The translations under genes and the position numbers were made by a program. Under the pieces are notes generated by a model that saw only the letters and a program-made list of their open reading frames with translations, was not told the origin of the DNA and did no database searches. Shown here piece after piece: positions 1 through 64,000 of a DNA stretch of 64,000 nt (position 1 is its first letter; each line of letters begins with the position of its first letter). Source of the DNA: SAR86 cluster bacterium AG-313-N18 (GTDB lineage: Bacteria > Pseudomonadota > Gammaproteobacteria > Magnimaribacterales > D2472); contig QBVY01000005.1 of the NCBI GenBank assembly GCA_003283765.1, positions 6,826-70,825 of the forward strand. The letters run 5' to 3'.

Positions 1-66
1 GATTTTTAAAGCGTATTAGTTAAAAATCGATATACTTAACACAAGTTTTAATAATTAGTAATTTAT

Positions 67-465
67 TTGCTAAGGAGCGTTCAAGAGCTTGCTATGAAAT
101 TGACAATAGAGGAAGCAGCACAACAAGGTGTAGAAGCACATAGACCAGGTAAGCTAAAAGATGCTGAGCGCCTTTATCGGGCTGTATTGCAATCGAAGCC
201 AGACTTCGCTGAAGTCCACAACAATATGGGGATCATGCTCCAAGCACTGGGAAGATTGGATAATGATGGAATTTTATTAGTAAAGCATTTATTGCCATTT
301 GAAGATAGAGAAAAAATCAGGCTTCAGTTTCAAGCGATGGTTATTAATTACCCTCCGGGAATACATATAAATAAGAGTAAAAATTCTTATTATAAAATGC
401 AAGATTTTGAGAAAAGAAGGGTCGAGCAGATTTTTGCTAAGGATTTTGAGATTTTAGGTTATTAA
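67..465 (+). pseudogene. Short chimeric ORF with one TPR-like N-terminal motif joined to an unrelated tail; possible internally deleted remnant of a TPR-sulfotransferase-type gene
   Basis: The N-terminus 'AERLYRAVLQSKPDFAEVHNNMGIMLQALGRLD' matches the TPR unit used throughout the next gene. The C-terminal ~65 aa ('...RRVEQIFAKDFEILGY') has no TPR character and tentatively resembles a sulfotransferase C-terminus. At 132 aa it is too short for either domain. The track start is TTG at 67; the first ATG is at 94. Confidence 0.35.
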
Positions 466-468
466 TTT

Positions 469-2565
469 GTGAAAACCTCTAGTCGTAAGCTCCCAGCCCA
501 ATCAAAACTGAAAAATCTTTTTGAGCTTTATCAAAGTAAGAAATATGTTGATGCAGAAAAGTTGGCAATTTCTCTTACCCATGAATTTCCTGAAAGCCAA
601 TTTGGTTGGAAAGTTCTTGGTGCAATACTGATGCAAACAAATAGATCTTCTGAGTCATTATTTCCAAATCAAAATGCTGCAAGGATCAATCCTGAAGATC
701 CTGGAGCTCATAATAACTTGGGAACCTCCCTAAAATATCTTGGAAGGTATGAAGAAGCTAAATCTTGTTTTAAGAAAGCCATTTCAATAAAAACTGATTT
801 TGCCGAGGCTCATAATAACCTAGGGGATATATTAAAAGAAATGAATAGATTTGAAGAGGCTGAGGAAGCTTATCGCAAAGCAATATCCTTTAAACCTAAC
901 AATGCTCAAGCTCACAACAATTTAGGCACTGTATTACAGAAGCTTAAGAAATTGGAGGAAGCTAAATTGAATTATTCTCAAGCAATAGCCTTGAGATTTG
1001 ATTTTGCTGAAGCTCATTTTAATTTGGGATTAGTTCTGCAGGATCTTGGTATTTTGCATGAGTCTGAGTCAAGCTATCAGGAAGCAGTAAAATATAAAGC
1101 TAATTTTATTGAAGCCTACATTAACTTGAGCTTTGTATTGAGTGAACAAGGCAAGTTGAATGAAGCCGTAGCTATTTGTAGGCATGTAATCGAGTTGAAG
1201 CCTCACAATGCCGAAGCACATAATAATTTAGGTGTTACTCTCAGAGAAATAGGTAAATTAGAGGAAGCTGAGGCTGAATGTAGTCATGCAATTAAATTGA
1301 AATCTGACTATGCTGAAGCACATAATAATCTTGCAATTATACTAAAGAAGCTAGGCAAAAATGAAGAGGCTGAAAGAATTTGCAGACATGCAATTAAATT
1401 GAAATCTGACTATGCTGAAGCACATAATAATCTTGGAAATATATTGAAATACATGGGTCGATTGAGGGAAGCAGAAAATAGTTATAAAAAAGCAATTTTA
1501 TTGAATTCTTTTTTTGAAGCAGCGCATAGCAATTTAGGAATTACACTAAAAGAATTAGGTAGACTAGAAGAAGCTGAAGCTACTTGCAGGTATGCAATTA
1601 AATTGAAATCTGACTATGCCGAAGCCCATAATAACTTGGGCGTTACTCTTAAAGAATTAGGTAGATTAGAAGAAGCTGAAGCAAGTTTCCTTAAGGCGAC
1701 CGATTTAAATCCTGAATACCTTGAAGCACATAATAATTTAGGCATTATTTTGCAAGAGGCAGGAAGACCTGAAAAGGCCCTAGACTGGCTGAGTCTTAAT
1801 AAAAATGAAATAGGCAGTGGATATTTGCTGAGAAGTTTTTTTAAGCTTGATCAAAAATCAAATTTTTACTCACATTTAGATAAAGTTTTAAATAACAATG
1901 AAAATCATGCATTGTTAGGTTCATTAATTTCTCAATCTAATATTCATTATGACATGGAAAGATTTAATCCTTTCTGTAATGAACCCTTGAAATATGTATA
2001 TAAAACAAACTTGTTAGGACAATGTGATTTTCAAAATATTTTTATTCAAGGTGTTGAAAATATTTTGATTGATCAGACTATTCAACATAGAAGTCAAAGT
2101 CTTTTAAAGAATGGAATTCAGACAGCGGGAAATATTTTTGCTCAATCTGGCTCCGCAAAAGGGAAAATTGAAGAAATAATTTATTCTGAGATAGCAAAGT
2201 ATAGAAAGTCATTTAAAGATAGCACTGAAGGTTTTTTAATAAAATGGCCGCATGATAATAACCTTAGCGGTTGGGTCATTAGCATGAAAAGCGGCGGTGA
2301 GTTGAAACCACACATGCATGAGCAAGGATGGATAAGTGGAAGTATATATATCAATGTGCCTCCCAAATTAAATAAAGATAGTGGTAATTTAGTATTAGGA
2401 CTGAATGATTCCGGTAAAGAACCTTATGATTCTCAAAATCAAAAAATTATTGATGTGGTTACGGGAACTCTTTGCATGTTTCCATCATCTCTTCATCACT
2501 TTACAATTCCATTCAAATCAACAGAAAATAGATTAGTGCTGGCTTTTGACCTGATTCCAAGATAG
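469..2565 (+). CDS. Multi-TPR protein with a C-terminal putative 2OG-Fe(II) oxygenase-like domain (uncharacterised family)
   Basis: About a dozen 34-aa repeats carry the signature 'AEAHNNLG..L...GR.EEAE..', from about residue 40 to 440. The C-terminal ~250 aa carries 'KPHMHEQGWISGSIYINVP' and 'LCMFPSSLHHFTIPF...RLVLAFDL', candidate His ligands on a jelly-roll fold. This resembles, from memory, the putative 2OG-Fe(II) oxygenase family common in SAR11 and cyanophage. GTG start lies 4 nt after the previous stop. Confidence 0.7.
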   Translation: MKTSSRKLPAQSKLKNLFELYQSKKYVDAEKLAISLTHEFPESQFGWKVLGAILMQTNRSSESLFPNQNAARINPEDPGAHNNLGTSLKYLGRYEEAKSCFKKAISIKTDFAEAHNNLGDILKEMNRFEEAEEAYRKAISFKPNNAQAHNNLGTVLQKLKKLEEAKLNYSQAIALRFDFAEAHFNLGLVLQDLGILHESESSYQEAVKYKANFIEAYINLSFVLSEQGKLNEAVAICRHVIELKPHNAEAHNNLGVTLREIGKLEEAEAECSHAIKLKSDYAEAHNNLAIILKKLGKNEEAERICRHAIKLKSDYAEAHNNLGNILKYMGRLREAENSYKKAILLNSFFEAAHSNLGITLKELGRLEEAEATCRYAIKLKSDYAEAHNNLGVTLKELGRLEEAEASFLKATDLNPEYLEAHNNLGIILQEAGRPEKALDWLSLNKNEIGSGYLLRSFFKLDQKSNFYSHLDKVLNNNENHALLGSLISQSNIHYDMERFNPFCNEPLKYVYKTNLLGQCDFQNIFIQGVENILIDQTIQHRSQSLLKNGIQTAGNIFAQSGSAKGKIEEIIYSEIAKYRKSFKDSTEGFLIKWPHDNNLSGWVISMKSGGELKPHMHEQGWISGSIYINVPPKLNKDSGNLVLGLNDSGKEPYDSQNQKIIDVVTGTLCMFPSSLHHFTIPFKSTENRLVLAFDLIPR
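1285..1682 (+). repeat. Near-identical intragenic DNA repeats with 102-nt (one TPR unit) periodicity
   Basis: A 49-nt string 'catgcaattaaattgaaatctgactatgctgaagcacataataatcttg' occurs perfectly at 1285-1333 and 1387-1435. Its 28-nt core recurs at 1592-1619, an offset of 204. A second pair at 1546-1580 / 1648-1682 matches 33/35 at offset 102. Confidence 0.9.
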
Positions 2566-2613
2566 TTATTTATTTGATATCATTTTGATATTATTTAGTT
2601 TACGAATTTACCT

Positions 2614-3264
2614 ATGAATCAAGAAAGCAGATATAACGTAATTGGGAATGACTGGTTTGTTCGAAATATAAAAAATCTAGAAACAGATTATAAATCCTTC
2701 CCACTTACATATTTAGTTAACTGGTTGAAAGAGCAAAATTTTTTACCAAATGAGAAGATCTTAGAACTTGGCTGCGGTCCAGGATTTAGTTTAGATTTTT
2801 TATCGACATCTTTAGAAGCAGATTCCTTTGGGTTAGATCCCAGTGAAATGTCAGTTTCCTATGCAAATTGTCATTTCCCAAATCTAAAGATATCACAAGG
2901 AACTGCAGATGATCTAAGTCAATTTGAAGATAATTCATTTGCATTGATCCATCTAGGATTTTTTATGTATTTTCTTGATGATAACTCTGTTAAAAATGTT
3001 GTTTCAGAGTGTGGAAGGGTTTTGATGGATGGAGGTTTTTTATCTATATTAGATTTTGATGTACTATCAGAAGAAATTAAAATCGATAAACATGACAAAA
3101 ACGTGAAAATCTACAAAAGAGATCAAGCAAGTGCTTTTAGAAAAAATTTTATACAATTGAACAAGAGGTCATTCACATCCCTTGTAAACACAAAATTAGA
3201 TGTTAATGAACAAATAATTTCTCTTCAATTGATGTTAAATACTAATGAGGTTATGAGTAAATGA
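2614..3264 (+). CDS. Class I SAM-dependent methyltransferase (possibly of the pseudaminic-acid-associated methylase type)
   Basis: Motif I 'ILELGCGPG', post-I 'GLDPS' and motif II 'FALIHLGFF'. About 216 aa, located in a nonulosonate context. Confidence 0.7.
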   Translation: MNQESRYNVIGNDWFVRNIKNLETDYKSFPLTYLVNWLKEQNFLPNEKILELGCGPGFSLDFLSTSLEADSFGLDPSEMSVSYANCHFPNLKISQGTADDLSQFEDNSFALIHLGFFMYFLDDNSVKNVVSECGRVLMDGGFLSILDFDVLSEEIKIDKHDKNVKIYKRDQASAFRKNFIQLNKRSFTSLVNTKLDVNEQIISLQLMLNTNEVMSK

Positions 3265-4787
3265 AGCCATTTTTAGATGTTGAAAAAAATAGAAGAAACT
3301 ATCACAAAAATCAACTTAAAAATACTGTTCATAGAAGTTCTCTTTTAGTTCCCAAGTTCCCAAATACTGATTCAAATATTACATTTCTGAATCATTTTTT
3401 ACTCAAGCGCAAGAATAAAAATGTCATGATCAAAGTCACTGCTGTATCAAAAAATGGTGCTTTGCATGATTCAACCTCTATTCAAGTTGACCAACCAAAA
3501 GTTTATTCTTTTATACTTGAGGACCTGTTTGATGACTGCGGTGATATAGGACAGTTTCATATAGAATTTTTTTCTAGTCAAAATCTGTTTATTCCATTTC
3601 CTGCAGTAATGGTAAATCATATTGGTCGTGATTTTATAAATAGCGTTCACTCATATAATCGAATTTTAAATGATGTATTTGAAGATGATCAGATTAACTC
3701 TAGGCACGAACTTGAAGCATCTATAGATATGTCTATAGATAAAAATTATGATACATTTTTTAATTTTATGACAGGCCCATTTGATGTGGACGATGCTTTA
3801 GATATTTCCATAAAGCATAAAAAGAAAAATCTTGTTGGCAATAAAAAAATAAAGTTAAAAAGATTAACCAATAAAAATTTTTATTTATCTAAAGATCTTA
3901 TTTTAAAAAATCAAAAATCTATGTTTTCGATATTTGAAAACCTAGATGAAGAGATCAACCCAGTATTGAGAATCTCCCAGCCAAAACAAAAATTATTTTA
4001 TGGAAGAATGCTTACAGGAGTAATGAATAAAAAAACAAAAGCTTTTTCTGCAAATCATTCTTACTACGATAGCTCAAAATTTAGGGAGTATTTTGATAAT
4101 TCTGAGAGTTATAGAACATATCCATTTTTTCCAGATTGTAAAAACAGAATTAAAATGTATCCAATTATGAGCCCTTCTAACATCAGGGTATTTATCGAGG
4201 TATATGATGGGAATAAGAAATATACCAGTGAGTCTAAATATATTTCCTCTCCATCCAATGAATCTATTTACTTTGATATTAATAAAATAGTTTCTGATGC
4301 TAATTTTGAAAATACATCTTTATATAAAATTTATGCAAAGTGTGAAGATGGAAAAATACCAACCAGAGTGACACATCAACTAATTTATGGAGCTGAAGAC
4401 ACAAATTCAAAACTGGATTGTTCAATTGCAATAAATTTAGCTAACAAACAAATCTTTAAACCCAAATCAAAAAAAGGCTTATGCTGGGGTCAAGTTTTAT
4501 GTGATGAGAAGTATAGATCATTTTTAGGTTTGTCCTTTAATGATAATCATAGCAAGCCTGAGAAAGTTAAAATAGATTTTTATAGTCAATTAGGTAAATT
4601 AAAGTCAATTTCTAGGACCATTATTCCAAAGGAGTCTCTTATACTCGACGATTCTTTTTTTCAAAAAATTGGTGCTAAAAGCGAATTTATTTGGTTTATT
4701 GCAAATTCTGAAAGGTCTGATCTATCAGCAAAGTGCTTTCATTATCATATCAAAAGCCAAAATGCATCTGGTGAACACTCATTTTAA
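3261..4787 (+). CDS. Hypothetical protein, 508 aa, no recognisable domain
   Basis: Long uninterrupted ORF co-directional with its neighbours. The start overlaps the methyltransferase stop (ATGA at 3261-3264). I could not see a signal peptide, TM segment or known catalytic motif. Confidence 0.6.
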   Translation: MKPFLDVEKNRRNYHKNQLKNTVHRSSLLVPKFPNTDSNITFLNHFLLKRKNKNVMIKVTAVSKNGALHDSTSIQVDQPKVYSFILEDLFDDCGDIGQFHIEFFSSQNLFIPFPAVMVNHIGRDFINSVHSYNRILNDVFEDDQINSRHELEASIDMSIDKNYDTFFNFMTGPFDVDDALDISIKHKKKNLVGNKKIKLKRLTNKNFYLSKDLILKNQKSMFSIFENLDEEINPVLRISQPKQKLFYGRMLTGVMNKKTKAFSANHSYYDSSKFREYFDNSESYRTYPFFPDCKNRIKMYPIMSPSNIRVFIEVYDGNKKYTSESKYISSPSNESIYFDINKIVSDANFENTSLYKIYAKCEDGKIPTRVTHQLIYGAEDTNSKLDCSIAINLANKQIFKPKSKKGLCWGQVLCDEKYRSFLGLSFNDNHSKPEKVKIDFYSQLGKLKSISRTIIPKESLILDDSFFQKIGAKSEFIWFIANSERSDLSAKCFHYHIKSQNASGEHSF

Positions 4788-4857
4788 TTAAATATATTTA
4801 CAAGTCATACTAAAATTTTTTTAATGAAGTAATATACATACTTACCTTAAAAAATTC

Positions 4858-5907
4858 ATGAAAGCTTCCATCAAAAAAATCCTCCAAACTATTCTCCCAA
4901 ATTTTTTATTTAATTTTTTTAAAAAATACTACGGAAAAATTTTAAGTCTTTTAAAAATTTCAAGATATACCATTCAATTCTCTTTTAAGAAGAGAATAGA
5001 TTCACGCAATATAATTTCAATCAATCAGCCCTTAATCCTAATATCCCAAATGCAAAGAAGTGGCGGGACACTTTTATCGCAACTGCTTGATGGTGTAGAA
5101 AGTGTATATGCATATCCAAGTGAATTAGTTGTTGCTTCTCCGAAGTGGGATTGGTCAAGAAAAAAAAATTATATTTGTTACAAACAATCCTACATAAGAA
5201 ATTATGCTGAAAGAAAAATTTATATCAAAGAATCAGTTGCTAAAAATGAACTGAGCAATAAATTTTTATTTGATCTTATAAAGCAACGTCAAATTTTTGA
5301 AAGCATACAGAAGTCATCTGAAAGAGATCACTTTGATGCGTATTTTTCATCTTTTTTTAATAGTTTTTTAAATTTTAAAAATTTTGGCGGCAAAAAAAGA
5401 TATGTTTCTGCATTCACTCCAAGAATTATTATGCATGATAAAAGTGTTCAAAATTTTTATGACATATATCCAGATGGAGCAATTATTTCAATTATTCGTG
5501 AGCCTATTTCTTGGCTTGCGAGCGCATCAGTGCACTCTGAGGAATACAAAAATCTAAATAACGCTCTTGGATTTTGGCTTCATTCTGCGGAAAAATCATT
5601 GATGAATGCAAGATCCAATTCAAGAACTCATTTGGTGATTTTTGAAGAGTTGCTAAGAGATACTCGAACTGTAATGACCCACATTTGTAAAAAACTTGAA
5701 ATTGATTTTCATGAAAATTTCTTAATACCTACATTTAATTCAGAGCATATTCTTTCTGACTCATCCTTCAAAGCAGAAAGTGGGATAGACTTGAATGCCT
5801 TAGACAGAAAAAATAATGTTGATCTATCGACTATTGATAAAAAATTGCTACGAGATTGTGAAGTTATTTATAATTGTGCCCTGGAAAGCTTTAAAGATGG
5901 ATTGTAA
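4858..5907 (+). CDS. Sulfotransferase family protein (PAPS-dependent type)
   Basis: 5'-PSB-like loop 'ISQMQRSGGTLLSQLLDG' (compare P/xRSGTTLL) and a 3'-PB-like 'IIREPISWLAS'. About 350 aa. Confidence 0.65.
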   Translation: MKASIKKILQTILPNFLFNFFKKYYGKILSLLKISRYTIQFSFKKRIDSRNIISINQPLILISQMQRSGGTLLSQLLDGVESVYAYPSELVVASPKWDWSRKKNYICYKQSYIRNYAERKIYIKESVAKNELSNKFLFDLIKQRQIFESIQKSSERDHFDAYFSSFFNSFLNFKNFGGKKRYVSAFTPRIIMHDKSVQNFYDIYPDGAIISIIREPISWLASASVHSEEYKNLNNALGFWLHSAEKSLMNARSNSRTHLVIFEELLRDTRTVMTHICKKLEIDFHENFLIPTFNSEHILSDSSFKAESGIDLNALDRKNNVDLSTIDKKLLRDCEVIYNCALESFKDGL

Positions 5908-5950
5908 CTAATACCATTTTATCTCTTATATTTTTATCACCCATTTTTAA

Positions 5951-6760
5951 ATGAAAGTAATTATCTTAACCGGAAGTGAAATACGGCATAGATTCTTCAG
6001 ATCAAAAGTCTCACTAGATTCAAGATTCGATGTTATTGCAACATTTTGCGAGGGTGAAGAAAAAAGTCTTGAAAATAGACTAAAGTCAAATTCTGGTGCA
6101 AGTCAGATTGAATTGATGCATGTTGATGCTCGAACTCAAGCAGAAAGAGATTTTTTTGGAGTTTCAATCAACGTGCTGCCAGATAAATCGAATTCAAAGT
6201 TCATTCCCAAAGGAGCAATTAATGACAAAAAAATAGTAGATTCAATTAAATCTTTAAATGCAGATTTAATTATTTGCTATGGATCTTCTATTATCAAATC
6301 TGAATTGCTCGATATATATTCTGGAAAGTTTTTAAATGTTCATCTTGGGCTCTCTCCATATTATAGAGGCACGGCTACTAATATTTGGCCATTCATAAAT
6401 CTTGAACCAGAATTTGTTGGAGCAACGTTCATGCATATTAATGCTGGAATTGATACCGGAGAAATTATTCACCAAATTCGACCAGATATATATTTGGGAG
6501 ACAGCCCCCATTCAATTGGAAATAGATTGATAGCTAAAATGACAGATGTTTATGCCGATATAATCTCAAATTTTTCTTTTTTGCATAAGGAGGTTCAGCC
6601 AGAGGCAGAGGGGAAGCTTTACTTCAATAAAGATTTTGATGTCAATGCGTGCATAAAATTATATAAAAATTTTTCAAACGGAATGATTCAAACTTATTTA
6701 GAAACTCACAACCAAAAATCTTTTCCATATATTGTTAAAAATAGGGCGCTGAAATCATGA
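5951..6760 (+). CDS. Formyltransferase (Fmt/PurN/ArnA N-domain family)
   Basis: Catalytic signature 'LNVHLGLSPYYRGTATNIWPF' (N-x-H...S-P-x-Y-RG) followed by 'INAGIDTGEIIHQ' (catalytic Asp region). Confidence 0.75.
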   Translation: MKVIILTGSEIRHRFFRSKVSLDSRFDVIATFCEGEEKSLENRLKSNSGASQIELMHVDARTQAERDFFGVSINVLPDKSNSKFIPKGAINDKKIVDSIKSLNADLIICYGSSIIKSELLDIYSGKFLNVHLGLSPYYRGTATNIWPFINLEPEFVGATFMHINAGIDTGEIIHQIRPDIYLGDSPHSIGNRLIAKMTDVYADIISNFSFLHKEVQPEAEGKLYFNKDFDVNACIKLYKNFSNGMIQTYLETHNQKSFPYIVKNRALKS

Positions 6761-7683
6761 AAGCAATAATGTATCACTATGTAAGGGAATATCAATCTTC
6801 ACATCCTAATTTTCGTTTTCTTGATTTTAAGAATTTTAAAAAACAACTTGATTTATTTGAATCAAATTTTGGATTTGTGCGATATGACGAATGGAAAAAT
6901 TTCATTAACAATGGTGAAATGCCCTTACAAAAGGGAAAAGTCTTATTGACATTTGATGATGCAATGCATTGTCATTATGAATATGTGTATCCTGAACTTT
7001 TAAAAAGAGGTTTATGGGGAATGTTTTTCGTCCCAACTCAGCCATATGTTCAAGGCAAACTACTGGATGTTCATAAGATTCATCTCTTATGTGGGGCATT
7101 TAATGGCCAAGATCTTTTAAATTCAATTTCTGAATTGATTTCAGAGGATATGATCCAGGATCAAAAAGTTAAGGAATTTCGCCAGAATACATATGTTTCT
7201 CAAGATAATTATTCTGGAGTAGTAGAATTTAAAAGGTTATTAAATTACTTTATCGATTATTCTTATAGGGAATCATTGATCGATATGATTGCCAAGAAGT
7301 TTAATTATGAATTCAGCCACTCTAATTTTTATATACATGAGGATGATCTCATGGAAATGAGTACTAACCAGATGATCATTGGTTCTCATACAGTGACTCA
7401 TCCTGTAATGAGTAAAATCTCGAAAAAAGAACAAAGTATCCAGATCATCGATTCATTTAAATGTTTATCTGAATTAGGTGTATTAAAAACTAAAGTTTAC
7501 TGCCATCCTTTCGGCGGTTTCCATTCATTTAATAAAGCAACATTGAATATTCTAAAACAACAAAATGTTGAATTTGCTTTTAATGTAGAGTCAAGAGAAA
7601 TTTCTCCTGATGATATCTCGTCATCCAGATATTATCTACCAAGGTTTGATTGTAATGAATTTGAATTTGGCGAAGCATCATAA
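6757..7683 (+). CDS. Polysaccharide deacetylase / NodB-homology family (deacetylase or deformylase)
   Basis: 'MKAIMYHYVRE' N-terminus, 'LLTFDDAMHCHYEYVYPELLKRGLWGMFFV' (TFDD motif) and a later 'GSHTVTHP' His motif. Overlaps the formyltransferase stop by 4 nt. Confidence 0.7.
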   Translation: MKAIMYHYVREYQSSHPNFRFLDFKNFKKQLDLFESNFGFVRYDEWKNFINNGEMPLQKGKVLLTFDDAMHCHYEYVYPELLKRGLWGMFFVPTQPYVQGKLLDVHKIHLLCGAFNGQDLLNSISELISEDMIQDQKVKEFRQNTYVSQDNYSGVVEFKRLLNYFIDYSYRESLIDMIAKKFNYEFSHSNFYIHEDDLMEMSTNQMIIGSHTVTHPVMSKISKKEQSIQIIDSFKCLSELGVLKTKVYCHPFGGFHSFNKATLNILKQQNVEFAFNVESREISPDDISSSRYYLPRFDCNEFEFGEAS

Positions 7684-7829
7684 TCCAAATTTACAAAAAA
7701 TAGATTTATTAATGATTATTCCTGCAATCATAGGCACTTCTGATACTAAATAGAGTTTATAATACAACTTAAATTTATTATGAATATTAAATTTTTAACT
7801 TAATATATTTTCTCTGCTTGTGAATAAAT

Positions 7830-8591
7830 ATGCATAAATTCAGATTAATAGGTAGGATCGATATTAACAATGAAAATGTTGTTAAAGGAAAATGTCTTGA
7901 GGGATTAAGAAAAATTGGCAATCCTGAAAATTTTTCATATCAATATTATATTGATGGTATCGATGAGCTAATTTTTATTGACGCCGTTGCTTCTTTGTAT
8001 GATAGGAATTCCTTGGTAAAAATTCTTCGTGAAACTTGCAAAAAAGTTTTTATACCAATCACAATTGGAGGTGGGATCAGGAATTTGAATGATATTCAGG
8101 AAGCCCTTAATGCTGGCGCGGACAAGGTTGCTATTAATAGTCAGGGACTTCGAGATATGAACTTTATAAAAGAAGCAGTGCATAACTATGGTTCCCAAGC
8201 AATTGTTGGATCTGTGGTTGCTAGACGTCATCGATATTCTTGGGAAGCTTTTATGGATAATGCAAAACATAGATCAGGCGTAAATGCTATTAAATGGGCT
8301 GAGATGCTTGCAGGAGCCGGGGTTGGCGAAATTATGGTTACCTCAATTGATCATGACGGTCTAATGAAGGGGTTTGATGAGGAGCTTGTTTGCAAGATTG
8401 CTGAAATAGTTAATATACCAGTTATTGCCTCTGGCGGTGCTGGAAAGTGCGATCATATTTCTTCTCTTGTAAAAAAATCTCATTGCGATGCAGCGGCAAT
8501 CTCTTCATTGCTTCACTATAATTTTTTAAATGTAGAAGAAATTAAAAATAATCTCTCTAATTCCGGTATAGAGGTTAGAAAATGCAAATAG
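7830..8591 (+). CDS. HisF-like cyclase subunit paralogue (WbuZ-type) of an acetamidino-sugar module
   Basis: (beta/alpha)8 HisF signatures 'IPITIGGGIR', 'GADKVAINS' and 'VIASGGAG'. It sits beside a HisH-like gene and a PP-loop sugar amidotransferase rather than his genes. Confidence 0.85.
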   Translation: MHKFRLIGRIDINNENVVKGKCLEGLRKIGNPENFSYQYYIDGIDELIFIDAVASLYDRNSLVKILRETCKKVFIPITIGGGIRNLNDIQEALNAGADKVAINSQGLRDMNFIKEAVHNYGSQAIVGSVVARRHRYSWEAFMDNAKHRSGVNAIKWAEMLAGAGVGEIMVTSIDHDGLMKGFDEELVCKIAEIVNIPVIASGGAGKCDHISSLVKKSHCDAAAISSLLHYNFLNVEEIKNNLSNSGIEVRKCK

Positions 8592-9217
8592 CAATTATTG
8601 ATTATTCAATAGGAAATGTTCAAAGTATTATTAATGCTTTATCACATAATGGAGGAGATATTGAAATTATTTTAACTTCAGAAAGAAATGAGATCTTAGA
8701 GTCTGATGCAGTTATTCTTCCTGGTGTTGGTGCATTTCAAAGAGCAATGAAGGAGCTTGAAAAAAGAAATTTACCAGAAATATTGTCCGAATATATCAGG
8801 CTCGGTAAGCCGCTCCTTGGAATATGTTTGGGTATGCAATTGCTCTTAGAAAGCAGTGACGAATTTGGGTTCGCACCAGGCTTGGGTTTTTTTAGTGGCG
8901 AAGTAAAAAAATTTCCAGATTCGGTTAAAGACAAGCTTCCAAATGTAGCTTGGAACAATTTAATCGAAAATTCTTCAAAATGGGAAAATACAATTTTAAA
9001 TGAAATAACTCCAGAGGATGATTTTTATTTTGTTCATAGCTATATATGCATTCCAACTGATCCAGATACTATCCTTGCTAGTTCAGAATATGGTGATATT
9101 GAGTTTTGCTCAGTTATGAAAAATAAAAACATATATGGCTGCCAATTCCATCCAGAAAAAAGTTCAATCAAGGGACTGCAAATCCTAGACAACTTCATAA
9201 GTATTGCTAAAAAATGA
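8582..9217 (+). CDS. HisH-like glutamine amidotransferase subunit paralogue (WbuY-type)
   Basis: Class I GATase: 'LLGICLGMQLL' (nucleophile Cys) and 'GCQFHPEKS' (His/Glu). Overlaps the HisF-like gene by 10 nt. Confidence 0.85.
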   Translation: MQIAIIDYSIGNVQSIINALSHNGGDIEIILTSERNEILESDAVILPGVGAFQRAMKELEKRNLPEILSEYIRLGKPLLGICLGMQLLLESSDEFGFAPGLGFFSGEVKKFPDSVKDKLPNVAWNNLIENSSKWENTILNEITPEDDFYFVHSYICIPTDPDTILASSEYGDIEFCSVMKNKNIYGCQFHPEKSSIKGLQILDNFISIAKK

Positions 9218-10440
9218 AAAAAAGTAATTATGCAATGTGGGGCTTGCCAGAAAATGTAACTTTTTGTAATAAATGTGTAATTTCTAATCAAAGACCAAAT
9301 TCCACAGTTGAAATGAAAAATAAGAATATGAAAAAGGATACAATTTCTTTCAACAAAGAAGGTATTTGTTCTGCATGTGAATATGCTGAAACTAAAATTG
9401 AAACAAATTGGAAAGAAAGAGAAGAATTGTTATTTGAGTTACTTGAACCATTTAGGAGCAAGGATGGCGGATATGATGTTTTGGTTCCAAGTAGCGGAGG
9501 CAAAGATAGTGCTTTTCAAGCTCATATCCTTAAATATAAATATAAGATGAACCCTCTTGCTATTACATGGGCCCCAAATATGTTCACGAGAGCTGGATGG
9601 ATGAATTTCAACAATTTATCCCGCATAGGCGGTATTGATAGTTTCTTGTACACACCTAATGGAAAATTACATAGCTATTTAACTAAGCTAGCTTTTAAAA
9701 ATCTTGGACATCCTTTTCAACCATTTATTCATGGCCAAAAGATTGTTGGACCAAAGTTAGCTGAAAAATTTGGCATTAGTTTAATAATGTATGGTGAGAA
9801 TCAGGCTGAATATGGAAATCCTCTAGAGAACAATGCAGATCCATTTATGGAACCAGAATTTTTTAGCATTGATGATCCAAGGGACATGGTTCTTGGGGGT
9901 GAAAGCGTCTCAAGTATTATAGAAAAAACAGACTTTATTTTTAGAGACTTTGAGCCATATATCCCTCCTACGCCTAGCACTCTTTTAGAAAAAGGCATTA
10001 AAGTAACTTATTTGGGGTATTTTGAAAAATGGGATCCTCAGGAATGTTACTACTATGCTGTAGACAATACTGGCTTCATGCCCTCCTATGAAAGATCTAT
10101 AGGCACTTACTCAAGGTATACGGAAATAGATGATAAGATCGTGCCATTTCATTTTTATATGACATACATTAAGTTTGGCATTGGTAGAGCCACATATGAT
10201 GCAGCACAAGAAGTAAGAAATGGAAAAATTACAAGGGATGAGGCTGCTTACTTGGTCAAGAAGTTTGATGGTGAATTTCCAGAGCGATACATCAAAGAAT
10301 TCTGTAAATACATAGATATTTCAATTAAAGAGTTTCATGAAATTGTCAACTCATTTAGAAGTCCACATCTATGGGTTGAAAATTCTGGAAAATGGAGATT
10401 GCGTCATACAGTTGCACTTGATGGTTTTGATGACGAATAG
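9214..10440 (+). CDS. N-acetyl sugar amidotransferase (PP-loop ATP pyrophosphatase; WbuX/WbpG/PseA family)
   Basis: N-terminal Cys pairs 'FCNKCVISNQRP' and 'GICSACEY'. PP-loop 'VLVPSSGGKDSAF'. Overlaps the HisH-like stop by 4 nt. Confidence 0.8.
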   Translation: MKKSNYAMWGLPENVTFCNKCVISNQRPNSTVEMKNKNMKKDTISFNKEGICSACEYAETKIETNWKEREELLFELLEPFRSKDGGYDVLVPSSGGKDSAFQAHILKYKYKMNPLAITWAPNMFTRAGWMNFNNLSRIGGIDSFLYTPNGKLHSYLTKLAFKNLGHPFQPFIHGQKIVGPKLAEKFGISLIMYGENQAEYGNPLENNADPFMEPEFFSIDDPRDMVLGGESVSSIIEKTDFIFRDFEPYIPPTPSTLLEKGIKVTYLGYFEKWDPQECYYYAVDNTGFMPSYERSIGTYSRYTEIDDKIVPFHFYMTYIKFGIGRATYDAAQEVRNGKITRDEAAYLVKKFDGEFPERYIKEFCKYIDISIKEFHEIVNSFRSPHLWVENSGKWRLRHTVALDGFDDE

Positions 10441-10453
10441 TCCATAATTATAT

Positions 10454-11737
10454 ATGAAGATAACCTACATATATTCTGCCTGTTTAGAAATAGAGACTTC
10501 TAATTTAAGAATCTTAACCGATCCATGGTTTACTGAAGGTGTATTTGGTGGTTCGTGGTTTCAATATCCAAAAATTGACCCTTTTGATTTTATTAAAGAG
10601 CCCGATTACATATACATTTCTCATATTCATCCTGATCACTATGATCCAATATTTATACAGCAAATATTTGAAAGATATGGACGAAAGCCAATACTTATTC
10701 CTGATTTTAAAAAAAACTATCTATATTTAAAAGCCAAATCCGATGGTATTGAAATGCAGCCAATAAAAGAATTTACATCAGGAGATACTAAGTTTTTTAT
10801 CGAGGAAAATGATATGGGCAGTGTATCAGATATTGATTCAGCGCTAATTGTTCATGATCTAGTTTCAAAGCAAACAATATTAAATTTAAATGACTGTATA
10901 TTTAATTCCTCTCATGTAAAGACATTAAAATCTATAGTTGATTCCCTTGAGGGTGGCTTGGACTTAATGGCTTTAGGATATGCTGGCGCAAGCTCTTATC
11001 CACAAACCTATTTTGATCTTGAACAAGAAGAAGAATTTTTGATCAAAGAAGCTGATCAAAAGAAACAAAAAGGATTTGATAGGTATGAGTCCTTTAAGAA
11101 ATTTTTTGATGCCAAGTATCGCCTTCCGTTTGCTGGAGAGTATCTTTTAGGATCTCATCTTTCGTATCTCAATCAATACAGAGGTGTTCCGGATACTTAT
11201 GAGGTCAAAAATATTGATCATGATGCAATTGTCCTTCATCCAGGAGGCTCAATTAACCTGGAATCAGGCTTAAAGTTAAATGAAAGAAATGCTTTATATC
11301 CTCAGGATGAGATTGATTTACGAATTAAAGAAATTTCAAACATGAACTTAGATTATCAGCAAGATTTTTGCTTAGATTGTAAAAATATAGATTTTTTTCG
11401 CATAATAAATAAAGCATCTCATAATGCTTTATCAAAATCTGAAATAACAGGCCAATATACCTTTATCTTCACCATTTTAGATAAAGATACTCAATATAAA
11501 AGATTTCTATTGAATTGTATGGATGGAGAATTATCTGAAATCCCTGAAAATTATAAGTGCAAAGAATCTTCCTACTCAGAAATACTAATAGACTATAGAT
11601 TATTCTTCGGTCTTTTAACCGGCCTTTATCATTGGAACAATGCTGATGTTGGATCATTATTTATGACTAGAAGGGTTCCCTATGGTAACTTTAATCGATC
11701 GGCTCAAAGTTTTTTGAATTTCTTTTCTGTTATTTGA
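10454..11737 (+). CDS. MBL-fold metalloprotein with a long C-terminal extension; resembles the non-Rieske part of CMP-Neu5Ac hydroxylase (tentative)
   Basis: 'MKITYIYSACLEIET..LRILTDPWF', HxHxDH motif 'YIYISHIHPDHYD', then 'ILNLNDC', 'GYAGASSYPQTYF' and 'YRLPFAGEYLLGSH'. The CMAH likeness is recalled from memory, not searched. Confidence 0.6.
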   Translation: MKITYIYSACLEIETSNLRILTDPWFTEGVFGGSWFQYPKIDPFDFIKEPDYIYISHIHPDHYDPIFIQQIFERYGRKPILIPDFKKNYLYLKAKSDGIEMQPIKEFTSGDTKFFIEENDMGSVSDIDSALIVHDLVSKQTILNLNDCIFNSSHVKTLKSIVDSLEGGLDLMALGYAGASSYPQTYFDLEQEEEFLIKEADQKKQKGFDRYESFKKFFDAKYRLPFAGEYLLGSHLSYLNQYRGVPDTYEVKNIDHDAIVLHPGGSINLESGLKLNERNALYPQDEIDLRIKEISNMNLDYQQDFCLDCKNIDFFRIINKASHNALSKSEITGQYTFIFTILDKDTQYKRFLLNCMDGELSEIPENYKCKESSYSEILIDYRLFFGLLTGLYHWNNADVGSLFMTRRVPYGNFNRSAQSFLNFFSVI

Positions 11738-11850
11738 TAAATGATTCTTTTAAAGAAAATATCTCAATGTTTTTTGATGCTGTTCATCTTAATAATAATG
11801 GGGCAAAATTAGCTTCTAAATTAATATTGCAGGAACTAGAAAGCAAATAA
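11695..11850 (+). pseudogene. Relic of the C-terminal block V of an SGNH/GDSL-type hydrolase inside the 191-nt spacer
   Basis: The frame open from 11695 to the TAA at 11848-11850 reads '...DSFKENISMFFDAVHLNNNGAKLASKLILQELESK*'. 'D-A-V-H-L-N..G' fits the SGNH DxxH block. The upstream blocks are absent, because that frame hits a stop inside the MBL gene tail. Confidence 0.3.
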
Positions 11851-11928
11851 TGTTGAAATATATTCAGTCATTAAATGTTATTACTGGTGGAAACCCTGCC
11901 ATGACTGTGGCAAAGTTAAATTAAAATT

Positions 11929-12984
11929 ATGAGTAATAATAATACACACAACTATATAGATTTTTTTCAGCATAATAGAACTGAAGAGCAGACAGAAACT
12001 CTTTATTCTCAAAGGATAAAAGATGCTAAAGAAGTTCACAATAAATTTTCATCTTCATTTCAAGAGCGACCTTGTCCAATATGCGGGGGGGAAAAATTTG
12101 ATCAACAAGAAGATTTTATTAATTTATATAGTGTAGTGAAATGCAGGACATGTAATTCAGAATACGTTAATCCTGTCCCAGGAGCTGAAGCTTTAGACTA
12201 TTATTACAATCATTGTATTTCAAATGATCAATTTGAAGAGCTCTCACAATCGAGAAAAGGATCCTCGAGTATTATTCTATCTGAGAGGCTCTTAGAAGTT
12301 TTGAACCTTATTGACTCATTACTATTGAACAAGAATACGATAAATATAGTAGAAATTGGGTGTTCATCAGGATCTTTTTTAAATGATTTACATATATATT
12401 TAAAAGATAATGATCTTGATAAAAGAGTTCATCTCAGTGGAGTGGATATAGATGAGTCTGCTATTTCAAATCCTGTGACCGATGGTGTAGACCTTTATGC
12501 CTCTTCTGCTCAAGATTTTGCTAAAAATTTTCCAAATAATTTTGATTTAATTTTAAACTTTGAATTAATCGAGCATTTGCACGACCCATTTGAGTTTATG
12601 ATTTCTATGAAAAATATTCTCGCAAAAGATGGGATCTTTCATTTTAGTACACCCAATGGAAAAGGTTTTGACAATATTGGTTTAGGATATAATGATTTTA
12701 GACCACTAGCTCATGGTATCTTTCCTCCTATGCATCTCCAAGCATTCACTACGGAAAATATTGTTCATTTTGCAATACGCTGTGGTTTTGATGTTGTAAA
12801 AATCGATACACCAGGAAATTTTGATGTGGATATTGTTAAGAGATTTATCTCAAGAAGTAAAAACAGCCAATCTAATTTTAACCACATTTCTTTATTCGAT
12901 GACGATCAATTAGCAATCATTCAATCATGGCTAAAAGATTTAAATTCTAGCAGCCACCTAGTTATTACTCTCACTCAGTCTTAA
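11929..12984 (+). CDS. Class I SAM-dependent methyltransferase with N-terminal Cys4 zinc-ribbon
   Basis: 'CPICGG...CRTCNSEYVNP' followed by motif I 'IVEIGCSSGSFL' and 'LILNFELIEHLHDP'. Confidence 0.75.
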   Translation: MSNNNTHNYIDFFQHNRTEEQTETLYSQRIKDAKEVHNKFSSSFQERPCPICGGEKFDQQEDFINLYSVVKCRTCNSEYVNPVPGAEALDYYYNHCISNDQFEELSQSRKGSSSIILSERLLEVLNLIDSLLLNKNTINIVEIGCSSGSFLNDLHIYLKDNDLDKRVHLSGVDIDESAISNPVTDGVDLYASSAQDFAKNFPNNFDLILNFELIEHLHDPFEFMISMKNILAKDGIFHFSTPNGKGFDNIGLGYNDFRPLAHGIFPPMHLQAFTTENIVHFAIRCGFDVVKIDTPGNFDVDIVKRFISRSKNSQSNFNHISLFDDDQLAIIQSWLKDLNSSSHLVITLTQS

Positions 12985-13052
12985 CTTTAAAGATACATTT
13001 TTTATCTCTTAAGGTTAAAATAATTAATACTTTAATTTAATTACAAACTTTT

Positions 13053-14630
13053 ATGGTAAAACCAAAAATTTTAGCAATCCTTCCTGCTAGAGGAGGTAGC
13101 AAAAGGATACCAAAAAAAAATATTAAAGAGTTTTGTGGAAAGCCTATGATTGCTTGGCCGATTGAAACTCTAAAGTCATGTGGATTAATTGATGACATTA
13201 TTGTGTCCACTGACAGTTTAGAAATTCAGGAGCTGGTTGAATCATTGGATGTAAAGGCTCCGTTTTTAAGGCCTGATGAATTGTCTGATGATAATATTGG
13301 CACAGGCCCTGTCATCAAACATGCTGTTGAGTGGTATATTAATAATATTGGCTGTCCTGATCTCATTCTTACCGTATATCCATCAGCGGTCTTTATTACC
13401 CCAAAAGATATAGAGGAGGCATTAGAACTTCTGCTTGAGAGCAAATCAGAAAGTCTAATAGCGTGTGGGGCATATGAATATCCTATTCAAAGGGCACTAT
13501 TCTTAAACAATGATAAAAGAATTGAGATGTTTTCTCCTGAACATATTAATACAAGAACGCAGGATTGTGAGGATGCTTATCATGATGCCGGTCAACTTTA
13601 CTTATCAACATTGGATGCAGTTCTTGCAGGTTTAGGAGAGTTCTCTAATGAGTCAACAATGTTTATCCTGCCTCGCCATAAAGTAATTGATATTGACACC
13701 CCAGAAGATTACGAATTTGCAGAAAGACTATTTCTGCTAGAGAGACAAAAAAAAAGGGCTCATCGAATTGCTATTGGAACTGTTCAATTTGGGCTGGATT
13801 ATGGAATAGCTAATAAGACTGGACAAGTAAATATCGAGGAAGCTAATGAGATTCTAAAATTTGGAGACAAAGAAGGTATTGACACTTTAGATACATCAAT
13901 ATCTTATGGTGTGAGCGAAAAATCTCTCGGTAGTGTTGGAGTAGGTAAGTTTAAAGTAGTTACAAAATTACCACCAATACCTCCATCTACTAAAAATGTT
14001 GATGAATGGGCATATGATCAAATGCAATCATCTCTTATTAGAATGAATTTAAAGACCGCTTATGGATTACTTGTTCATGATACCTCACAATTATTTGGAG
14101 AGAATGGAGCAAAACTTGCTGAAGCTATGATTTCTCTTAAAAGACAAGGGTTAGTTCATAAAATTGGAGTTTCTGCATACGGACCTGAAGAAGTAGCTTC
14201 AGTATTTCAAAAATTCCAGGTAGATATAATACAAGTTCCATTTAATATTTTTGATAGGAGAATGTTAACAACTGGTTGGTTAAAAAGACTGAATGATGCT
14301 GGCATAGAAATTCATGCAAGATCAATTTTTTTACAAGGTTTACTTTTGTTGCCTTTAAGTAAAGTTCCAGCCAATTTTCATAAATGGAATGACCTCATTT
14401 CTTTTTGGCATAAATGGTTGAATGAAAATAATGCTACAGCTTTAGAAACATGTCTGCATTATCCACTATCATTGCCCCAGATAGATCGAGTAATTGTAGG
14501 TGTTGATAATAATATTCAGATGAAGCAAATTATAGAAGCTTTTAATCCCAGAAACAGACCATTTATTTTTCCAGACATTTCCTGTGATGATGAGCTATTA
14601 TTAAACCCTTCAAATTGGCCAATCAGTTGA
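13053..14630 (+). CDS. Fusion: PseF/NeuA-type CMP-nonulosonate cytidylyltransferase (N-terminal) + aldo/keto reductase (C-terminal)
   Basis: The N-terminus 'ILAILPARGGSKRIPKKNIKEFCGKPMIAWPIE...VSTDS...APFLRPDELSDD' is the acylneuraminate/pseudaminate cytidylyltransferase signature. From about residue 235, 'RIAIGTVQFGLDYG...GIDTLDTSISYG' runs through a (beta/alpha)8 AKR-like domain. Confidence 0.8.
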   Translation: MVKPKILAILPARGGSKRIPKKNIKEFCGKPMIAWPIETLKSCGLIDDIIVSTDSLEIQELVESLDVKAPFLRPDELSDDNIGTGPVIKHAVEWYINNIGCPDLILTVYPSAVFITPKDIEEALELLLESKSESLIACGAYEYPIQRALFLNNDKRIEMFSPEHINTRTQDCEDAYHDAGQLYLSTLDAVLAGLGEFSNESTMFILPRHKVIDIDTPEDYEFAERLFLLERQKKRAHRIAIGTVQFGLDYGIANKTGQVNIEEANEILKFGDKEGIDTLDTSISYGVSEKSLGSVGVGKFKVVTKLPPIPPSTKNVDEWAYDQMQSSLIRMNLKTAYGLLVHDTSQLFGENGAKLAEAMISLKRQGLVHKIGVSAYGPEEVASVFQKFQVDIIQVPFNIFDRRMLTTGWLKRLNDAGIEIHARSIFLQGLLLLPLSKVPANFHKWNDLISFWHKWLNENNATALETCLHYPLSLPQIDRVIVGVDNNIQMKQIIEAFNPRNRPFIFPDISCDDELLLNPSNWPIS

Positions 14631-16651
14631 AAATAGCTGCAATTGTTCAAGCTCGTATGGGGTCAACTAGATTGCCTGGAAAGGTTATGAAGAAAATTCA
14701 TAACTATACAATTATTGAAATCATCATTAATAGATTGGCCCAATCTTCATTGTTGAATGAAATTATTGTTGCAACTTCAGATGATTCAAGAAATGATTTG
14801 CTTGAAAATCATATTAAAGACCTAGGGTACCTATGTGAAAGAGGGAGTGAAAATGACGTCTTAAGTCGCTTTTACGATATTGCAAATAAACATAGTATCG
14901 ATGTAATTGTTAGAATTACAGGAGATTGTCCCTTTATAGATTCTTCTATAGTTGATAGAGTCATTTCAAACTTTTTGGATGGCAACAATGAATATGTTTC
15001 AAATGTAAATCCGCCATCATATCCGGATGGATTAGATGTTGAAGTATTTAGTTTTGACTCTTTGGAAAAAGCAAATAAGCAATCTACAGACTTTTTTGAA
15101 AGAGAGCATGTGACCCCATTTATTAAGAAAAATAATCCTAAAAAATATAATATCTTATATAAAGATGACTTATCTAATATGAGATGGACAATAGATGAAA
15201 GAGAGGATTTTGAGGTTATAAAAAATGTTTTTGATCATTTTAATCCAAATATTTTATTTCACTGGAGTAAAATACTAAAATTAAGTATAGATAAACCGGA
15301 AATTTTTTCTCCAAATCAAAATTTACTAAGAAACGAGACAGAGCATATGGGTAAGGGTCAAAAATTATATCAACATTCCAAAAAAATTATTCCTGGCGGC
15401 AATATGCTGCTTTCAAAAAGACCAGAAATGTTTTTACCAGATCAATGGCCAGCATATTTCTCAAAATCTAAGGGTTGCGAGGTTTGGGACCTTGATCAAA
15501 ATAAGTATATTGATATGTCTTTCATGGGCATTGGGACAAATATACTAGGATATGGTCACCCCGAAGTTGATGAAGCAGTTTTGCAAACTGTTCATGCAGG
15601 AAACATGTCAACACTAAATTGTCCCGAAGAAGTTCATTTGATAGATAAATTAATAGATATGCACCCATGGGCAGATATGGGTAGGCTCGCAAGAACAGGC
15701 GGAGAAGCAAATGCAGTAGCAATAAGAATTGCTAGGGCTGCTTCAAGAAGAGATAAGGTTGCAGTATGTGGTTATCATGGTTGGCACGATTGGTACTTAT
15801 CTGCAAATTTAGGCAGTAATAAAAGTTTGGATGGTCACCTTTTACCAGGGTTAGATCCAAACGGAGTTCCTCGCGACCTAAAAGGAACAGTATTCCCTTT
15901 CAAGTATAACGACTTTACAGGCCTGGAAAAACTGATATTGAAGGAAAATATTGGTGTAATTAAGATGGAGGTTGTGAGGAATGCAGGCCCAGAGGATAAT
16001 TTTCTCCAGAAAATAAGAGAAATATGCTCTGAAAAAAATATCGTATTAGTTTTTGATGAGTGCACCTCAGGCTTCAGAGAAACTTTTGGCGGGCTCCATA
16101 AAAAATATGATGTTCAACCAGATATTGCTATTTTTGGCAAAGCGTTAGGTAATGGGTATGCAATTACTGCAATCATTGGAAGAGCTGAAGTTATGGAATC
16201 TGCTCAAACGAGCTTTATTAGCAGTACATTTTGGACTGAGAGGATTGGGCCAACTGCAGCTATAAAAACGCTTGATATTATGGAAAAAACAAAATCTTGG
16301 GATTTGATAACCAAAACTGGCTCCAAAATAAGAGATAGATGGGCATTACTTGGTAAGAAGTATAGTCTTGATATGGAGCTTTTTGGACTTGACTCTCTTT
16401 CTGGCTTTTCATTCAATAGTCAAAATGCACTTTCATATAAAACATTAATTACCCAAGAAATGTTAAAAAAGGGTTATTTAGCAGGAACAAGTATTTATTC
16501 TTGTACTGCTCATACAGACGAAATTATCAACTCCTATTTTGCAGAATTAGAACCAATATTTTTAACCATAGCTGAATGTGAGGATGGAAAAAATATATCA
16601 AAACTACTTGATGGTCCTGAGTGCCACTCTGGGTTTAAGAGGTTAAACTAG
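14615..16651 (+). CDS. Fusion: SpsF-like cytidylyltransferase (N-terminal) + class-III PLP aminotransferase (HemL-like, C-terminal)
   Basis: N-terminus 'AAIVQARMGSTRLPGKV...VATSD...RITGDCPFID'. The C-terminal part carries 'PGGNMLLSKRP', 'VFDECTSGFR' and 'IFGKALGNGY' (PLP Lys). Overlaps the preceding fusion gene by 16 nt. Confidence 0.8.
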   Translation: MANQLKIAAIVQARMGSTRLPGKVMKKIHNYTIIEIIINRLAQSSLLNEIIVATSDDSRNDLLENHIKDLGYLCERGSENDVLSRFYDIANKHSIDVIVRITGDCPFIDSSIVDRVISNFLDGNNEYVSNVNPPSYPDGLDVEVFSFDSLEKANKQSTDFFEREHVTPFIKKNNPKKYNILYKDDLSNMRWTIDEREDFEVIKNVFDHFNPNILFHWSKILKLSIDKPEIFSPNQNLLRNETEHMGKGQKLYQHSKKIIPGGNMLLSKRPEMFLPDQWPAYFSKSKGCEVWDLDQNKYIDMSFMGIGTNILGYGHPEVDEAVLQTVHAGNMSTLNCPEEVHLIDKLIDMHPWADMGRLARTGGEANAVAIRIARAASRRDKVAVCGYHGWHDWYLSANLGSNKSLDGHLLPGLDPNGVPRDLKGTVFPFKYNDFTGLEKLILKENIGVIKMEVVRNAGPEDNFLQKIREICSEKNIVLVFDECTSGFRETFGGLHKKYDVQPDIAIFGKALGNGYAITAIIGRAEVMESAQTSFISSTFWTERIGPTAAIKTLDIMEKTKSWDLITKTGSKIRDRWALLGKKYSLDMELFGLDSLSGFSFNSQNALSYKTLITQEMLKKGYLAGTSIYSCTAHTDEIINSYFAELEPIFLTIAECEDGKNISKLLDGPECHSGFKRLN

Positions 16652-17305
16652 ATGAATGTTTCCGAAGCTGTTGCATTGAGAGCATCCATCCGAGCTTTTT
16701 CAAGTAATCCTGTTAAGAATAAGCTCATTGAAGAAATTCTAGAGAAATCCTCTAGAAGTCCATCTGGAGGCAATCTTCAGCCTTGGAAAATATTTGTTGT
16801 GAATAATTCTGCAATGAGCGAATTTCTTGAATTTCAAAAAACCTGGACTGAGGCTGAAATTCCAGCATATGATATTTATCCCCCAAAACTTAAAGAACCC
16901 TACAGGACTTCTAGATTTGAGTTAGGCGAGCAAATGTATAACATTTTGGGCATTGGGAGAGAAGATAAAGATGCAAGAATTGCACAAGTTATGGAAAATT
17001 TTAGGTTCTTTGGAGCACCATGTGCATTATTCTGTTTCGTTGATCGTCAAATGGGCCCACCTCAATGGTCCGATTTAGGAATGTTCTTGCAAACCTTTAT
17101 GTTGTTAGCAAAAGAAGCGGGTTTAGATACTTGCGCTCAAGAGGCCTGGTCAATAAAACATGATAGTGTTTCTAAATTTGTTCAAGCTGAAGATGATGAT
17201 ATTTTATTTTGTGGCATGGCGATAGGCTACAGGGATGACAATGCTGCAGTTAATTCTTTGAAGTCACAGAGAAGACCGCTAAAAGAATGGGCCAAGTTTC
17301 TATAA
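16652..17305 (+). CDS. Nitroreductase family protein
   Basis: 'RASIRAFSS.PV' N-terminus, 'SPSGGNLQPW' and 'FGAP' motifs. The ATG directly follows the TAG of the previous gene. Confidence 0.75.
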   Translation: MNVSEAVALRASIRAFSSNPVKNKLIEEILEKSSRSPSGGNLQPWKIFVVNNSAMSEFLEFQKTWTEAEIPAYDIYPPKLKEPYRTSRFELGEQMYNILGIGREDKDARIAQVMENFRFFGAPCALFCFVDRQMGPPQWSDLGMFLQTFMLLAKEAGLDTCAQEAWSIKHDSVSKFVQAEDDDILFCGMAIGYRDDNAAVNSLKSQRRPLKEWAKFL

Positions 17306-17325
17306 AATGTCCTTAAATATTTAAT

Positions 17326-17802
17326 TTGTTGTTAGCAAAAAAACGTATTAATTATTTCATGATTGAGGCCATGAATATGGCTAAATTAGCATTTGATAAT
17401 AATGAGGTGCCGGTTGGCGCTATTGTTGTTCACAATGAAGAAATTATTGGCAGAGGCTTTAATCAAGTTATCTCAAAAAACTCCATTTCCTCTCACGCAG
17501 AAATCAATGCAATTAATCAGGCAAGTCAATTTATAAAAAATTATAGATTGAAGGGTTGTGATATCTATGTAACCCTTGAGCCTTGTCATATGTGTGCGAA
17601 AGCAATAGTGGATGCCAGAATGGATTCTCTTTATTTTGGTGCATATGAGCCAAAGACAGGAGCAATTGAATCAATTGATAAATTTCTAGATAAAGACTAT
17701 CTTAATCATAAAGTGCTTTTTAGTGGAGGGCATTTGCAAGAGCAATCCTCAGATATGCTTAGAAAATTTTTTCAATCTAAAAGAAAAAAGAAAATTTCTT
17801 AA
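17326..17802 (+). CDS. tadA: tRNA adenosine(34) deaminase
   Basis: 'EVPVGAIVV', zinc ligands 'HAEINAI' and 'PCHMCAKAI'. The track start is TTG at 17326; an ATG at 17359 is equally possible. Confidence 0.85.
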   Translation: MLLAKKRINYFMIEAMNMAKLAFDNNEVPVGAIVVHNEEIIGRGFNQVISKNSISSHAEINAINQASQFIKNYRLKGCDIYVTLEPCHMCAKAIVDARMDSLYFGAYEPKTGAIESIDKFLDKDYLNHKVLFSGGHLQEQSSDMLRKFFQSKRKKKIS

Positions 17803-17808
17803 AAAAAT

Positions 17809-18618
17809 TTATTTTAATTCTAGCCAAATTGGGCAATGATCTGATGGTTTTTCCATTGCTCTAGCAGAGTAGTCTATTCCAGTATCAAGGATTGCATGCT
17901 CTATATTGTCTGATAATAGTATGTGATCGATTCTCAATCCTCTTTTAGGATCATCATCAAACATCCTTGAGCGATAATCAAACCAAGAATAAATCGATCC
18001 CTCCATAGGATTTTGCTTTCTCCAAGAATCTACAAAACCTAAGTTTTTAATTTTATTCCACATTTCTATTTCTTCTGGAAGAAATGCTGTTTTTCCATCG
18101 CGTAACCATCTTTTTATATTTTGTTCACCAATTCCAATGTCTAATTTTGTAGGAGCAACATTAAAGTCTCCCATTACAATCAAATTCTCTTCAACCTTTT
18201 TAAGCTTCTTGATGTGATTTTCTAAATCATCGTAAAATTTTATTTTTTTTGGAAATTTGGTTTCATGCGACCTGTTTTCTCCCTGAGGAAAATACCCATT
18301 CATGATAGTAATTTTTTTTCTTTTCCATTTAAAAGTAGCTTGTATGAATCTTTTTTGGTCATCCTCTGAATCATCTATAAAACCCTTTTGGACATTTTCA
18401 GGCTTTTTTTTACTTAGAATTGCCACCCCATAGTGGCCTTTTTGCCCCCAAAATTCTGGGTGGTACCCAATTTTTTTAATTTCATCAATCGGAAACTCAG
18501 GATCATTTACTTTAGTTTCCTGTATTCCAATTACATCAGGATCGATGGTATCTCTTAGATGAATAAGTTGGTGGGGGCGAGCTCTTATGCTGTTTATATT
18601 AAAAGAAACAATTTTCAT
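17809..18618 (-). CDS. xthA: Exodeoxyribonuclease III
   Basis: 'MKIVSFNINSIRARPHQL...DVIGIQETK' is nearly collinear with E. coli XthA. C-terminal 'SDHCPIW'. Confidence 0.9.
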   Translation of the reverse strand: MKIVSFNINSIRARPHQLIHLRDTIDPDVIGIQETKVNDPEFPIDEIKKIGYHPEFWGQKGHYGVAILSKKKPENVQKGFIDDSEDDQKRFIQATFKWKRKKITIMNGYFPQGENRSHETKFPKKIKFYDDLENHIKKLKKVEENLIVMGDFNVAPTKLDIGIGEQNIKRWLRDGKTAFLPEEIEMWNKIKNLGFVDSWRKQNPMEGSIYSWFDYRSRMFDDDPKRGLRIDHILLSDNIEHAILDTGIDYSARAMEKPSDHCPIWLELK

Positions 18619-18620
18619 AT

Positions 18621-20738
18621 TTATGCGGCTTTAGATAGGTAAATGTTTTGATTAAATATTGCGTAGTCTGAAAGTATTTGCATGCCTTCATTTAAAAGAT
18701 AGTCATCATCCACGTCTATCTCAGAATCCCTCTCATCATCTTCAGTTTCTTTGGCATCATTGTAATCCTTCATAGCTTTGTAAGAACTAAAAGTTTCTAA
18801 ATTAAGAGAGGCGCGTCTTTTGTTCTCTATATCTAAAGACCATGACTGTCTTTCTTCCTTTTCAACCCTTCTATTATTTAAGTTCAAGGAGATCACTTCT
18901 TTGTTTTTTTGGATCTCATATCTTTTTCTTATATCAAGGATGTATTGTAAATTAGGGTTTTGGTCTACTCTTGTTAAATGCTCATCATTTAATTTTGAAA
19001 TCAAAGTTGGCCTCATAGAAAATTTCTTGAAACGCACTGGTTTAATTTCATCCCATGGAAGAGCCCTATCGTATGAACTTTCACCAATTTCTTCAATATC
19101 CCATGTGCTTGGTAATGTAATATCGGGATGTATGCCTTTGCTTTGCATCCCAGCCCCAGTAATTCTATAAAACTTTGATTCAGTGATTTTGATTTGTCCC
19201 GAGCTTAAATTATCTAATTTTTGAACAGTCCCTTTACCAAATGTTTTTTGTCCGATGATTATCCCCCTTTGATAATCTTGAATAGCTCCTGCAAAAATTT
19301 CTGATGCGGATGCAGAATATCTATCTACCATAACTGCCATTGGTTTTTTCCAGATTTGCTTAGCTCGAGCGTCTCCCCAGGGTCTTACGCTGCCATTGCT
19401 CTCTTTGACTTGCAGTGTTGCTCCAGAGGAAACAAATAATCCAGTTAATTTATTTGCCTCAAAAAGTGAGCCACCGGAATTACCTCTGAGATCAATCAAA
19501 ACCGCATCAACTCTTTGATCGGTAAATTCTCTTAGTATGGTTTCAACATCTTTTGAGCTGCTTCTATAATCAGGATCTCTATTTCGCCATGCTTTGAAGT
19601 CTATATAAAAAGTGGGTAAATCTATTATGCCAACTTTTATTGTTTGAAAATTTCTTTGAATTTCAACTACCCTTGATTTTGCTGCTTGCTCCTCCAGTTT
19701 CACCTCTTCTCTTGTAATTGTTACAAATTTCCTTTCACTAAAATCCTCTGTTTTTCCTGGGATAAGCTCTAACTCGACTTGGGTGCCAGCTTTGCCACGA
19801 ATTAATTGAACCACTTCGTCTATTCTCCATCCCACTACATCAGTTGGAGTTGAATCGGATTCTTCAATTTGAGATATCTTTACTATTTTGTCATCTGGAT
19901 TAATTTTTCCTGTTTTTTCTGCTGGACCCCCAGGCACAACACTTACTATGGTTGGGTAATCATCTTCTGTTGTAAGTAAGGCCCCAATTCCCTCAAGCTT
20001 AAGACTCATTGTCATTTCAAAATCCTCAGCTGATTTAGGAGAGAAGTATGAGGAATGTGGATCAAAATAAGACGTCAAATTATTCATAGAAATTGAAAAG
20101 ATATCTTCCTCATTTCTTTGAGATATTCTACGGAGTCTATTTTTATATCTTTTCTCAATAGTTTCTGTTGCTTCGTCTAATTCTTTATCGGCAAGCATGG
20201 ATGTTAAAACATCATTTTTTGCTAGTCTTCTCCATATTTTTTTAAGCTCAAATATGCTCTTCTGCCATTTTTTTTGATCATCATCAATTAAGATGATTTC
20301 TTCTTTTGTAAAATTAAAATTCTTTTCAGAAACTTCTTTGAGTTGATAATTAGTTGCCTGAATTAACCGGTTAAAGTATAGATTGATAAATGCAAACTCA
20401 GACTTTAAATCTATAGAGCAAAGAGGGCTTTTTGAGAATTTCTTTTGATAGCTAGTTGGATCGTCAAATCGAGAAAATTTCCTTTTAAATGATGCCATTT
20501 CATTTTCTGTGAAATATATTTTCTGTGAATCTAGCTGATCCACCAATGCATCAAATATTTCAGCATTAATGGAGGTCAAGTCCTTATCATTAAAAAAATG
20601 TTCGTTGACCATCTTTTTATAAATTTCCTGGCACAGAACTTGTTTTTCCTCTGATACCGGTATATTTATTTTTGCCCCAACGCCAATGCTAAGCAACATT
20701 ATCGCTAAGAAGCTCAAAGCTTTTTTCTGTTTAAACAA
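18621..20738 (-). CDS. prc: Tail-specific (C-terminal processing) protease, S41 family
   Basis: Signal peptide, a PDZ region, 'DLRGNSGGS' and 'SASASEIFAGAIQDYQRGIIIGQKTFGKGTVQ'. 705 aa. Confidence 0.85.
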   Translation of the reverse strand: MFKQKKALSFLAIMLLSIGVGAKINIPVSEEKQVLCQEIYKKMVNEHFFNDKDLTSINAEIFDALVDQLDSQKIYFTENEMASFKRKFSRFDDPTSYQKKFSKSPLCSIDLKSEFAFINLYFNRLIQATNYQLKEVSEKNFNFTKEEIILIDDDQKKWQKSIFELKKIWRRLAKNDVLTSMLADKELDEATETIEKRYKNRLRRISQRNEEDIFSISMNNLTSYFDPHSSYFSPKSAEDFEMTMSLKLEGIGALLTTEDDYPTIVSVVPGGPAEKTGKINPDDKIVKISQIEESDSTPTDVVGWRIDEVVQLIRGKAGTQVELELIPGKTEDFSERKFVTITREEVKLEEQAAKSRVVEIQRNFQTIKVGIIDLPTFYIDFKAWRNRDPDYRSSSKDVETILREFTDQRVDAVLIDLRGNSGGSLFEANKLTGLFVSSGATLQVKESNGSVRPWGDARAKQIWKKPMAVMVDRYSASASEIFAGAIQDYQRGIIIGQKTFGKGTVQKLDNLSSGQIKITESKFYRITGAGMQSKGIHPDITLPSTWDIEEIGESSYDRALPWDEIKPVRFKKFSMRPTLISKLNDEHLTRVDQNPNLQYILDIRKRYEIQKNKEVISLNLNNRRVEKEERQSWSLDIENKRRASLNLETFSSYKAMKDYNDAKETEDDERDSEIDVDDDYLLNEGMQILSDYAIFNQNIYLSKAA

Positions 20739-20766
20739 GATAATTAATTTACAATATTTATTAATA

Positions 20767-21378
20767 ATGAAAGCTAACTATATAGAATTTTACTTTGACT
20801 GTTCAAGTCCCTGGACATATTTAGCCTTTGCCGAAATTGTATCATTATCACAAAGACATGAGCTAGATATAGACTGGAAGCCAGTGCTGGTTGGAGGAGT
20901 TTTTAATACCGTTAATCAAGACGTGTATGAGTTTAGAAAAAAGCCTAATCCTTTAAAGCTCAGCTACTCAAATGATGACTTACATTTATGGTCAAAGGTC
21001 AGAGGAATTAGCATTAGTTTTCCGGAAGTATTTCCAGTTAATTCCGTCAAGGCAATGCGAGGTTGTTTATTTGCAAACAAAGAAAATCAATTAGCTGAGT
21101 TTGCGGATAATGTATTTCAAGCTTATTGGAGTGAAGGCAAAGATATTAGTCAGGAAGACTTATTGGTTTGCATTGCTAAGAATTCAAACTTAGATACTGA
21201 AGAATTTAAAAAATTTATAGCTTCGCAGGAGGCCAAAGATCTATTGATCAAAAATACTGATGAATTAATTGAGCGAGGGGGTTTTGGTTCACCGACTTTT
21301 TTTTATAAAGAAAAAATGTTTTTTGGCAATGATCGCTTACATCTTTTAGAAGAAGTAATTTCAAAAAATTTAATTTAA
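20767..21378 (+). CDS. DsbA-family 2-hydroxychromene-2-carboxylate isomerase-like protein
   Basis: 'IEFYFDCSSPWTYLAF' N-terminus and 'GGFGSPTFF' near the C-terminus. I chose the ATG at 20767. The track start at 20686 would overlap prc by 53 nt. Confidence 0.7.
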   Translation: MKANYIEFYFDCSSPWTYLAFAEIVSLSQRHELDIDWKPVLVGGVFNTVNQDVYEFRKKPNPLKLSYSNDDLHLWSKVRGISISFPEVFPVNSVKAMRGCLFANKENQLAEFADNVFQAYWSEGKDISQEDLLVCIAKNSNLDTEEFKKFIASQEAKDLLIKNTDELIERGGFGSPTFFYKEKMFFGNDRLHLLEEVISKNLI

Positions 21379-22460
21379 ACCTGCGTTTTATATGCTTCTT
21401 CTCGAACAAGTTCTGGGCTACCAAGAATTTGACGATTTAATCCAATTCGCTTGAACCAGTAATGCAGGCCAAGCAAATCTGTAAAACCCATGCCACCATG
21501 AACCTCTATAGCTTTCTTCGCTATTCCTTTGCTCATTTCGGAGACGTGTGCTTTTGCATGACAAGCCATTAATCTAGCCTCATCAGGAGAATGGTCATGG
21601 CAATGCGCAGCGTGCCAAACTAATGCGTAGCAGGGCTCCAAGTCAGCAGCCATTTCTGCACACATATGCTTTACAGCCTGAAATGATCCTATTGCTCTGC
21701 CAAATTGTTTGCGCTCCTTAGCATAATCAACTGCCTTGTCTATCATGGTTTGTGAAGCGCCAAGAGAATCTGCAGCAAGCATAATCCTCCCAGCATCAAT
21801 TGCTTGATTGATTGGATTTATTGAATCAGATGAATGTTCTAGAAGTTCTGCTTCTAAGTTCTTGCAAATCACCTCTGTATATTGCCTGGTTTTATCAACT
21901 GTGGTTAGTTTGACTATTTCTAAGTCTGCAGATTTTGCATCTACAACAAATATCTGACCTTTTTCATCTGCAAGCAATAAATGCGTTGCGTCATTTGCAT
22001 CGAGCACAAACATAGCTCTTCCGTTCAATGTATTGTCTGAAAAAGTTATTCCAGCATCATTTCTTTTGCCAATGAATTCACTAAACCCAACTCCAAAACG
22101 ATTTTCATTAGAGGTAATTTTAGAAAGATAATTTTCTTGCTGGGTTTTACTACCTGCATGCTTAATAGCTGTTGGTGCCATAACATAGGGTGCAATAAAT
22201 GGAGTAGGGCCCGCTCCACCTCCCAAGGCTTCTGAAACAACAGCTGCAAAGAGCAAATCCAGACCTAGACCACCAAATTCTTCTGGAATCAATAGCCCAT
22301 TTATACCTAGATTAAGAAGGCCTTGATGAATCTCTGTAGAAAGATTTTTTTTATCACCACTAGTAATATGTTTAATATTATCTATGGTGGCATGTTCTTC
22401 TAGATACTTTTTTACATTGTCCTGAAAAAATGATTGTTCTTCTGATAAGCCAAAATACAT
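21375..22460 (-). CDS. Acyl-CoA dehydrogenase family protein, beta-type partner (lacks the C-terminal GGTSE/Q-IQ motif)
   Basis: ACAD fold ('FGRAIGSFQAVKH', 'EVHGGMGFTD'). It is short (361 aa) and ends '...RQILGSPELVREEAYK' instead of the GGTS.(I/V)Q..I motif. Starts 1 nt after the upstream ACAD. Confidence 0.7.
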   Translation of the reverse strand: MYFGLSEEQSFFQDNVKKYLEEHATIDNIKHITSGDKKNLSTEIHQGLLNLGINGLLIPEEFGGLGLDLLFAAVVSEALGGGAGPTPFIAPYVMAPTAIKHAGSKTQQENYLSKITSNENRFGVGFSEFIGKRNDAGITFSDNTLNGRAMFVLDANDATHLLLADEKGQIFVVDAKSADLEIVKLTTVDKTRQYTEVICKNLEAELLEHSSDSINPINQAIDAGRIMLAADSLGASQTMIDKAVDYAKERKQFGRAIGSFQAVKHMCAEMAADLEPCYALVWHAAHCHDHSPDEARLMACHAKAHVSEMSKGIAKKAIEVHGGMGFTDLLGLHYWFKRIGLNRQILGSPELVREEAYKTQV

Positions 22461-22461
22461 T

Positions 22462-23685
22462 TTATGCTCCTTCTACTTTTGGTTCTTTAGGCATGCCTAG
22501 ACCTCGCTCGGCAATGATATTCTTTTGAATTTGACTGGTTCCTCCACCGATAATGAGGCCGAGAAAATACATGTATATGAATTGCCATGTACCGTCATTT
22601 TTAAGATGCGGGCTATCTTCATACAAGGTTCCAATTTCACCCATGACATCAATGGCAAGGCCTTCTAATTCGTGCCTTAACTCTGTTCCAGTGAGTTTTT
22701 GTATCATTTTGCCTAACTTGACATCAGCTCCTGGATTTAACTTAGCTGATAAAAGTCTTAAGGCGTGAGATTGTTGGGCTAAAACTTTGCCTTGAATTTG
22801 CATTAATCGATCTCGGTAAATTGGATGCTCAATTAATGGCTTTCCATCCAACGTTTCTTCTTTCATTAAATGCATCAGCATATTTACTCTATTCATGGTT
22901 GCATCTGGTGGAGCCAAGGAACCTCTTTCATGCCCTAAAGTTGCATTTGCAACTGCCCAGCCTTCACCTCTTTTGCCTACAATATTGCCTGCAGGAATTT
23001 TCACATCTGTAAAAAAGACTTCATTAAATCCAGCCTTCAAAGTCATATCAACAAGTGGTCTAATTTCAATACCTGAGCTATCCATTGGAATCAATAAGTA
23101 GCTTATTCCAGCATGTTTTGGTGCATCTGGTTCAGTTCTAACAAGACAAAAACACATTTGTGAGTATTGAGCGGTACTGGTCCATATTTTTTGACCATTA
23201 ATCACCCATTCATCTCCAACTAACTCCCCCTTAGTTTGTAAACTTGCCAGATCACTCCCCGCATTTGGCTCAGAGTAACCTTGGCACCAAATCATTTCTC
23301 CATGAAGTGTAGGTTTTATATAGGCTTGTTTTTGTTCCTCAGTACCCATCTCTAATAGGGTGGGAACCAGCATATCAATCCCTTGACCACCCATTGCTCC
23401 CGGAGTGTTAGATTTTGAAAATTCTGCAGCAATAATTCTGCTTTTGAGAATATCTGCTTCGCCGCCATATCCTCCATATTCTTTTGGAACTGAGCGAGCA
23501 AAATAGCCATTTTCAATTAAGGTTTTTTGCCATTCAGACCTAGACATTTGGGGGCCACCAGGACCTCCTGAACTTCCTAATGGATTATTAGAACCATCCT
23601 TAAAAGACAATCCTTTATATTTTTTACAAAAGCTTTCAACCTCTTTAGAGAAGTCTTGATATTCAGGCCCGTATTCTAAATCCAT
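22462..23685 (-). CDS. Acyl-CoA dehydrogenase (alpha-type)
   Basis: 'WCQGYSEPNAGSDLASLQTKG', 'NGQKIWTS' and C-terminal 'GGGTSQIQKNIIAERGLGMPKEP'. Confidence 0.85.
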   Translation of the reverse strand: MDLEYGPEYQDFSKEVESFCKKYKGLSFKDGSNNPLGSSGGPGGPQMSRSEWQKTLIENGYFARSVPKEYGGYGGEADILKSRIIAAEFSKSNTPGAMGGQGIDMLVPTLLEMGTEEQKQAYIKPTLHGEMIWCQGYSEPNAGSDLASLQTKGELVGDEWVINGQKIWTSTAQYSQMCFCLVRTEPDAPKHAGISYLLIPMDSSGIEIRPLVDMTLKAGFNEVFFTDVKIPAGNIVGKRGEGWAVANATLGHERGSLAPPDATMNRVNMLMHLMKEETLDGKPLIEHPIYRDRLMQIQGKVLAQQSHALRLLSAKLNPGADVKLGKMIQKLTGTELRHELEGLAIDVMGEIGTLYEDSPHLKNDGTWQFIYMYFLGLIIGGGTSQIQKNIIAERGLGMPKEPKVEGA

Positions 23686-23698
23686 AATTCTTCCTTAT

Positions 23699-24490
23699 TT
23701 ATTTCCAATTAGGTTTTCTTTTTTCTAAAAATGCAGCAATACCTTCCTTAGCATCATCACCTTCAAAGCATTTAGCAATTTGTTTTTGTAGATAAGGCAG
23801 AGCCTCATCAAATTCTAAAGCGTCTTGCTTCTCATATGCCTCTAGACCAAATTGCATAGTTCCTGGCGCCAGACTAGCTAACTCTTCAGCCAGTTCGGTA
23901 ACTCTTTTATCCAATTCATCAGCCGCTACAGATTCATTAATCAACCCCCATCTTTCAGCCTGATTGGCATTGATGGGCTGACCTCGCATAATAAAATCAA
24001 GTCCAGCTCTTTTAGGCATAACTCTGAACAATCCAGCCATGACCATAAAAGGCCATAAGCCTCTGTGTATCTCAGGTGCTGAAAACTTTGCAGTATCGAC
24101 TGCTATGGCATGTGTTGCATTGGTTAAAATCAACAAGGCTCCAGCTAAAACAGAGCCTTGAATTTTGCATATAGCTGGTTTGTGTAGTCTTCTAAGAGAG
24201 AAACTGATGTCATCTGCACCCTCTATTTTTGGGACATTAGAATCTTCTTTAGCAAGCCTTAGATCAGCTCCAGCGCAAAAAATATCTCCTTCCGCATCAA
24301 TAACAACAACCCTGATTTCTCTCTCTTGTTTCGCGTACGCTAAAGCATAATTCAGCTCATTCATCATCACATTATTTAATGCGTTTTTTCTCTCAGGTCG
24401 ATTTAATGTAATAGTTAAAATATTATTTTTAATACTTACTTTTGTTGCTTGAAAATTCAAACCCTCTAAAGATAATTTATCTACGCTCAT
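23699..24490 (-). CDS. Enoyl-CoA hydratase/isomerase (crotonase) family
   Basis: 'NRPERKNALN', 'FCAGADL' oxyanion-hole motif and a 'PEIHRGLWP' region. 263 aa. Confidence 0.85.
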   Translation of the reverse strand: MSVDKLSLEGLNFQATKVSIKNNILTITLNRPERKNALNNVMMNELNYALAYAKQEREIRVVVIDAEGDIFCAGADLRLAKEDSNVPKIEGADDISFSLRRLHKPAICKIQGSVLAGALLILTNATHAIAVDTAKFSAPEIHRGLWPFMVMAGLFRVMPKRAGLDFIMRGQPINANQAERWGLINESVAADELDKRVTELAEELASLAPGTMQFGLEAYEKQDALEFDEALPYLQKQIAKCFEGDDAKEGIAAFLEKRKPNWK

Positions 24491-26262
24491 ATGTTTTCCT
24501 CAAATAAAGATTTAGGGATATCTGCATACTTAGCTCTTAAGTATTCCCCGAGAGATTTAGCTTGGCCATCTTTTCTGGTATTAGAAGAAACTCCATCTTC
24601 TAATATGTCATGGATGTAAAAATTTAGTGAAAGTATGTTTGGAAGCTCATACCTATCTATTTCAAATTCCCTTATGTCAGGCATCAATTCTTTGATTTTT
24701 TCGACAGTTAGATAATTATTTAAAAAAGAGAATGCATTTTCATTTTTTGCCCATACACCGATGTTCGCACAACCGCCTTTATCACCAGATCTAGCACCAA
24801 AAAGCTCTCCTAATGGTTTGTTGAGAGTTTGACCCGATGGTGGAGGAGGTATTTCAATTGGTTTTTTTTGATAATAGGTTTCTTCTAAATCGAGTTGATT
24901 AGTTGGCTTTACATTAATTTCTTTGCCGTCTATGTGAACAGTCTCTTCAATGTGTTTGCTATCTATCAAAGCAGGCCAATAGACTAAGACCGGTCCTCCA
25001 GATCTTACTCCTCCTCCAGTAAAAAATCCTGGATAATTGGCTAAAGCCAGCTCTATCATTTTTGCTGTAAACATTCTGCCAACTAAATCAGGATCTTTTG
25101 ATTTGACCGAAATTCTAAGAGAGGCCATTGCCTCTTCATTAGAATTGGGATCTTTTTTGTCGGTTCTATCTAATAAAATTGAAACCTCATCAAATTGCTC
25201 TTTGCCTCCAACAGAGTGAAATAGTGCATCACTAATAATTTGAGCTTTTTCTTCAATATCTATGCCTGTAAGAATAAACTCCATACCATTTCTATAACCA
25301 CCAGCAAGATTAATACAGACTTTGTGAGTATTAGTTGGTGAGCTTCCCCTGCAACCTGATACATAAACTCTGTCTTTGGAGACTTCCTCAATATTCAAGG
25401 TATCAAAATGAGCTATAACATCTGGATTTAAGTATGCGGGAGCGCTAATTTCATACAGAAGCTGTGCTGTTACAGTTCCGGTAGATACTAAACCCCCAGT
25501 GCCTGGATGTTTAGTAATGTAGAAACTTCCATCGTTTTTGATTTCAGCTATTGGATAGCCCACATTGTCAAAGCTGGGCACCTCTTTAAAAAAAGAATAG
25601 TTCCCACCGGTTGCTTGGCAACCACATTCTATGATGTGACCGGCTGCTAATGCGCCAGCCAATGCATCATAATCATCTCTCTTCCAATTAAATTTCCATG
25701 CTGCTGGACCAATGACTACTGCAGCATCCGTCACCCTTGGGCATACTACAATATCAGCTCCCTCATCTAATGCCTCTTTAATTCCCCAGGCCCCAAGATA
25801 AGCATTTGCTGTGAGAGTTTGACATCCTGATTTGTCAATCGGGATATTTTTATCAATGTTAATAAATAATTCTCCTTCATTTTTTAAGGAGTCCATTCTT
25901 GGCATTAAATCGTCGCCAGTTATGTAAGCTACTTTGAGGGAAATATTGAGCTCATTTAAGATTTTCTCTATTTCATTAGCCATAGAAGAGGGGTTCAAGC
26001 CACCCGCATTTGTAACAATTTTAATATTTTGCTCTTTGCATGACTTAGCTACTGCTTTCACTTGTTTAAGAAAAGTACCAACGTATCCTTTATCCTCTCC
26101 GCGCTGCATCTTTTGATTAAAAAGAATTGTCATGGTGAGTTCTGCTAAATAGTCTCCAGTCAGAACATCTATAGGCCCTCCATCCACCATTTCTTTAGCT
26201 GCAGATAATTTATCTCCGTAATAGCCGCTACAATTCGCAATCCTTATAATTTCTTCGCTCAA
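24487..26262 (-). CDS. AtuA-like acyclic terpene utilisation family protein (DUF1446)
   Basis: 'IRIANCSGYYGDKLSAAKEMVDGGPIDVLTGDYLAELTM' N-terminus. The ~590-aa length matches AtuA-type proteins. Flanked by carboxylase, hydratase and ACAD genes, as in atu clusters. Confidence 0.75.
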   Translation of the reverse strand: MSEEIIRIANCSGYYGDKLSAAKEMVDGGPIDVLTGDYLAELTMTILFNQKMQRGEDKGYVGTFLKQVKAVAKSCKEQNIKIVTNAGGLNPSSMANEIEKILNELNISLKVAYITGDDLMPRMDSLKNEGELFINIDKNIPIDKSGCQTLTANAYLGAWGIKEALDEGADIVVCPRVTDAAVVIGPAAWKFNWKRDDYDALAGALAAGHIIECGCQATGGNYSFFKEVPSFDNVGYPIAEIKNDGSFYITKHPGTGGLVSTGTVTAQLLYEISAPAYLNPDVIAHFDTLNIEEVSKDRVYVSGCRGSSPTNTHKVCINLAGGYRNGMEFILTGIDIEEKAQIISDALFHSVGGKEQFDEVSILLDRTDKKDPNSNEEAMASLRISVKSKDPDLVGRMFTAKMIELALANYPGFFTGGGVRSGGPVLVYWPALIDSKHIEETVHIDGKEINVKPTNQLDLEETYYQKKPIEIPPPPSGQTLNKPLGELFGARSGDKGGCANIGVWAKNENAFSFLNNYLTVEKIKELMPDIREFEIDRYELPNILSLNFYIHDILEDGVSSNTRKDGQAKSLGEYLRAKYADIPKSLFEENI

Positions 26263-26861
26263 GATTTCTCCATTTTTATGCCATCAATAATAATTTTTGT
26301 TAAAAAGTTACTAGTTTGTTCAGGAGTTTTTTGTAAAACTTTTAAGAGTTTCTTAGATTGAAAATATCTACCAAGGCCTCCTAATAGTAATGCAGTTGCC
26401 TGAGTATCAATTTCCTTGATCTCATTTTTAATTCTCGCTTCATCTAAAAGATTTTTTATTAGGTCAGTTATGTATTGCTCATGATAATCCACCATCGGCT
26501 TAGACGAATTTAAACTACTAAGAGATAGTGTGAATCTTTCAAATCTTGGCCCAACTGCTTGATTGGCAACAGTTAAAAAACTTTCTAATTTTTTAATTGG
26601 AGATGAATGAGTGTTCATTGCATCCATAGCAATCTTACCGTGTTTTTTTAATACTCTATCAACTGTTGTCACTATAAGCTCCTCTTTGCTCGGTGCAATT
26701 TCGTATAGAGTTCTTAATGAAATTTTCAATTTTTTTGCAAGATCAGACATTGTTGAAAATGACTTTCCTTGATCAAGCATACTTTCTAGCTCATCCATCA
26801 CTTCAAGATGGCGCTTTCCAATTTGAGGAGACTTGCTTGAAAGGATGGCTTGAGATTTCAT
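26259..26861 (-). CDS. TetR-family transcriptional regulator embedded in the operon
   Basis: HTH 'FSTMSDLAKKLKISLRTLYEIAPSKEELI'. I chose the ATG at 26861 (residue 17 of the track ORF), which lies 1 nt after the carboxylase alpha stop (TAG, 26863-26865). Its 3' end overlaps the AtuA-like start by 4 nt. Confidence 0.75.
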   Translation of the reverse strand: MKSQAILSSKSPQIGKRHLEVMDELESMLDQGKSFSTMSDLAKKLKISLRTLYEIAPSKEELIVTTVDRVLKKHGKIAMDAMNTHSSPIKKLESFLTVANQAVGPRFERFTLSLSSLNSSKPMVDYHEQYITDLIKNLLDEARIKNEIKEIDTQATALLLGGLGRYFQSKKLLKVLQKTPEQTSNFLTKIIIDGIKMEKS

Positions 26862-26862
26862 G

Positions 26863-28782
26863 CTATTTTTCAAGAACGAGAAGGGTAGCTCCGTTGTCAA
26901 CTTGATCATTAAGTTTAATCATCACTTTAGCTACCTTGCCTGTCTCAGTTGCTTTAATTGCATGTTCCATTTTCATTGCCTCAATAATTACTAAAGTATC
27001 CCCAGCTTTTACTTTACTGCCTTTTTTAACCTTTACATCAATAACTTTTCCAGGCATTGGAGCTATCAAACCCCCCTCAGGGACGTCATTACCCGGTTCT
27101 ATGAACCTAGGTAGAACAGATGCATTAACGTCTCCAAACGGCATGTTAATAGTGATTTCACTGCCTGCCTCAGTTACATGAGCATAAAATCTGTGAGAGT
27201 CTATCTCCACATCAATGCCAGCAATATCACAATGGTAAATTTCACAAATGGAGCCCATAACCTCATATAAATTATCTTTATTTAATTTATATTGCACTTC
27301 TATCTCATCTTGTATAAAAAGCAACTTAACCCTTTGAAGCGGCATTCTTCCATTGGTCCAGTTTGCAGGCATAAAACCTGTAACAGGGTCAGAGACTCTA
27401 TTTTGTTGTGCCAGCCATAAAGCAAGCGCTGTTGATGTTTGATGAAGCTCATTTACAGAAAGATTCTTTTTAGTTTCCAAAGCTTCGCGTTCAATAAAGT
27501 CTGTTGTTGTATTTCCGGTTATGAAACTTTCATTTCTTAAGCAAGAAATTAAAAATTGACGATTTGTTATTACACCTCCCATGTGAGCTCTTTCAAGTCC
27601 ACGTGCCAATTTATTTGCAGCATCAATTCTATTAGGTGCCCAAGAAATAACCTTAGATAGCATTGGATCAAAATCTGTTCCAATGACACTACCTTCTTCC
27701 ACCCCTGAATCCCATCTTACCTCTGAAGCTAGACTAGTATCATATGCGTGCAATGTTCCTATTTCAGGTAAAAAGTTATTTCCAGGATCTTCAGCATATA
27801 ATCTTGCTTCAATTGCATGTCCATGCCAATCAATATCATCTTGGGCAAATTCAAGCTCATCTCCTCTAGCTATCTTGATTTGCTCAGCAACCAAATCTAT
27901 TCCTGTAACTTCTTCTGTAACTGGGTGCTCAACTTGCAGTCTAGTATTAACCTCTAAAAACCAGAATTCATCTGTTTTATCATCAAATAAAAATTCAACA
28001 GTTCCTGCAGAGCAGTATTTAATTTTTTTAGCTAATTTAACAGCTGCTTGACCCATCTCCTCTCGTAAAAATGGGTCAATTCTTGGAGAAGGCGACTCCT
28101 CAATAATTTTTTGATGTCTTCTTTGTATGGAGCATTCTCGTTCTCCCAAATGAACGACATTACCGTGTTCATCACCTAAGATTTGTATTTCAATATGACG
28201 CGATTTTTCTACATATCTTTCTATAAAAATTCTGTCATCACCAAAACCTGAGAGAGCTTCTCTTTTGGCGCTTATGATCGAATCTTTTAATTCACTTTCT
28301 TTTTTAACAATTCGCATTCCTTTACCACCACCTCCAGCGGCAGCTTTAATCAAGATCGGGTAGCCAATACTTTTTACATCTTTGGTATTTGAGGTCATTG
28401 GCAGAGTGGGAACCCCAGATTTTTCAGCTAGTTCTTTAGCTTTTAATTTGTCACCCATTACTTTGATTACATGAGGGGATGGACCAATCCAAATTAATTT
28501 ATTGCTTTTAACTTTTCTTGCAAAGGCTGCATTTTCTGATAAAAATCCATATCCTGGATGAATTGCCTCTGCTCCAGATTTTATAGCCGCATCAATTATG
28601 GCAGAACCATCCATGTAGCTAGAAGATAACTTGATGGCTTCATCAGCCATCTTTACAAATGGAGCATCCTTATCAGCATCAACAAAAACAGCTATACATT
28701 TAATACCCATAAATTGAGCGGTTTGCATGATTCGACATGCAATTTCTCCCCGATTAGCAACAAGAATTGAATTACACCTCAT
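26863..28782 (-). CDS. Biotin-dependent acyl-CoA carboxylase alpha subunit (biotin carboxylase + BCCP; MccA/AtuF-like)
   Basis: 'ILVANRGEIACRI', ATP-grasp 'GGGGKGMR' and the C-terminal biotinyl-Lys motif 'IIEAMKMEHAI'. Confidence 0.9.
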   Translation of the reverse strand: MRCNSILVANRGEIACRIMQTAQFMGIKCIAVFVDADKDAPFVKMADEAIKLSSSYMDGSAIIDAAIKSGAEAIHPGYGFLSENAAFARKVKSNKLIWIGPSPHVIKVMGDKLKAKELAEKSGVPTLPMTSNTKDVKSIGYPILIKAAAGGGGKGMRIVKKESELKDSIISAKREALSGFGDDRIFIERYVEKSRHIEIQILGDEHGNVVHLGERECSIQRRHQKIIEESPSPRIDPFLREEMGQAAVKLAKKIKYCSAGTVEFLFDDKTDEFWFLEVNTRLQVEHPVTEEVTGIDLVAEQIKIARGDELEFAQDDIDWHGHAIEARLYAEDPGNNFLPEIGTLHAYDTSLASEVRWDSGVEEGSVIGTDFDPMLSKVISWAPNRIDAANKLARGLERAHMGGVITNRQFLISCLRNESFITGNTTTDFIEREALETKKNLSVNELHQTSTALALWLAQQNRVSDPVTGFMPANWTNGRMPLQRVKLLFIQDEIEVQYKLNKDNLYEVMGSICEIYHCDIAGIDVEIDSHRFYAHVTEAGSEITINMPFGDVNASVLPRFIEPGNDVPEGGLIAPMPGKVIDVKVKKGSKVKAGDTLVIIEAMKMEHAIKATETGKVAKVMIKLNDQVDNGATLLVLEK

Positions 28783-30437
28783 AATCTAAATACCCCGTAC
28801 TCTTTAGCACCATCTATTGAAGAGTTAGAAACTATAGATAGGCAAAATCCAATAACGCTTCTAGTATCTCTTGGATCAATAATGCCATCATCTGTAACCA
28901 TGCTGCTTGCAACAAGACCCTCTGACATTTGATCTGACATTTGCTCAACTGTCTCTACGATTTGAGCATCAAGTTTTTCATCAAATTTTTCACCTTTTCT
29001 TGCTGCTTGACCCCTTCGAACAATCGACATTACTCCAGCAATCTGCTTCGAACCCATAACAGCAATTTTTGCTGTGGGCCAGAGAAAAGTGAATCTATTG
29101 TTATATGCTCTGCCTGACATAGCGTATGTACCTGCACCAAATGAAGCACCAATAATAATTGTGATATGAGGCACATTAGAGTTAGACACTGCATTTATAA
29201 GCTGAGAGCCTTTTTTAATAATAGCCTGTCTCTCGAAATCTTTTCCTACTAAAAACCCCGTGACATTTTGAAGAAAAATTAGCGGTATGTTTCGTTTATT
29301 GCAAAGTTGGATAAAGGTTGCTGCTTTTTCAGCACTTTCCGGATAGATGGGACCATTATTTCCTAATATACCAACAGGATATCCGTGAAGCATTGACCAT
29401 CCGCAAATCATAGTTTTACCATAAAGAGGTTTGAACTCTTCAAATCTTGATCCGTCAACAATTCGACCAATCACTTCCCTAATATCAAGAGGGCTTTTGA
29501 GTTCTTCATCAACAAGACCTAGTAATTCTTCCTCAGATAAACTTGGACTATCAGCATCTGAAATAGGCGAGGGACCCTCTTTAATCCAATGTAAATGTGA
29601 GACTACATTTCTGCATAATCTTAGAGCATCCATCTCATCTTCAGCTAGATAATCTGATAGACCTGAAACTTCTGAATGCATTTTTGCACCACCCAAGGTC
29701 TCATCATCTGATACTTCACCAGTAGCCATTTTGACTAGAGGAGGTCCTGCAAGAAAAACTTTGGCTTGATCTTTAATAAAGATATTGTAATCAGACATAC
29801 CTGGTTGATAAGCACCACCGGCAGTTGAAGAACCAAAAACAATTGATATTACCGGAATGCGCATTTTAGAAAGCTCTGTAAGATCGTAAAAATATCTTCC
29901 AGTTGCTGCAAAATGAGTATGACCTATGGTGGGTGCGATGGGTGGTTGATCTCCTTTCTTACCGGTACCCATTCGAAGATCTCCTCCTGCAGATTCAACA
30001 AAATTAATATAGGGCAAACGGTTATCTCGAGCGATTTCCATTGCCCTGTTCCATTTTTCTCCAACATAAACCGTCATGGCACCAGCTAAAACCGAAGGAT
30101 CATTAGCAAAGATTACACATTCAGTACCGGCAACAATCCCAATTCCAGCAACACATCCACCACCCACTGTGAAGTCTGTTCCATAAGCAGCAAATGGAGA
30201 AATCTCCAGGAAGGGCGTATCAGGATCGAGTAAATTAAAAACCCTTTCTCTTACAGGCATCTTGCCTCGTTTTGCTAATCTTTCGTGATGATAAGCTCCG
30301 CCTCCTAATTCAGCTTTGTCTAAAAGCTCATCAAGGAAATTTATTTTCTTTAACATCACATTTTTGTTATGAATAAATTCATCAGAATTGATATCAATAT
30401 TTGTTTGTATTTCAGGAGCAATATTTTTTCTTGGCAT
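28779..30437 (-). CDS. Acyl-CoA carboxylase carboxyltransferase beta subunit (MccB/AtuC-like)
   Basis: 'LLDPDTPFLEISPFAA', 'FVESAGGDLR', 'GSSTAGGAY' and 'FLQNVTGFLVG' carboxyl-transferase blocks. Overlaps the alpha start by 4 nt. Confidence 0.9.
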   Translation of the reverse strand: MPRKNIAPEIQTNIDINSDEFIHNKNVMLKKINFLDELLDKAELGGGAYHHERLAKRGKMPVRERVFNLLDPDTPFLEISPFAAYGTDFTVGGGCVAGIGIVAGTECVIFANDPSVLAGAMTVYVGEKWNRAMEIARDNRLPYINFVESAGGDLRMGTGKKGDQPPIAPTIGHTHFAATGRYFYDLTELSKMRIPVISIVFGSSTAGGAYQPGMSDYNIFIKDQAKVFLAGPPLVKMATGEVSDDETLGGAKMHSEVSGLSDYLAEDEMDALRLCRNVVSHLHWIKEGPSPISDADSPSLSEEELLGLVDEELKSPLDIREVIGRIVDGSRFEEFKPLYGKTMICGWSMLHGYPVGILGNNGPIYPESAEKAATFIQLCNKRNIPLIFLQNVTGFLVGKDFERQAIIKKGSQLINAVSNSNVPHITIIIGASFGAGTYAMSGRAYNNRFTFLWPTAKIAVMGSKQIAGVMSIVRRGQAARKGEKFDEKLDAQIVETVEQMSDQMSEGLVASSMVTDDGIIDPRDTRSVIGFCLSIVSNSSIDGAKEYGVFRL

Positions 30438-30458
30438 TTTTATTTAATAAAATTGAGT

Positions 30459-30484
30459 GGTAATATAATATACAAATAATTACC
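30459..30484. promoter_or_regulatory. Palindrome GGTAAT-N14-ATTACC, candidate operator upstream of the carboxylase operon
   Basis: Read directly: GGTAAT 30459-30464, 14-nt AT-rich spacer, ATTACC 30479-30484. It lies 22 nt upstream of the beta-subunit start (30437) and 55 nt upstream of the divergent GST start. Identical half-sites and spacing recur at 32318-32343. Confidence 0.5.
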
Positions 30485-30538
30485 ATTTTTGAAATTAATT
30501 TTAAAAATTATGACTTTTCTATTTTTTAGGAGAAAATA

Positions 30539-31162
30539 ATGAGCATCAAAATTTATAGCTGCAATGATTCTAGAGGTTTAAGGCCAATGTGGACTGCAGA
30601 GGAGATGGGAGTAAGTTATGAATCTGAAATGATGCCATTTCCTCCAAGGTTTTTGCATAAAGAATATATGGATGTAAATATTCTTGGCACCATTCCGTAT
30701 TTAATTGATGGCGAAGTAGAAATGACAGAATCAGTTGCTATGTGTCAATATTTAGTTGAAAAATATGGTCCTACCGAGTTGAAAGTTAATAGTGATGAGG
30801 CTGATTTTCATCATTATTTAAATTGGCTTGCTCACTCAGATGCTACTCTAACCTTCCCTCAAACCGTTGTCTTAAGGTACACATTACAAGAAGTTGGTGT
30901 TGCGGATAAGGCTGCAGAAGGTTATAGAAGATGGTTTGTTGCTAGATTGAAGTTGTTGGAGCAAACCTTGGGATCAAGAGAATACTTGTGTTCAGATAGA
31001 TTTACCATTGCAGATATATGTGTGAGTTATGCAATATATTTAGCTAAGTCGCTTCAAATAGACGAGGCATTTAAGCCTAATATCAAACGCTGGACAGATA
31101 TGCTTTTTGATAGGGATGGATTTAAAAGAGCTGTATCTATTCGATATGTGGAACCTGAATAA
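30539..31162 (+). CDS. Glutathione S-transferase family protein
   Basis: Thioredoxin-like N-domain ('KIYSCNDSRGLRPMWTAEE', 'GTIPYLIDGE..MTESVAMCQYL') plus a helical C-domain. Confidence 0.8.
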   Translation: MSIKIYSCNDSRGLRPMWTAEEMGVSYESEMMPFPPRFLHKEYMDVNILGTIPYLIDGEVEMTESVAMCQYLVEKYGPTELKVNSDEADFHHYLNWLAHSDATLTFPQTVVLRYTLQEVGVADKAAEGYRRWFVARLKLLEQTLGSREYLCSDRFTIADICVSYAIYLAKSLQIDEAFKPNIKRWTDMLFDRDGFKRAVSIRYVEPE

Positions 31163-32302
31163 TTAATCGCCAACAAAATTAGATAATCTTTCATAGGCTT
31201 CAATAAAGTCCTCTTTAAATTCTTGCACAACATCGCTTGCTGAGATTGTCTGATTCATCAATCCTACGCCTTGACCTACCCAGTAAGTTGAAAGCTCTTT
31301 GGCGCCTTCATGTCCGCCTTCTGCTAATTTATTAACTTTCGCTAAAGCTGGTTCTGCCACCATGGGTTGAAGAGGCAGTGGAAGTGGCTCAGGAGCTCCG
31401 TCTGTCTCCCATGCCTTTGTCCATTCAGATACAAGCTGTCTTGAGTGCTTACCTGTTCTGCTTCTTGATCTAGTAGTTTGACTTGAAGTTGCCGCTACCA
31501 TTTTCTCTTTAATTACGGGCGGAACTTCAGACTCAGCTGTTGTTAACCATACAGACCCACACCAAGCACCTGATGCCCCCATACTCATTGCAGCTGCCAT
31601 TTGTCTTCCAGTTGCGATTCCTCCTGCGGCAAGAATTGGAACGTCGCCATAGGGCTGAATAGCTTTATGAACTTCAGGGATTAAGACCATGGTAGAAACG
31701 CTGCCACAATGACCGCCAGCTTCCGTACCTGAAACAACCAAAATATCTACACCTGCTTTAACTTGATTGATCGCGTGTTGTGCTGTGCCTAAAAGAGCAG
31801 CAACTTTTACATCATTGTATTTGCCCATTTGTACCATCCAGTCGGGTGGAACGCCCAATGCATTTGCAATTATTTTAATTGGGTGGCTGAATGCAACATC
31901 CAGTAAAGCTTTTGCACCATCTTCCTTAGTGTTTTCAGCCATGTAAGTTGCAGCAGGTTTAATTGTTCTTAATTCATCAGCTTCAATATCATGCTTCTCT
32001 AAGATGTCTGCTCTAAAATCTGCATATTCTTGAGGAATCATCGAGGTTAATTTTTCAGCATCAAATTTTTTATTTTGATCTGCCATTTTATTAGGGATTA
32101 ACACATCCACGCCGTATGGAAGCCCATCGATATGATCATCAATCCACTTCAGCTCTTCTTCAAGCTCGTCAGGAGTCATCCCAACTGCGCCTAGCACGCC
32201 GCATCCACCTGCTTTTGATACTGCTACAACAACATCTCTACAGTGAGTAAATGCAACAAGAGGGAATTCAATATCAAGAAGTTCGCAAATCTTTGAGTTC
32301 AT
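31163..32302 (-). CDS. Nitronate monooxygenase (NMO / 2-nitropropane dioxygenase / FabK-like) family flavoprotein
   Basis: 'FPLVAFTHCRD', 'GGCGVLGA', 'DILVVSGTEAGGHCG' and 'ILAAGGIATGRQMAAA' TIM-barrel FMN motifs. Confidence 0.8.
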   Translation of the reverse strand: MNSKICELLDIEFPLVAFTHCRDVVVAVSKAGGCGVLGAVGMTPDELEEELKWIDDHIDGLPYGVDVLIPNKMADQNKKFDAEKLTSMIPQEYADFRADILEKHDIEADELRTIKPAATYMAENTKEDGAKALLDVAFSHPIKIIANALGVPPDWMVQMGKYNDVKVAALLGTAQHAINQVKAGVDILVVSGTEAGGHCGSVSTMVLIPEVHKAIQPYGDVPILAAGGIATGRQMAAAMSMGASGAWCGSVWLTTAESEVPPVIKEKMVAATSSQTTRSRSRTGKHSRQLVSEWTKAWETDGAPEPLPLPLQPMVAEPALAKVNKLAEGGHEGAKELSTYWVGQGVGLMNQTISASDVVQEFKEDFIEAYERLSNFVGD

Positions 32303-32317
32303 TATTTTTCCTTTATC

Positions 32318-32343
32318 GGTAATAGACTGATTTTTATATTACC
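32318..32343. promoter_or_regulatory. Second copy of the palindrome GGTAAT-N14-ATTACC, upstream of the NMO-family gene
   Basis: GGTAAT 32318-32323, 14-nt spacer, ATTACC 32338-32343. It lies 16 nt upstream of the NMO start (32302) and 67 nt upstream of the divergent luciferase-like gene. Confidence 0.5.
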
Positions 32344-32409
32344 ACTCGGGATACACAAATTGGAATACATCCATCATAATCATTCATGATTAAGTGGAAA
32401 TAATTCAAT

Positions 32410-33426
32410 ATGAAAAAAATTAAAATCGACTGTTCAATGATTACTAGAGATCCAGCAGAAGCTTCAAAAGCTAGCAAGGAGCTAGAAGATCTTGGATACG
32501 ATGGCGCTTATACTTTTGAAGGACCACATGAACCATTTCTTCCTCTTGCAGCCGCCGCTCTTGCTACAGAAAAGTTAGAACTCTTAACCTCAATAGCAGT
32601 CGCATTTTCTAGGAACCCTATGACTTTAGCTAATATTGGCTATGATCTTCAGTTGATGTCCAAAGGGAGATTTACACTCGGTATAGGGTCCCAAATAAAA
32701 CCTCATATTGAAAAGAGATACTCTATGGCATGGTCTTCACCTGCAAAACGGATGAAAGAAATGGTTGATGCTATCAAAGCTATTTGGGGGTGTTGGCATG
32801 AAGGCAAAGATCTGGATTTTAGAGGCGAGTTTTACCAACATACTCTTATGACTCCTATTTTTAATCCGGGAGAAAATCCATTTGGTCTTCCGAAAATATA
32901 TGTTGCAGGCGTGGGACCATTAATGACTCAAGCTGCAGCTGAATCTGGTGATGGATTTATTGTGCATCCTTTTCATACAACTAAGTTTCTTGAAAATATT
33001 ACCTTGCCATCTGTAAAAAAAGGACTTGAATTATCAACGTCAAAAGAATTTGATATTTCACTGGGTGTCATGGTTGCAACGGGTACAACCGATGAAGAAA
33101 TTGCCAAGGCAAGGGATGCCTGCAAGGCACAAATTGGGTTTTATGGTTCTACTCCTGCCTATAAAGTAGTTTTAGAGCAACATGGCTGGGAAAGTATTCA
33201 GCCAGAACTTAACAACCTGACTAAAAAAGGATTGTGGCAAGATATTCCAAATCTTATTTCAGATGAAATCTTAGAGAGCATCGCAGTGACTGGAACCCCT
33301 GACGAAGTTTCAAAAATAATTTTTGATCGATATGGTTCTATTGCTTCAAGAATAGCCCCCTCTATTTTCTCAGGGGATCCTGAGGTAACCAAAGCATTAA
33401 TTCATGCATTAAAAGAAAAATTATGA
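32410..33426 (+). CDS. Luciferase-like (LLM class) flavin/F420-type oxidoreductase
   Basis: TIM-barrel LLM pattern 'GYDGAYTFEGPHEPF', 'GRFTLGIGSQ' and 'GDGFIVHPF'. 338 aa. Confidence 0.7.
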   Translation: MKKIKIDCSMITRDPAEASKASKELEDLGYDGAYTFEGPHEPFLPLAAAALATEKLELLTSIAVAFSRNPMTLANIGYDLQLMSKGRFTLGIGSQIKPHIEKRYSMAWSSPAKRMKEMVDAIKAIWGCWHEGKDLDFRGEFYQHTLMTPIFNPGENPFGLPKIYVAGVGPLMTQAAAESGDGFIVHPFHTTKFLENITLPSVKKGLELSTSKEFDISLGVMVATGTTDEEIAKARDACKAQIGFYGSTPAYKVVLEQHGWESIQPELNNLTKKGLWQDIPNLISDEILESIAVTGTPDEVSKIIFDRYGSIASRIAPSIFSGDPEVTKALIHALKEKL

Positions 33427-34454
33427 GCAAATCTTTTCTTGGGAGATTAATGCTCGATCTGGATGGAGCCTCGCTTACTCAAGAAGAAAATAAATTACTG
33501 CTCAATCCACACGTAGGGGGCGTGATTTTATTTGCAAGAAATATCTCTTCAAGAGATCAAGTTCAAGAGTTATGCGGAGAAATAAGAAAGATCAATCCAA
33601 AGCTTCTTATTGCAGTAGATCAAGAGGGGGGAAGGGTTCAGCGTTTAAAAGAAGGCTATACAATTTTGCCGACTATGCAAAAACTATCTGCATTTTTAAA
33701 TTCAGATAGTGATAAAAACTTTCCGTTTGCAACCGATCTAGGTTGGTTGATGGCCTCAGAGGTGCTTGCATCTGGATTAGATATAAGTTTTGCACCTGTT
33801 TTAGATCTAGATAATTCTAGAAGTTCTGTTATTGGAGATAGATCAATAGGCGATGATCCAGAGCAGGTTATTGCTGTTGCAAGCGCCTTTATTGAGGGCA
33901 TGAATCAAGCGGGAATGCAGGCCACTGGTAAGCATTTCCCAGGACATGGTGGTATCTTTGCTGACAGCCATCTCACTTTTTCTCAAGATATCAGATCTTT
34001 ATCAGAACTTGAGAGCCATGACTTGCTTCCTTTCGATGCTTTAAAGCATCAACTTGGCGGGATAATGACGGCTCATATATCTTTTATAAATATTGATAAA
34101 GAGATAGCAACCTTTTCAAAATTTTGGTTGCAAGATATTTTAAGAAATAAAATGAGATTTACCGGAATAATCTTTAGTGATGACCTCTCAATGAAGGGCT
34201 CAGATTATGTTGGAGGCATTGAAGCCAAAGTGGGCAAGGCATTAGAGAGCGGTTGTGACATGGTATTGATTTGCAATGATCGACCTGCAGCTATAAAGGC
34301 AATCAATTTTCTAGAGAAAGAAAAGATTTCTCAGTCACAAAAAGTAACTAGATTAAAAGCTTCAGAATCAATTTCTTGGGCGGACTTGGAAAATGACGCA
34401 AGAAGAATAGATATAATAGATAAATTAAATATCATAGAAAAATTAAAGTTATGA
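33423..34454 (+). CDS. nagZ: Beta-N-acetylhexosaminidase (GH3)
   Basis: 'GGVILFARN', 'IAVDQEGGRVQR', 'KHFPGHG' and 'FSDDLSM'. Overlaps the upstream stop by 4 nt. Confidence 0.85.
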   Translation: MSKSFLGRLMLDLDGASLTQEENKLLLNPHVGGVILFARNISSRDQVQELCGEIRKINPKLLIAVDQEGGRVQRLKEGYTILPTMQKLSAFLNSDSDKNFPFATDLGWLMASEVLASGLDISFAPVLDLDNSRSSVIGDRSIGDDPEQVIAVASAFIEGMNQAGMQATGKHFPGHGGIFADSHLTFSQDIRSLSELESHDLLPFDALKHQLGGIMTAHISFINIDKEIATFSKFWLQDILRNKMRFTGIIFSDDLSMKGSDYVGGIEAKVGKALESGCDMVLICNDRPAAIKAINFLEKEKISQSQKVTRLKASESISWADLENDARRIDIIDKLNIIEKLKL

Positions 34455-34930
34455 CCTCTTTGCCAGACCTATCTGATCAACATTCCGAGAAAATTCAAAT
34501 CGGCAAACTTGCATTGCAATCCTTTGGGAGCAGGCATTCAATTGCTGGAGAGATTTATACAGTTTCTTGTTCAGATGATAACTCTGTTGTGAAGGAAGCT
34601 CTCTCTCGAGAGGGAAAAAATAAAGTTTTAGTTATTGATGCCTCTGGTGTAACTCATGCCTCCATGATTGGAGACCAAATTGCAGAATCTGCAGTAAAAA
34701 ATAATTGGACTGGAATTGTCGTTAATGGCTGCGTTAGAGACGTTGAGGAGCTGAAGAATCTTCCTATAGGTATCTTTGCTAAGGGGGTGGTTGCTCAAAA
34801 AACAAATAAAAAAAACCATGGTTTTGAAGATGTGTTAATTTCATTTGGAAGCGTGGTTATGACTTCAGGGAAATGGATTTACATTGATCAAAACGGGTGG
34901 TTAGTTGCAGACAATAAGCTAGAACTTTAA
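34451..34930 (+). CDS. rraA: RraA family protein (RNase E regulator / HMG-aldolase-like)
   Basis: 'KVLVIDASG....MIGDQIAESAVKNNWTGIVVNGCVRD'. 159 aa. Confidence 0.8.
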   Translation: MTSLPDLSDQHSEKIQIGKLALQSFGSRHSIAGEIYTVSCSDDNSVVKEALSREGKNKVLVIDASGVTHASMIGDQIAESAVKNNWTGIVVNGCVRDVEELKNLPIGIFAKGVVAQKTNKKNHGFEDVLISFGSVVMTSGKWIYIDQNGWLVADNKLEL

Positions 34931-35800
34931 ATCTTTAAACGTTTGTTGTTTTTCTAACCAAATTGCATCAACAAATGTTTGGAAGCTCTTCCTGTAATCA
35001 TCTTCTTCTTCATAAGATCTATTTTTAAGGTTTTCGGGTAAAGCATAAGTCTTTGCCACAACTTTTGCTTTGCTTAAGTCGCCGCAAAGAAAGTCCCATG
35101 TCGATCTTTTTTGAGTTGCATACACTACTGTAAAATCAATCAAAGTATTCACTTGAGGCATTCCTGATAAAGCAATAGCCAGAGCTCCTACTTTTGGCTT
35201 TAATAAATTAGAGTAGGGGGACTCCTGTGCAGAATGCTTTTCCGAAGTAAATCTAGTCCCTTCAGCAAAGCTAAATGCTGAAGAGGGATTTCTAGAAAAC
35301 CTTTTTGCAGCTTTCTTTGCATTCTCATAATCAACCCTTTTTAATTCTGGATTTGCTTGAATTTGAGCTCTCGAATGCCTATATAAAAATGGCATATCTA
35401 CTGTTTTATGTACTAAATAAATAATTGGTATCCATTGCAATTCCTTTTTCATAAAGAACTTTAGAAGGGGTATTTTTTTATGACCTGCAGCCAATAAAAT
35501 AAATATATCAGCCCATGATTGGTGGTTACTCATAGCAATGTACCAAGTCTCAGTATTCACATCCTTAGGTATTTGGAAGTCCCATTCAAGCTTATGCAAT
35601 ATTCTTAAAGCCGAGGTAATGCTAGCGACAGTCGCGCTACCCATTTCATTTGAAATGGAGCCTAAATAAATCTTCAAATTTTTATTAGGAATAATTCTAG
35701 GAATATTTGTGATTGAAAGGGGGATTAACCACAAACTGAGAATAATTAAAATTGCAAAAAAGGTCAGGATACCTATAAAAAATCTTTTTAATTTACCCAT
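34919..35800 (-). CDS. Acyltransferase (PlsC/lysophospholipid acyltransferase family, membrane-anchored)
   Basis: N-terminal TM segment, HX4D motif 'NHQSWADIF' and 'FAEGTRF'. Confidence 0.7.
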   Translation of the reverse strand: MGKLKRFFIGILTFFAILIILSLWLIPLSITNIPRIIPNKNLKIYLGSISNEMGSATVASITSALRILHKLEWDFQIPKDVNTETWYIAMSNHQSWADIFILLAAGHKKIPLLKFFMKKELQWIPIIYLVHKTVDMPFLYRHSRAQIQANPELKRVDYENAKKAAKRFSRNPSSAFSFAEGTRFTSEKHSAQESPYSNLLKPKVGALAIALSGMPQVNTLIDFTVVYATQKRSTWDFLCGDLSKAKVVAKTYALPENLKNRSYEEEDDYRKSFQTFVDAIWLEKQQTFKDLKF

Positions 35801-36572
35801 GTGACTTTATTTTAACCCAAAATTCTTCAAGCTCATCTGAGGTTAGATTGCCTATTTCCTGATTATCTTTAGCAATCTCTTCTTCCATCAAACTAAAGCG
35901 TTTTACAAATTTGTGATTAGCTTGATTAATAGCTTCACTTGCATCGATTTCTAAGTGTCGACTTAAATTAACGATAGAAAATAGTAAATCTCCTAATTCT
36001 TCTTGGCTATTTTCTTTATTATTTTGCTGGATCTCATGTTTGAGCTCTTTTAACTCTTCCTCAACTTTTTTGATCACATCAATGCTTTCTTTCCAATCAA
36101 AACCTTTTTTGCTGGCTTTTTTTTGTATTTTTTTTGCTTTTAAAATTGGGGGTAATGACGCAGGTATATCATCAAAAGTATTGCGAGTATCCTTTGGTTT
36201 TTTTTCTTGTGCTTTTATTGCATCCCATGCTTGGGTTTGCTCTTTAGCAGAAAGAGGCTTTGAGGCTCCATCAAAGACATGAGGATGTCTTCTAATCAAT
36301 TTATTATTTAATAAATCAACTATCTCATCAAAGTTAAATAACTCTGTCTCATTGGCTATCTCTGCATGAAATATAACTTGAAGTAAAACATCTCCAAGCT
36401 CCTCTTTAAGATTTTCATAATCTTTGTTAGCGATTGCATCTGAGACCTCATATGCTTCTTCGACAACGCAAGGAGAGAGCGATTCAAAAGTCTGCTCAAT
36501 ATCCCATGGGCATCCATTATCCTTATCTCGAAGCATGCGCATTGTCTCGAGTAAGGTTTTTATTGAGGACAT
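35793..36572 (-). CDS. mazG: Nucleoside triphosphate pyrophosphohydrolase
   Basis: 'CPWDIEQTFESL....EEAYEV' and 'EELGDVLLQV', then a second 'EELGDLLFSIVN' repeat. This is the tandem MazG domain architecture. Confidence 0.85.
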   Translation of the reverse strand: MSSIKTLLETMRMLRDKDNGCPWDIEQTFESLSPCVVEEAYEVSDAIANKDYENLKEELGDVLLQVIFHAEIANETELFNFDEIVDLLNNKLIRRHPHVFDGASKPLSAKEQTQAWDAIKAQEKKPKDTRNTFDDIPASLPPILKAKKIQKKASKKGFDWKESIDVIKKVEEELKELKHEIQQNNKENSQEELGDLLFSIVNLSRHLEIDASEAINQANHKFVKRFSLMEEEIAKDNQEIGNLTSDELEEFWVKIKSHG

Positions 36573-37711
36573 TAGAAACCGCTTATATCTGCATACCTTG
36601 CTTGATGAAACTCTGAGGTTCCAAAGATCTGTTCAGCAACTCGTGCTCTTTTAAGATAGAAACCAATATCATATTCATCAGTTACGCCTATCCCACCGTG
36701 CATTTGGATTGCTTCATTGCTTACTAGATGGAGGGTTTCTCCAGCTTGAAACTTAGCTAGACTAGAAAGTCTTTCTAGCTCATTTGAATTTTCATCTGCA
36801 GCATGCATGGCAGCAATTACTGCTGATTTAGTTAATTCAATTTCACAGAACATTTTTGCAGCTCTGTGCTGAAGAGCTTGAAAGGATCCGATTTGCACAC
36901 CAAACTGCTTTCTCTCTTTGAGGTAATTAACCGTAACCTCGAAAGCTTCTTCGGTATTTCCTAACATTTCTGCTGAAATAGCAATGCGACCCAAATCAAG
37001 AATTTTCTCAAGAGTTTCGCCAGCCAAGTCTTGCTCACCGAGTAAAGCATTTTGGTCTAATTTAAGATCAGACATTTCAATGTTTGCATAATTTCTAGAA
37101 TCAGCTGTCGATATCTTAGTGATATCCAACCCAGCGCTATCTTTGTTAGCAACAAATACGGAAATACCATTTGATTCTCCTGATTTACCAGAGGTTCGGG
37201 CCACTAACAACATACTATCTGCACTTGCGCCATCCACAACAAATACTTTTTTTCCATTCAATACCCATTCATCTCCATCAAGAACTGCAGTGGCGTCAAT
37301 GGCAAAAGGATCATGGTGATTGCCTTCATCAATAGCTAAAGCTGTTGTTAATTCGCCAGCTACTATTTTTGGTAAATAATTCTCTTTTTGCTCATCTGAG
37401 CCAAGCATATTAATGACTGAAACGCCAAGAACCGATGTTGATAATATGGGAGAGGGTGTAAGGGTTCTACCTAATTCCTGCATGATTACACTGATACCAG
37501 CCATACCAAATTCTGAACCACCAAATTGCTCTGGAACAAGAATCCCAGACCAGCCTAGCTCAACCATTTCCTTCCACACTGACTCATCCCAGCATTGGCT
37601 GTTTTCCTTATCTCGCAACTCTCTAAAATGAGTCACGGGAGTTTTATCTCTAGCAAAACTTTGAGCTGTATCTTTTAAAAACTGTTGTTCTTCTGTAAGT
37701 ATTAATTTCAT
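36572..37711 (-). CDS. Acyl-CoA dehydrogenase family protein, beta-type partner
   Basis: ACAD fold ('FGVQIGSFQALQH', 'QMHGGIGVTDE') with the C-terminus '...AEQIFGTSEFHQARYAD' in place of the GGTSE-VQ..I motif. Sits 7 nt downstream of the alpha-type ACAD. Confidence 0.75.
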   Translation of the reverse strand: MKLILTEEQQFLKDTAQSFARDKTPVTHFRELRDKENSQCWDESVWKEMVELGWSGILVPEQFGGSEFGMAGISVIMQELGRTLTPSPILSTSVLGVSVINMLGSDEQKENYLPKIVAGELTTALAIDEGNHHDPFAIDATAVLDGDEWVLNGKKVFVVDGASADSMLLVARTSGKSGESNGISVFVANKDSAGLDITKISTADSRNYANIEMSDLKLDQNALLGEQDLAGETLEKILDLGRIAISAEMLGNTEEAFEVTVNYLKERKQFGVQIGSFQALQHRAAKMFCEIELTKSAVIAAMHAADENSNELERLSSLAKFQAGETLHLVSNEAIQMHGGIGVTDEYDIGFYLKRARVAEQIFGTSEFHQARYADISGF

Positions 37712-37718
37712 TGGTTCC

Positions 37719-38903
37719 TTAGTTAGGTAGATCTAGAACTCTTCTGGAAATAACATTGAGCTGAACTTCAGAAGTTCCTCCCTCAATTGAATTAGCTTTA
37801 GTTCTTAGCCATGCTTTGGTTATGGCCTGCTCATCATCTGAAAAACCTTCATTAGTCCAACCTAAGCCTTTATTTCCCATTGCAGCAATCATAAGCTCAT
37901 AGCGATCTTTATTATGTTCGGTTCCATAGTATTTAAACATTGATGATGCAGCTGAGGCTTTCGCGCCTTCGTCTCCAGAGCGCTGCAGGGTTAATCCAAA
38001 CGCATGCTCTTTCATTTTGTGCAATGTTATATTTTCTCTTTGAGCTGAATTGGCTATTTGGCCATTAGCCTCACCTAAGTATTTTTTTGCTATGTTTACT
38101 ACATCTGCTCCAGATCCAGTCCCACCTCCAGCAAGACCAAAATTGGAAATAAAGTTTCTTTCATGTTGCAAGAGTTTTTTGGCTATTGTCCAGCCGGAAT
38201 TTTCTACCCCAACAAGATTCTCTTTTGGTGCTTTGACATTGTCAAAAAAAGTTTCACAAAACGGTGATTTACCACTGATGAGTGTAATTGGCTTGGTGCT
38301 CACTCCCTCAGTAGCCATATCAATAAGTAAAAAACTAATTCCATTATGCTTTGGCTCTTTTGGACCAGTTCTTACAAGAGCAAATATCCAATCTGCTTTA
38401 TCAGCATAGGAAGTCCAAACTTTTTGACCATTGACTAAATAATGATCACCCATATCCTCTGCTTTGGTTGAGAGGCTAGCTAAGTCAGAGCCTGAACCAG
38501 GTTCGGAATAACCTTGGCACCATCTAATCTCGCCTTTAATAATTTTTGGGAGATGTTCTCTTTTTTGCTCTTCTGAACCAAATTCAATTATGCATGGTGC
38601 TAGCATCCAAATACCGAAGCTATTTAACGCAGGCCTTGCCTTAATTCTAAAGAGTTCTTGATGAAGGACTTTAGTTTCATCCCTATCTAGACCTCCACCA
38701 CCATATTCTTTTGGTAAATTAGGAGCAGTCCAACCTTTTTCTCCCATTCTTTCTAACCATAATTTCGATTCAGGATTAACATACTCTGCATTTCTGCCGC
38801 CCCAAACCTCTTCTTCAGGCACTAGGGGAGTTCTCATAGTGGGAGGGCAATTTTCCTCTAGCCAATCCCTGACTTCTTGCCTAAATTGTTCTAAATGTTC
38901 CAT
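37719..38903 (-). CDS. Acyl-CoA dehydrogenase (alpha-type)
   Basis: 'WCQGYSEPGSGSDLASLSTKA', 'NGQKVWTS' and C-terminal 'IEGGTSEVQLNVISRRVLDLP'. Confidence 0.85.
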   Translation of the reverse strand: MEHLEQFRQEVRDWLEENCPPTMRTPLVPEEEVWGGRNAEYVNPESKLWLERMGEKGWTAPNLPKEYGGGGLDRDETKVLHQELFRIKARPALNSFGIWMLAPCIIEFGSEEQKREHLPKIIKGEIRWCQGYSEPGSGSDLASLSTKAEDMGDHYLVNGQKVWTSYADKADWIFALVRTGPKEPKHNGISFLLIDMATEGVSTKPITLISGKSPFCETFFDNVKAPKENLVGVENSGWTIAKKLLQHERNFISNFGLAGGGTGSGADVVNIAKKYLGEANGQIANSAQRENITLHKMKEHAFGLTLQRSGDEGAKASAASSMFKYYGTEHNKDRYELMIAAMGNKGLGWTNEGFSDDEQAITKAWLRTKANSIEGGTSEVQLNVISRRVLDLPN

Positions 38904-38978
38904 ATTTTTTTGATTGCTTGCGCATATTTAAAGAGGAGTTATTATAATCAAGTAATCATTTTTTTGGCAATTTAAAAT

Positions 38979-40025
38979 ATGAAATCATACCAAGCTCCAG
39001 AGGCTGGAAAGCCACTTATTGAAGTTAAGTCTCCAACACCTGAGCCAACTGGCAGCCAGGTTATTATAAAAACTATAGCTTGTGGGGTGTGCCATTCTGA
39101 TGTGCATATACACTCGGGTGCATTTGATTTAGGTGGCGGCAATGAATTGCCTGTGCCTGTTCCAAATCCATTCACATTAGGACATGAGGTCTTTGGAGAA
39201 GTTGTAGCAGTTGGGCCAGAAGCAACAAATATTAAGGTTGGAGACAAAAGAATTGTTTACCCATGGATTGGGTGCAGCGATTGTAATGTTTGTGCTAATG
39301 GTGATGAACACTTGTGTAATACAGGTCCTGTTATTGGTGTGATGCAGCCTGGTGGTTTTGGAGATCATGTTGTAGTTCCTGATTCAAAATATTTGCATGA
39401 TGCAGGGGATACGCCTGAACATTTAGCTGGGAGTTATGCTTGCTCAGGGCTGACAGCTTATAGTGCTCTTAAAAAGGGCGCTCCGTACACTTCAGATCAT
39501 GATTTAATTATTATTGGTGTTGGAGGCGTCGGCATGATGGGTTTACAGATTGCCAAGGCAGCATTCAATTGCAATCCAATCGTTGTAGATGTGGATGAAG
39601 AAAAGCTCAAACTAGCTCTTGAGAATGGCGCATCAGCTGCTATCAATCCTACGGACGAGGATGCAATGATGAAAGTTTTTGAAATCACTGGTGGGAATGC
39701 ATCTGTTGCGATAGATTTTGTTGGTTCAGAACAGTCCACTGCATTTGGAACCAATCTTTTAAGAAAAGGTGGTAAGTATATTATCGTAGGGCTATATGGA
39801 GGCGAGTTAAAACTTCCTTTACCTTTGATTCCAATTATGGAAAGAGGCGTGCAAGGTTCATACACTGGCAGCCCAGGCGATATGCATGAGCTGATGAAGC
39901 TTGTAAGATCTGGAAAAGTTGATCCAATTCCTGTAGAGAAAAGACCAGCCTCTCAAGCAAATCAGACTTTAGAAGACCTTAAAAATGGTAAAATTCTTGG
40001 TAGAGCTGCCCTAATGCACGACTAA
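38979..40025 (+). CDS. Zinc-dependent alcohol dehydrogenase (MDR family)
   Basis: 'GVCHSDVH' catalytic-Zn motif, structural-Zn Cys cluster 'CSDCNVCANGDEHLC' and Rossmann 'IIGVGGVG'. Confidence 0.85.
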   Translation: MKSYQAPEAGKPLIEVKSPTPEPTGSQVIIKTIACGVCHSDVHIHSGAFDLGGGNELPVPVPNPFTLGHEVFGEVVAVGPEATNIKVGDKRIVYPWIGCSDCNVCANGDEHLCNTGPVIGVMQPGGFGDHVVVPDSKYLHDAGDTPEHLAGSYACSGLTAYSALKKGAPYTSDHDLIIIGVGGVGMMGLQIAKAAFNCNPIVVDVDEEKLKLALENGASAAINPTDEDAMMKVFEITGGNASVAIDFVGSEQSTAFGTNLLRKGGKYIIVGLYGGELKLPLPLIPIMERGVQGSYTGSPGDMHELMKLVRSGKVDPIPVEKRPASQANQTLEDLKNGKILGRAALMHD

Positions 40026-40768
40026 AGTTTTTCGAGAAGCTTACTACATATATTCTGTAATTCGTCACTTATCACTATATCTGCGCTTTGGTCATACCGA
40101 GTTTTTTCTCTATTTAATATAATAAGCTTTGAGCCTGATCGCATTGCTAAATTAGGAAGCTTTCCTGCAGGCAATACTTTCAAAGATGAACCCATAACAA
40201 TCATTAAATCACTTTCTTCAACAATCTTTGAGGCATGCATCATGTTCATTTCATTCATAGGTTGGCCAAATGAGATGGTAGCTACTTTAACAATGCCCCC
40301 ACAAAAATTGCATTTTGGTAATGGAGCTTTAGATTTAATAGCATTATGAAAATTTAAAATATTTTGTTCTGCTTGACACTCCAAACATGCAGCCTCTATG
40401 GCGCTGCCATGAATTTCTATAATTTTGTTTTTAGGGATTCCTGATTTTTGATGTAACCCATCAATGTTTTGAGTGATCAAAAAGTTATTTTTTTGCAAAC
40501 CAGTTATTTGTTCAACAAAAGCATGCCCTATGTTTGGTTTTATATTTTTAAGGAGCGCATGAAGCTCAATATTTCTTTCCCATGATAATCTTTGTTTTTC
40601 CTCGCTCAGTAAAAATTCATTGAAGTGAATCGGTTTATTTTTAGTCCAAAAACCATTATCGCTCCTAAAATCAGGCAACCCAGATTCTGTGCTTATCCCA
40701 GCACCAGTTAAAATAACTGTGCTATTACTAGCTTTTACTAGCTTAATAATTTCATTAAATGTGTTCAC
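40022..40768 (-). CDS. cobB: NAD-dependent protein deacylase (sirtuin)
   Basis: 'GAGISTESGLPDFRS', 'TQNIDGLH', 'HGS' and zinc ribbon 'CLECQ...CNFCGG'. 248 aa single-domain protein with a GTG start. Confidence 0.85.
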   Translation of the reverse strand: MNTFNEIIKLVKASNSTVILTGAGISTESGLPDFRSDNGFWTKNKPIHFNEFLLSEEKQRLSWERNIELHALLKNIKPNIGHAFVEQITGLQKNNFLITQNIDGLHQKSGIPKNKIIEIHGSAIEAACLECQAEQNILNFHNAIKSKAPLPKCNFCGGIVKVATISFGQPMNEMNMMHASKIVEESDLMIVMGSSLKVLPAGKLPNLAMRSGSKLIILNREKTRYDQSADIVISDELQNICSKLLEKL

Positions 40769-40810
40769 AAATTTGCTTTTAAATTGACTTCAGAGAGTAT
40801 AATTGCTCCC

Positions 40811-41674
40811 ATGTTTAAAAATATAGGCATTGTTTTAAAAAAAAGCCTCTCATCTAAAGAATCTTCTGTTGTAAGTGGGATGCTCAGTGTTTTACTCAAA
40901 AACACTAAAAAAATTTATTCAACTGACCAAATTGACTTTGAGGGTGTGGATATTGTCGATATTGAAAAATTTAATCAATCTGTTGATCTCACCATTGTAT
41001 TTGGCGGAGACGGGACTTTACTAGGAGCAGCAAGAAAATTTATCGAAAATGAGATTCCAATCTTGGGAATAAATATGGGTGCTGTTGGCTTTCTGACCGA
41101 TGTGAATATTGAAAACTTTGAATCAGTTATCAATGATGTTTTCAAGGGTGATTATATCCTTGAAGAGAGAAGTTTGGTTGAAGCCCAATTCTCAGATCAA
41201 GAAGTTTTTGGTCTCAATGAAATATTAATTCATTCAGGATCTTATGCTCAGTTAATGAGATATAGATTATTGATTGATGGCAAGACTGTATATGAACAGC
41301 GATCAGATGGGTTGATAGTTGCAACTCCAACTGGGTCAACTGCATATGCATTATCTGCAGGAGGCTCAATAGTTCATCCAGAGTTAAATATTTGGAATAT
41401 TATACCCATGATGTCCCAAAGCCTTTCCTCTAGACCTTTAATAGTTTCAAATCAGAAATCTCTGGAGATTCAACTCATTGAAGGGCCTTTAGATCATGCA
41501 ATGGTTTGTGTGGACGGTCAAAAAGATATACCTATTGAGTACAATAATTCTATTCATATTACAAAGAAGGACTCTTCTTTAAAAATAATCCATCCCTCCG
41601 ATAATGATTTTTATGAAGCCTGTAGAGAAAAACTTGGTTGGAGCCTAGATATTACTGCCAAGAAAATACATTAG
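40811..41674 (+). CDS. nadK: NAD kinase
   Basis: 'VFGGDGTLL', 'GINMGAVGFL' and 'ATPTGSTAYALSAGG'. I prefer the ATG at 40811 ('MFKNIGIV..') to the track TTG at 40784. Confidence 0.85.
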   Translation: MFKNIGIVLKKSLSSKESSVVSGMLSVLLKNTKKIYSTDQIDFEGVDIVDIEKFNQSVDLTIVFGGDGTLLGAARKFIENEIPILGINMGAVGFLTDVNIENFESVINDVFKGDYILEERSLVEAQFSDQEVFGLNEILIHSGSYAQLMRYRLLIDGKTVYEQRSDGLIVATPTGSTAYALSAGGSIVHPELNIWNIIPMMSQSLSSRPLIVSNQKSLEIQLIEGPLDHAMVCVDGQKDIPIEYNNSIHITKKDSSLKIIHPSDNDFYEACREKLGWSLDITAKKIH

Positions 41675-41676
41675 AC

Positions 41677-42279
41677 TTGAACACTAACTCCTTATACTTT
41701 TTTATTATTGCGATTGCTATATTGCTGAGCTGTTTAACAAATTTTGGTTTTAGTAGTCTGTTAGAGCCATTTCTTTTTCTTAAAAGCAATGGGCAAAACT
41801 TATACCCATCATTTCAGAATACTTATTTAGCTTCTCATGAGTGGTGGCGACTTATTACTCCAACTTTTCTTCATTTTTCTCTAACTCACCTAATATTTAA
41901 TTGTTTATGGATTTATATTCTAGGATCAAAAATTGAAGTGATTGATGGGAAGGCAGTATTTTTAGTTTTATTTTTAGTTTCTGGTTTATCAAGTAATCTT
42001 GGCCAATATTTCTTAACTGGTGACTATCTATTTGGGGGATTAAGTGGAGCCGTGTATAGCCTTTTAGGCTACTGCTTTATTTTAGATTTAGATAATAGGG
42101 GTCAAAGATATGATCTCCCAAATGCCTTATATATATTTATGTTCATTTGGCTATTAGTTGGCTTCACAGGGCTATTATCAATTTTTGGTTTTGGGAATGT
42201 TGCGAATATAGCTCATTTAGTTGGTATGATAGCTGGGTTTGTACTTGGTTTAATTGCCAAATATACTTTGAAGTTTTAG
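41677..42279 (+). CDS. Rhomboid family intramembrane serine protease
   Basis: Multi-TM protein with 'WWRLITPTFLHFSLTHLIFN', catalytic 'GGLSGAVYSL' and 'AHLVGMIAG'. The start is uncertain. TTG at 41677 directly follows the nadK stop, whereas the track TTG at 41638 overlaps nadK. Confidence 0.75.
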   Translation: MNTNSLYFFIIAIAILLSCLTNFGFSSLLEPFLFLKSNGQNLYPSFQNTYLASHEWWRLITPTFLHFSLTHLIFNCLWIYILGSKIEVIDGKAVFLVLFLVSGLSSNLGQYFLTGDYLFGGLSGAVYSLLGYCFILDLDNRGQRYDLPNALYIFMFIWLLVGFTGLLSIFGFGNVANIAHLVGMIAGFVLGLIAKYTLKF

Positions 42280-42283
42280 CCTA

Positions 42284-43117
42284 ATGAGAAAAATTACTAA
42301 AGCAGTCTTTCCTGTTGCTGGTCTTGGAACAAGATTTTTACCTGCAACCAAAGCTATTCCAAAAGAAATGCTTCCAATTATAGACAAGCCTCTGATTGAA
42401 TACGCTGTTGAGGAAGCTGTGGTGGCAGGAATAAAAGAAATAATTTTTATAACAAGTCATACAAAAAGATCAATTGAAGATCATTTTGATACGAACCTTG
42501 AGCTTGAAGAAAAATTGCTTAAGTCAGGTAAAAAAGATGCCATAAAAAAGATAAATAGAAATATATTCCAAGATGTCACCTTTACTTATGTCCGGCAGAA
42601 ATCACAGAAAGGCTTAGGACATGCAATTCTGCAAGCTAAGCACTTAATAAATGATGAATCCTTTGCTATTTTGCTAGCAGATGATCTAATTATCAATGAT
42701 CCTTCTGCTACTCAGCAATTAATCAATGTTGCTCAAAAGACTAACTCATCTGTAATCGGGTTAAATAAAGTTCCTAAAGAACATATAAGTAGGTATGGAG
42801 TTATTTCTTCTGCAGATATATCTAAAGAACAAAAACTATTTCTTCTTGATGGGATTATTGAAAAACCTGAATTAAATCCTCCTTCAGACATGGCTGTTTT
42901 TGGTAGATATGTTTTATCTCATCATATATTTAATTATTTAGAGATCATAAATCCTGGGGTTGCTGGAGAACTCCAGCTAACAGATGCAATTAAACTAATG
43001 TTAAAAGAGCATGATATCAATGGGTATCTTTATGATGGCATTAAATTTGATTGCGGATCCAAGGAGGGATATGTGCAAGCAATTGCCCATCTAGCATCTG
43101 ATCTTTTGCCAAAATGA
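42284..43117 (+). CDS. galU: UTP-glucose-1-phosphate uridylyltransferase
   Basis: 'KAVFPVAGLGTRFLPATKAIPKEMLPIIDKPLIEYAVEEA' and 'VRQ....GLGHAIL'. Confidence 0.9.
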   Translation: MRKITKAVFPVAGLGTRFLPATKAIPKEMLPIIDKPLIEYAVEEAVVAGIKEIIFITSHTKRSIEDHFDTNLELEEKLLKSGKKDAIKKINRNIFQDVTFTYVRQKSQKGLGHAILQAKHLINDESFAILLADDLIINDPSATQQLINVAQKTNSSVIGLNKVPKEHISRYGVISSADISKEQKLFLLDGIIEKPELNPPSDMAVFGRYVLSHHIFNYLEIINPGVAGELQLTDAIKLMLKEHDINGYLYDGIKFDCGSKEGYVQAIAHLASDLLPK

Positions 43118-44100
43118 GAATATTGCTTTCAATCTTGAGAATGCTGCCTCCTGAGCTTGCTCACTCAATTGCACTCAATTCATTACAACTTTTATATCAA
43201 TTAAAACTAATTAGCATATTTTTCCCGCAGAGATTCTCTGAGACTTCATTCACTTTTAAAGGTCTAAAATTTAAAAATAAACTTGGTATAGCTGCAGGAT
43301 TAGATAAAAATGGAGATTTTATAAATTCATTGGGAGCATTGGGTTTTGGTTTTATTGAAGTCGGAACTATTACCCCTAAACCACAGCCTGGCAATCCAAA
43401 GCCAAGAGTATTTCGTTTTACTGATCAAGAAGCAATTGTAAATAGGCTAGGTTTTAATAATAAAGGCGTTGATCACCTTGTAAAAAGAGTAAAGGGAAGA
43501 AAATATAATGGAGTGCTTGGAATTAATATTGGAGCAAACAAGGATTCTATGGGTCAGAAGAGGATCAATGATTATATTGAATGTTTCCAGAAAGTTTCTG
43601 CTTATGCAGATTATATTACCGTTAATATTTCATCACCAAATACTCCTGGGTTGAGATCTTTGCATTCCAAAGAAAACTTTATACCACTGTTTAAAGCTAT
43701 TAGTCATGTCCGAGAAACTGAAAATTTTTTGAATCCAATTTTTATAAAATTATCACCTGATGAACATATAGACGTAATTTCTGAAATTACTAAGGCTATT
43801 AAAGAATTTAATTTCGATGGAGTAATAACTTCTAATACCACAATTGAAAAGAGTAATTTAATGTTGCAATCGAAGGTAGGCCTTTCGGGCGGTCTATCCG
43901 GCAAACCTTTGCTTGAAAAATCAAATGAACTTCTTTCTTTAGTGCATTTAAGAGAGCCTGAGCTTTTCAAAATTGGAGTTGGTGGAGTGCATAATAAAGA
44001 AAGTTTTAATATGAAATTAGAAAAAGGAGCCTCCTTAGTACAAATTTATACAAGCTTTATTTATCACGGCCCTAAAATAATTAAAAAATTATTGAACTAG
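43114..44100 (+). CDS. pyrD: Dihydroorotate dehydrogenase (quinone), class 2
   Basis: 'GIAAGLDKNG', 'GFIEVGTITPKPQPGNPKPR', 'NRLGFNN', 'NISSPNTPGLR' and 'GVGGV'. Confidence 0.9.
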   Translation: MRILLSILRMLPPELAHSIALNSLQLLYQLKLISIFFPQRFSETSFTFKGLKFKNKLGIAAGLDKNGDFINSLGALGFGFIEVGTITPKPQPGNPKPRVFRFTDQEAIVNRLGFNNKGVDHLVKRVKGRKYNGVLGINIGANKDSMGQKRINDYIECFQKVSAYADYITVNISSPNTPGLRSLHSKENFIPLFKAISHVRETENFLNPIFIKLSPDEHIDVISEITKAIKEFNFDGVITSNTTIEKSNLMLQSKVGLSGGLSGKPLLEKSNELLSLVHLREPELFKIGVGGVHNKESFNMKLEKGASLVQIYTSFIYHGPKIIKKLLN

Positions 44101-44107
44101 AATTTTT

Positions 44108-44542
44108 ATGGAATTATTAATTTCTCTTTTTGTAATTCTTTTTTTAGTTGGGGCAATTAGTTTTTTAAAGCCTTCAAAAAAAATGAAAGCTCTCAGTCAA
44201 GTTAGAATGTCGGCTGCTAAAGAGGGTTTTAAAATTGGTTCAACAAATGAATTAAGAAACAAATTTAAAAACTGGAGCCCTCAAGTTGCTATATATCAAA
44301 TTAAAAACACTTCTGATCATAAGAATTTACACTACCTGAGAATAGATAATAGGCTTAAACTTTACGAACCCATCTCCTTTAAATATGAAAAACAATTTCA
44401 AATAGTTGAGGAAAAAATTTCTCAATTACCGTCTTCTGTACTTGAAATTATTTTTTATCAGTCCAATATAGCAATCGTTTGGAATGAAATGCTTGGCATT
44501 AAAGAGCTTTTAAAAATTAAGGAAGCTGTATTAAAAATATGA
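44108..44542 (+). CDS. Hypothetical membrane-anchored protein
   Basis: Single N-terminal TM segment ('LLISLFVILFLVGAISFL'). The ORF fills the pyrD-topA gap. No recognisable motif. Confidence 0.45.
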   Translation: MELLISLFVILFLVGAISFLKPSKKMKALSQVRMSAAKEGFKIGSTNELRNKFKNWSPQVAIYQIKNTSDHKNLHYLRIDNRLKLYEPISFKYEKQFQIVEEKISQLPSSVLEIIFYQSNIAIVWNEMLGIKELLKIKEAVLKI

Positions 44543-44570
44543 ACTTTTGCAAATTATAGTAAATTAAATT

Positions 44571-47198
44571 ATGTCAAAAACTCTTGTTATAGTTGAATCA
44601 CCTGCCAAAGCTAAGACTATTTCTAAATACTTAGGGTCAGATTATATCGTCAAGTCGAGTGTTGGACATATCAGAGATCTGCCAAAAGGTAAGTCAAAAA
44701 AACCTATCCAGAGAAATACTATTCCTAAGGATCTTCCTGAAGATGAGAAACGAAGACTAAAAAAAATTAATGAGCGTAAACGACTTGTTAGAAGAATGGG
44801 AATTGATCCAGACAATGGTTGGGCTGCGAATTATGAAATCATTCCCGAAAAAGAAAAAGTTATTAAAGAATTAAAAACAGCTGCAAAGGGAGTGGACTCA
44901 ATTTTTCTAGCAACTGATTTGGATAGAGAGGGTGAAGCAATAGCATGGCACCTCAAAGAGGCGCTAGGTGCAGATAAATTTAACTACTCCAGGGTGAGAT
45001 TTAATCAAATTACCAAAGATGCAATCTTGGAATCTTTTGAAGATCCAAAAGACATTGATGCAAGTCTTGTAGAAGCTCAACAAGCAAGAAGATTTCTTGA
45101 TAGAGTTGTTGGTTTTGAGCTTTCACCACTATTATGGGCAAAAATAGCCCGTAATCTTTCTGCTGGAAGAGTTCAGTCTGTTGCATTAAGGCTCTTGGTA
45201 GAAAGAGAACAAAGCATCCAAAAGTTTAAACCAGACGAGTTTTGGGAGATTTCATTCAATGCAGAAGATGATAAAAAAATTGGCATCGAATTCAGTCTTA
45301 ATAGAAAAAAATCCGACCCTTTGTTGCAAGCTGATGAGGCAAAAAAAATTGAAGAACTGGTTAATTCCTCTAATTTACTTGTAAGTGAGGTAACTCAAAA
45401 ACCTGTTAAATCAAAACCAAAACCTCCATTTATTACATCCACATTACAGCAAGCAGCAAGTACAAAACTTGGTTTTAATGTAAAGAGAACTATGAGAACA
45501 GCTCAAAAACTATATGAAAATGGTCTCATTACATATATGAGAACTGATGCTCCCGCTCTGTCACCTGAATCAATTGCAGATGCAAGAATGTATATTGAAA
45601 CTAACCTTGGAGATAAATATCTTACCAATGCCCCAAGAATATATTCCTCTAGTGAAAATGCACAAGAGGCCCATGAAGCAATTAGACCTACAAATGCATC
45701 AACTAAATCAGAAGGATTGATATCTTCATCAGATGAAGAGAAAAAATTATATGAACTAATTTGGCAACAATTTATAGGATCGCAGTTACCAGATGCTGAA
45801 TATTTAGCAACTAATGCAAAAATACATCTAAATGAATATGTATTTTCCGCAACAGGTAGAGAGGTGGTGTTTGATGGTTTTACAAAAATAGTTAAGTCAA
45901 AATCTGATGACCCAGAAGCTAATATTCTTCCTCCACTTGCAGTTGATCAAAAATTAATCCTTACAGATCTAGATAATAAACAAAAGTATACTAAACCTCC
46001 TGCAAGGTTTTCAGAAGCAGCATTAGTAAAAGAATTAGAAAAAAAGGGAATTGGCAGGCCCTCTACCTATGCAAATATTATCTCTACAATCCAGGACCGT
46101 GGTTATGTTGAGATTCAAAACAGACGATTCTTTGTTAAAAAAATTGGAATGATTGTTACAGATAGACTCGTGAGTAGCTTTGACGACATTATGAATTATA
46201 GTTTTACTGCTAATTTTGAAAATGAATTAGATAGAATTGCAAATGGCGAATTAAATTGGAAAGAGGTTTTAAACTCATATTACGAAGCTTTCCAAGGTGA
46301 TCTCTCCTCGGCAATGGATGAAGAAAATGGAATGGTTCCAAATCTTCCTACGATGACAAATATTAATTGTCCAGATTGCAAAAAAAATAAACTAACTATC
46401 AGAAATGCTAGTAATGGAGTTTTTCTTGGATGTGCGGGTTATAGCCTACCAGGCGATGAGCAATGCAAAAAAACACTTAATCTTATCTCAGGTGACGAAG
46501 CCGTCAGTGTTGATGATCAAGAGGAAGCTGAGCATTTAATAGCAAAACGTCGTTGTCCAAAATGTGATACGAGTATGGATAATTATCTTTTAGATGAAAA
46601 TCATAAGCTGCATGTTTGCTCAAATAATCCTGACTGTGATGGATTTGAGGTAGAAGAGGGTACATTTAAAATTAAAGGATATGATGGTCCTACTTTATCC
46701 TGTCATAAGTGTGGATCTGAAATGCAGTTAAAAACAGGTAGGTTTGGTAAATATTTCGGGTGCATGAATGATAATTGCGGTGCAACGAGGGCGCTTCAAA
46801 GAAATGGAGAGCCAAAACCCATAGTGATGGAACCTATTACCACTGAGATCGCTTGTGTTAAATTTGAAGATATTTACTTATTAAGAGATAGCATGAAAGG
46901 GCTTTTTTTAGCAGCGAGTAAATATCCTAAAAATAGAGAGACTCGTGCACCATCTGTTGAGGAATTTAATCAAGTAGTTACCGAGGAAACTTTGCTTGAT
47001 GCATGCAAGTATCTTGAAGATCAAGGGAAGCATACTCATCTTTTAGATGCCCCTAAAAAAGATATTGATGGAAATACTTATGTCATTAGATACAACAAGC
47101 TTGAGGACACTCATTATCTAGCCTCAGAAAAAGATGGTAAAAAAACTGGAAACACTGCCACACATAATGGTGATAAGTGGGTTGAAGTAACCAAATAA
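44571..47198 (+). CDS. topA: DNA topoisomerase I
   Basis: TOPRIM 'LVIVESPAKAKTI', 'ATDLDREGEAIAWH', active-site region 'ITYMRTD' and C-terminal Cys4 zinc ribbons ('CPDC...C', 'CPKCD...C', 'CHKCG...C'). Confidence 0.95.
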   Translation: MSKTLVIVESPAKAKTISKYLGSDYIVKSSVGHIRDLPKGKSKKPIQRNTIPKDLPEDEKRRLKKINERKRLVRRMGIDPDNGWAANYEIIPEKEKVIKELKTAAKGVDSIFLATDLDREGEAIAWHLKEALGADKFNYSRVRFNQITKDAILESFEDPKDIDASLVEAQQARRFLDRVVGFELSPLLWAKIARNLSAGRVQSVALRLLVEREQSIQKFKPDEFWEISFNAEDDKKIGIEFSLNRKKSDPLLQADEAKKIEELVNSSNLLVSEVTQKPVKSKPKPPFITSTLQQAASTKLGFNVKRTMRTAQKLYENGLITYMRTDAPALSPESIADARMYIETNLGDKYLTNAPRIYSSSENAQEAHEAIRPTNASTKSEGLISSSDEEKKLYELIWQQFIGSQLPDAEYLATNAKIHLNEYVFSATGREVVFDGFTKIVKSKSDDPEANILPPLAVDQKLILTDLDNKQKYTKPPARFSEAALVKELEKKGIGRPSTYANIISTIQDRGYVEIQNRRFFVKKIGMIVTDRLVSSFDDIMNYSFTANFENELDRIANGELNWKEVLNSYYEAFQGDLSSAMDEENGMVPNLPTMTNINCPDCKKNKLTIRNASNGVFLGCAGYSLPGDEQCKKTLNLISGDEAVSVDDQEEAEHLIAKRRCPKCDTSMDNYLLDENHKLHVCSNNPDCDGFEVEEGTFKIKGYDGPTLSCHKCGSEMQLKTGRFGKYFGCMNDNCGATRALQRNGEPKPIVMEPITTEIACVKFEDIYLLRDSMKGLFLAASKYPKNRETRAPSVEEFNQVVTEETLLDACKYLEDQGKHTHLLDAPKKDIDGNTYVIRYNKLEDTHYLASEKDGKKTGNTATHNGDKWVEVTK

Positions 47199-47290
47199 TA
47201 ATTCCTTGAATAATTCTAATTAGTTCATATATAAATAATGGAACCTTTTATAATCTTTATGAAGGGTGTTACAGTTTAAGAATAAAAAAT

Positions 47291-47548
47291 ATGTCTAATT
47301 ACCTAGAACTGACCCAACTTCCTGACGGCACAATTGTCTTGAGAAGGTCTGATGATCATGATAATCCAATAGTTAAAATTGAATTTTCTGGCGAATCAAA
47401 GGAATTTCTAAATGGTGCAGAGCTTTCGGTTGCCAAAGAAATGATTCGAGCTGGAATAGAAAGCGTTAGTGGAAATTCAATCGACTTTGATGATTTTTTT
47501 GACAGTGAAAAAAATAGCCTAAGAAAAAAACCAGTAATTCTTCATTAG
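47291..47548 (+). CDS. Hypothetical small protein (85 aa)
   Basis: The only ORF between topA and the 3' end of lexA. Acidic, with no motif. Coding status is unverified. Confidence 0.4.
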   Translation: MSNYLELTQLPDGTIVLRRSDDHDNPIVKIEFSGESKEFLNGAELSVAKEMIRAGIESVSGNSIDFDDFFDSEKNSLRKKPVILH

Positions 47549-48162
47549 TGAGTTCTAACTAGACCCACACTTTTTCCTTCAACAAATGCTTCTTGCTCTC
47601 TAAGATCAACTTCAATTGTTGAGAAATCTTTGTTTGCTGGAATTAATTCCAGATTATGGTTTGTTTTTTTGAAATATTTCAAGGTTACTTCATCCTCAAG
47701 CCTCACCACTACTAAATCGCCATTTTTTACATCTGTTGTTTTTTTGATTGCCACCAAATCATCTTCATGAATTCCTGCCTCGATCATACTAAGCCCCTTC
47801 ACTTTTAAAAAATAATCAAAGCTATCAGCAAACATGTTTGGATCGCATGGAATCCTTTTTTCAATATTTTCTTCAGCAAGGGTGGGAGAACCTGCAGCAA
47901 CTAAACCAATGACCGGCATCTGGTCGGGGCTTTGTTCAAAAGTTTGTTGACTTTTAACAATAGATATTCCTCTTGAAGATCCACTTTGAATTGCAATATA
48001 GCCCTTCTTTTCAAGAGCTCTTAGATGCATTTCAGCAGCATTAGGAGATTTAAAGCCTAACTCTTTGCATATTTCAGCTCGAGTTGGTGGAAAACCAGTT
48101 TTATTGAGATAAACTTCCACACAAGCTAAAACTTTTGATTGTTGTTTTGTTAATTCTTTCAT
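47545..48162 (-). CDS. lexA: LexA repressor
   Basis: Winged HTH 'PPTRAEICKELGFKSPNAAEMHLRALEKKGYI', cleavage site 'VAAGSP', catalytic 'GLSM' Ser and a 'TLKYF' Lys. Confidence 0.95.
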   Translation of the reverse strand: MKELTKQQSKVLACVEVYLNKTGFPPTRAEICKELGFKSPNAAEMHLRALEKKGYIAIQSGSSRGISIVKSQQTFEQSPDQMPVIGLVAAGSPTLAEENIEKRIPCDPNMFADSFDYFLKVKGLSMIEAGIHEDDLVAIKKTTDVKNGDLVVVRLEDEVTLKYFKKTNHNLELIPANKDFSTIEVDLREQEAFVEGKSVGLVRTH

Positions 48163-48170
48163 ATTATTTA

Positions 48171-48190
48171 TACTGTATATTTTTACAGTA
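48171..48190. promoter_or_regulatory. SOS (LexA) box TACTGTATATTTTTACAGTA
   Basis: Perfect CTGT-N8-ACAG with flanking TA/TA, close to the gammaproteobacterial consensus TACTGTATATATATACAGTA. It lies 9 nt upstream of the lexA start, within the 67-nt divergent intergenic region. Confidence 0.85.
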
Positions 48191-48229
48191 TATAAATTTT
48201 AATTTAACACTGCAACTTTCTTAGATAAT

Positions 48230-49123
48230 ATGAACTCAAAATTAGTAATAGGAATCTCTTCAAGAGCACTCTTTGATTTAAGTCAAAGTCATCAAATTTT
48301 TGAAAATGATGGTATTGAAGCTTATCGAGAGCATCAAATTCAAAATGAAAATGAAATACTCGATCCGGGTGAAGCCTTTAATCTGGTAACGAAAATTTTA
48401 AAAATTAATGAATTTTATGAGTCTGCAGATAGGATAGAAGTCATCCTTTTATCCAGAAATACAGCAGATACTGGACTTAGAGTTTTTAATTCAATTGAAT
48501 CTCACAAGCTAAATATAACTCGTGCCGTTTTTTGTGGTGGAGAGAGCCCTTACAAGTATGTGAAAGCATTTGGTGTAGATTTATTTTTATCTAGTAGCAA
48601 AGATGACGTTAAAATGGCCATTGAAAATAATGTTCCATCTGCAAGAATTATTCCTTCAAAAACTAAGAAAAAAGTTAAAGGCGGCGATCTTCTCAAGATA
48701 GCTTTTGATGGCGATTCAGTTATCTTTTCTGATGAGTCTGAAAAAGTTTTTGAAGAAGAAGGTCTGAAAGCTTTTTTGGATAATGAGCGAAAGAAGAAAT
48801 CAATGCTAAAGGCGGGACCATTTAAATCATTTTTAGTTGAATTAAATAAACTTCAGTCCGAACTGGACTCAGATGTTAGCCCAATTAGAACGGCTTTAGT
48901 CACTGCAAGATCTGCTCCGTCTCATAAACGCGTTATCAAAACATTAAGAAAATGGGGCGTGAGGATTGACGAGTCTCTTTTTTTGGGAGGCATGAACAAA
49001 TCAGAATTTTTGAAATCATTTGAAGCAGATATCTTTTTTGATGATCAGCAGCAAAATATCTCAGATGCGTCTGCAAAAGTTACTTCAGCTCATGTACCAT
49101 TCGGAATTAAGAATAGGAAATAA
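48230..49123 (+). CDS. 5'-nucleotidase family protein (Legionella/Pseudomonas cytosolic type)
   Basis: 'LVIGISSRALFDLSQSHQIFENDGIEAYREHQI' N-terminus and 'IAFDGDSVIFSDESE' HAD-like motif, recalled as typical of this family. Confidence 0.6.
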   Translation: MNSKLVIGISSRALFDLSQSHQIFENDGIEAYREHQIQNENEILDPGEAFNLVTKILKINEFYESADRIEVILLSRNTADTGLRVFNSIESHKLNITRAVFCGGESPYKYVKAFGVDLFLSSSKDDVKMAIENNVPSARIIPSKTKKKVKGGDLLKIAFDGDSVIFSDESEKVFEEEGLKAFLDNERKKKSMLKAGPFKSFLVELNKLQSELDSDVSPIRTALVTARSAPSHKRVIKTLRKWGVRIDESLFLGGMNKSEFLKSFEADIFFDDQQQNISDASAKVTSAHVPFGIKNRK

Positions 49124-49125
49124 CC

Positions 49126-49725
49126 ATGGATATAGTTTGTTTTGATATGGAAGGCACTCTGACCCCAGAAATATGGGAACAGGTTGCTCTTGATTCTGGT
49201 ATCTCTCAATTAAATAAAACTACAAGAGATATTCCTTCTTACTCTGATCTTATGGATTTTAGAATTAAGATAATGAAACAACATAACCTGAAACTTGCTG
49301 ATATAGTTAAGGCAACAAAGAAGCTAGATTTGCTTGATGGGGCTCTAGATTTTCTTAATCAGGTTAGGCAAGAATTTCAAGTAGTAATCTTATCTGATAC
49401 TTTTCATGAAATTGCTTATCCATTAATGGAAAAACTTGGTTATCCCCTTTTGCTTTGCCATACACTTGATGTTGATTCTGAGGATAATATCTTTGGCTAC
49501 AAGTTAAGAGATTTACAAGCAAAAAAACAAGCAATCTTGGGTTTTCAATCTATGGGCTACAGATGTTTGGCTGCAGGAGATTCATTTAATGATTTGCAAA
49601 TGTTTGAAGTTGCAGACCAAGGTTTTTTTATTAACGCGCCAGAAACTATTTCTACTTCAATGCCTGAAATACCCAGTTTTAATTCATATCCCAATCTTCT
49701 AAGTGCTCTAAGGAACTTTAATTAA
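49126..49725 (+). CDS. thrH: Phosphoserine phosphatase / homoserine phosphotransferase ThrH-like HAD protein
   Basis: Collinear with P. aeruginosa ThrH as I recall it: '[13 protein letters not shown]', '[12 protein letters not shown]', '[10 protein letters not shown]', 'LLCHTL' and 'AAGDSFND'. Confidence 0.7.
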
Positions 49726-49730
49726 TATTT

Positions 49731-50393
49731 ATGGACAACCCATTTTCATTAAATAATTTTTCTAGACCAAAGCTAGAGATGCCGGGAGACGAAAAAAAAC
49801 TTCTGCTTCATAGTTGCTGTGCACCTTGCGCAGGAGAAATTATGGAAGCTGTAGCAGCATCAGATATCCAGACAACAGTTTATTTTTATAATCCGAACAT
49901 TCATCCCCAAGAAGAATATGAGATTCGAAAAGATGAAAACAAGAGATTCTGTGAAAAGCTTGGATTTGATTTTGTAGATGCAGATTATGATAAAGAAAAC
50001 TGGTTTGAGAGGATAAAGGGCTTGGAGAACGAACCTGAAAGAGGGAAGAGATGTACTCAATGTTTTGATATGAGATTTGAAAGATCAGCTCTTTATGCCC
50101 ATGAAAATGGCTTTAAGGTTTATGGAACTACGCTTGGAATTTCACGTTGGAAAGATATGGATCAAATCAACGATTCTGGTAACAGGGCAGCTCAACGATA
50201 TGAAAGCATTGATTATTGGGATTTTAATTGGCGAAAAAAAGGTGGCTCCTCTAGAATGATTGAAATCTCAAAAAGAGAAGAGTTTTATCAACAAGAATAT
50301 TGTGGTTGTGTATACAGTTTGAGGGATACGAATAAATGGCGTCAAGAAAATAACAAAGATCGAATTATTAGAGGTATTAAATTCTATAATTAA
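49731..50393 (+). CDS. queH: Epoxyqueuosine reductase QueH (DUF208)
   Basis: '[16 protein letters not shown]', '[16 protein letters not shown]', 'RCTQCFDMR' and 'EYCGCVYS' Cys clusters. Confidence 0.8.
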
Positions 50394-50432
50394 TTTGGGA
50401 AACATACCTCCGGCAAAGTACAATACAAACCA

Positions 50433-51314
50433 ATGAATACTCCGGGGAAAAAATTCAGACAAGCCATAGCTGCTAACAACCCATTAATGGTTGTCGGTGC
50501 AGTGAATGCATATTGTGCAAAAATGGCTGAGAAAGCTGGCCATAAAGCACTTTATCTTTCTGGCGCAGGGGTTGCTAATGCGTCATTCGGATTGCCAGAT
50601 TTAGCAATTACAACTCTAAATGATGTTGCTGAGGATTCCAGAAGAATCACTCAAGCAACTAGCCTCCCACTTTTGATTGATATTGATACAGGTTTTGGCG
50701 GTGCATTTAGCATCAGCCGAACTATAAAGGAAATGATTGCTTCTGATGTTGCAGCTGTTCATATAGAAGATCAGGTTACTCAAAAAAGATGCGGTCATAG
50801 GCCAAATAAAAGTCTTGTCGATAAAATTGAAATGAGTGATCGTATTAAAGCTGCTGTTGATGGTCGTACTGACGAAAGTTTCTTTATTATGGCAAGGACA
50901 GACTCATATGCAACTGAGGGAATGGACGGTGCAATTGAGCGATGCATGGAATACATTGAGGCAGGTGCAGACGGGTTATTTTTAGAGGCTGTATCTAGTT
51001 TAGAGGACTACAAGCAGTTAAAAGATGCATTGCAAGTTCCTGTTCTAGCAAATATTACTGAATTTGGGAAAACTCCTCTTTTTACTGCAGAGGAACTAGC
51101 ATCAGTTGGAGTTGATATAATGCTATTTCCATTATCAGCTTTTAGGGCGATGAACAAAGCTGCAGAGTCTGTATATCAAGATATTGCTGTCAATGGGTCG
51201 CAGGCACATTCAGTTGAGACGATGCAGACAAGAGATGAACTGTATGAGTATTTAAACTATCATTCATTTGAGCAAAAATTAGATGAATTATTTAAAAGGA
51301 AGGAGAATAAGTAA
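50433..51314 (+). CDS. prpB: Methylisocitrate lyase
   Basis: 'LYLSGAGVA', 'IDIDTGFG' and '[17 protein letters not shown]' (the KRCGH active-site loop). Confidence 0.9.
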
Positions 51315-52436
51315 ATGGTTAAGAAGTTAGAAGGCGCTGGGCTTCGTGGTCAAGTTGCGGGCGAGACATCATTATGTACGGTTGGGCAAGAAGAGGGCTT
51401 GGCTTATAGAGGACATAAAATTGAGACATTGGCCGAAAAAGGAACATTTGAAGAGGTGGCTTTTCTTCTTCTTTACGGTAAATTACCCAACTCATCAGAA
51501 TTATCAGACTATAAATCCTTATTAAAAAGTTTAAGAGATCTTCCTGATTCATTAAAGATGGTTCTTAAGGAAATACCAGCATCAGCTCATCCAATGGCAG
51601 TGATGGCAACAGGATGCTCAATGCTAGGAAACCTTGAGCCTGAGGAGTCAATGGATGCTCAAATGGATTCTATTAATCGAATGGTTGCAACAATGCCATC
51701 GATTGTTACTTACTGGTATAAATTTTCTCATGATGGTGAAGACATTAGTCTCGTGAATGATGAAGATACAATGGCAGGTCATTTCTTACATATTCTTCAT
51801 GGTAAAACTCCATCAGATCTTCACAGGAGAGTTATGGACGCATCTTTAGTTTTATATGCTGAGCATGAATTTAATGCATCTACTTTTACAGCAAGAGTAT
51901 GCGCATCAACAATGTCAGATATATTTTCTTGTGTTGTAGCTGCTATAGGTTCTTTAAAAGGCCCTCTGCATGGAGGCGCTAATGAAGCTGCAATGGAGAT
52001 GATTGAAAACTGGAAGACCAGAGATGAAGCAAAAGCAAATATCTTGGATATGCTTGCTAACAAAGGAAAAATTATGGGTTTTGGTCATGCCATTTACTCT
52101 GAAAGAGACCCAAGAAACGCTGTAATAAAAGAATTTTCTAAAGAGCTATCTCAAGAATACGGAGATGATTCGTTGTATCAGGTCTCAGAAGAAGTCGAGC
52201 AAGTAATGTGGGATGAAAAGAAACTATTTCCAAATGCAGATTTTTTTCATGCTTCAGCGTATTTCTATTTAGGAATTCCAACAAAGCTCTTTACTCCAAT
52301 CTTTGTGATGTCACGAGTAACAGGCTGGACTGCTCACTGTATGGAGCAAAGAGCCAATAATAGAATTATTAGACCTAGCGCAGAATATACAGGTCCTGAA
52401 ACTTCTGTTTGGGTTGATATCGAAGATAGGGAGTAA
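51315..52436 (+). CDS. prpC: 2-methylcitrate synthase
   Basis: Citrate-synthase signatures 'GPLHGGANE', 'GFGHAIY' and 'ADFF'. Positioned between prpB and prpD. Confidence 0.9.
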   Translation: MVKKLEGAGLRGQVAGETSLCTVGQEEGLAYRGHKIETLAEKGTFEEVAFLLLYGKLPNSSELSDYKSLLKSLRDLPDSLKMVLKEIPASAHPMAVMATGCSMLGNLEPEESMDAQMDSINRMVATMPSIVTYWYKFSHDGEDISLVNDEDTMAGHFLHILHGKTPSDLHRRVMDASLVLYAEHEFNASTFTARVCASTMSDIFSCVVAAIGSLKGPLHGGANEAAMEMIENWKTRDEAKANILDMLANKGKIMGFGHAIYSERDPRNAVIKEFSKELSQEYGDDSLYQVSEEVEQVMWDEKKLFPNADFFHASAYFYLGIPTKLFTPIFVMSRVTGWTAHCMEQRANNRIIRPSAEYTGPETSVWVDIEDRE

Positions 52437-52439
52437 ATC

Positions 52440-53900
52440 ATGTCAAATAATGTTGAGCTGAATATAAGGTCAGGTCCTGACTCTTTGCTCGTAGAAATAG
52501 CAGAGTATGTTTCCAAACAGGATATTAATTCTGAGCTTGCACTTTCAACTGCACGAAATTGTTTAATCGATACCATTGGATGTGGTTTATTGGCATTAAC
52601 CTTTCCTGCATGTACAAAAATGCTTGGGCCTATTGTTCCAGGCACTAATGTGCCGAGAGGAGTTAGGGTTCCCGGGACTAACTTTTTGCTTGATCCCGTA
52701 AAAGGAGCTTTTGATATAGGTTGTATTATTCGATGGCTTGATTATAACGATACTTGGCTGGCTGCTGAATGGGGTCATCCCTCAGATAACCTTGGTGCAA
52801 TTCTTTCAATAGCAGATTATGTCTCTCAGGAAAATGTTGCAGCTGGCAAAGACTCTCTAACAATGAGAGATGTTCTAGAGTGCATGATAATGGCTCATGA
52901 AATTCAAGGAGTTCTAGCTCTGACAAATAGTTTTAATAGAGTTGGTCTAGACCATGTTTTGCTTGTAAAAGTTGCATCAACTGCTGTTGTAACCAAATTA
53001 CTTGGTGGAAGCACTGACCAGATTATGGATGCGGTCAGTCAAGCTTGGGTAGATGGACAAAGTCTCAGAACTTATCGTCATGCGCCTAATGCCGGTTCTA
53101 GGAAAAGTTGGGCTGCTGGTGATGCTACGAGCAGAGCAGTTAGACTTGCGCTTATTACCCTTTCTGGAGAAATGGGTTATCCAAGTGTTCTATCTGCCCC
53201 AACATGGGGCTTTGAAGATGTTTCTTTTAAGGGAGAAAAATTATCTCTGAGTCAACCATTTGGTTCTTATGTTATGGAGAATGTTCTTTTTAAAATCAGC
53301 TTCCCTGCAGAGTTTCACGCACAAACAGCTGTAGAGGCTGCAGTTACACTGCATCCTCAAATCAAAGATCGGCTTGACGAAATAGTTAATATTGAGGTCA
53401 CGACTCATGAATCTGCAATTAGAATTATCTCTAAATCAGGACAGCTAAATAATCCTGCTGATAGAGATCATTGTTTGCAATACATGATCGCAATAGGTTT
53501 AATTCATGGGGATCTTATTGCAGAGCATTACGAGGATGATGTTGCTAGCGACCCAAGAGTTGATCAGCTTAGAGAAAAGATGACAATCAAAGAGGATAAG
53601 AGATACACAGATGAGTACTTGGAAGCTGATAAAAGATCTATTGCTAATAAAATACAGATATTTTTTAACGATGGTTCTGCAACAGATGCTATTGAAGTCG
53701 AGTACCCAATAGGCCACAAGCGTCGAAGAGAGGAAGGAATTCCTGTTTTAGAAAAGAAATTTGAGAATAATCTCGGTAAGATTTTTGAAAATGAAAAAGT
53801 TACCGCTATTTTATCTAAGTGCCTTGATCAAGATGCGCTTGAGTCTATGAGTGTCCTAGATTTTCAAGAGTTATTTACAGTAGAAAAGAATTCTTTTTAA
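52440..53900 (+). CDS. prpD: 2-methylcitrate dehydratase
   Basis: MmgE/PrpD family length (486 aa). Motifs such as '[12 protein letters not shown]' and 'GHPSDNL', plus the prpBC context. Confidence 0.9.
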
Positions 53901-55900
53901 AGGCTCGCAGGAATAAACCTAAGAGCCTCTTGGCTAAATAAGAATGTTTGGTCAGAATAATGGACAGAAGACTCATTTCTAGATGATCCATAATTATGCA
54001 TGCCGTAAATTGTTTTACCGTTGTCATCTTCAGCAATAATAAAGAACAAACCATCACCTCCAGACATATTTAAACTCTTGGTTTTTGCATTAGGCGTTCC
54101 ATAAACAGCTCTTAAGGTATCAACTGAGCCTTGAATTGGATAAGTTCTTGAGCCTCTAGAAATAGTATTAATTAAACCCCACCGATCAGAATAGTTTCTT
54201 TGAATTTTCTGAAAAAGGTTATCGCATTCTTGTTTTGCTGATTTGAATGAGGGGGTAGGTTTGCTATTCATTTCTGAAATCCACTCTTGCGCCATAAGGC
54301 ACATTCCCAGAGCAGCATCAGTATTATTAATATCAGTTTTTCTATTCCAATTTTGCAATGTCAGCTCAAGATTTTTATCATTTTGAGCAACTGATTCAAG
54401 ATATTTATATTGCCTTGAATTCTTTGAGTATGAGTTATCAAATTTAATTTCAATAAACCGGTCCAAATCAATACTTTCATTTGAGGAAAGAAGTTCATTC
54501 GCTACATAGGATCTATTTGTTAGCCTTTGTTCAAAATGAACATTTTTTTTCATTGATTTTATTTCTTGGGAATGATTTCCCATCACAGAAAATGGATTTT
54601 GATTAGTGCTTTGAATCCATCCATTGGAGGGATTGATATATTTTGGTAGATCACGAACCAATTTACCATCATCCCAAATATCATTAGAGCTTGAACTTCT
54701 TAAAATTTGTCTTGCTTTTTGAGCATTAGCTCTGACAGGAATTCTTCCATTATAAAAATATCCAATATTCCTATCAGAATCCATTGTTACAAAGTTAAAA
54801 CTAGGAATTTTTCTTTTTGCAAGTTGTTTCTCAAATTCATAAACATTGGTTGAGTTACCAATTTCATACCACCCCTCTATTTCATTAAAAGAGTTCTGAT
54901 TTATGTGCCTAAGAGCAAAATACTTTCCCTTCATTTCCAATACAGGACCAAACTTTGAGTATCTAAATTTTTGCTTTGTACGTAATTTCAAAAAACCAAA
55001 AAGTTTGAATGCTAAATAATCCTCCTCAATCTCGAAAGATTCCCATTTATCATCCAGTAGATATTGATTTGAATTCTCTGGGTTAATTGTGAGTTCGAAT
55101 ATATCCATTACATCGGGGCGATTTACGGTAGCGCCCCAGCCAATATCTTTATTAAAGCCAACGTTAATTAAAAAAGATCCTGGAAAGTTGCCACCATGTC
55201 CATGCCACCCTGATTTACTTTCTATGTTTAATTCATACCAGCCAACCGGACCAGACAAGGGTTGATGCGAATTAATTAGAAGGTAAGCAGCATTTGAATC
55301 TGCTTTTATTGAGTTAATGGCTATTGCATTCGATCCAGTTGGAATTGATGTTTTGTCCTCTACAGCCATCTGAGATAAGTCTCTATCTAAGCCTGCAAAA
55401 AAAAGATGTTGAATATATGATCCGGCAAGAACATCTTCTTGAGTAATTGGGTGGAGGGAAAGGTTCACTCTGTCTGGATGTTTATTTGCATATGTGTTTA
55501 CTCCATCTGCATACGCTTGGGCCATGGAAAGTATATTTTGAGAAAGTTGTTTCTTCCCAATGTTCCTTACATTTGAATGAACTTTTAATAACCTAACAAT
55601 GTAGTCAGTCTCAATACTACCAAGACCATTATAAATTGCATTTTGACCTCGATATAAAGGCATCAATTCTACAAGATCCTCATATGCATCTTCTGCATGA
55701 ACTAGGCCTATGCCGTACGCAACATCTTGATCTGTTTGACCTTTGATATATGGAACTCCCCAAAAATCTCTATTAATAAAGACATCGTATCGATTGCTAA
55801 CTTCAAAAGTTGAGTTCTTTTCAATCATTGAGCAAGAACTCAGGACTAGGCTTAAGATAGCTAAGAGCAAACAGGCACTTGAAATTTTTTTTATCATCAC
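53897..55900 (-). CDS. Penicillin acylase / AHL-acylase family Ntn-hydrolase, predicted lipoprotein
   Basis: Signal peptide with lipobox 'LVLSSC'. Putative autoprocessing site '[12 protein letters not shown]' (N-terminal Ser nucleophile of the beta chain, compare SNAIAV in PvdQ-type acylases). 667 aa. Confidence 0.75.
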
Positions 55901-55941
55901 AAATATATTGTAATAGCTTCTGATAAAAATATTTCTTAATC

Positions 55942-56631
55942 ATGCAAAAAAATATCTTAGTAATAGGTGGCAACTCTTCAATTGGTCAGGAGGTAATTAA
56001 GCTCGCCAATTCACAAGGTGATAACGTTATTGCAACTTCTAGATCAATAATTGATATACCTTTAAAGAACTTTATTCAATTAGATCCAAATGAAGATTTA
56101 TCTGGACTAGATACTTTGCCAGACTCTATTGATGCATTACTTTATTGCCCGGGCTCTATCTCACTTAAATCAATTCAAAGAATGGATATTTCTGATGTTA
56201 GAGACGATTTTAGAATCAATGTCGAGGGCGCTTTCAATATCATCAAAAAAGTTTTACCCAATCTTAAAAAAGATGATGGAGCCTCGGTTGTATTCATTTC
56301 CTCTGTAGCTGCCATGAATGGAATGACATTTCATTCTTCCATTGCAACATCTAAGGCCGCGCTTGAAGGTTTTGCTAGAAGTCTTGCTTCTGAACTTGCG
56401 CCAAGAGTAGCTATAAATTGTGTTGCTCCCTCCTTAACCAATACTCCAATGGCTGAACACCTCCTTAACAATGAAAAAAAATTACAATCCTCCGAAGAAA
56501 GGCATCCATTAAACACCATTGGAGATCCTGCGAGGATTGCTGGTGTTATTTACAACCTTTTTTCTGCCAAAGATAATTGGATTACTGGTCAAACAATTAG
56601 CGTTGATGGTGGCCTATCAACCCTTAGATAG
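55942..56631 (+). CDS. Short-chain dehydrogenase/reductase family protein with a non-canonical active site
   Basis: Rossmann 'ILVIGGNSSIGQEV', 'VFISSVAA' and 'IATSKAALEGFARSLASELAP'. The SDR Tyr of YxxxK appears replaced by Ile. Confidence 0.7.
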   Translation: MQKNILVIGGNSSIGQEVIKLANSQGDNVIATSRSIIDIPLKNFIQLDPNEDLSGLDTLPDSIDALLYCPGSISLKSIQRMDISDVRDDFRINVEGAFNIIKKVLPNLKKDDGASVVFISSVAAMNGMTFHSSIATSKAALEGFARSLASELAPRVAINCVAPSLTNTPMAEHLLNNEKKLQSSEERHPLNTIGDPARIAGVIYNLFSAKDNWITGQTISVDGGLSTLR

Positions 56632-56665
56632 GCTCTAATAAGCTTTTTGGTCTATAATTCCGCGT

Positions 56666-57751
56666 ATGTCAGGGAATACGTTTGGAAAATTATTTCAAGT
56701 TACAACTTATGGAGAAAGCCATGGGAGAGCGCTTGGGTGCATTATTGATGGTTGTCCACCACAATTAGAGCTTTCAACTGATGATATTCAATCTGAGCTA
56801 AATCGAAGAAAACCTGGTCAGTCTGACGTAACAACTCAAAGAAAAGAGGACGACATTGTAGAAATTCTGTCTGGTGTATTTGAGGGTAAGACTTTAGGGA
56901 CCCCGATCAGTTTGATTATTTATAACAAAGACCAAAGATCAAGAGATTATTCTAATATTAAGGACGTATTTCGTCCTAACCATGCTGACATTACATATCA
57001 AGCAAAATATGGTCATAGAGACTACAGAGGTGGCGGCAGATCAAGTGCAAGAGAGACTGCTATGAGAGTAGCAGCGGGAGCTGTTGCTAAAAAATATCTT
57101 AATGCGCATGGGATTCATACTGATGGTTACGTCAATCAAATAGGAAATATTTCATCAGATACTATCAATTTAAAAAATGCAAAATCTAATAAGTATTTTT
57201 TTGCTGATGACTCTAAATTAGAAGATCTTGATGTAATGTTTTCTGAATTGATTGAAGAGGGTAATTCAGTAGGTGCAAAGCTTGGTGTAAGAGTAACAAA
57301 TTGTCCCATTGGTCTTGGCGAACCAGTATTTGATAAGTTTGATGCAGATTTAGCAAAAGCGATTATGAGCATTAATGCTGTCAAATCAGTTAGCATTGGA
57401 AATACTCATAACATGTTGGATATGAGAGGTTCTGAGGTTAGAGATGAAATGACACAGGATGGCTTTAAATCAAATAATGCTGGGGGTATTCTGGGTGGAA
57501 TTACAAACGGTGATTTAATTGAACTAGAATTTATTATTAAACCGACATCAAGCATTAAATCAAAGGGTCAAACAATCAATGCTGCTGGTGACGAAGTTGA
57601 GGTTGAAGTAACTGGCCGGCATGATCCCTGTGTTGGAATTCGAGCAGTTCCTATAGCTGAAGCAATGGTAAATTTAGTTCTTATGGATCATTTATTAAGA
57701 AATAAAGCTCAATGCGGAACGATCGATCAATCGACCCCATTTAAGAAATAA
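56666..57751 (+). CDS. aroC: Chorismate synthase
   Basis: '[18 protein letters not shown]', 'RPGQSD' and '[29 protein letters not shown]'. Confidence 0.95.
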
Positions 57752-57752
57752 T

Positions 57753-59153
57753 ATGCCAGTTACTCTTTATGACAAGCTCTGGGATGAGCATCTAGTCCAA
57801 ACTGATGATAACAATGAGTCATTAATTTACATAGATAGGCATTATCTGCATGAGGTTACCTCGCCTCAAGCTTTCGAAGGCCTTAGGCATAAAAATTTGA
57901 AGCCATGGCGTCTTGATGCAAACGTTGCTACCCCTGATCATAATGTACCTACAGATCGGGGTGATTCCTTTAATGCAACCTCCATTGAGGATGAGGTAGC
58001 TAAAATTCAGGTAGTTGAGCTTGATAAGAACTGTAATAATTTTGGCATTCATCAATTTGATATAACATCAGACAAACAAGGTATTGTACATGTTATGGGT
58101 CCAGAGCTTGGATATACACTACCAGGTATGACTATTGTGTGCGGTGATTCTCACACTTCAACTCATGGTGCGTTTGGGTGTTTGGCTATGGGCATAGGGA
58201 CTTCTGAAGTTGAACATGTTTTAGCTACACAATGTTTAAAAATTACTAAGCTGAAAAATATGCTAATCAATTTCAATGGTCATCCACAAAAAGGTGTTAC
58301 CTCAAAAGATATTGTATTGCATTTAATTAAGTTAATTGGAACTGCTGGCGGCACTGGTCATGCCATTGAGTTTTCAGGTTCATATATATCATCCGCTTCA
58401 ATGGAGTCCAGGATGACAATCTGTAATATGGCTATTGAGGCTGGAGCAAAAGTTGGTCTTACCGGGGTTGATCAAACTACTCTTGATTATGTAAAAAAAC
58501 ATTCAAATCTTTCTGATTCAATGTTTACCAAAGCTAGCAAATATTGGCAGACCTTAAAATCAGATACAGATGCAAATTTTGATCAAATAATTCATATTGA
58601 TGTTTCAAAGATTAAACCTCAAGTTACTTGGGGTACTTCTCCTGAAATGACTATAGATTTTGATGCAGATATTCCCTCTCATGAGGATATCGATGAAGCA
58701 AATTATGAAAACTTATTACTTGCAAAATCTTATATGGGTTTAGATGACTCAAAGACTTTGCAAGATTTAAGTTTTGACAAGATTTTTATTGGTTCTTGTA
58801 CCAATTCAAGAATAGAAGATTTGCGTGATGCTGCATCTGCTGTTATTGGTAAAAAAATCTCAAAAGATATTACAGAAGCTATTGTGGTGCCCGGCTCTGG
58901 AATGGTCAAAGCACAGGCAGAAGAAGAGGGCTTGGATAAAATTTTTCTTGATGCAGGTTTTTTGTGGCGTGATCCAGGTTGCTCAATGTGTTTGGGTATG
59001 AATCCTGATCAGTTAAAGCCATATGAGCGCTGTGCATCAACTTCTAATAGAAATTTTGAAGGCAGACAGGGCAATCTAGGAAGGACTCATTTGATGAGTC
59101 CTTTAATGGCTGCGTTGACAGCAGTAAACGGTAAAATAACTGATCCATCATGA
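57753..59153 (+). CDS. leuC: 3-isopropylmalate dehydratase large subunit
   Basis: '[10 protein letters not shown]', 'HEVTSPQAF', '[14 protein letters not shown]' and '[12 protein letters not shown]'. Confidence 0.95.
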
Positions 59154-59791
59154 CCAATTCAGTTATAAAAGGTATCGTAGCAACTTTTGATAGAGATAAT
59201 ATTGATACTGATCAAATCATCCCAACTGAGTATCTAAAATCTATAAAAAAATTTGGCTTTGGAGATTTTCTCTTTGATGGATGGAGATATTTAGATGAAG
59301 GAAGATTAGACATGACTTCAGAAGATCGTTCTAAAAACCATGATTTCATTTTAAATAAGGAGCCTTTTGTAAATGCTGAAATTCTTCTAGCTAGAGACAA
59401 TTTTGGTTGTGGATCTAGTAGAGAGCATGCTGTATGGGCTTTAAGAGATTTTGGTTTCAAGGCGGTTATAGCAAGTTCATTTGGAGATATTTTTTACAAC
59501 AATTGTTTTAAGAATTCTGTTTTGCCAATAAAATTGTCTAAAGAAGAGATTAATCATTTATTTGAAATTTCTAGCTCCTTGCCAGTTAGCTTTCAAATAG
59601 ATTTAAAAACAAAAGATCTTAAGTTTAGTGATGACTCTTATTATTCTTTTGATGTAAAGGATAGTCTGCTTGATCGTATTATAAATAATTTAGATGATGT
59701 GGATATTACGTTGAGAGATAAAGCTAATATCGAAACTTTTGAACAAATAAGAAGAAACCAGAGACCCTGGCTTTTTGATTACACTAATTGA
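59150..59791 (+). CDS. leuD: 3-isopropylmalate dehydratase small subunit
   Basis: 'NIDTDQIIP', '[15 protein letters not shown]' and '[12 protein letters not shown]'. Confidence 0.95.
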
Positions 59792-59799
59792 GCGCGGGA

Positions 59800-60882
59800 A
59801 TGACAAAAAAAATATTAATTCTTCCAGGAGATGGCATCGGTCAAGAAGTCATCTCTTCAATGAATGAAGTTTTACAATATCTAATTGATGAGCAAGGCTT
59901 GGATTTTCATATATCTGAGAGAAAAGTTGGTGGTTCATCTTATGATGAGTTTGGCCAACCGTTAACTGAAGAAACTTTAGATTTAGCAAAAAACTCAGAT
60001 GCAATCTTATTTGGAGCTGTTGGAGGACCTCAGTGGGATAATCTCGGTTGGGATCTTCGACCAGAGCAAGCATTACTTGGATTGCGCAAATCTCTGGGTC
60101 TCTTTGCCAATCTAAGACCCGCCTTTTTGTTTAACGAGCTTGCATCTGCATCACCCTTAAAAAACTCTATTATAGAAAATCTAGATATTCTTATTGTTCG
60201 AGAGCTAACTGGCGGAGTATATTTCGGTGAGCCTAGAGGCATTGTTGAGAATGAAACTCCCAAATATGGTTTTAACACAATGATCTATAACGAGGACGAA
60301 ATAAGAAGAATTGCAAAGGTTGCATTCGAAGCTGCAATGAATCGAGATAAGAAGTTATGCTCTGTTGAAAAAGCTAATGTTTTGGAAGTCTCAAAATTTT
60401 GGAGAAGAATAGTTACTGAGATGAGCGCAGAGTATCCTGAGGTCCAACTCTCTCATCAACTTGCTGATAATACAGCGATGCAACTTGTGCTAAATCCAAA
60501 TCAATATGATGTTATTGTTTCAGGTAATCTTTTTGGAGATATTCTCTCTGATATTGCTGCAACTTTAAGTGGCTCTATTGGTATGCTTCCCTCTGCGTCA
60601 TTAAATAGTTCTTCTCAAGGCATGTATGAGCCATGTCATGGTAGCGCGCCTGATATTGCTGGTAAAAGTATTGCAAATCCAATTGCAATGATTGCCTCTC
60701 TTGCAATGGCTTTTGAGTATTCGCTTGGAAGAGTTGACCTTGCAAGGAGGATTGAATCAGCAATCAAAACCTTTATCAGCCAAGGTCACAGAACAAAAGA
60801 TATCTCTACTTCTGAGGAATTCATGAAAACCCAAGAGGTAGCTCCAGCCTTGATAAGAATCTTAAAGGATGAAAATGAATAA
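59800..60882 (+). CDS. leuB: 3-isopropylmalate dehydrogenase
   Basis: '[14 protein letters not shown]', '[11 protein letters not shown]', '[11 protein letters not shown]' and 'NLFGDILSD'. I prefer the ATG at 59800 to the TTG at 59788. Confidence 0.95.
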
Positions 60883-61897
60883 GGGGGTATCTCTTGCTTT
60901 GATAGGAGCATCTGGCGTTGTTGGAACAAAAATCATGCAATTATTAGAGAAAAGAGCATTTCCTATCCATCAATTCACACCTCTGGGCAATTCAACAGTT
61001 GGAGCATCGATTCAATTTAATAACAAACATTATGAAGTAGAATCATTAGAAAATTTTAGCCCACAAAAAGGACAATTTATAATTTTTTCTGCTGGATCTA
61101 GTGTTGCAGAAAAATATGCAAGAAATTTTGTTGCTCAAGGTAGTTTTGTTATAGATTTATCCTCAAATTTTAGATACGAAGATGATGTCCCTTTAATTAT
61201 CCCAGAAATTAACGGAGAGATTCTTACCGGCCTGTCAAAACCATTGCTTATAGCCAATCCAAATTGTTCTACAGCTCAATTGCTTATGGCTTTAAAACCT
61301 ATCCATGATCAAGCCAAAATCAAGATTCTAAATATAGCAACATATCAGGCAGTTTCAGGTACTGGAAAGGCTGCCTTAGAGGAATTGCATAATCAAACAT
61401 ATTTTACTGATTCAGCTAGTGAATCTTCAGTTTATCCCAAGCAAATTGCTTTTAATGCTATTCCACAATGTGACATTTTTTTGGAAAATAATTTTACCAA
61501 AGAGGAAATGAAGTTAACCTGGGAAACTCATAAAATTCTTGATCCAAATATTCAAGTTCAGGCAACCTGCGTAAGAGTTCCAGTATTTAATGGGCATTCT
61601 GAGGCAGTGTTCTTTAAGGTATCTAGAGCAATATCACGAGAAGAAATTATTGAAACCCTTAAAAATTCTCCTGGTATTAAAGTGCTTGATGATCCCAAAA
61701 ATGAAGTGTATCCAACACCCGTTGAAAATGCATCTGATACAGAGGATGTTTATGTTGGGCGCATTCGCTCTCAAAAGCTTGATGGCGATACGTGGATTTC
61801 AATGTGGATAGTTGCTGATAATGTTTATGGCAAAGGCGCTGCCTTAAATGCAGTTCAGATATGCGAAGAAATTCTTAGTATTAATTCATTAGAATGA
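60869..61897 (+). CDS. asd: Aspartate-semialdehyde dehydrogenase (short form)
   Basis: '[10 protein letters not shown]', active-site 'NPNCSTAQL', 'QAVSGTG' and '[13 protein letters not shown]'. Sits after leuB as in pseudomonads. Confidence 0.85.
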
Positions 61898-63255
61898 AAA
61901 AGCATCTTCTTTTATTAGCTCTGTTGAGTCATAGTCTCTATGCAAGCACCATCATTGGAAGTCCTGTTGTAGAAATTAATTCTGAAGGATTGTATTTGAT
62001 TCAGATTAAGATCAGCTCAACTATAAATCTAGATGAAGATGATATTTATTTTACGAACTTCAAATCAGATGATGAGCTTTCAGATTTTAAATTTGAATTT
62101 AGAATTTTTGAAAATCTCCAGGATTATAAACGTTTAACGTTAGCCATACCTGGCAATTATTTTGAAGACTATATTTCTTTTCGGCTAAATGTTAAGAAAG
62201 AATTAAAAAAAGATATATTTATATTTCTTCCACAAAATAACGTTACTCCCAAGGCAAAATCACAAGTATCTTTTAAACTTCCAGCAAAGAAAATTTATGG
62301 CGAGCCGCAACGATATGATTTAGAAAAAATACTATCTGAAGAGATTAATTATCCAGACCCTGAGCTTAATAACTCTAACGCTTTCTCTCTTGCCAAGCCT
62401 AAAACTGATAACAGTAATGATGCTGAAGATCCCAAGAGCATACCAAGCAGCGAGGTTGAAACTATATGGAGTGTTTCAAAGTCTGTTAGTCAAAATTATG
62501 ATGCTTCAATATATCAAATAATGTGGGGGTTTTACCTTGAGAATCCGGATGCATTCATTGATGAGGACATTAATAGAGTGAGAGGGGATATTGATCTTGC
62601 GTTGCCTTCTCAAGAATTAGTTGCTTCCACCTCGGAGGTGAGTGCAAAAGAGTCAATTGCTTTCATGGATATAAGAAACAAACAAATTAAAGGATCTATA
62701 ATTAAGCCAATTCTTAAATTAACCGCGCCTGCAGAAACTTATCTAAACTCCGGCAATAATCAAAATTCTATTGATAGCTCCACTCTCAAATCAAAACCTG
62801 ATCCAATAAAGGCAATAGATAATTCTGAATTAAATGCTTCAGAAATAGTTTCAAAAAATACTTCAATCATTCAGATAAAGTCAGAAACTGATCTTTCTGC
62901 AACAACTAATATTTCAAAAAAATCTAAGGGTTTTGATCTTAGAGATCTATTTTGGGTTGGAATTTTGTCTTTACTTTTAGGCTTTGTAATTTCTTATATG
63001 CTTATACGATCAAGTAAGAGACCCGCATTTACAAGAGCAGCCGTAGAAGAAGATTTGCAGGATAAGAATAATACCTTCCAAACAAATTTAAGCATATCCA
63101 ATGATATTGAGACGCAAGAATTAGATTTGGTTAGAACTTATATTGAAATGGATGACTGGGATAGCGCAGAAAAAATTTTAGATAAACTGATTGCTAACTC
63201 AAATGATGAAGCGATTGTTTCTGATGCCCGTGCGCTATTAAAAGAAAAGAATTAG
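61894..63255 (+). CDS. FimV-like membrane protein (short form)
   Basis: Signal peptide. LysM-like segment 'TIWSVSKSV....IYQIMWGFYLENPDAFIDEDINRVRGDIDLALP'. TM segment 'LFWVGILSLLLGFVISYMLI'. C-terminal motif 'LDLVRTYIEMDDWDSAEKILDKLI'. It occupies the asd-fimV-truA position. Confidence 0.7.
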   Translation: MKKHLLLLALLSHSLYASTIIGSPVVEINSEGLYLIQIKISSTINLDEDDIYFTNFKSDDELSDFKFEFRIFENLQDYKRLTLAIPGNYFEDYISFRLNVKKELKKDIFIFLPQNNVTPKAKSQVSFKLPAKKIYGEPQRYDLEKILSEEINYPDPELNNSNAFSLAKPKTDNSNDAEDPKSIPSSEVETIWSVSKSVSQNYDASIYQIMWGFYLENPDAFIDEDINRVRGDIDLALPSQELVASTSEVSAKESIAFMDIRNKQIKGSIIKPILKLTAPAETYLNSGNNQNSIDSSTLKSKPDPIKAIDNSELNASEIVSKNTSIIQIKSETDLSATTNISKKSKGFDLRDLFWVGILSLLLGFVISYMLIRSSKRPAFTRAAVEEDLQDKNNTFQTNLSISNDIETQELDLVRTYIEMDDWDSAEKILDKLIANSNDEAIVSDARALLKEKN

Positions 63256-63257
63256 AT

Positions 63258-64000
63258 TGTGAGATTTATAGGTATTTGTCAGTACGATGGTTCTAATTAT
63301 TCCGGATTTCAATCACAAAAGAATGCACCATCTGTTCAAGATCATCTTGAACTAGCCATTGCATCAATTGGGGCTCTTGGAGAGCGAATTAATTACGCTG
63401 GAAGAACAGATGCTGGAGTACATGCTACAGGACAGATTTTTGATTTTTTATCCAAAGATCACAGAGAAAATAGTCAATGGCTCAAGGGTCTTAATTCTCA
63501 ATTACCCAGTGATATTTCCATTTCCTCTATTCAAAAGGCGCCAGATGACTTCCATTCTAGATTTGATGCTATTAATCGATCTTATACTTATGTAATTTAT
63601 ACCGGTAAAACTCAGCCAATTTTTTTAAGAGATTATATTTATTGGGAAAAACACGAAATTGATATAGAAATTATGAGATCTGAGGCCGCTCATTTAATTG
63701 GTAAACATAATTTTAATTCCTTCAGGGGATCAAAATGTACTGCAAAAAATCCAATTCGAACATTACATAGTATTGAAATTGAGCAAAGAGAGAACTTTAT
63801 TATTATAAGTCTGTGTGCAAATGCATACTTGTATAATATGGTTAGAATTATTGTTGGTACATTGCTAGACATTTCTAAAGGTTCTGGAAAGAATATGAAG
63901 ACTATTTTAAATGCTCAAGATAGAAAGGTTGCTGGGAAGACGGCGCAAGCTCAGGGACTCTTCTTTACAGGCGCTGAATATGAAAAGATAAAATTAGATT
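63258..64000 (+). CDS. truA: tRNA pseudouridine(38-40) synthase, 3' end beyond the window
   Basis: My own translation from GTG 63258: 'VRFIGICQYDGSNYSGFQSQ...YAGRTDAGVHATGQIFDF...FHSRFDAINRSYTYVIY...HNFNSF...YLYNMVRIIVGTL'. The frame stays open to position 64000. It is absent from the ORF track because there is no stop. The track ORF 63359-63595 is in a different frame. Confidence 0.9.

Follow-up and report, generated by a model that had tools for sequence, protein, structure and literature searches.

The window, a 64-kb stretch of DNA from SAR86 cluster bacterium AG-313-N18, begins with a series of tightly spaced genes, and positions 67 to 17305 hold 16 plus-strand open reading frames (ORFs) comprising 15 intact genes and one relic. 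A first-pass annotation had counted seventeen codirectional ORFs in this interval; the shared direction and the tight packing (spacing of −16 to +191 nt) were upheld, but the number seventeen is reached only with tadA, the next gene. The motif-based assignments of that annotation also held in Pfam and NCBIfam profile searches, as each was either above threshold or the top match. Sampled lines had suggested that the gene island is AT rich, and recounting gave the same values, 7 G+C at 3841 to 3900 and 31 at 31561 to 31620. The difference extended to the whole island, with a G+C content of 32.4% against 36.4% for the rest of the window (per-gene Mann-Whitney p = 6e-4).

The right flank of the island consists of a nitroreductase gene (16652 to 17305) and tadA (17326 to 17802; TadA equivalog match), both on the plus strand. 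Among 17 SAR86 loci with sequence beyond tadA, 16 had the nitroreductase gene beside it, regardless of island content. We conclude that the nitroreductase is a core gene rather than an island member, as had been supposed, and that the island therefore ends at 16651. The left end is cut by the start of the window, and the island runs on leftward of position 1. Positions 1 to 66 contain the last 9 nt of an upstream plus-strand gene, with frame 1 ending in DF and a stop codon at nt 7 to 9, followed by an intergenic spacer. Positions 1 to 260 are 87% identical to positions 13 to 273 of the related locus L026, and the upstream gene as found in locus L027 ends in GGLYLLDF and a stop codon. The 80-aa fragment of that gene in L027 had no Pfam match.

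The first ORF (67 to 465) is the relic of a gene encoding TPR repeats and a sulfotransferase. It joins residues 1 to 56 (93% identical) to residues 240 to 319 (60% identical) of an intact 319-aa homologue in L026, which matches TPR families and Sulfotransfer_2, and the internal deletion of ~590 bp has taken out the catalytic core. The deletion junction thus confirms the earlier reading of this ORF as a relic. The next gene (469 to 2565) encodes ~10 TPR repeats fused to a C-terminal 2OG-Fe(II) oxygenase domain (PF13759; 2OG-FeII_Oxy_5 at 65.8 bits against a curated cutoff of 27). The TPR-2OG oxygenase shares 45% full-length identity with the guaC-proximal island gene of L038 and was also found in L025 to L028 and L032 to L035.

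Positions 2614 to 10440 form a block that we call cassette A, all on the plus strand. It opens with a SAM-dependent methyltransferase (2614 to 3264; Methyltransf_25 and Methyltransf_11) and a 508-aa all-beta protein of tandem beta-sandwich domains (3261 to 4787). The latter matched no Pfam or NCBIfam profile, and its AF2 model (pLDDT 89.9) gave no convincing fold match in the PDB (TM below 0.17); a further profile comparison was negative as well. It had been called an orphan, but 663 homologues were found. Members in SAR11 are ~55% identical and are encoded beside cmk, outside any glycan island, and homologues in other lineages lie within polysaccharide or nonulosonate clusters beside a sulfotransferase, and one of these clusters contains two NeuB genes as well as the sulfotransferase. 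The gene had a dN/dS of 0.20. Next comes a PAPS-type sulfotransferase (4858 to 5907; Sulfotransfer_3, E = 2e-12, 48.2 bits against a cutoff of 27), in which an RSGGT motif read at residues 67 to 71 resembles the PAPS-binding (5′-PSB) loop. A sugar N-formyltransferase-like enzyme (5951 to 6760; Formyl_trans_N, 62.1 bits against 26.1) has as its nearest NCBIfam models the ArnA formyltransferase domain, PurN, and dTDP-4-amino-4,6-dideoxyglucose formyltransferase. Its gene overlaps by 4 nt that of a NodB-type de-N-acetylase (6757 to 7683; Polysacc_deac_1, 54.3 bits against 23.1), a pairing that recurs as PIG-L with Formyl_trans_C_2 in L029 and L040.

Cassette A ends with an acetamidino module of three contiguous genes with overlaps of 10 and 4 nt: a WbuZ/HisF-like cyclase subunit (7830 to 8591), a HisH-like glutaminase subunit (8582 to 9217; TIGR01855, 199.9 bits against 105.4), and a WbuX-family N-acetyl sugar amidotransferase (9214 to 10440; TIGR03573, 330.8 bits against 203.2). 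Acetamidino modules include those for E. coli O145 FucNAm, P. aeruginosa WbpG, C. jejuni PseA, and the Legionella Leg5Am7Ac locus. The module resembles known WbuX/WbuY/WbuZ modules in having the WbuX, HisH-like, and HisF-like genes in a row with overlapping ends, and it differs in WbuZ, for which TIGR03572 was the top match at 237.5 bits but fell below the equivalog cutoff of 299.7.

Downstream of cassette A lies a gene for a 427-aa MBL-fold metalloenzyme (10454 to 11737, plus strand; Lactamase_B_3, 33.4 bits against a cutoff of 24, with Lactamase_B_2 also matching). It has an HxHxDH motif in which H57, H59, D61, and H62 were invariant, and some of its 868 homologues are named UDP-MurNAc hydroxylase by JGI. 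The MBL-type fold and the motif are shared with CMAH (CMP-Neu5Ac hydroxylase), NamH (UDP-MurNAc hydroxylase), and CmlA. Whereas CMAH and NamH combine an N-terminal Rieske [2Fe-2S] domain with a C-terminal MBL-like domain, profile search found no Rieske domain here and the AF2 model (pLDDT 95.4) begins directly with the MBL fold. The best Foldseek match was the di-iron beta-hydroxylase CmlA, followed by NAPE-PLD and hydrolases, with TM-scores of only 0.36 to 0.43 and ordinary MBL hydrolases matching equally well. Given the missing Rieske domain, the low TM-scores, and the equally good hydrolase matches, we regard the enzyme as a candidate di-iron hydroxylase or hydrolase. A Pseudoalteromonas homologue of the gene is found beside flagellin, pseB/pseC-like genes, NeuB, and a cytidylyltransferase.

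The interval from 11738 to 11928 is a recombination junction, within which homology to the sister island of L025 to L028 stops at ~11761 and a 27-codon ORF remnant (~11766 to 11850) follows. A gene relic had been proposed at 11695 to 11850; the recombination break supports part of that proposal, but the 27-aa remnant matched no family. Next to the junction is cassette B, a second SAM methyltransferase with an N-terminal zinc ribbon (11929 to 12984, plus strand; Methyltransf_23 and a Lar-like CxxC region). The last two island genes, also on the plus strand, encode a PseF-type CMP-nonulosonate synthetase fused to an aldo/keto reductase (AKR; 13053 to 14630; TIGR03584 and Aldo_ket_red) and an SpsF-type cytidylyltransferase fused to a class III aminotransferase (CT-AT; 14615 to 16651; CTP_transf_3 and Aminotran_3). 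The PseF part scored 253.6 bits against the TIGR03584 cutoff of 205.7, which makes it a PseF equivalog and bears out the proposal of a PseF-like core, and PseF-AKR was 84 to 88% identical in L016 and L038. CT-AT shared 64% full-length identity with a gene within the pse cluster of cultured Sulfurirhabdus autotrophica (L040), where it sits between pseC and PIG-L/pseG-H/neuB beside a stand-alone AKR. PseF-AKR and CT-AT are therefore not exotic, and CT-AT and AKR belong to a widespread variant of the pse cluster (Sulfurirhabdus; PMC7371886).

Related loci indicated which of these genes are fixed and which are exchanged. L025 to L028 are 92% identical over positions 751 to 11761 and then continue with a carbamoyltransferase, a 331-aa gene, and a hexapeptide acyltransferase. 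L016, L038, and L041 share the MBL-fold enzyme, PseF-AKR, and CT-AT but lack cassette A, and in the slot of cassette B they hold genes of 34x and 44x aa. A block of five genes, MBL/34x/44x/PseF-AKR/CT-AT, was found again in L016 and L041. The complete island of L038/L039 is 9.4 kb long, lies between guaC and the nitroreductase gene, and contains six genes, the backbone plus two others. We conclude that the conserved backbone consists of the TPR-2OG oxygenase, the MBL-fold enzyme, PseF-AKR, and CT-AT, and that the segment is a recombinational mosaic of this fixed backbone with swapped cassettes. The breakpoint near 11761 and the deletion relic at 67 to 465 agree with the remodeling by recombination that had been suggested.

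Comparison of the tadA-proximal flank across related genomes, which the first-pass annotation had proposed, revealed a hypervariable, strain-variable surface-glycan locus. Prc, Xth, and neighboring genes of the window are 86 to 98% identical to those of SAR86 single-cell genomes, and in SAR86 relatives the core is conserved as far as the nitroreductase gene and the content beyond it is wholly divergent. The island position in relatives is bounded on the far side by guaA (L004, L013, and L014) or guaC (L038 and L039) and on the near side by the nitroreductase-tadA-xth-prc block. Apart from weak paralogue matches, the island genes were not found in 12 relatives with a Prc 74 to 94% identical (L001 to L011 and L019). 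Among 91 ORFs surveyed at the site across 17 relatives were 11 Glycos_transf_1 and 9 Glycos_transf_2 matches, together with numerous methyltransferases, GDP-mannose dehydratase/epimerase families, Asn_synthase, and ABC transporters, so that the site holds mainly glycosyltransferases, methyltransferases, and epimerases; NeuB was present in L018. A hypervariable region with genes for outer-membrane modification has been described in SAR86 (Rusch et al. 2013, PMC3569297). We think it probable that positions 1 to 16651 are the tadA-proximal part of such a strain-variable envelope-glycan island. Thus, the idea of a separate, undescribed system was not borne out, and the segment is a window-cut piece of an island type that is already known (PMC3569297).

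No glycosyltransferase or NeuB family was matched by the island ORFs in the profile search, and tblastn with NeuB (three probes), PseB, PseC/DegT, PIG-L, GT1, and GT2 gave no match in the whole 64 kb. PseG/H, flippase, and polymerase genes were likewise not found within the 64-kb window. The absence of glycosyltransferase and NeuB genes noted earlier for the first 17 kb therefore stands and extends to 64 kb, and the domain assignments agree that the block is almost pure tailoring chemistry. The complete islands of L038/L039 also lack glycosyltransferase and NeuB genes, and a glycosyltransferase-free island can therefore be real. Description of the locus as glycosyltransferase free thus holds for the window and for those islands but not for the site, which in relatives is full of glycosyltransferases. 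The further claim that no characterized pathway combines all of these genes was supported.

Our best explanation, which we favor with some confidence, is that the segment encodes late-stage tailoring and CMP activation of a pseudaminic-acid-type sugar whose synthesis and transfer are encoded elsewhere. The substrate would be either a nonulosonic acid of the pseudaminic type or the UDP-hexose precursors from which it is made. Acting together, the de-N-acetylase and N-formyltransferase would replace an N-acetyl with an N-formyl group, WbuXYZ would convert N-acetyl to acetamidino, the two methyltransferases would add O- or N-methyl groups, and the sulfotransferase would transfer sulfate from PAPS. 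The MBL-fold enzyme, the 2OG oxygenase, or both may introduce a hydroxyl group, AKR and the omega-aminotransferase may carry out some redox or transamination step, and the two cytidylyltransferase domains would activate the sugar with CMP. Genes for the nonulosonate synthase, PseB/PseC-type enzymes, glycosyltransferase, and export would lie outside the window, either beyond its left end or at another place in the genome. Because synthesis and transfer genes are absent from the 64 kb, the nonulosonate assignment rests on PseF and on gene contexts in other organisms. Counted against this explanation are the lack of synthesis and transfer genes even in the complete L038/L039 islands, the SAR11 location of the beta-sandwich gene outside glycan islands, and the score of WbuZ below its equivalog cutoff. 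The TPR fusions of the oxygenase and of the sulfotransferase relic were also counted against it, as they would suit protein substrates better than sugars.

The L038/L039 islands could instead mean that the backbone, with or without cassettes, is a self-contained, glycosyltransferase-free system that salvages or remodels ready-made nonulosonic acids or builds an unusual CMP-sugar independently of the classical pse/neu pathway. Recurrence of the five-gene block, the presence of two cytidylyltransferase domains, and the possibility that AKR and the omega-type aminotransferase produce an amine from a terminal alcohol or aldehyde are in keeping with such a system. In Sulfurirhabdus, however, AKR and CT-AT are located inside a full pseB/pseC/pseG-H/neuB cluster and thus act as accessories of that pathway, NeuB and glycosyltransferases are present at this site in other SAR86 genomes, streamlined genomes often scatter pathway genes across loci, and no nonulosonate transporter was seen in the island. 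We therefore consider a self-contained system unlikely. Slightly less probable still is a self-sufficient uptake or recycling pathway in which a nonulosonic acid would be oxidized or reduced, transaminated, and reactivated with CMP, with the beta-sandwich family as a new sulfation-linked enzyme or carrier. The product of such a pathway would be an amino-modified nonulosonate, by a logic analogous to Kdo8N formation.

TPR arrays usually mediate protein-protein contacts, and the left-hand genes, from the upstream gene and the TPR-sulfotransferase relic through the TPR-2OG oxygenase and methyltransferase 1 to the beta-sandwich protein and the sulfotransferase, could accordingly stand outside the nonulosonate pathway, modify a protein or another non-sugar component of the envelope, and be mere neighbors at a recombination hotspot. 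The cmk-adjacent position of the beta-sandwich family in SAR11, its lack of an enzyme-like fold match, and the independent recombination of cassettes would fit such a separation. We nonetheless doubt it, as the TPR-2OG gene opens the minimal L038/L039 island and is always codirectional with nonulosonate genes, beta-sandwich homologues elsewhere accompany a sulfotransferase in polysaccharide or nonulosonate clusters, and the gene spacing suggests cotranscription. The two relics and the missing synthase and transferase genes might even indicate a decaying, nonfunctional remnant of a larger glycan island, but the other 15 ORFs are all intact, without internal stops. Moreover, dN/dS was 0.08 to 0.26 against the 92%-identical sister island, itself fully intact, and a 100%-identical contig in one independent metagenome and several 92%-identical contigs in independent metagenomes were found. 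We conclude that decay is very improbable and that, judged from their sequences, the island genes appear functional.

Late tailoring and CMP activation of a pseudaminic-acid-type sugar thus remains our preferred reading, and it places the segment near several known systems. Like the envelope-glycan islands of SAR86 (PMC3569297) and SAR11 (HVR2; PMC2217521 and PMC3448164), the island probably occupies a fixed site between core genes, with the right flank (nitroreductase-tadA-xth-prc) conserved in 16 of 17 SAR86 loci, has surface-polysaccharide content that differs wholly between close relatives and a G+C content below that of the core, and exchanges cassettes by recombination; with SAR11 it even has genes in common, such as the beta-sandwich family. 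It differs in that the segment here holds only tailoring and activation genes. With the pse clusters of Campylobacter and Helicobacter (pseB, C, H, G, I, and F), it shares the PseF equivalog, whereas the window lacks pseB, pseC, pseG/H, and pseI/neuB. The closest pse variants are the combination of AKR (~48 to 50% identical) with CT-AT in Sulfurirhabdus, which likewise has a deacetylase and a formyltransferase alongside, and the fusion of a cytidylyltransferase to AKR in Vibrio pse clusters, e.g., that of Vibrio B9-25K2 (PMC7371886). Fusion of PseF to AKR sets the island apart and gives it two cytidylyltransferase domains. The backbone of TPR-2OG oxygenase, MBL-fold enzyme, PseF-AKR, and CT-AT has not previously been described as a unit.

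Three widespread conserved families without a biochemical assignment travel with nonulosonic-acid genes: the AKR and CT-AT pair, the 427-aa MBL-fold enzyme, and the ~500-aa beta-sandwich protein. As the first occurs in cultured Sulfurirhabdus and the second in cultured Pseudoalteromonas, both are directly testable. The findings are useful for glycobiology and marine microbiology and overturn no concept. SAR86 is among the most abundant bacterial lineages of the surface ocean, and its surface diversity probably governs susceptibility to phage and grazers. As generally proposed for such islands, the locus may serve surface diversification among coexisting strains, as protection from phage or grazers for instance, and it offers a gene-level picture of surface variation in which a fixed backbone is combined with exchangeable tailoring cassettes.

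The block at positions 67-17305 contains 16 + strand ORFs followed by tadA, and neighboring genes overlap by up to 16 nt or are separated by up to 191 nt. Profile searches identified, in order on the + strand, a TPR array with a PF13759 2OG-Fe(II) oxygenase domain (TPR-2OG; 469-2565), a SAM methyltransferase (2614-3264), a Sulfotransfer_3 sulfotransferase (4858-5907), a Formyl_trans_N formyltransferase (5951-6760), a Polysacc_deac_1 de-N-acetylase (6757-7683), WbuZ/HisF-like, HisH, and WbuX proteins (7830-10440), an MBL-fold protein (10454-11737), a second SAM methyltransferase (11929-12984), a PseF equivalog above the trusted cutoff fused to an aldo/keto reductase (PseF-AKR; 13053-14630), an SpsF-type cytidylyltransferase fused to a class-III aminotransferase (CT-AT; 14615-16651), and a nitroreductase of the core right flank (16652-17305). 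The searches upheld all of the motif-based gene calls of the first-pass annotation, and its picture of decoration chemistry centered on PseF-type activation was right. No glycosyltransferase, flippase, polymerase, or NeuB family was matched among the ORFs of the block, and tblastn of the whole 64 kb with NeuB (three sequences), PseB, PseC, PIG-L, GT1, and GT2 probes gave no match. The island was AT-richer than the remaining window, as proposed earlier, to a modest degree (32.4% versus 36.4% G+C; per-gene p = 6e-4). Neither tRNA genes nor Rfam matches were detected in the 64 kb, including next to the island, and the result of a promoter and terminator scan was indistinguishable from that of shuffled sequence.

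Prc and its neighbors are 86 to 98% identical to SAR86 single-cell genomes, and the site was compared across 19 SAR86 loci centered on prc. The order prc-xth-tadA-nitroreductase was kept; of the 17 loci that reach past tadA, 16 had the nitroreductase, and the content beyond it was entirely different in each genome. Thus, the nitroreductase, previously counted as an island gene, is a core gene, and the right edge of the island is at 16651. A Pfam census of 91 ORFs at the site in 17 relatives returned Glycos_transf_1 (n = 11) and Glycos_transf_2 (n = 9), as well as many methyltransferases, GDP-mannose dehydratase/epimerase families, asparagine synthases, and ABC transporters, and NeuB immediately adjoined the nitroreductase in one relative (L018). 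The far flank was guaA in three loci (L004, L013, and L014), the last of which, from SAR86E, has an island of only ~1 kb. A SAR86 single cell was earlier noted to have a hypervariable region containing genes for outer-membrane modification (PMC3569297), and the SAR86 island is analogous to HVR2 of SAR11 (PMC2217521, PMC3448164). We conclude from the conserved flank and the variable, glycosyltransferase-rich content in relatives that the locus is a strain-variable envelope-glycan island of SAR86.

Two SAR86 genomes (L009 and L011, ~12900-18000 in both) carry ~5 kb extra between xth and tadA, possibly another small site of variation adjoining the island. Within positions 18621-21378 of the window, prc (- strand) is called from a TTG at 20738 and so overlaps by 53 nt a divergent DsbA-like gene that starts at 20686 (+ strand); the true prc start is probably further downstream. 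The remaining window is core metabolism that includes methylcitrate-cycle genes; positions 20686-63255 encode four acyl-CoA dehydrogenases, AtuA, a carboxyltransferase, PrpD, citrate synthase, a PEP-mutase-family protein, and aconitase.

A Logan contig (L020) was 100% identical to positions 3053-19031, indicating that the same genotype is present in an independent sample; this only exact contig stops inside the TPR gene. Four sister-island contigs (L025 to L028) were 92% identical to positions 751-11761, past which a carbamoyltransferase, a 331-aa gene, and a hexapeptide acyltransferase take over. This breakpoint falls 24 nt beyond the MBL stop codon, within the 191-nt gap flagged in the first pass. 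A minimal island, complete and only 9.4 kb long, was found in two SAR86 contigs (L038 and L039) with the order guaC, TPR-2OG, MBL, a 360-aa gene, a 442-aa formyltransferase-like gene, PseF-AKR, CT-AT, and nitroreductase-tadA-xth-prc, and the block from MBL to PseF-AKR/CT-AT is also common to two further loci (L016 and L041). We conclude from the minimal island and the recurring block that the window island is a conserved backbone of TPR-2OG, MBL, PseF-AKR, and CT-AT plus two cassettes. Cassette A (2614-10440) is an insertion between TPR-2OG and MBL, and cassette B, the second methyltransferase, takes the place of a pair of 34x-aa and 44x-aa genes. The eight genes common to the window and the sister island had dN/dS values of 0.08 to 0.26 and zero internal stops, indicating purifying selection.

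The first-pass annotation had proposed remodeling of a strain-variable locus by recombination, which agrees with the breakpoint at 11761, the differing content among relatives, and a gene relic at 67-465. The relic joins residues 1-56 (93% identity) to residues 240-319 (60%) of a 319-aa TPR and Sulfotransfer_2 gene that is intact in sister contig L026, and thus it is a deletion relic, as suspected. Positions 1139-1758 of the TPR-2OG gene contain DNA-level repeats with many off-register matches of 65 to 79% identity, and this repetitiveness probably explains both the short-read contig breaks there and the deletion behind the relic. The 27-aa remnant at ~11766-11850 had no family match and may derive from an SGNH hydrolase C terminus. 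Upstream of the relic, frame 1 closes with 'DF*' at nt 7-9, and because the same gene end is seen in sister contigs, the island is cut by the start of the window. The 80-aa C-terminal fragment of that upstream gene had no Pfam match and may be methyltransferase-like. No existing record was found for the TPR-2OG protein. Beyond the TPR-sulfotransferase gene, sister contigs L026 to L028 each carry at most 330 nt of upstream sequence, a metagenome scan for such sequence returned four contigs of 2 to 3 kb, and a TylF-type O-methyltransferase lies upstream in one relative (L032).

CT-AT shares 64% full-length identity with a gene of cultured Sulfurirhabdus autotrophica, located in a canonical pseudaminic-acid (pse) cluster with the order PseB-like, PseC-like, AKR, CT-AT, PIG-L deacetylase, PseG/PseH fusion, Formyl_trans_C_2, and NeuB. 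The AKR half of PseF-AKR shares ~48% identity with the stand-alone AKR of that cluster, and a Vibrio pse cluster has been noted to contain a CT-AKR fusion (PMC7371886). We infer from these two clusters that the AKR/CT-AT pair is, as far as sequence comparison indicates, a widespread accessory of Pse-type pathways and no peculiarity of the window island. We note that the Sulfurirhabdus cluster (L040, BHVT01000015.1, 7843-16911) encodes its cytidylyltransferase-aminotransferase as a 675-aa protein and that no separate PseF was found within 10 kb on either side; CMP-Pse synthesis there probably falls to the SpsF-type domain. A PF27859 (LIC12162) protein of ~600 aa recurs beside AKR/CT-AT or MBL modules (L040, 17922-19736; L041, 1853-3634) and is a candidate nonulosonate-related transferase or other accessory. 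Cytidylyltransferase and aminotransferase are fused in the window, L020, L038, L039, L040, and L041; they are two ORFs (243 and 434 aa) in the single-cell genome locus L016 (14200-16239), probably by frameshift or assembly error. The data did not support horizontal acquisition of the PseF-AKR/CT-AT module by L016, as 73% DNA identity continues unbroken from the module into the core.

The MBL-fold protein has 868 homologues, several of which are called UDP-MurNAc hydroxylase by JGI, and its model was confident (pLDDT 95). The earlier description of the protein as CMAH-like was sustained in part: the MBL fold, a retained HxHxDH motif, and the hydroxylase-named homologues agree with it, but the Rieske domain of CMAH was absent by profile search, and although the best PDB fold match was the di-iron beta-hydroxylase CmlA, ordinary MBL hydrolases were close behind. 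Likeness to CMAH is therefore a lead rather than membership. A Pseudoalteromonas homologue (50% identity) lies between a flagellin gene and flagellar regulators and adjoins pseB/pseC-like genes, NeuB, and a cytidylyltransferase, a context that ties this family, too, to nonulosonate chemistry. In Pseudoalteromonas gelatinilytica (L036/L037, 9163-11275), the counterpart of this 427-aa MBL-fold gene is directly downstream of the flagellin gene, and the flagellin-glycosylation-type cluster also holds LuxC/LuxE/AMP-ligase acyl-activation genes.

The 508-aa protein of the island, formerly considered an orphan, has 663 homologues. It has invariant His, Asp, and Glu residues. Its AlphaFold model was confident and all-beta, with tandem beta-sandwich domains (pLDDT 89.9); Foldseek returned only generic Ig/FN3/macroglobulin-like matches (TM 0.08 to 0.17) and no real relative, and a PDB profile search found nothing. 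In other lineages, homologues occur within clusters for nonulosonates or polysaccharides, in one case immediately following a Sulfotransfer_3 gene. The SAR11 homologue adjoins cmk outside any island, and thus the family may have a function that is not tied to glycans. In Pelagibacter (L021, 10001-11485; L022 to L024), the gene is flanked by two genes without a Pfam match (278 and 268 aa). A conserved pairing of sulfotransferase and beta-sandwich genes was rejected, as neither the SAR11 neighbor nor the sulfotransferase of L029 is homologous to that of the window.

Family knowledge suggests how the products could act together. The deacetylase and formyltransferase genes overlap by 4 nt, and such pairs recur in L029 and Sulfurirhabdus, suggesting that the two enzymes would exchange N-acetyl for N-formyl. 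WbuXYZ would convert N-acetyl to acetamidino, the methyltransferases and sulfotransferase would add methyl and sulfate, and hydroxylation might be carried out by either the MBL or the 2OG enzyme. The AKR and the omega-type aminotransferase could provide a redox/transamination step, and the two cytidylyltransferase domains would synthesize a CMP-sugar donor. Each of these steps is held with less confidence than the overall reading.

The first-pass annotation rightly judged that no characterized pathway combines all of these genes. Its proposal of a separate new system did not hold, as the block is a window-cut portion of a locus type that is already known, and several of its "unusual" genes are common pse-cluster accessories. 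A complete island of the same backbone can exist without glycosyltransferases and a synthase, as the minimal islands of L038 and L039 have neither. Those islands leave room for a more novel alternative in which the backbone is a self-contained salvage or remodeling pathway, to which we assign a low probability. We conclude that the block is very probably one segment of the hypervariable glycan island of SAR86, with ties to nonulosonate chemistry, and we lean toward a role for it in the tailoring and CMP activation of a pseudaminic-acid-type sugar within that strain-variable island.
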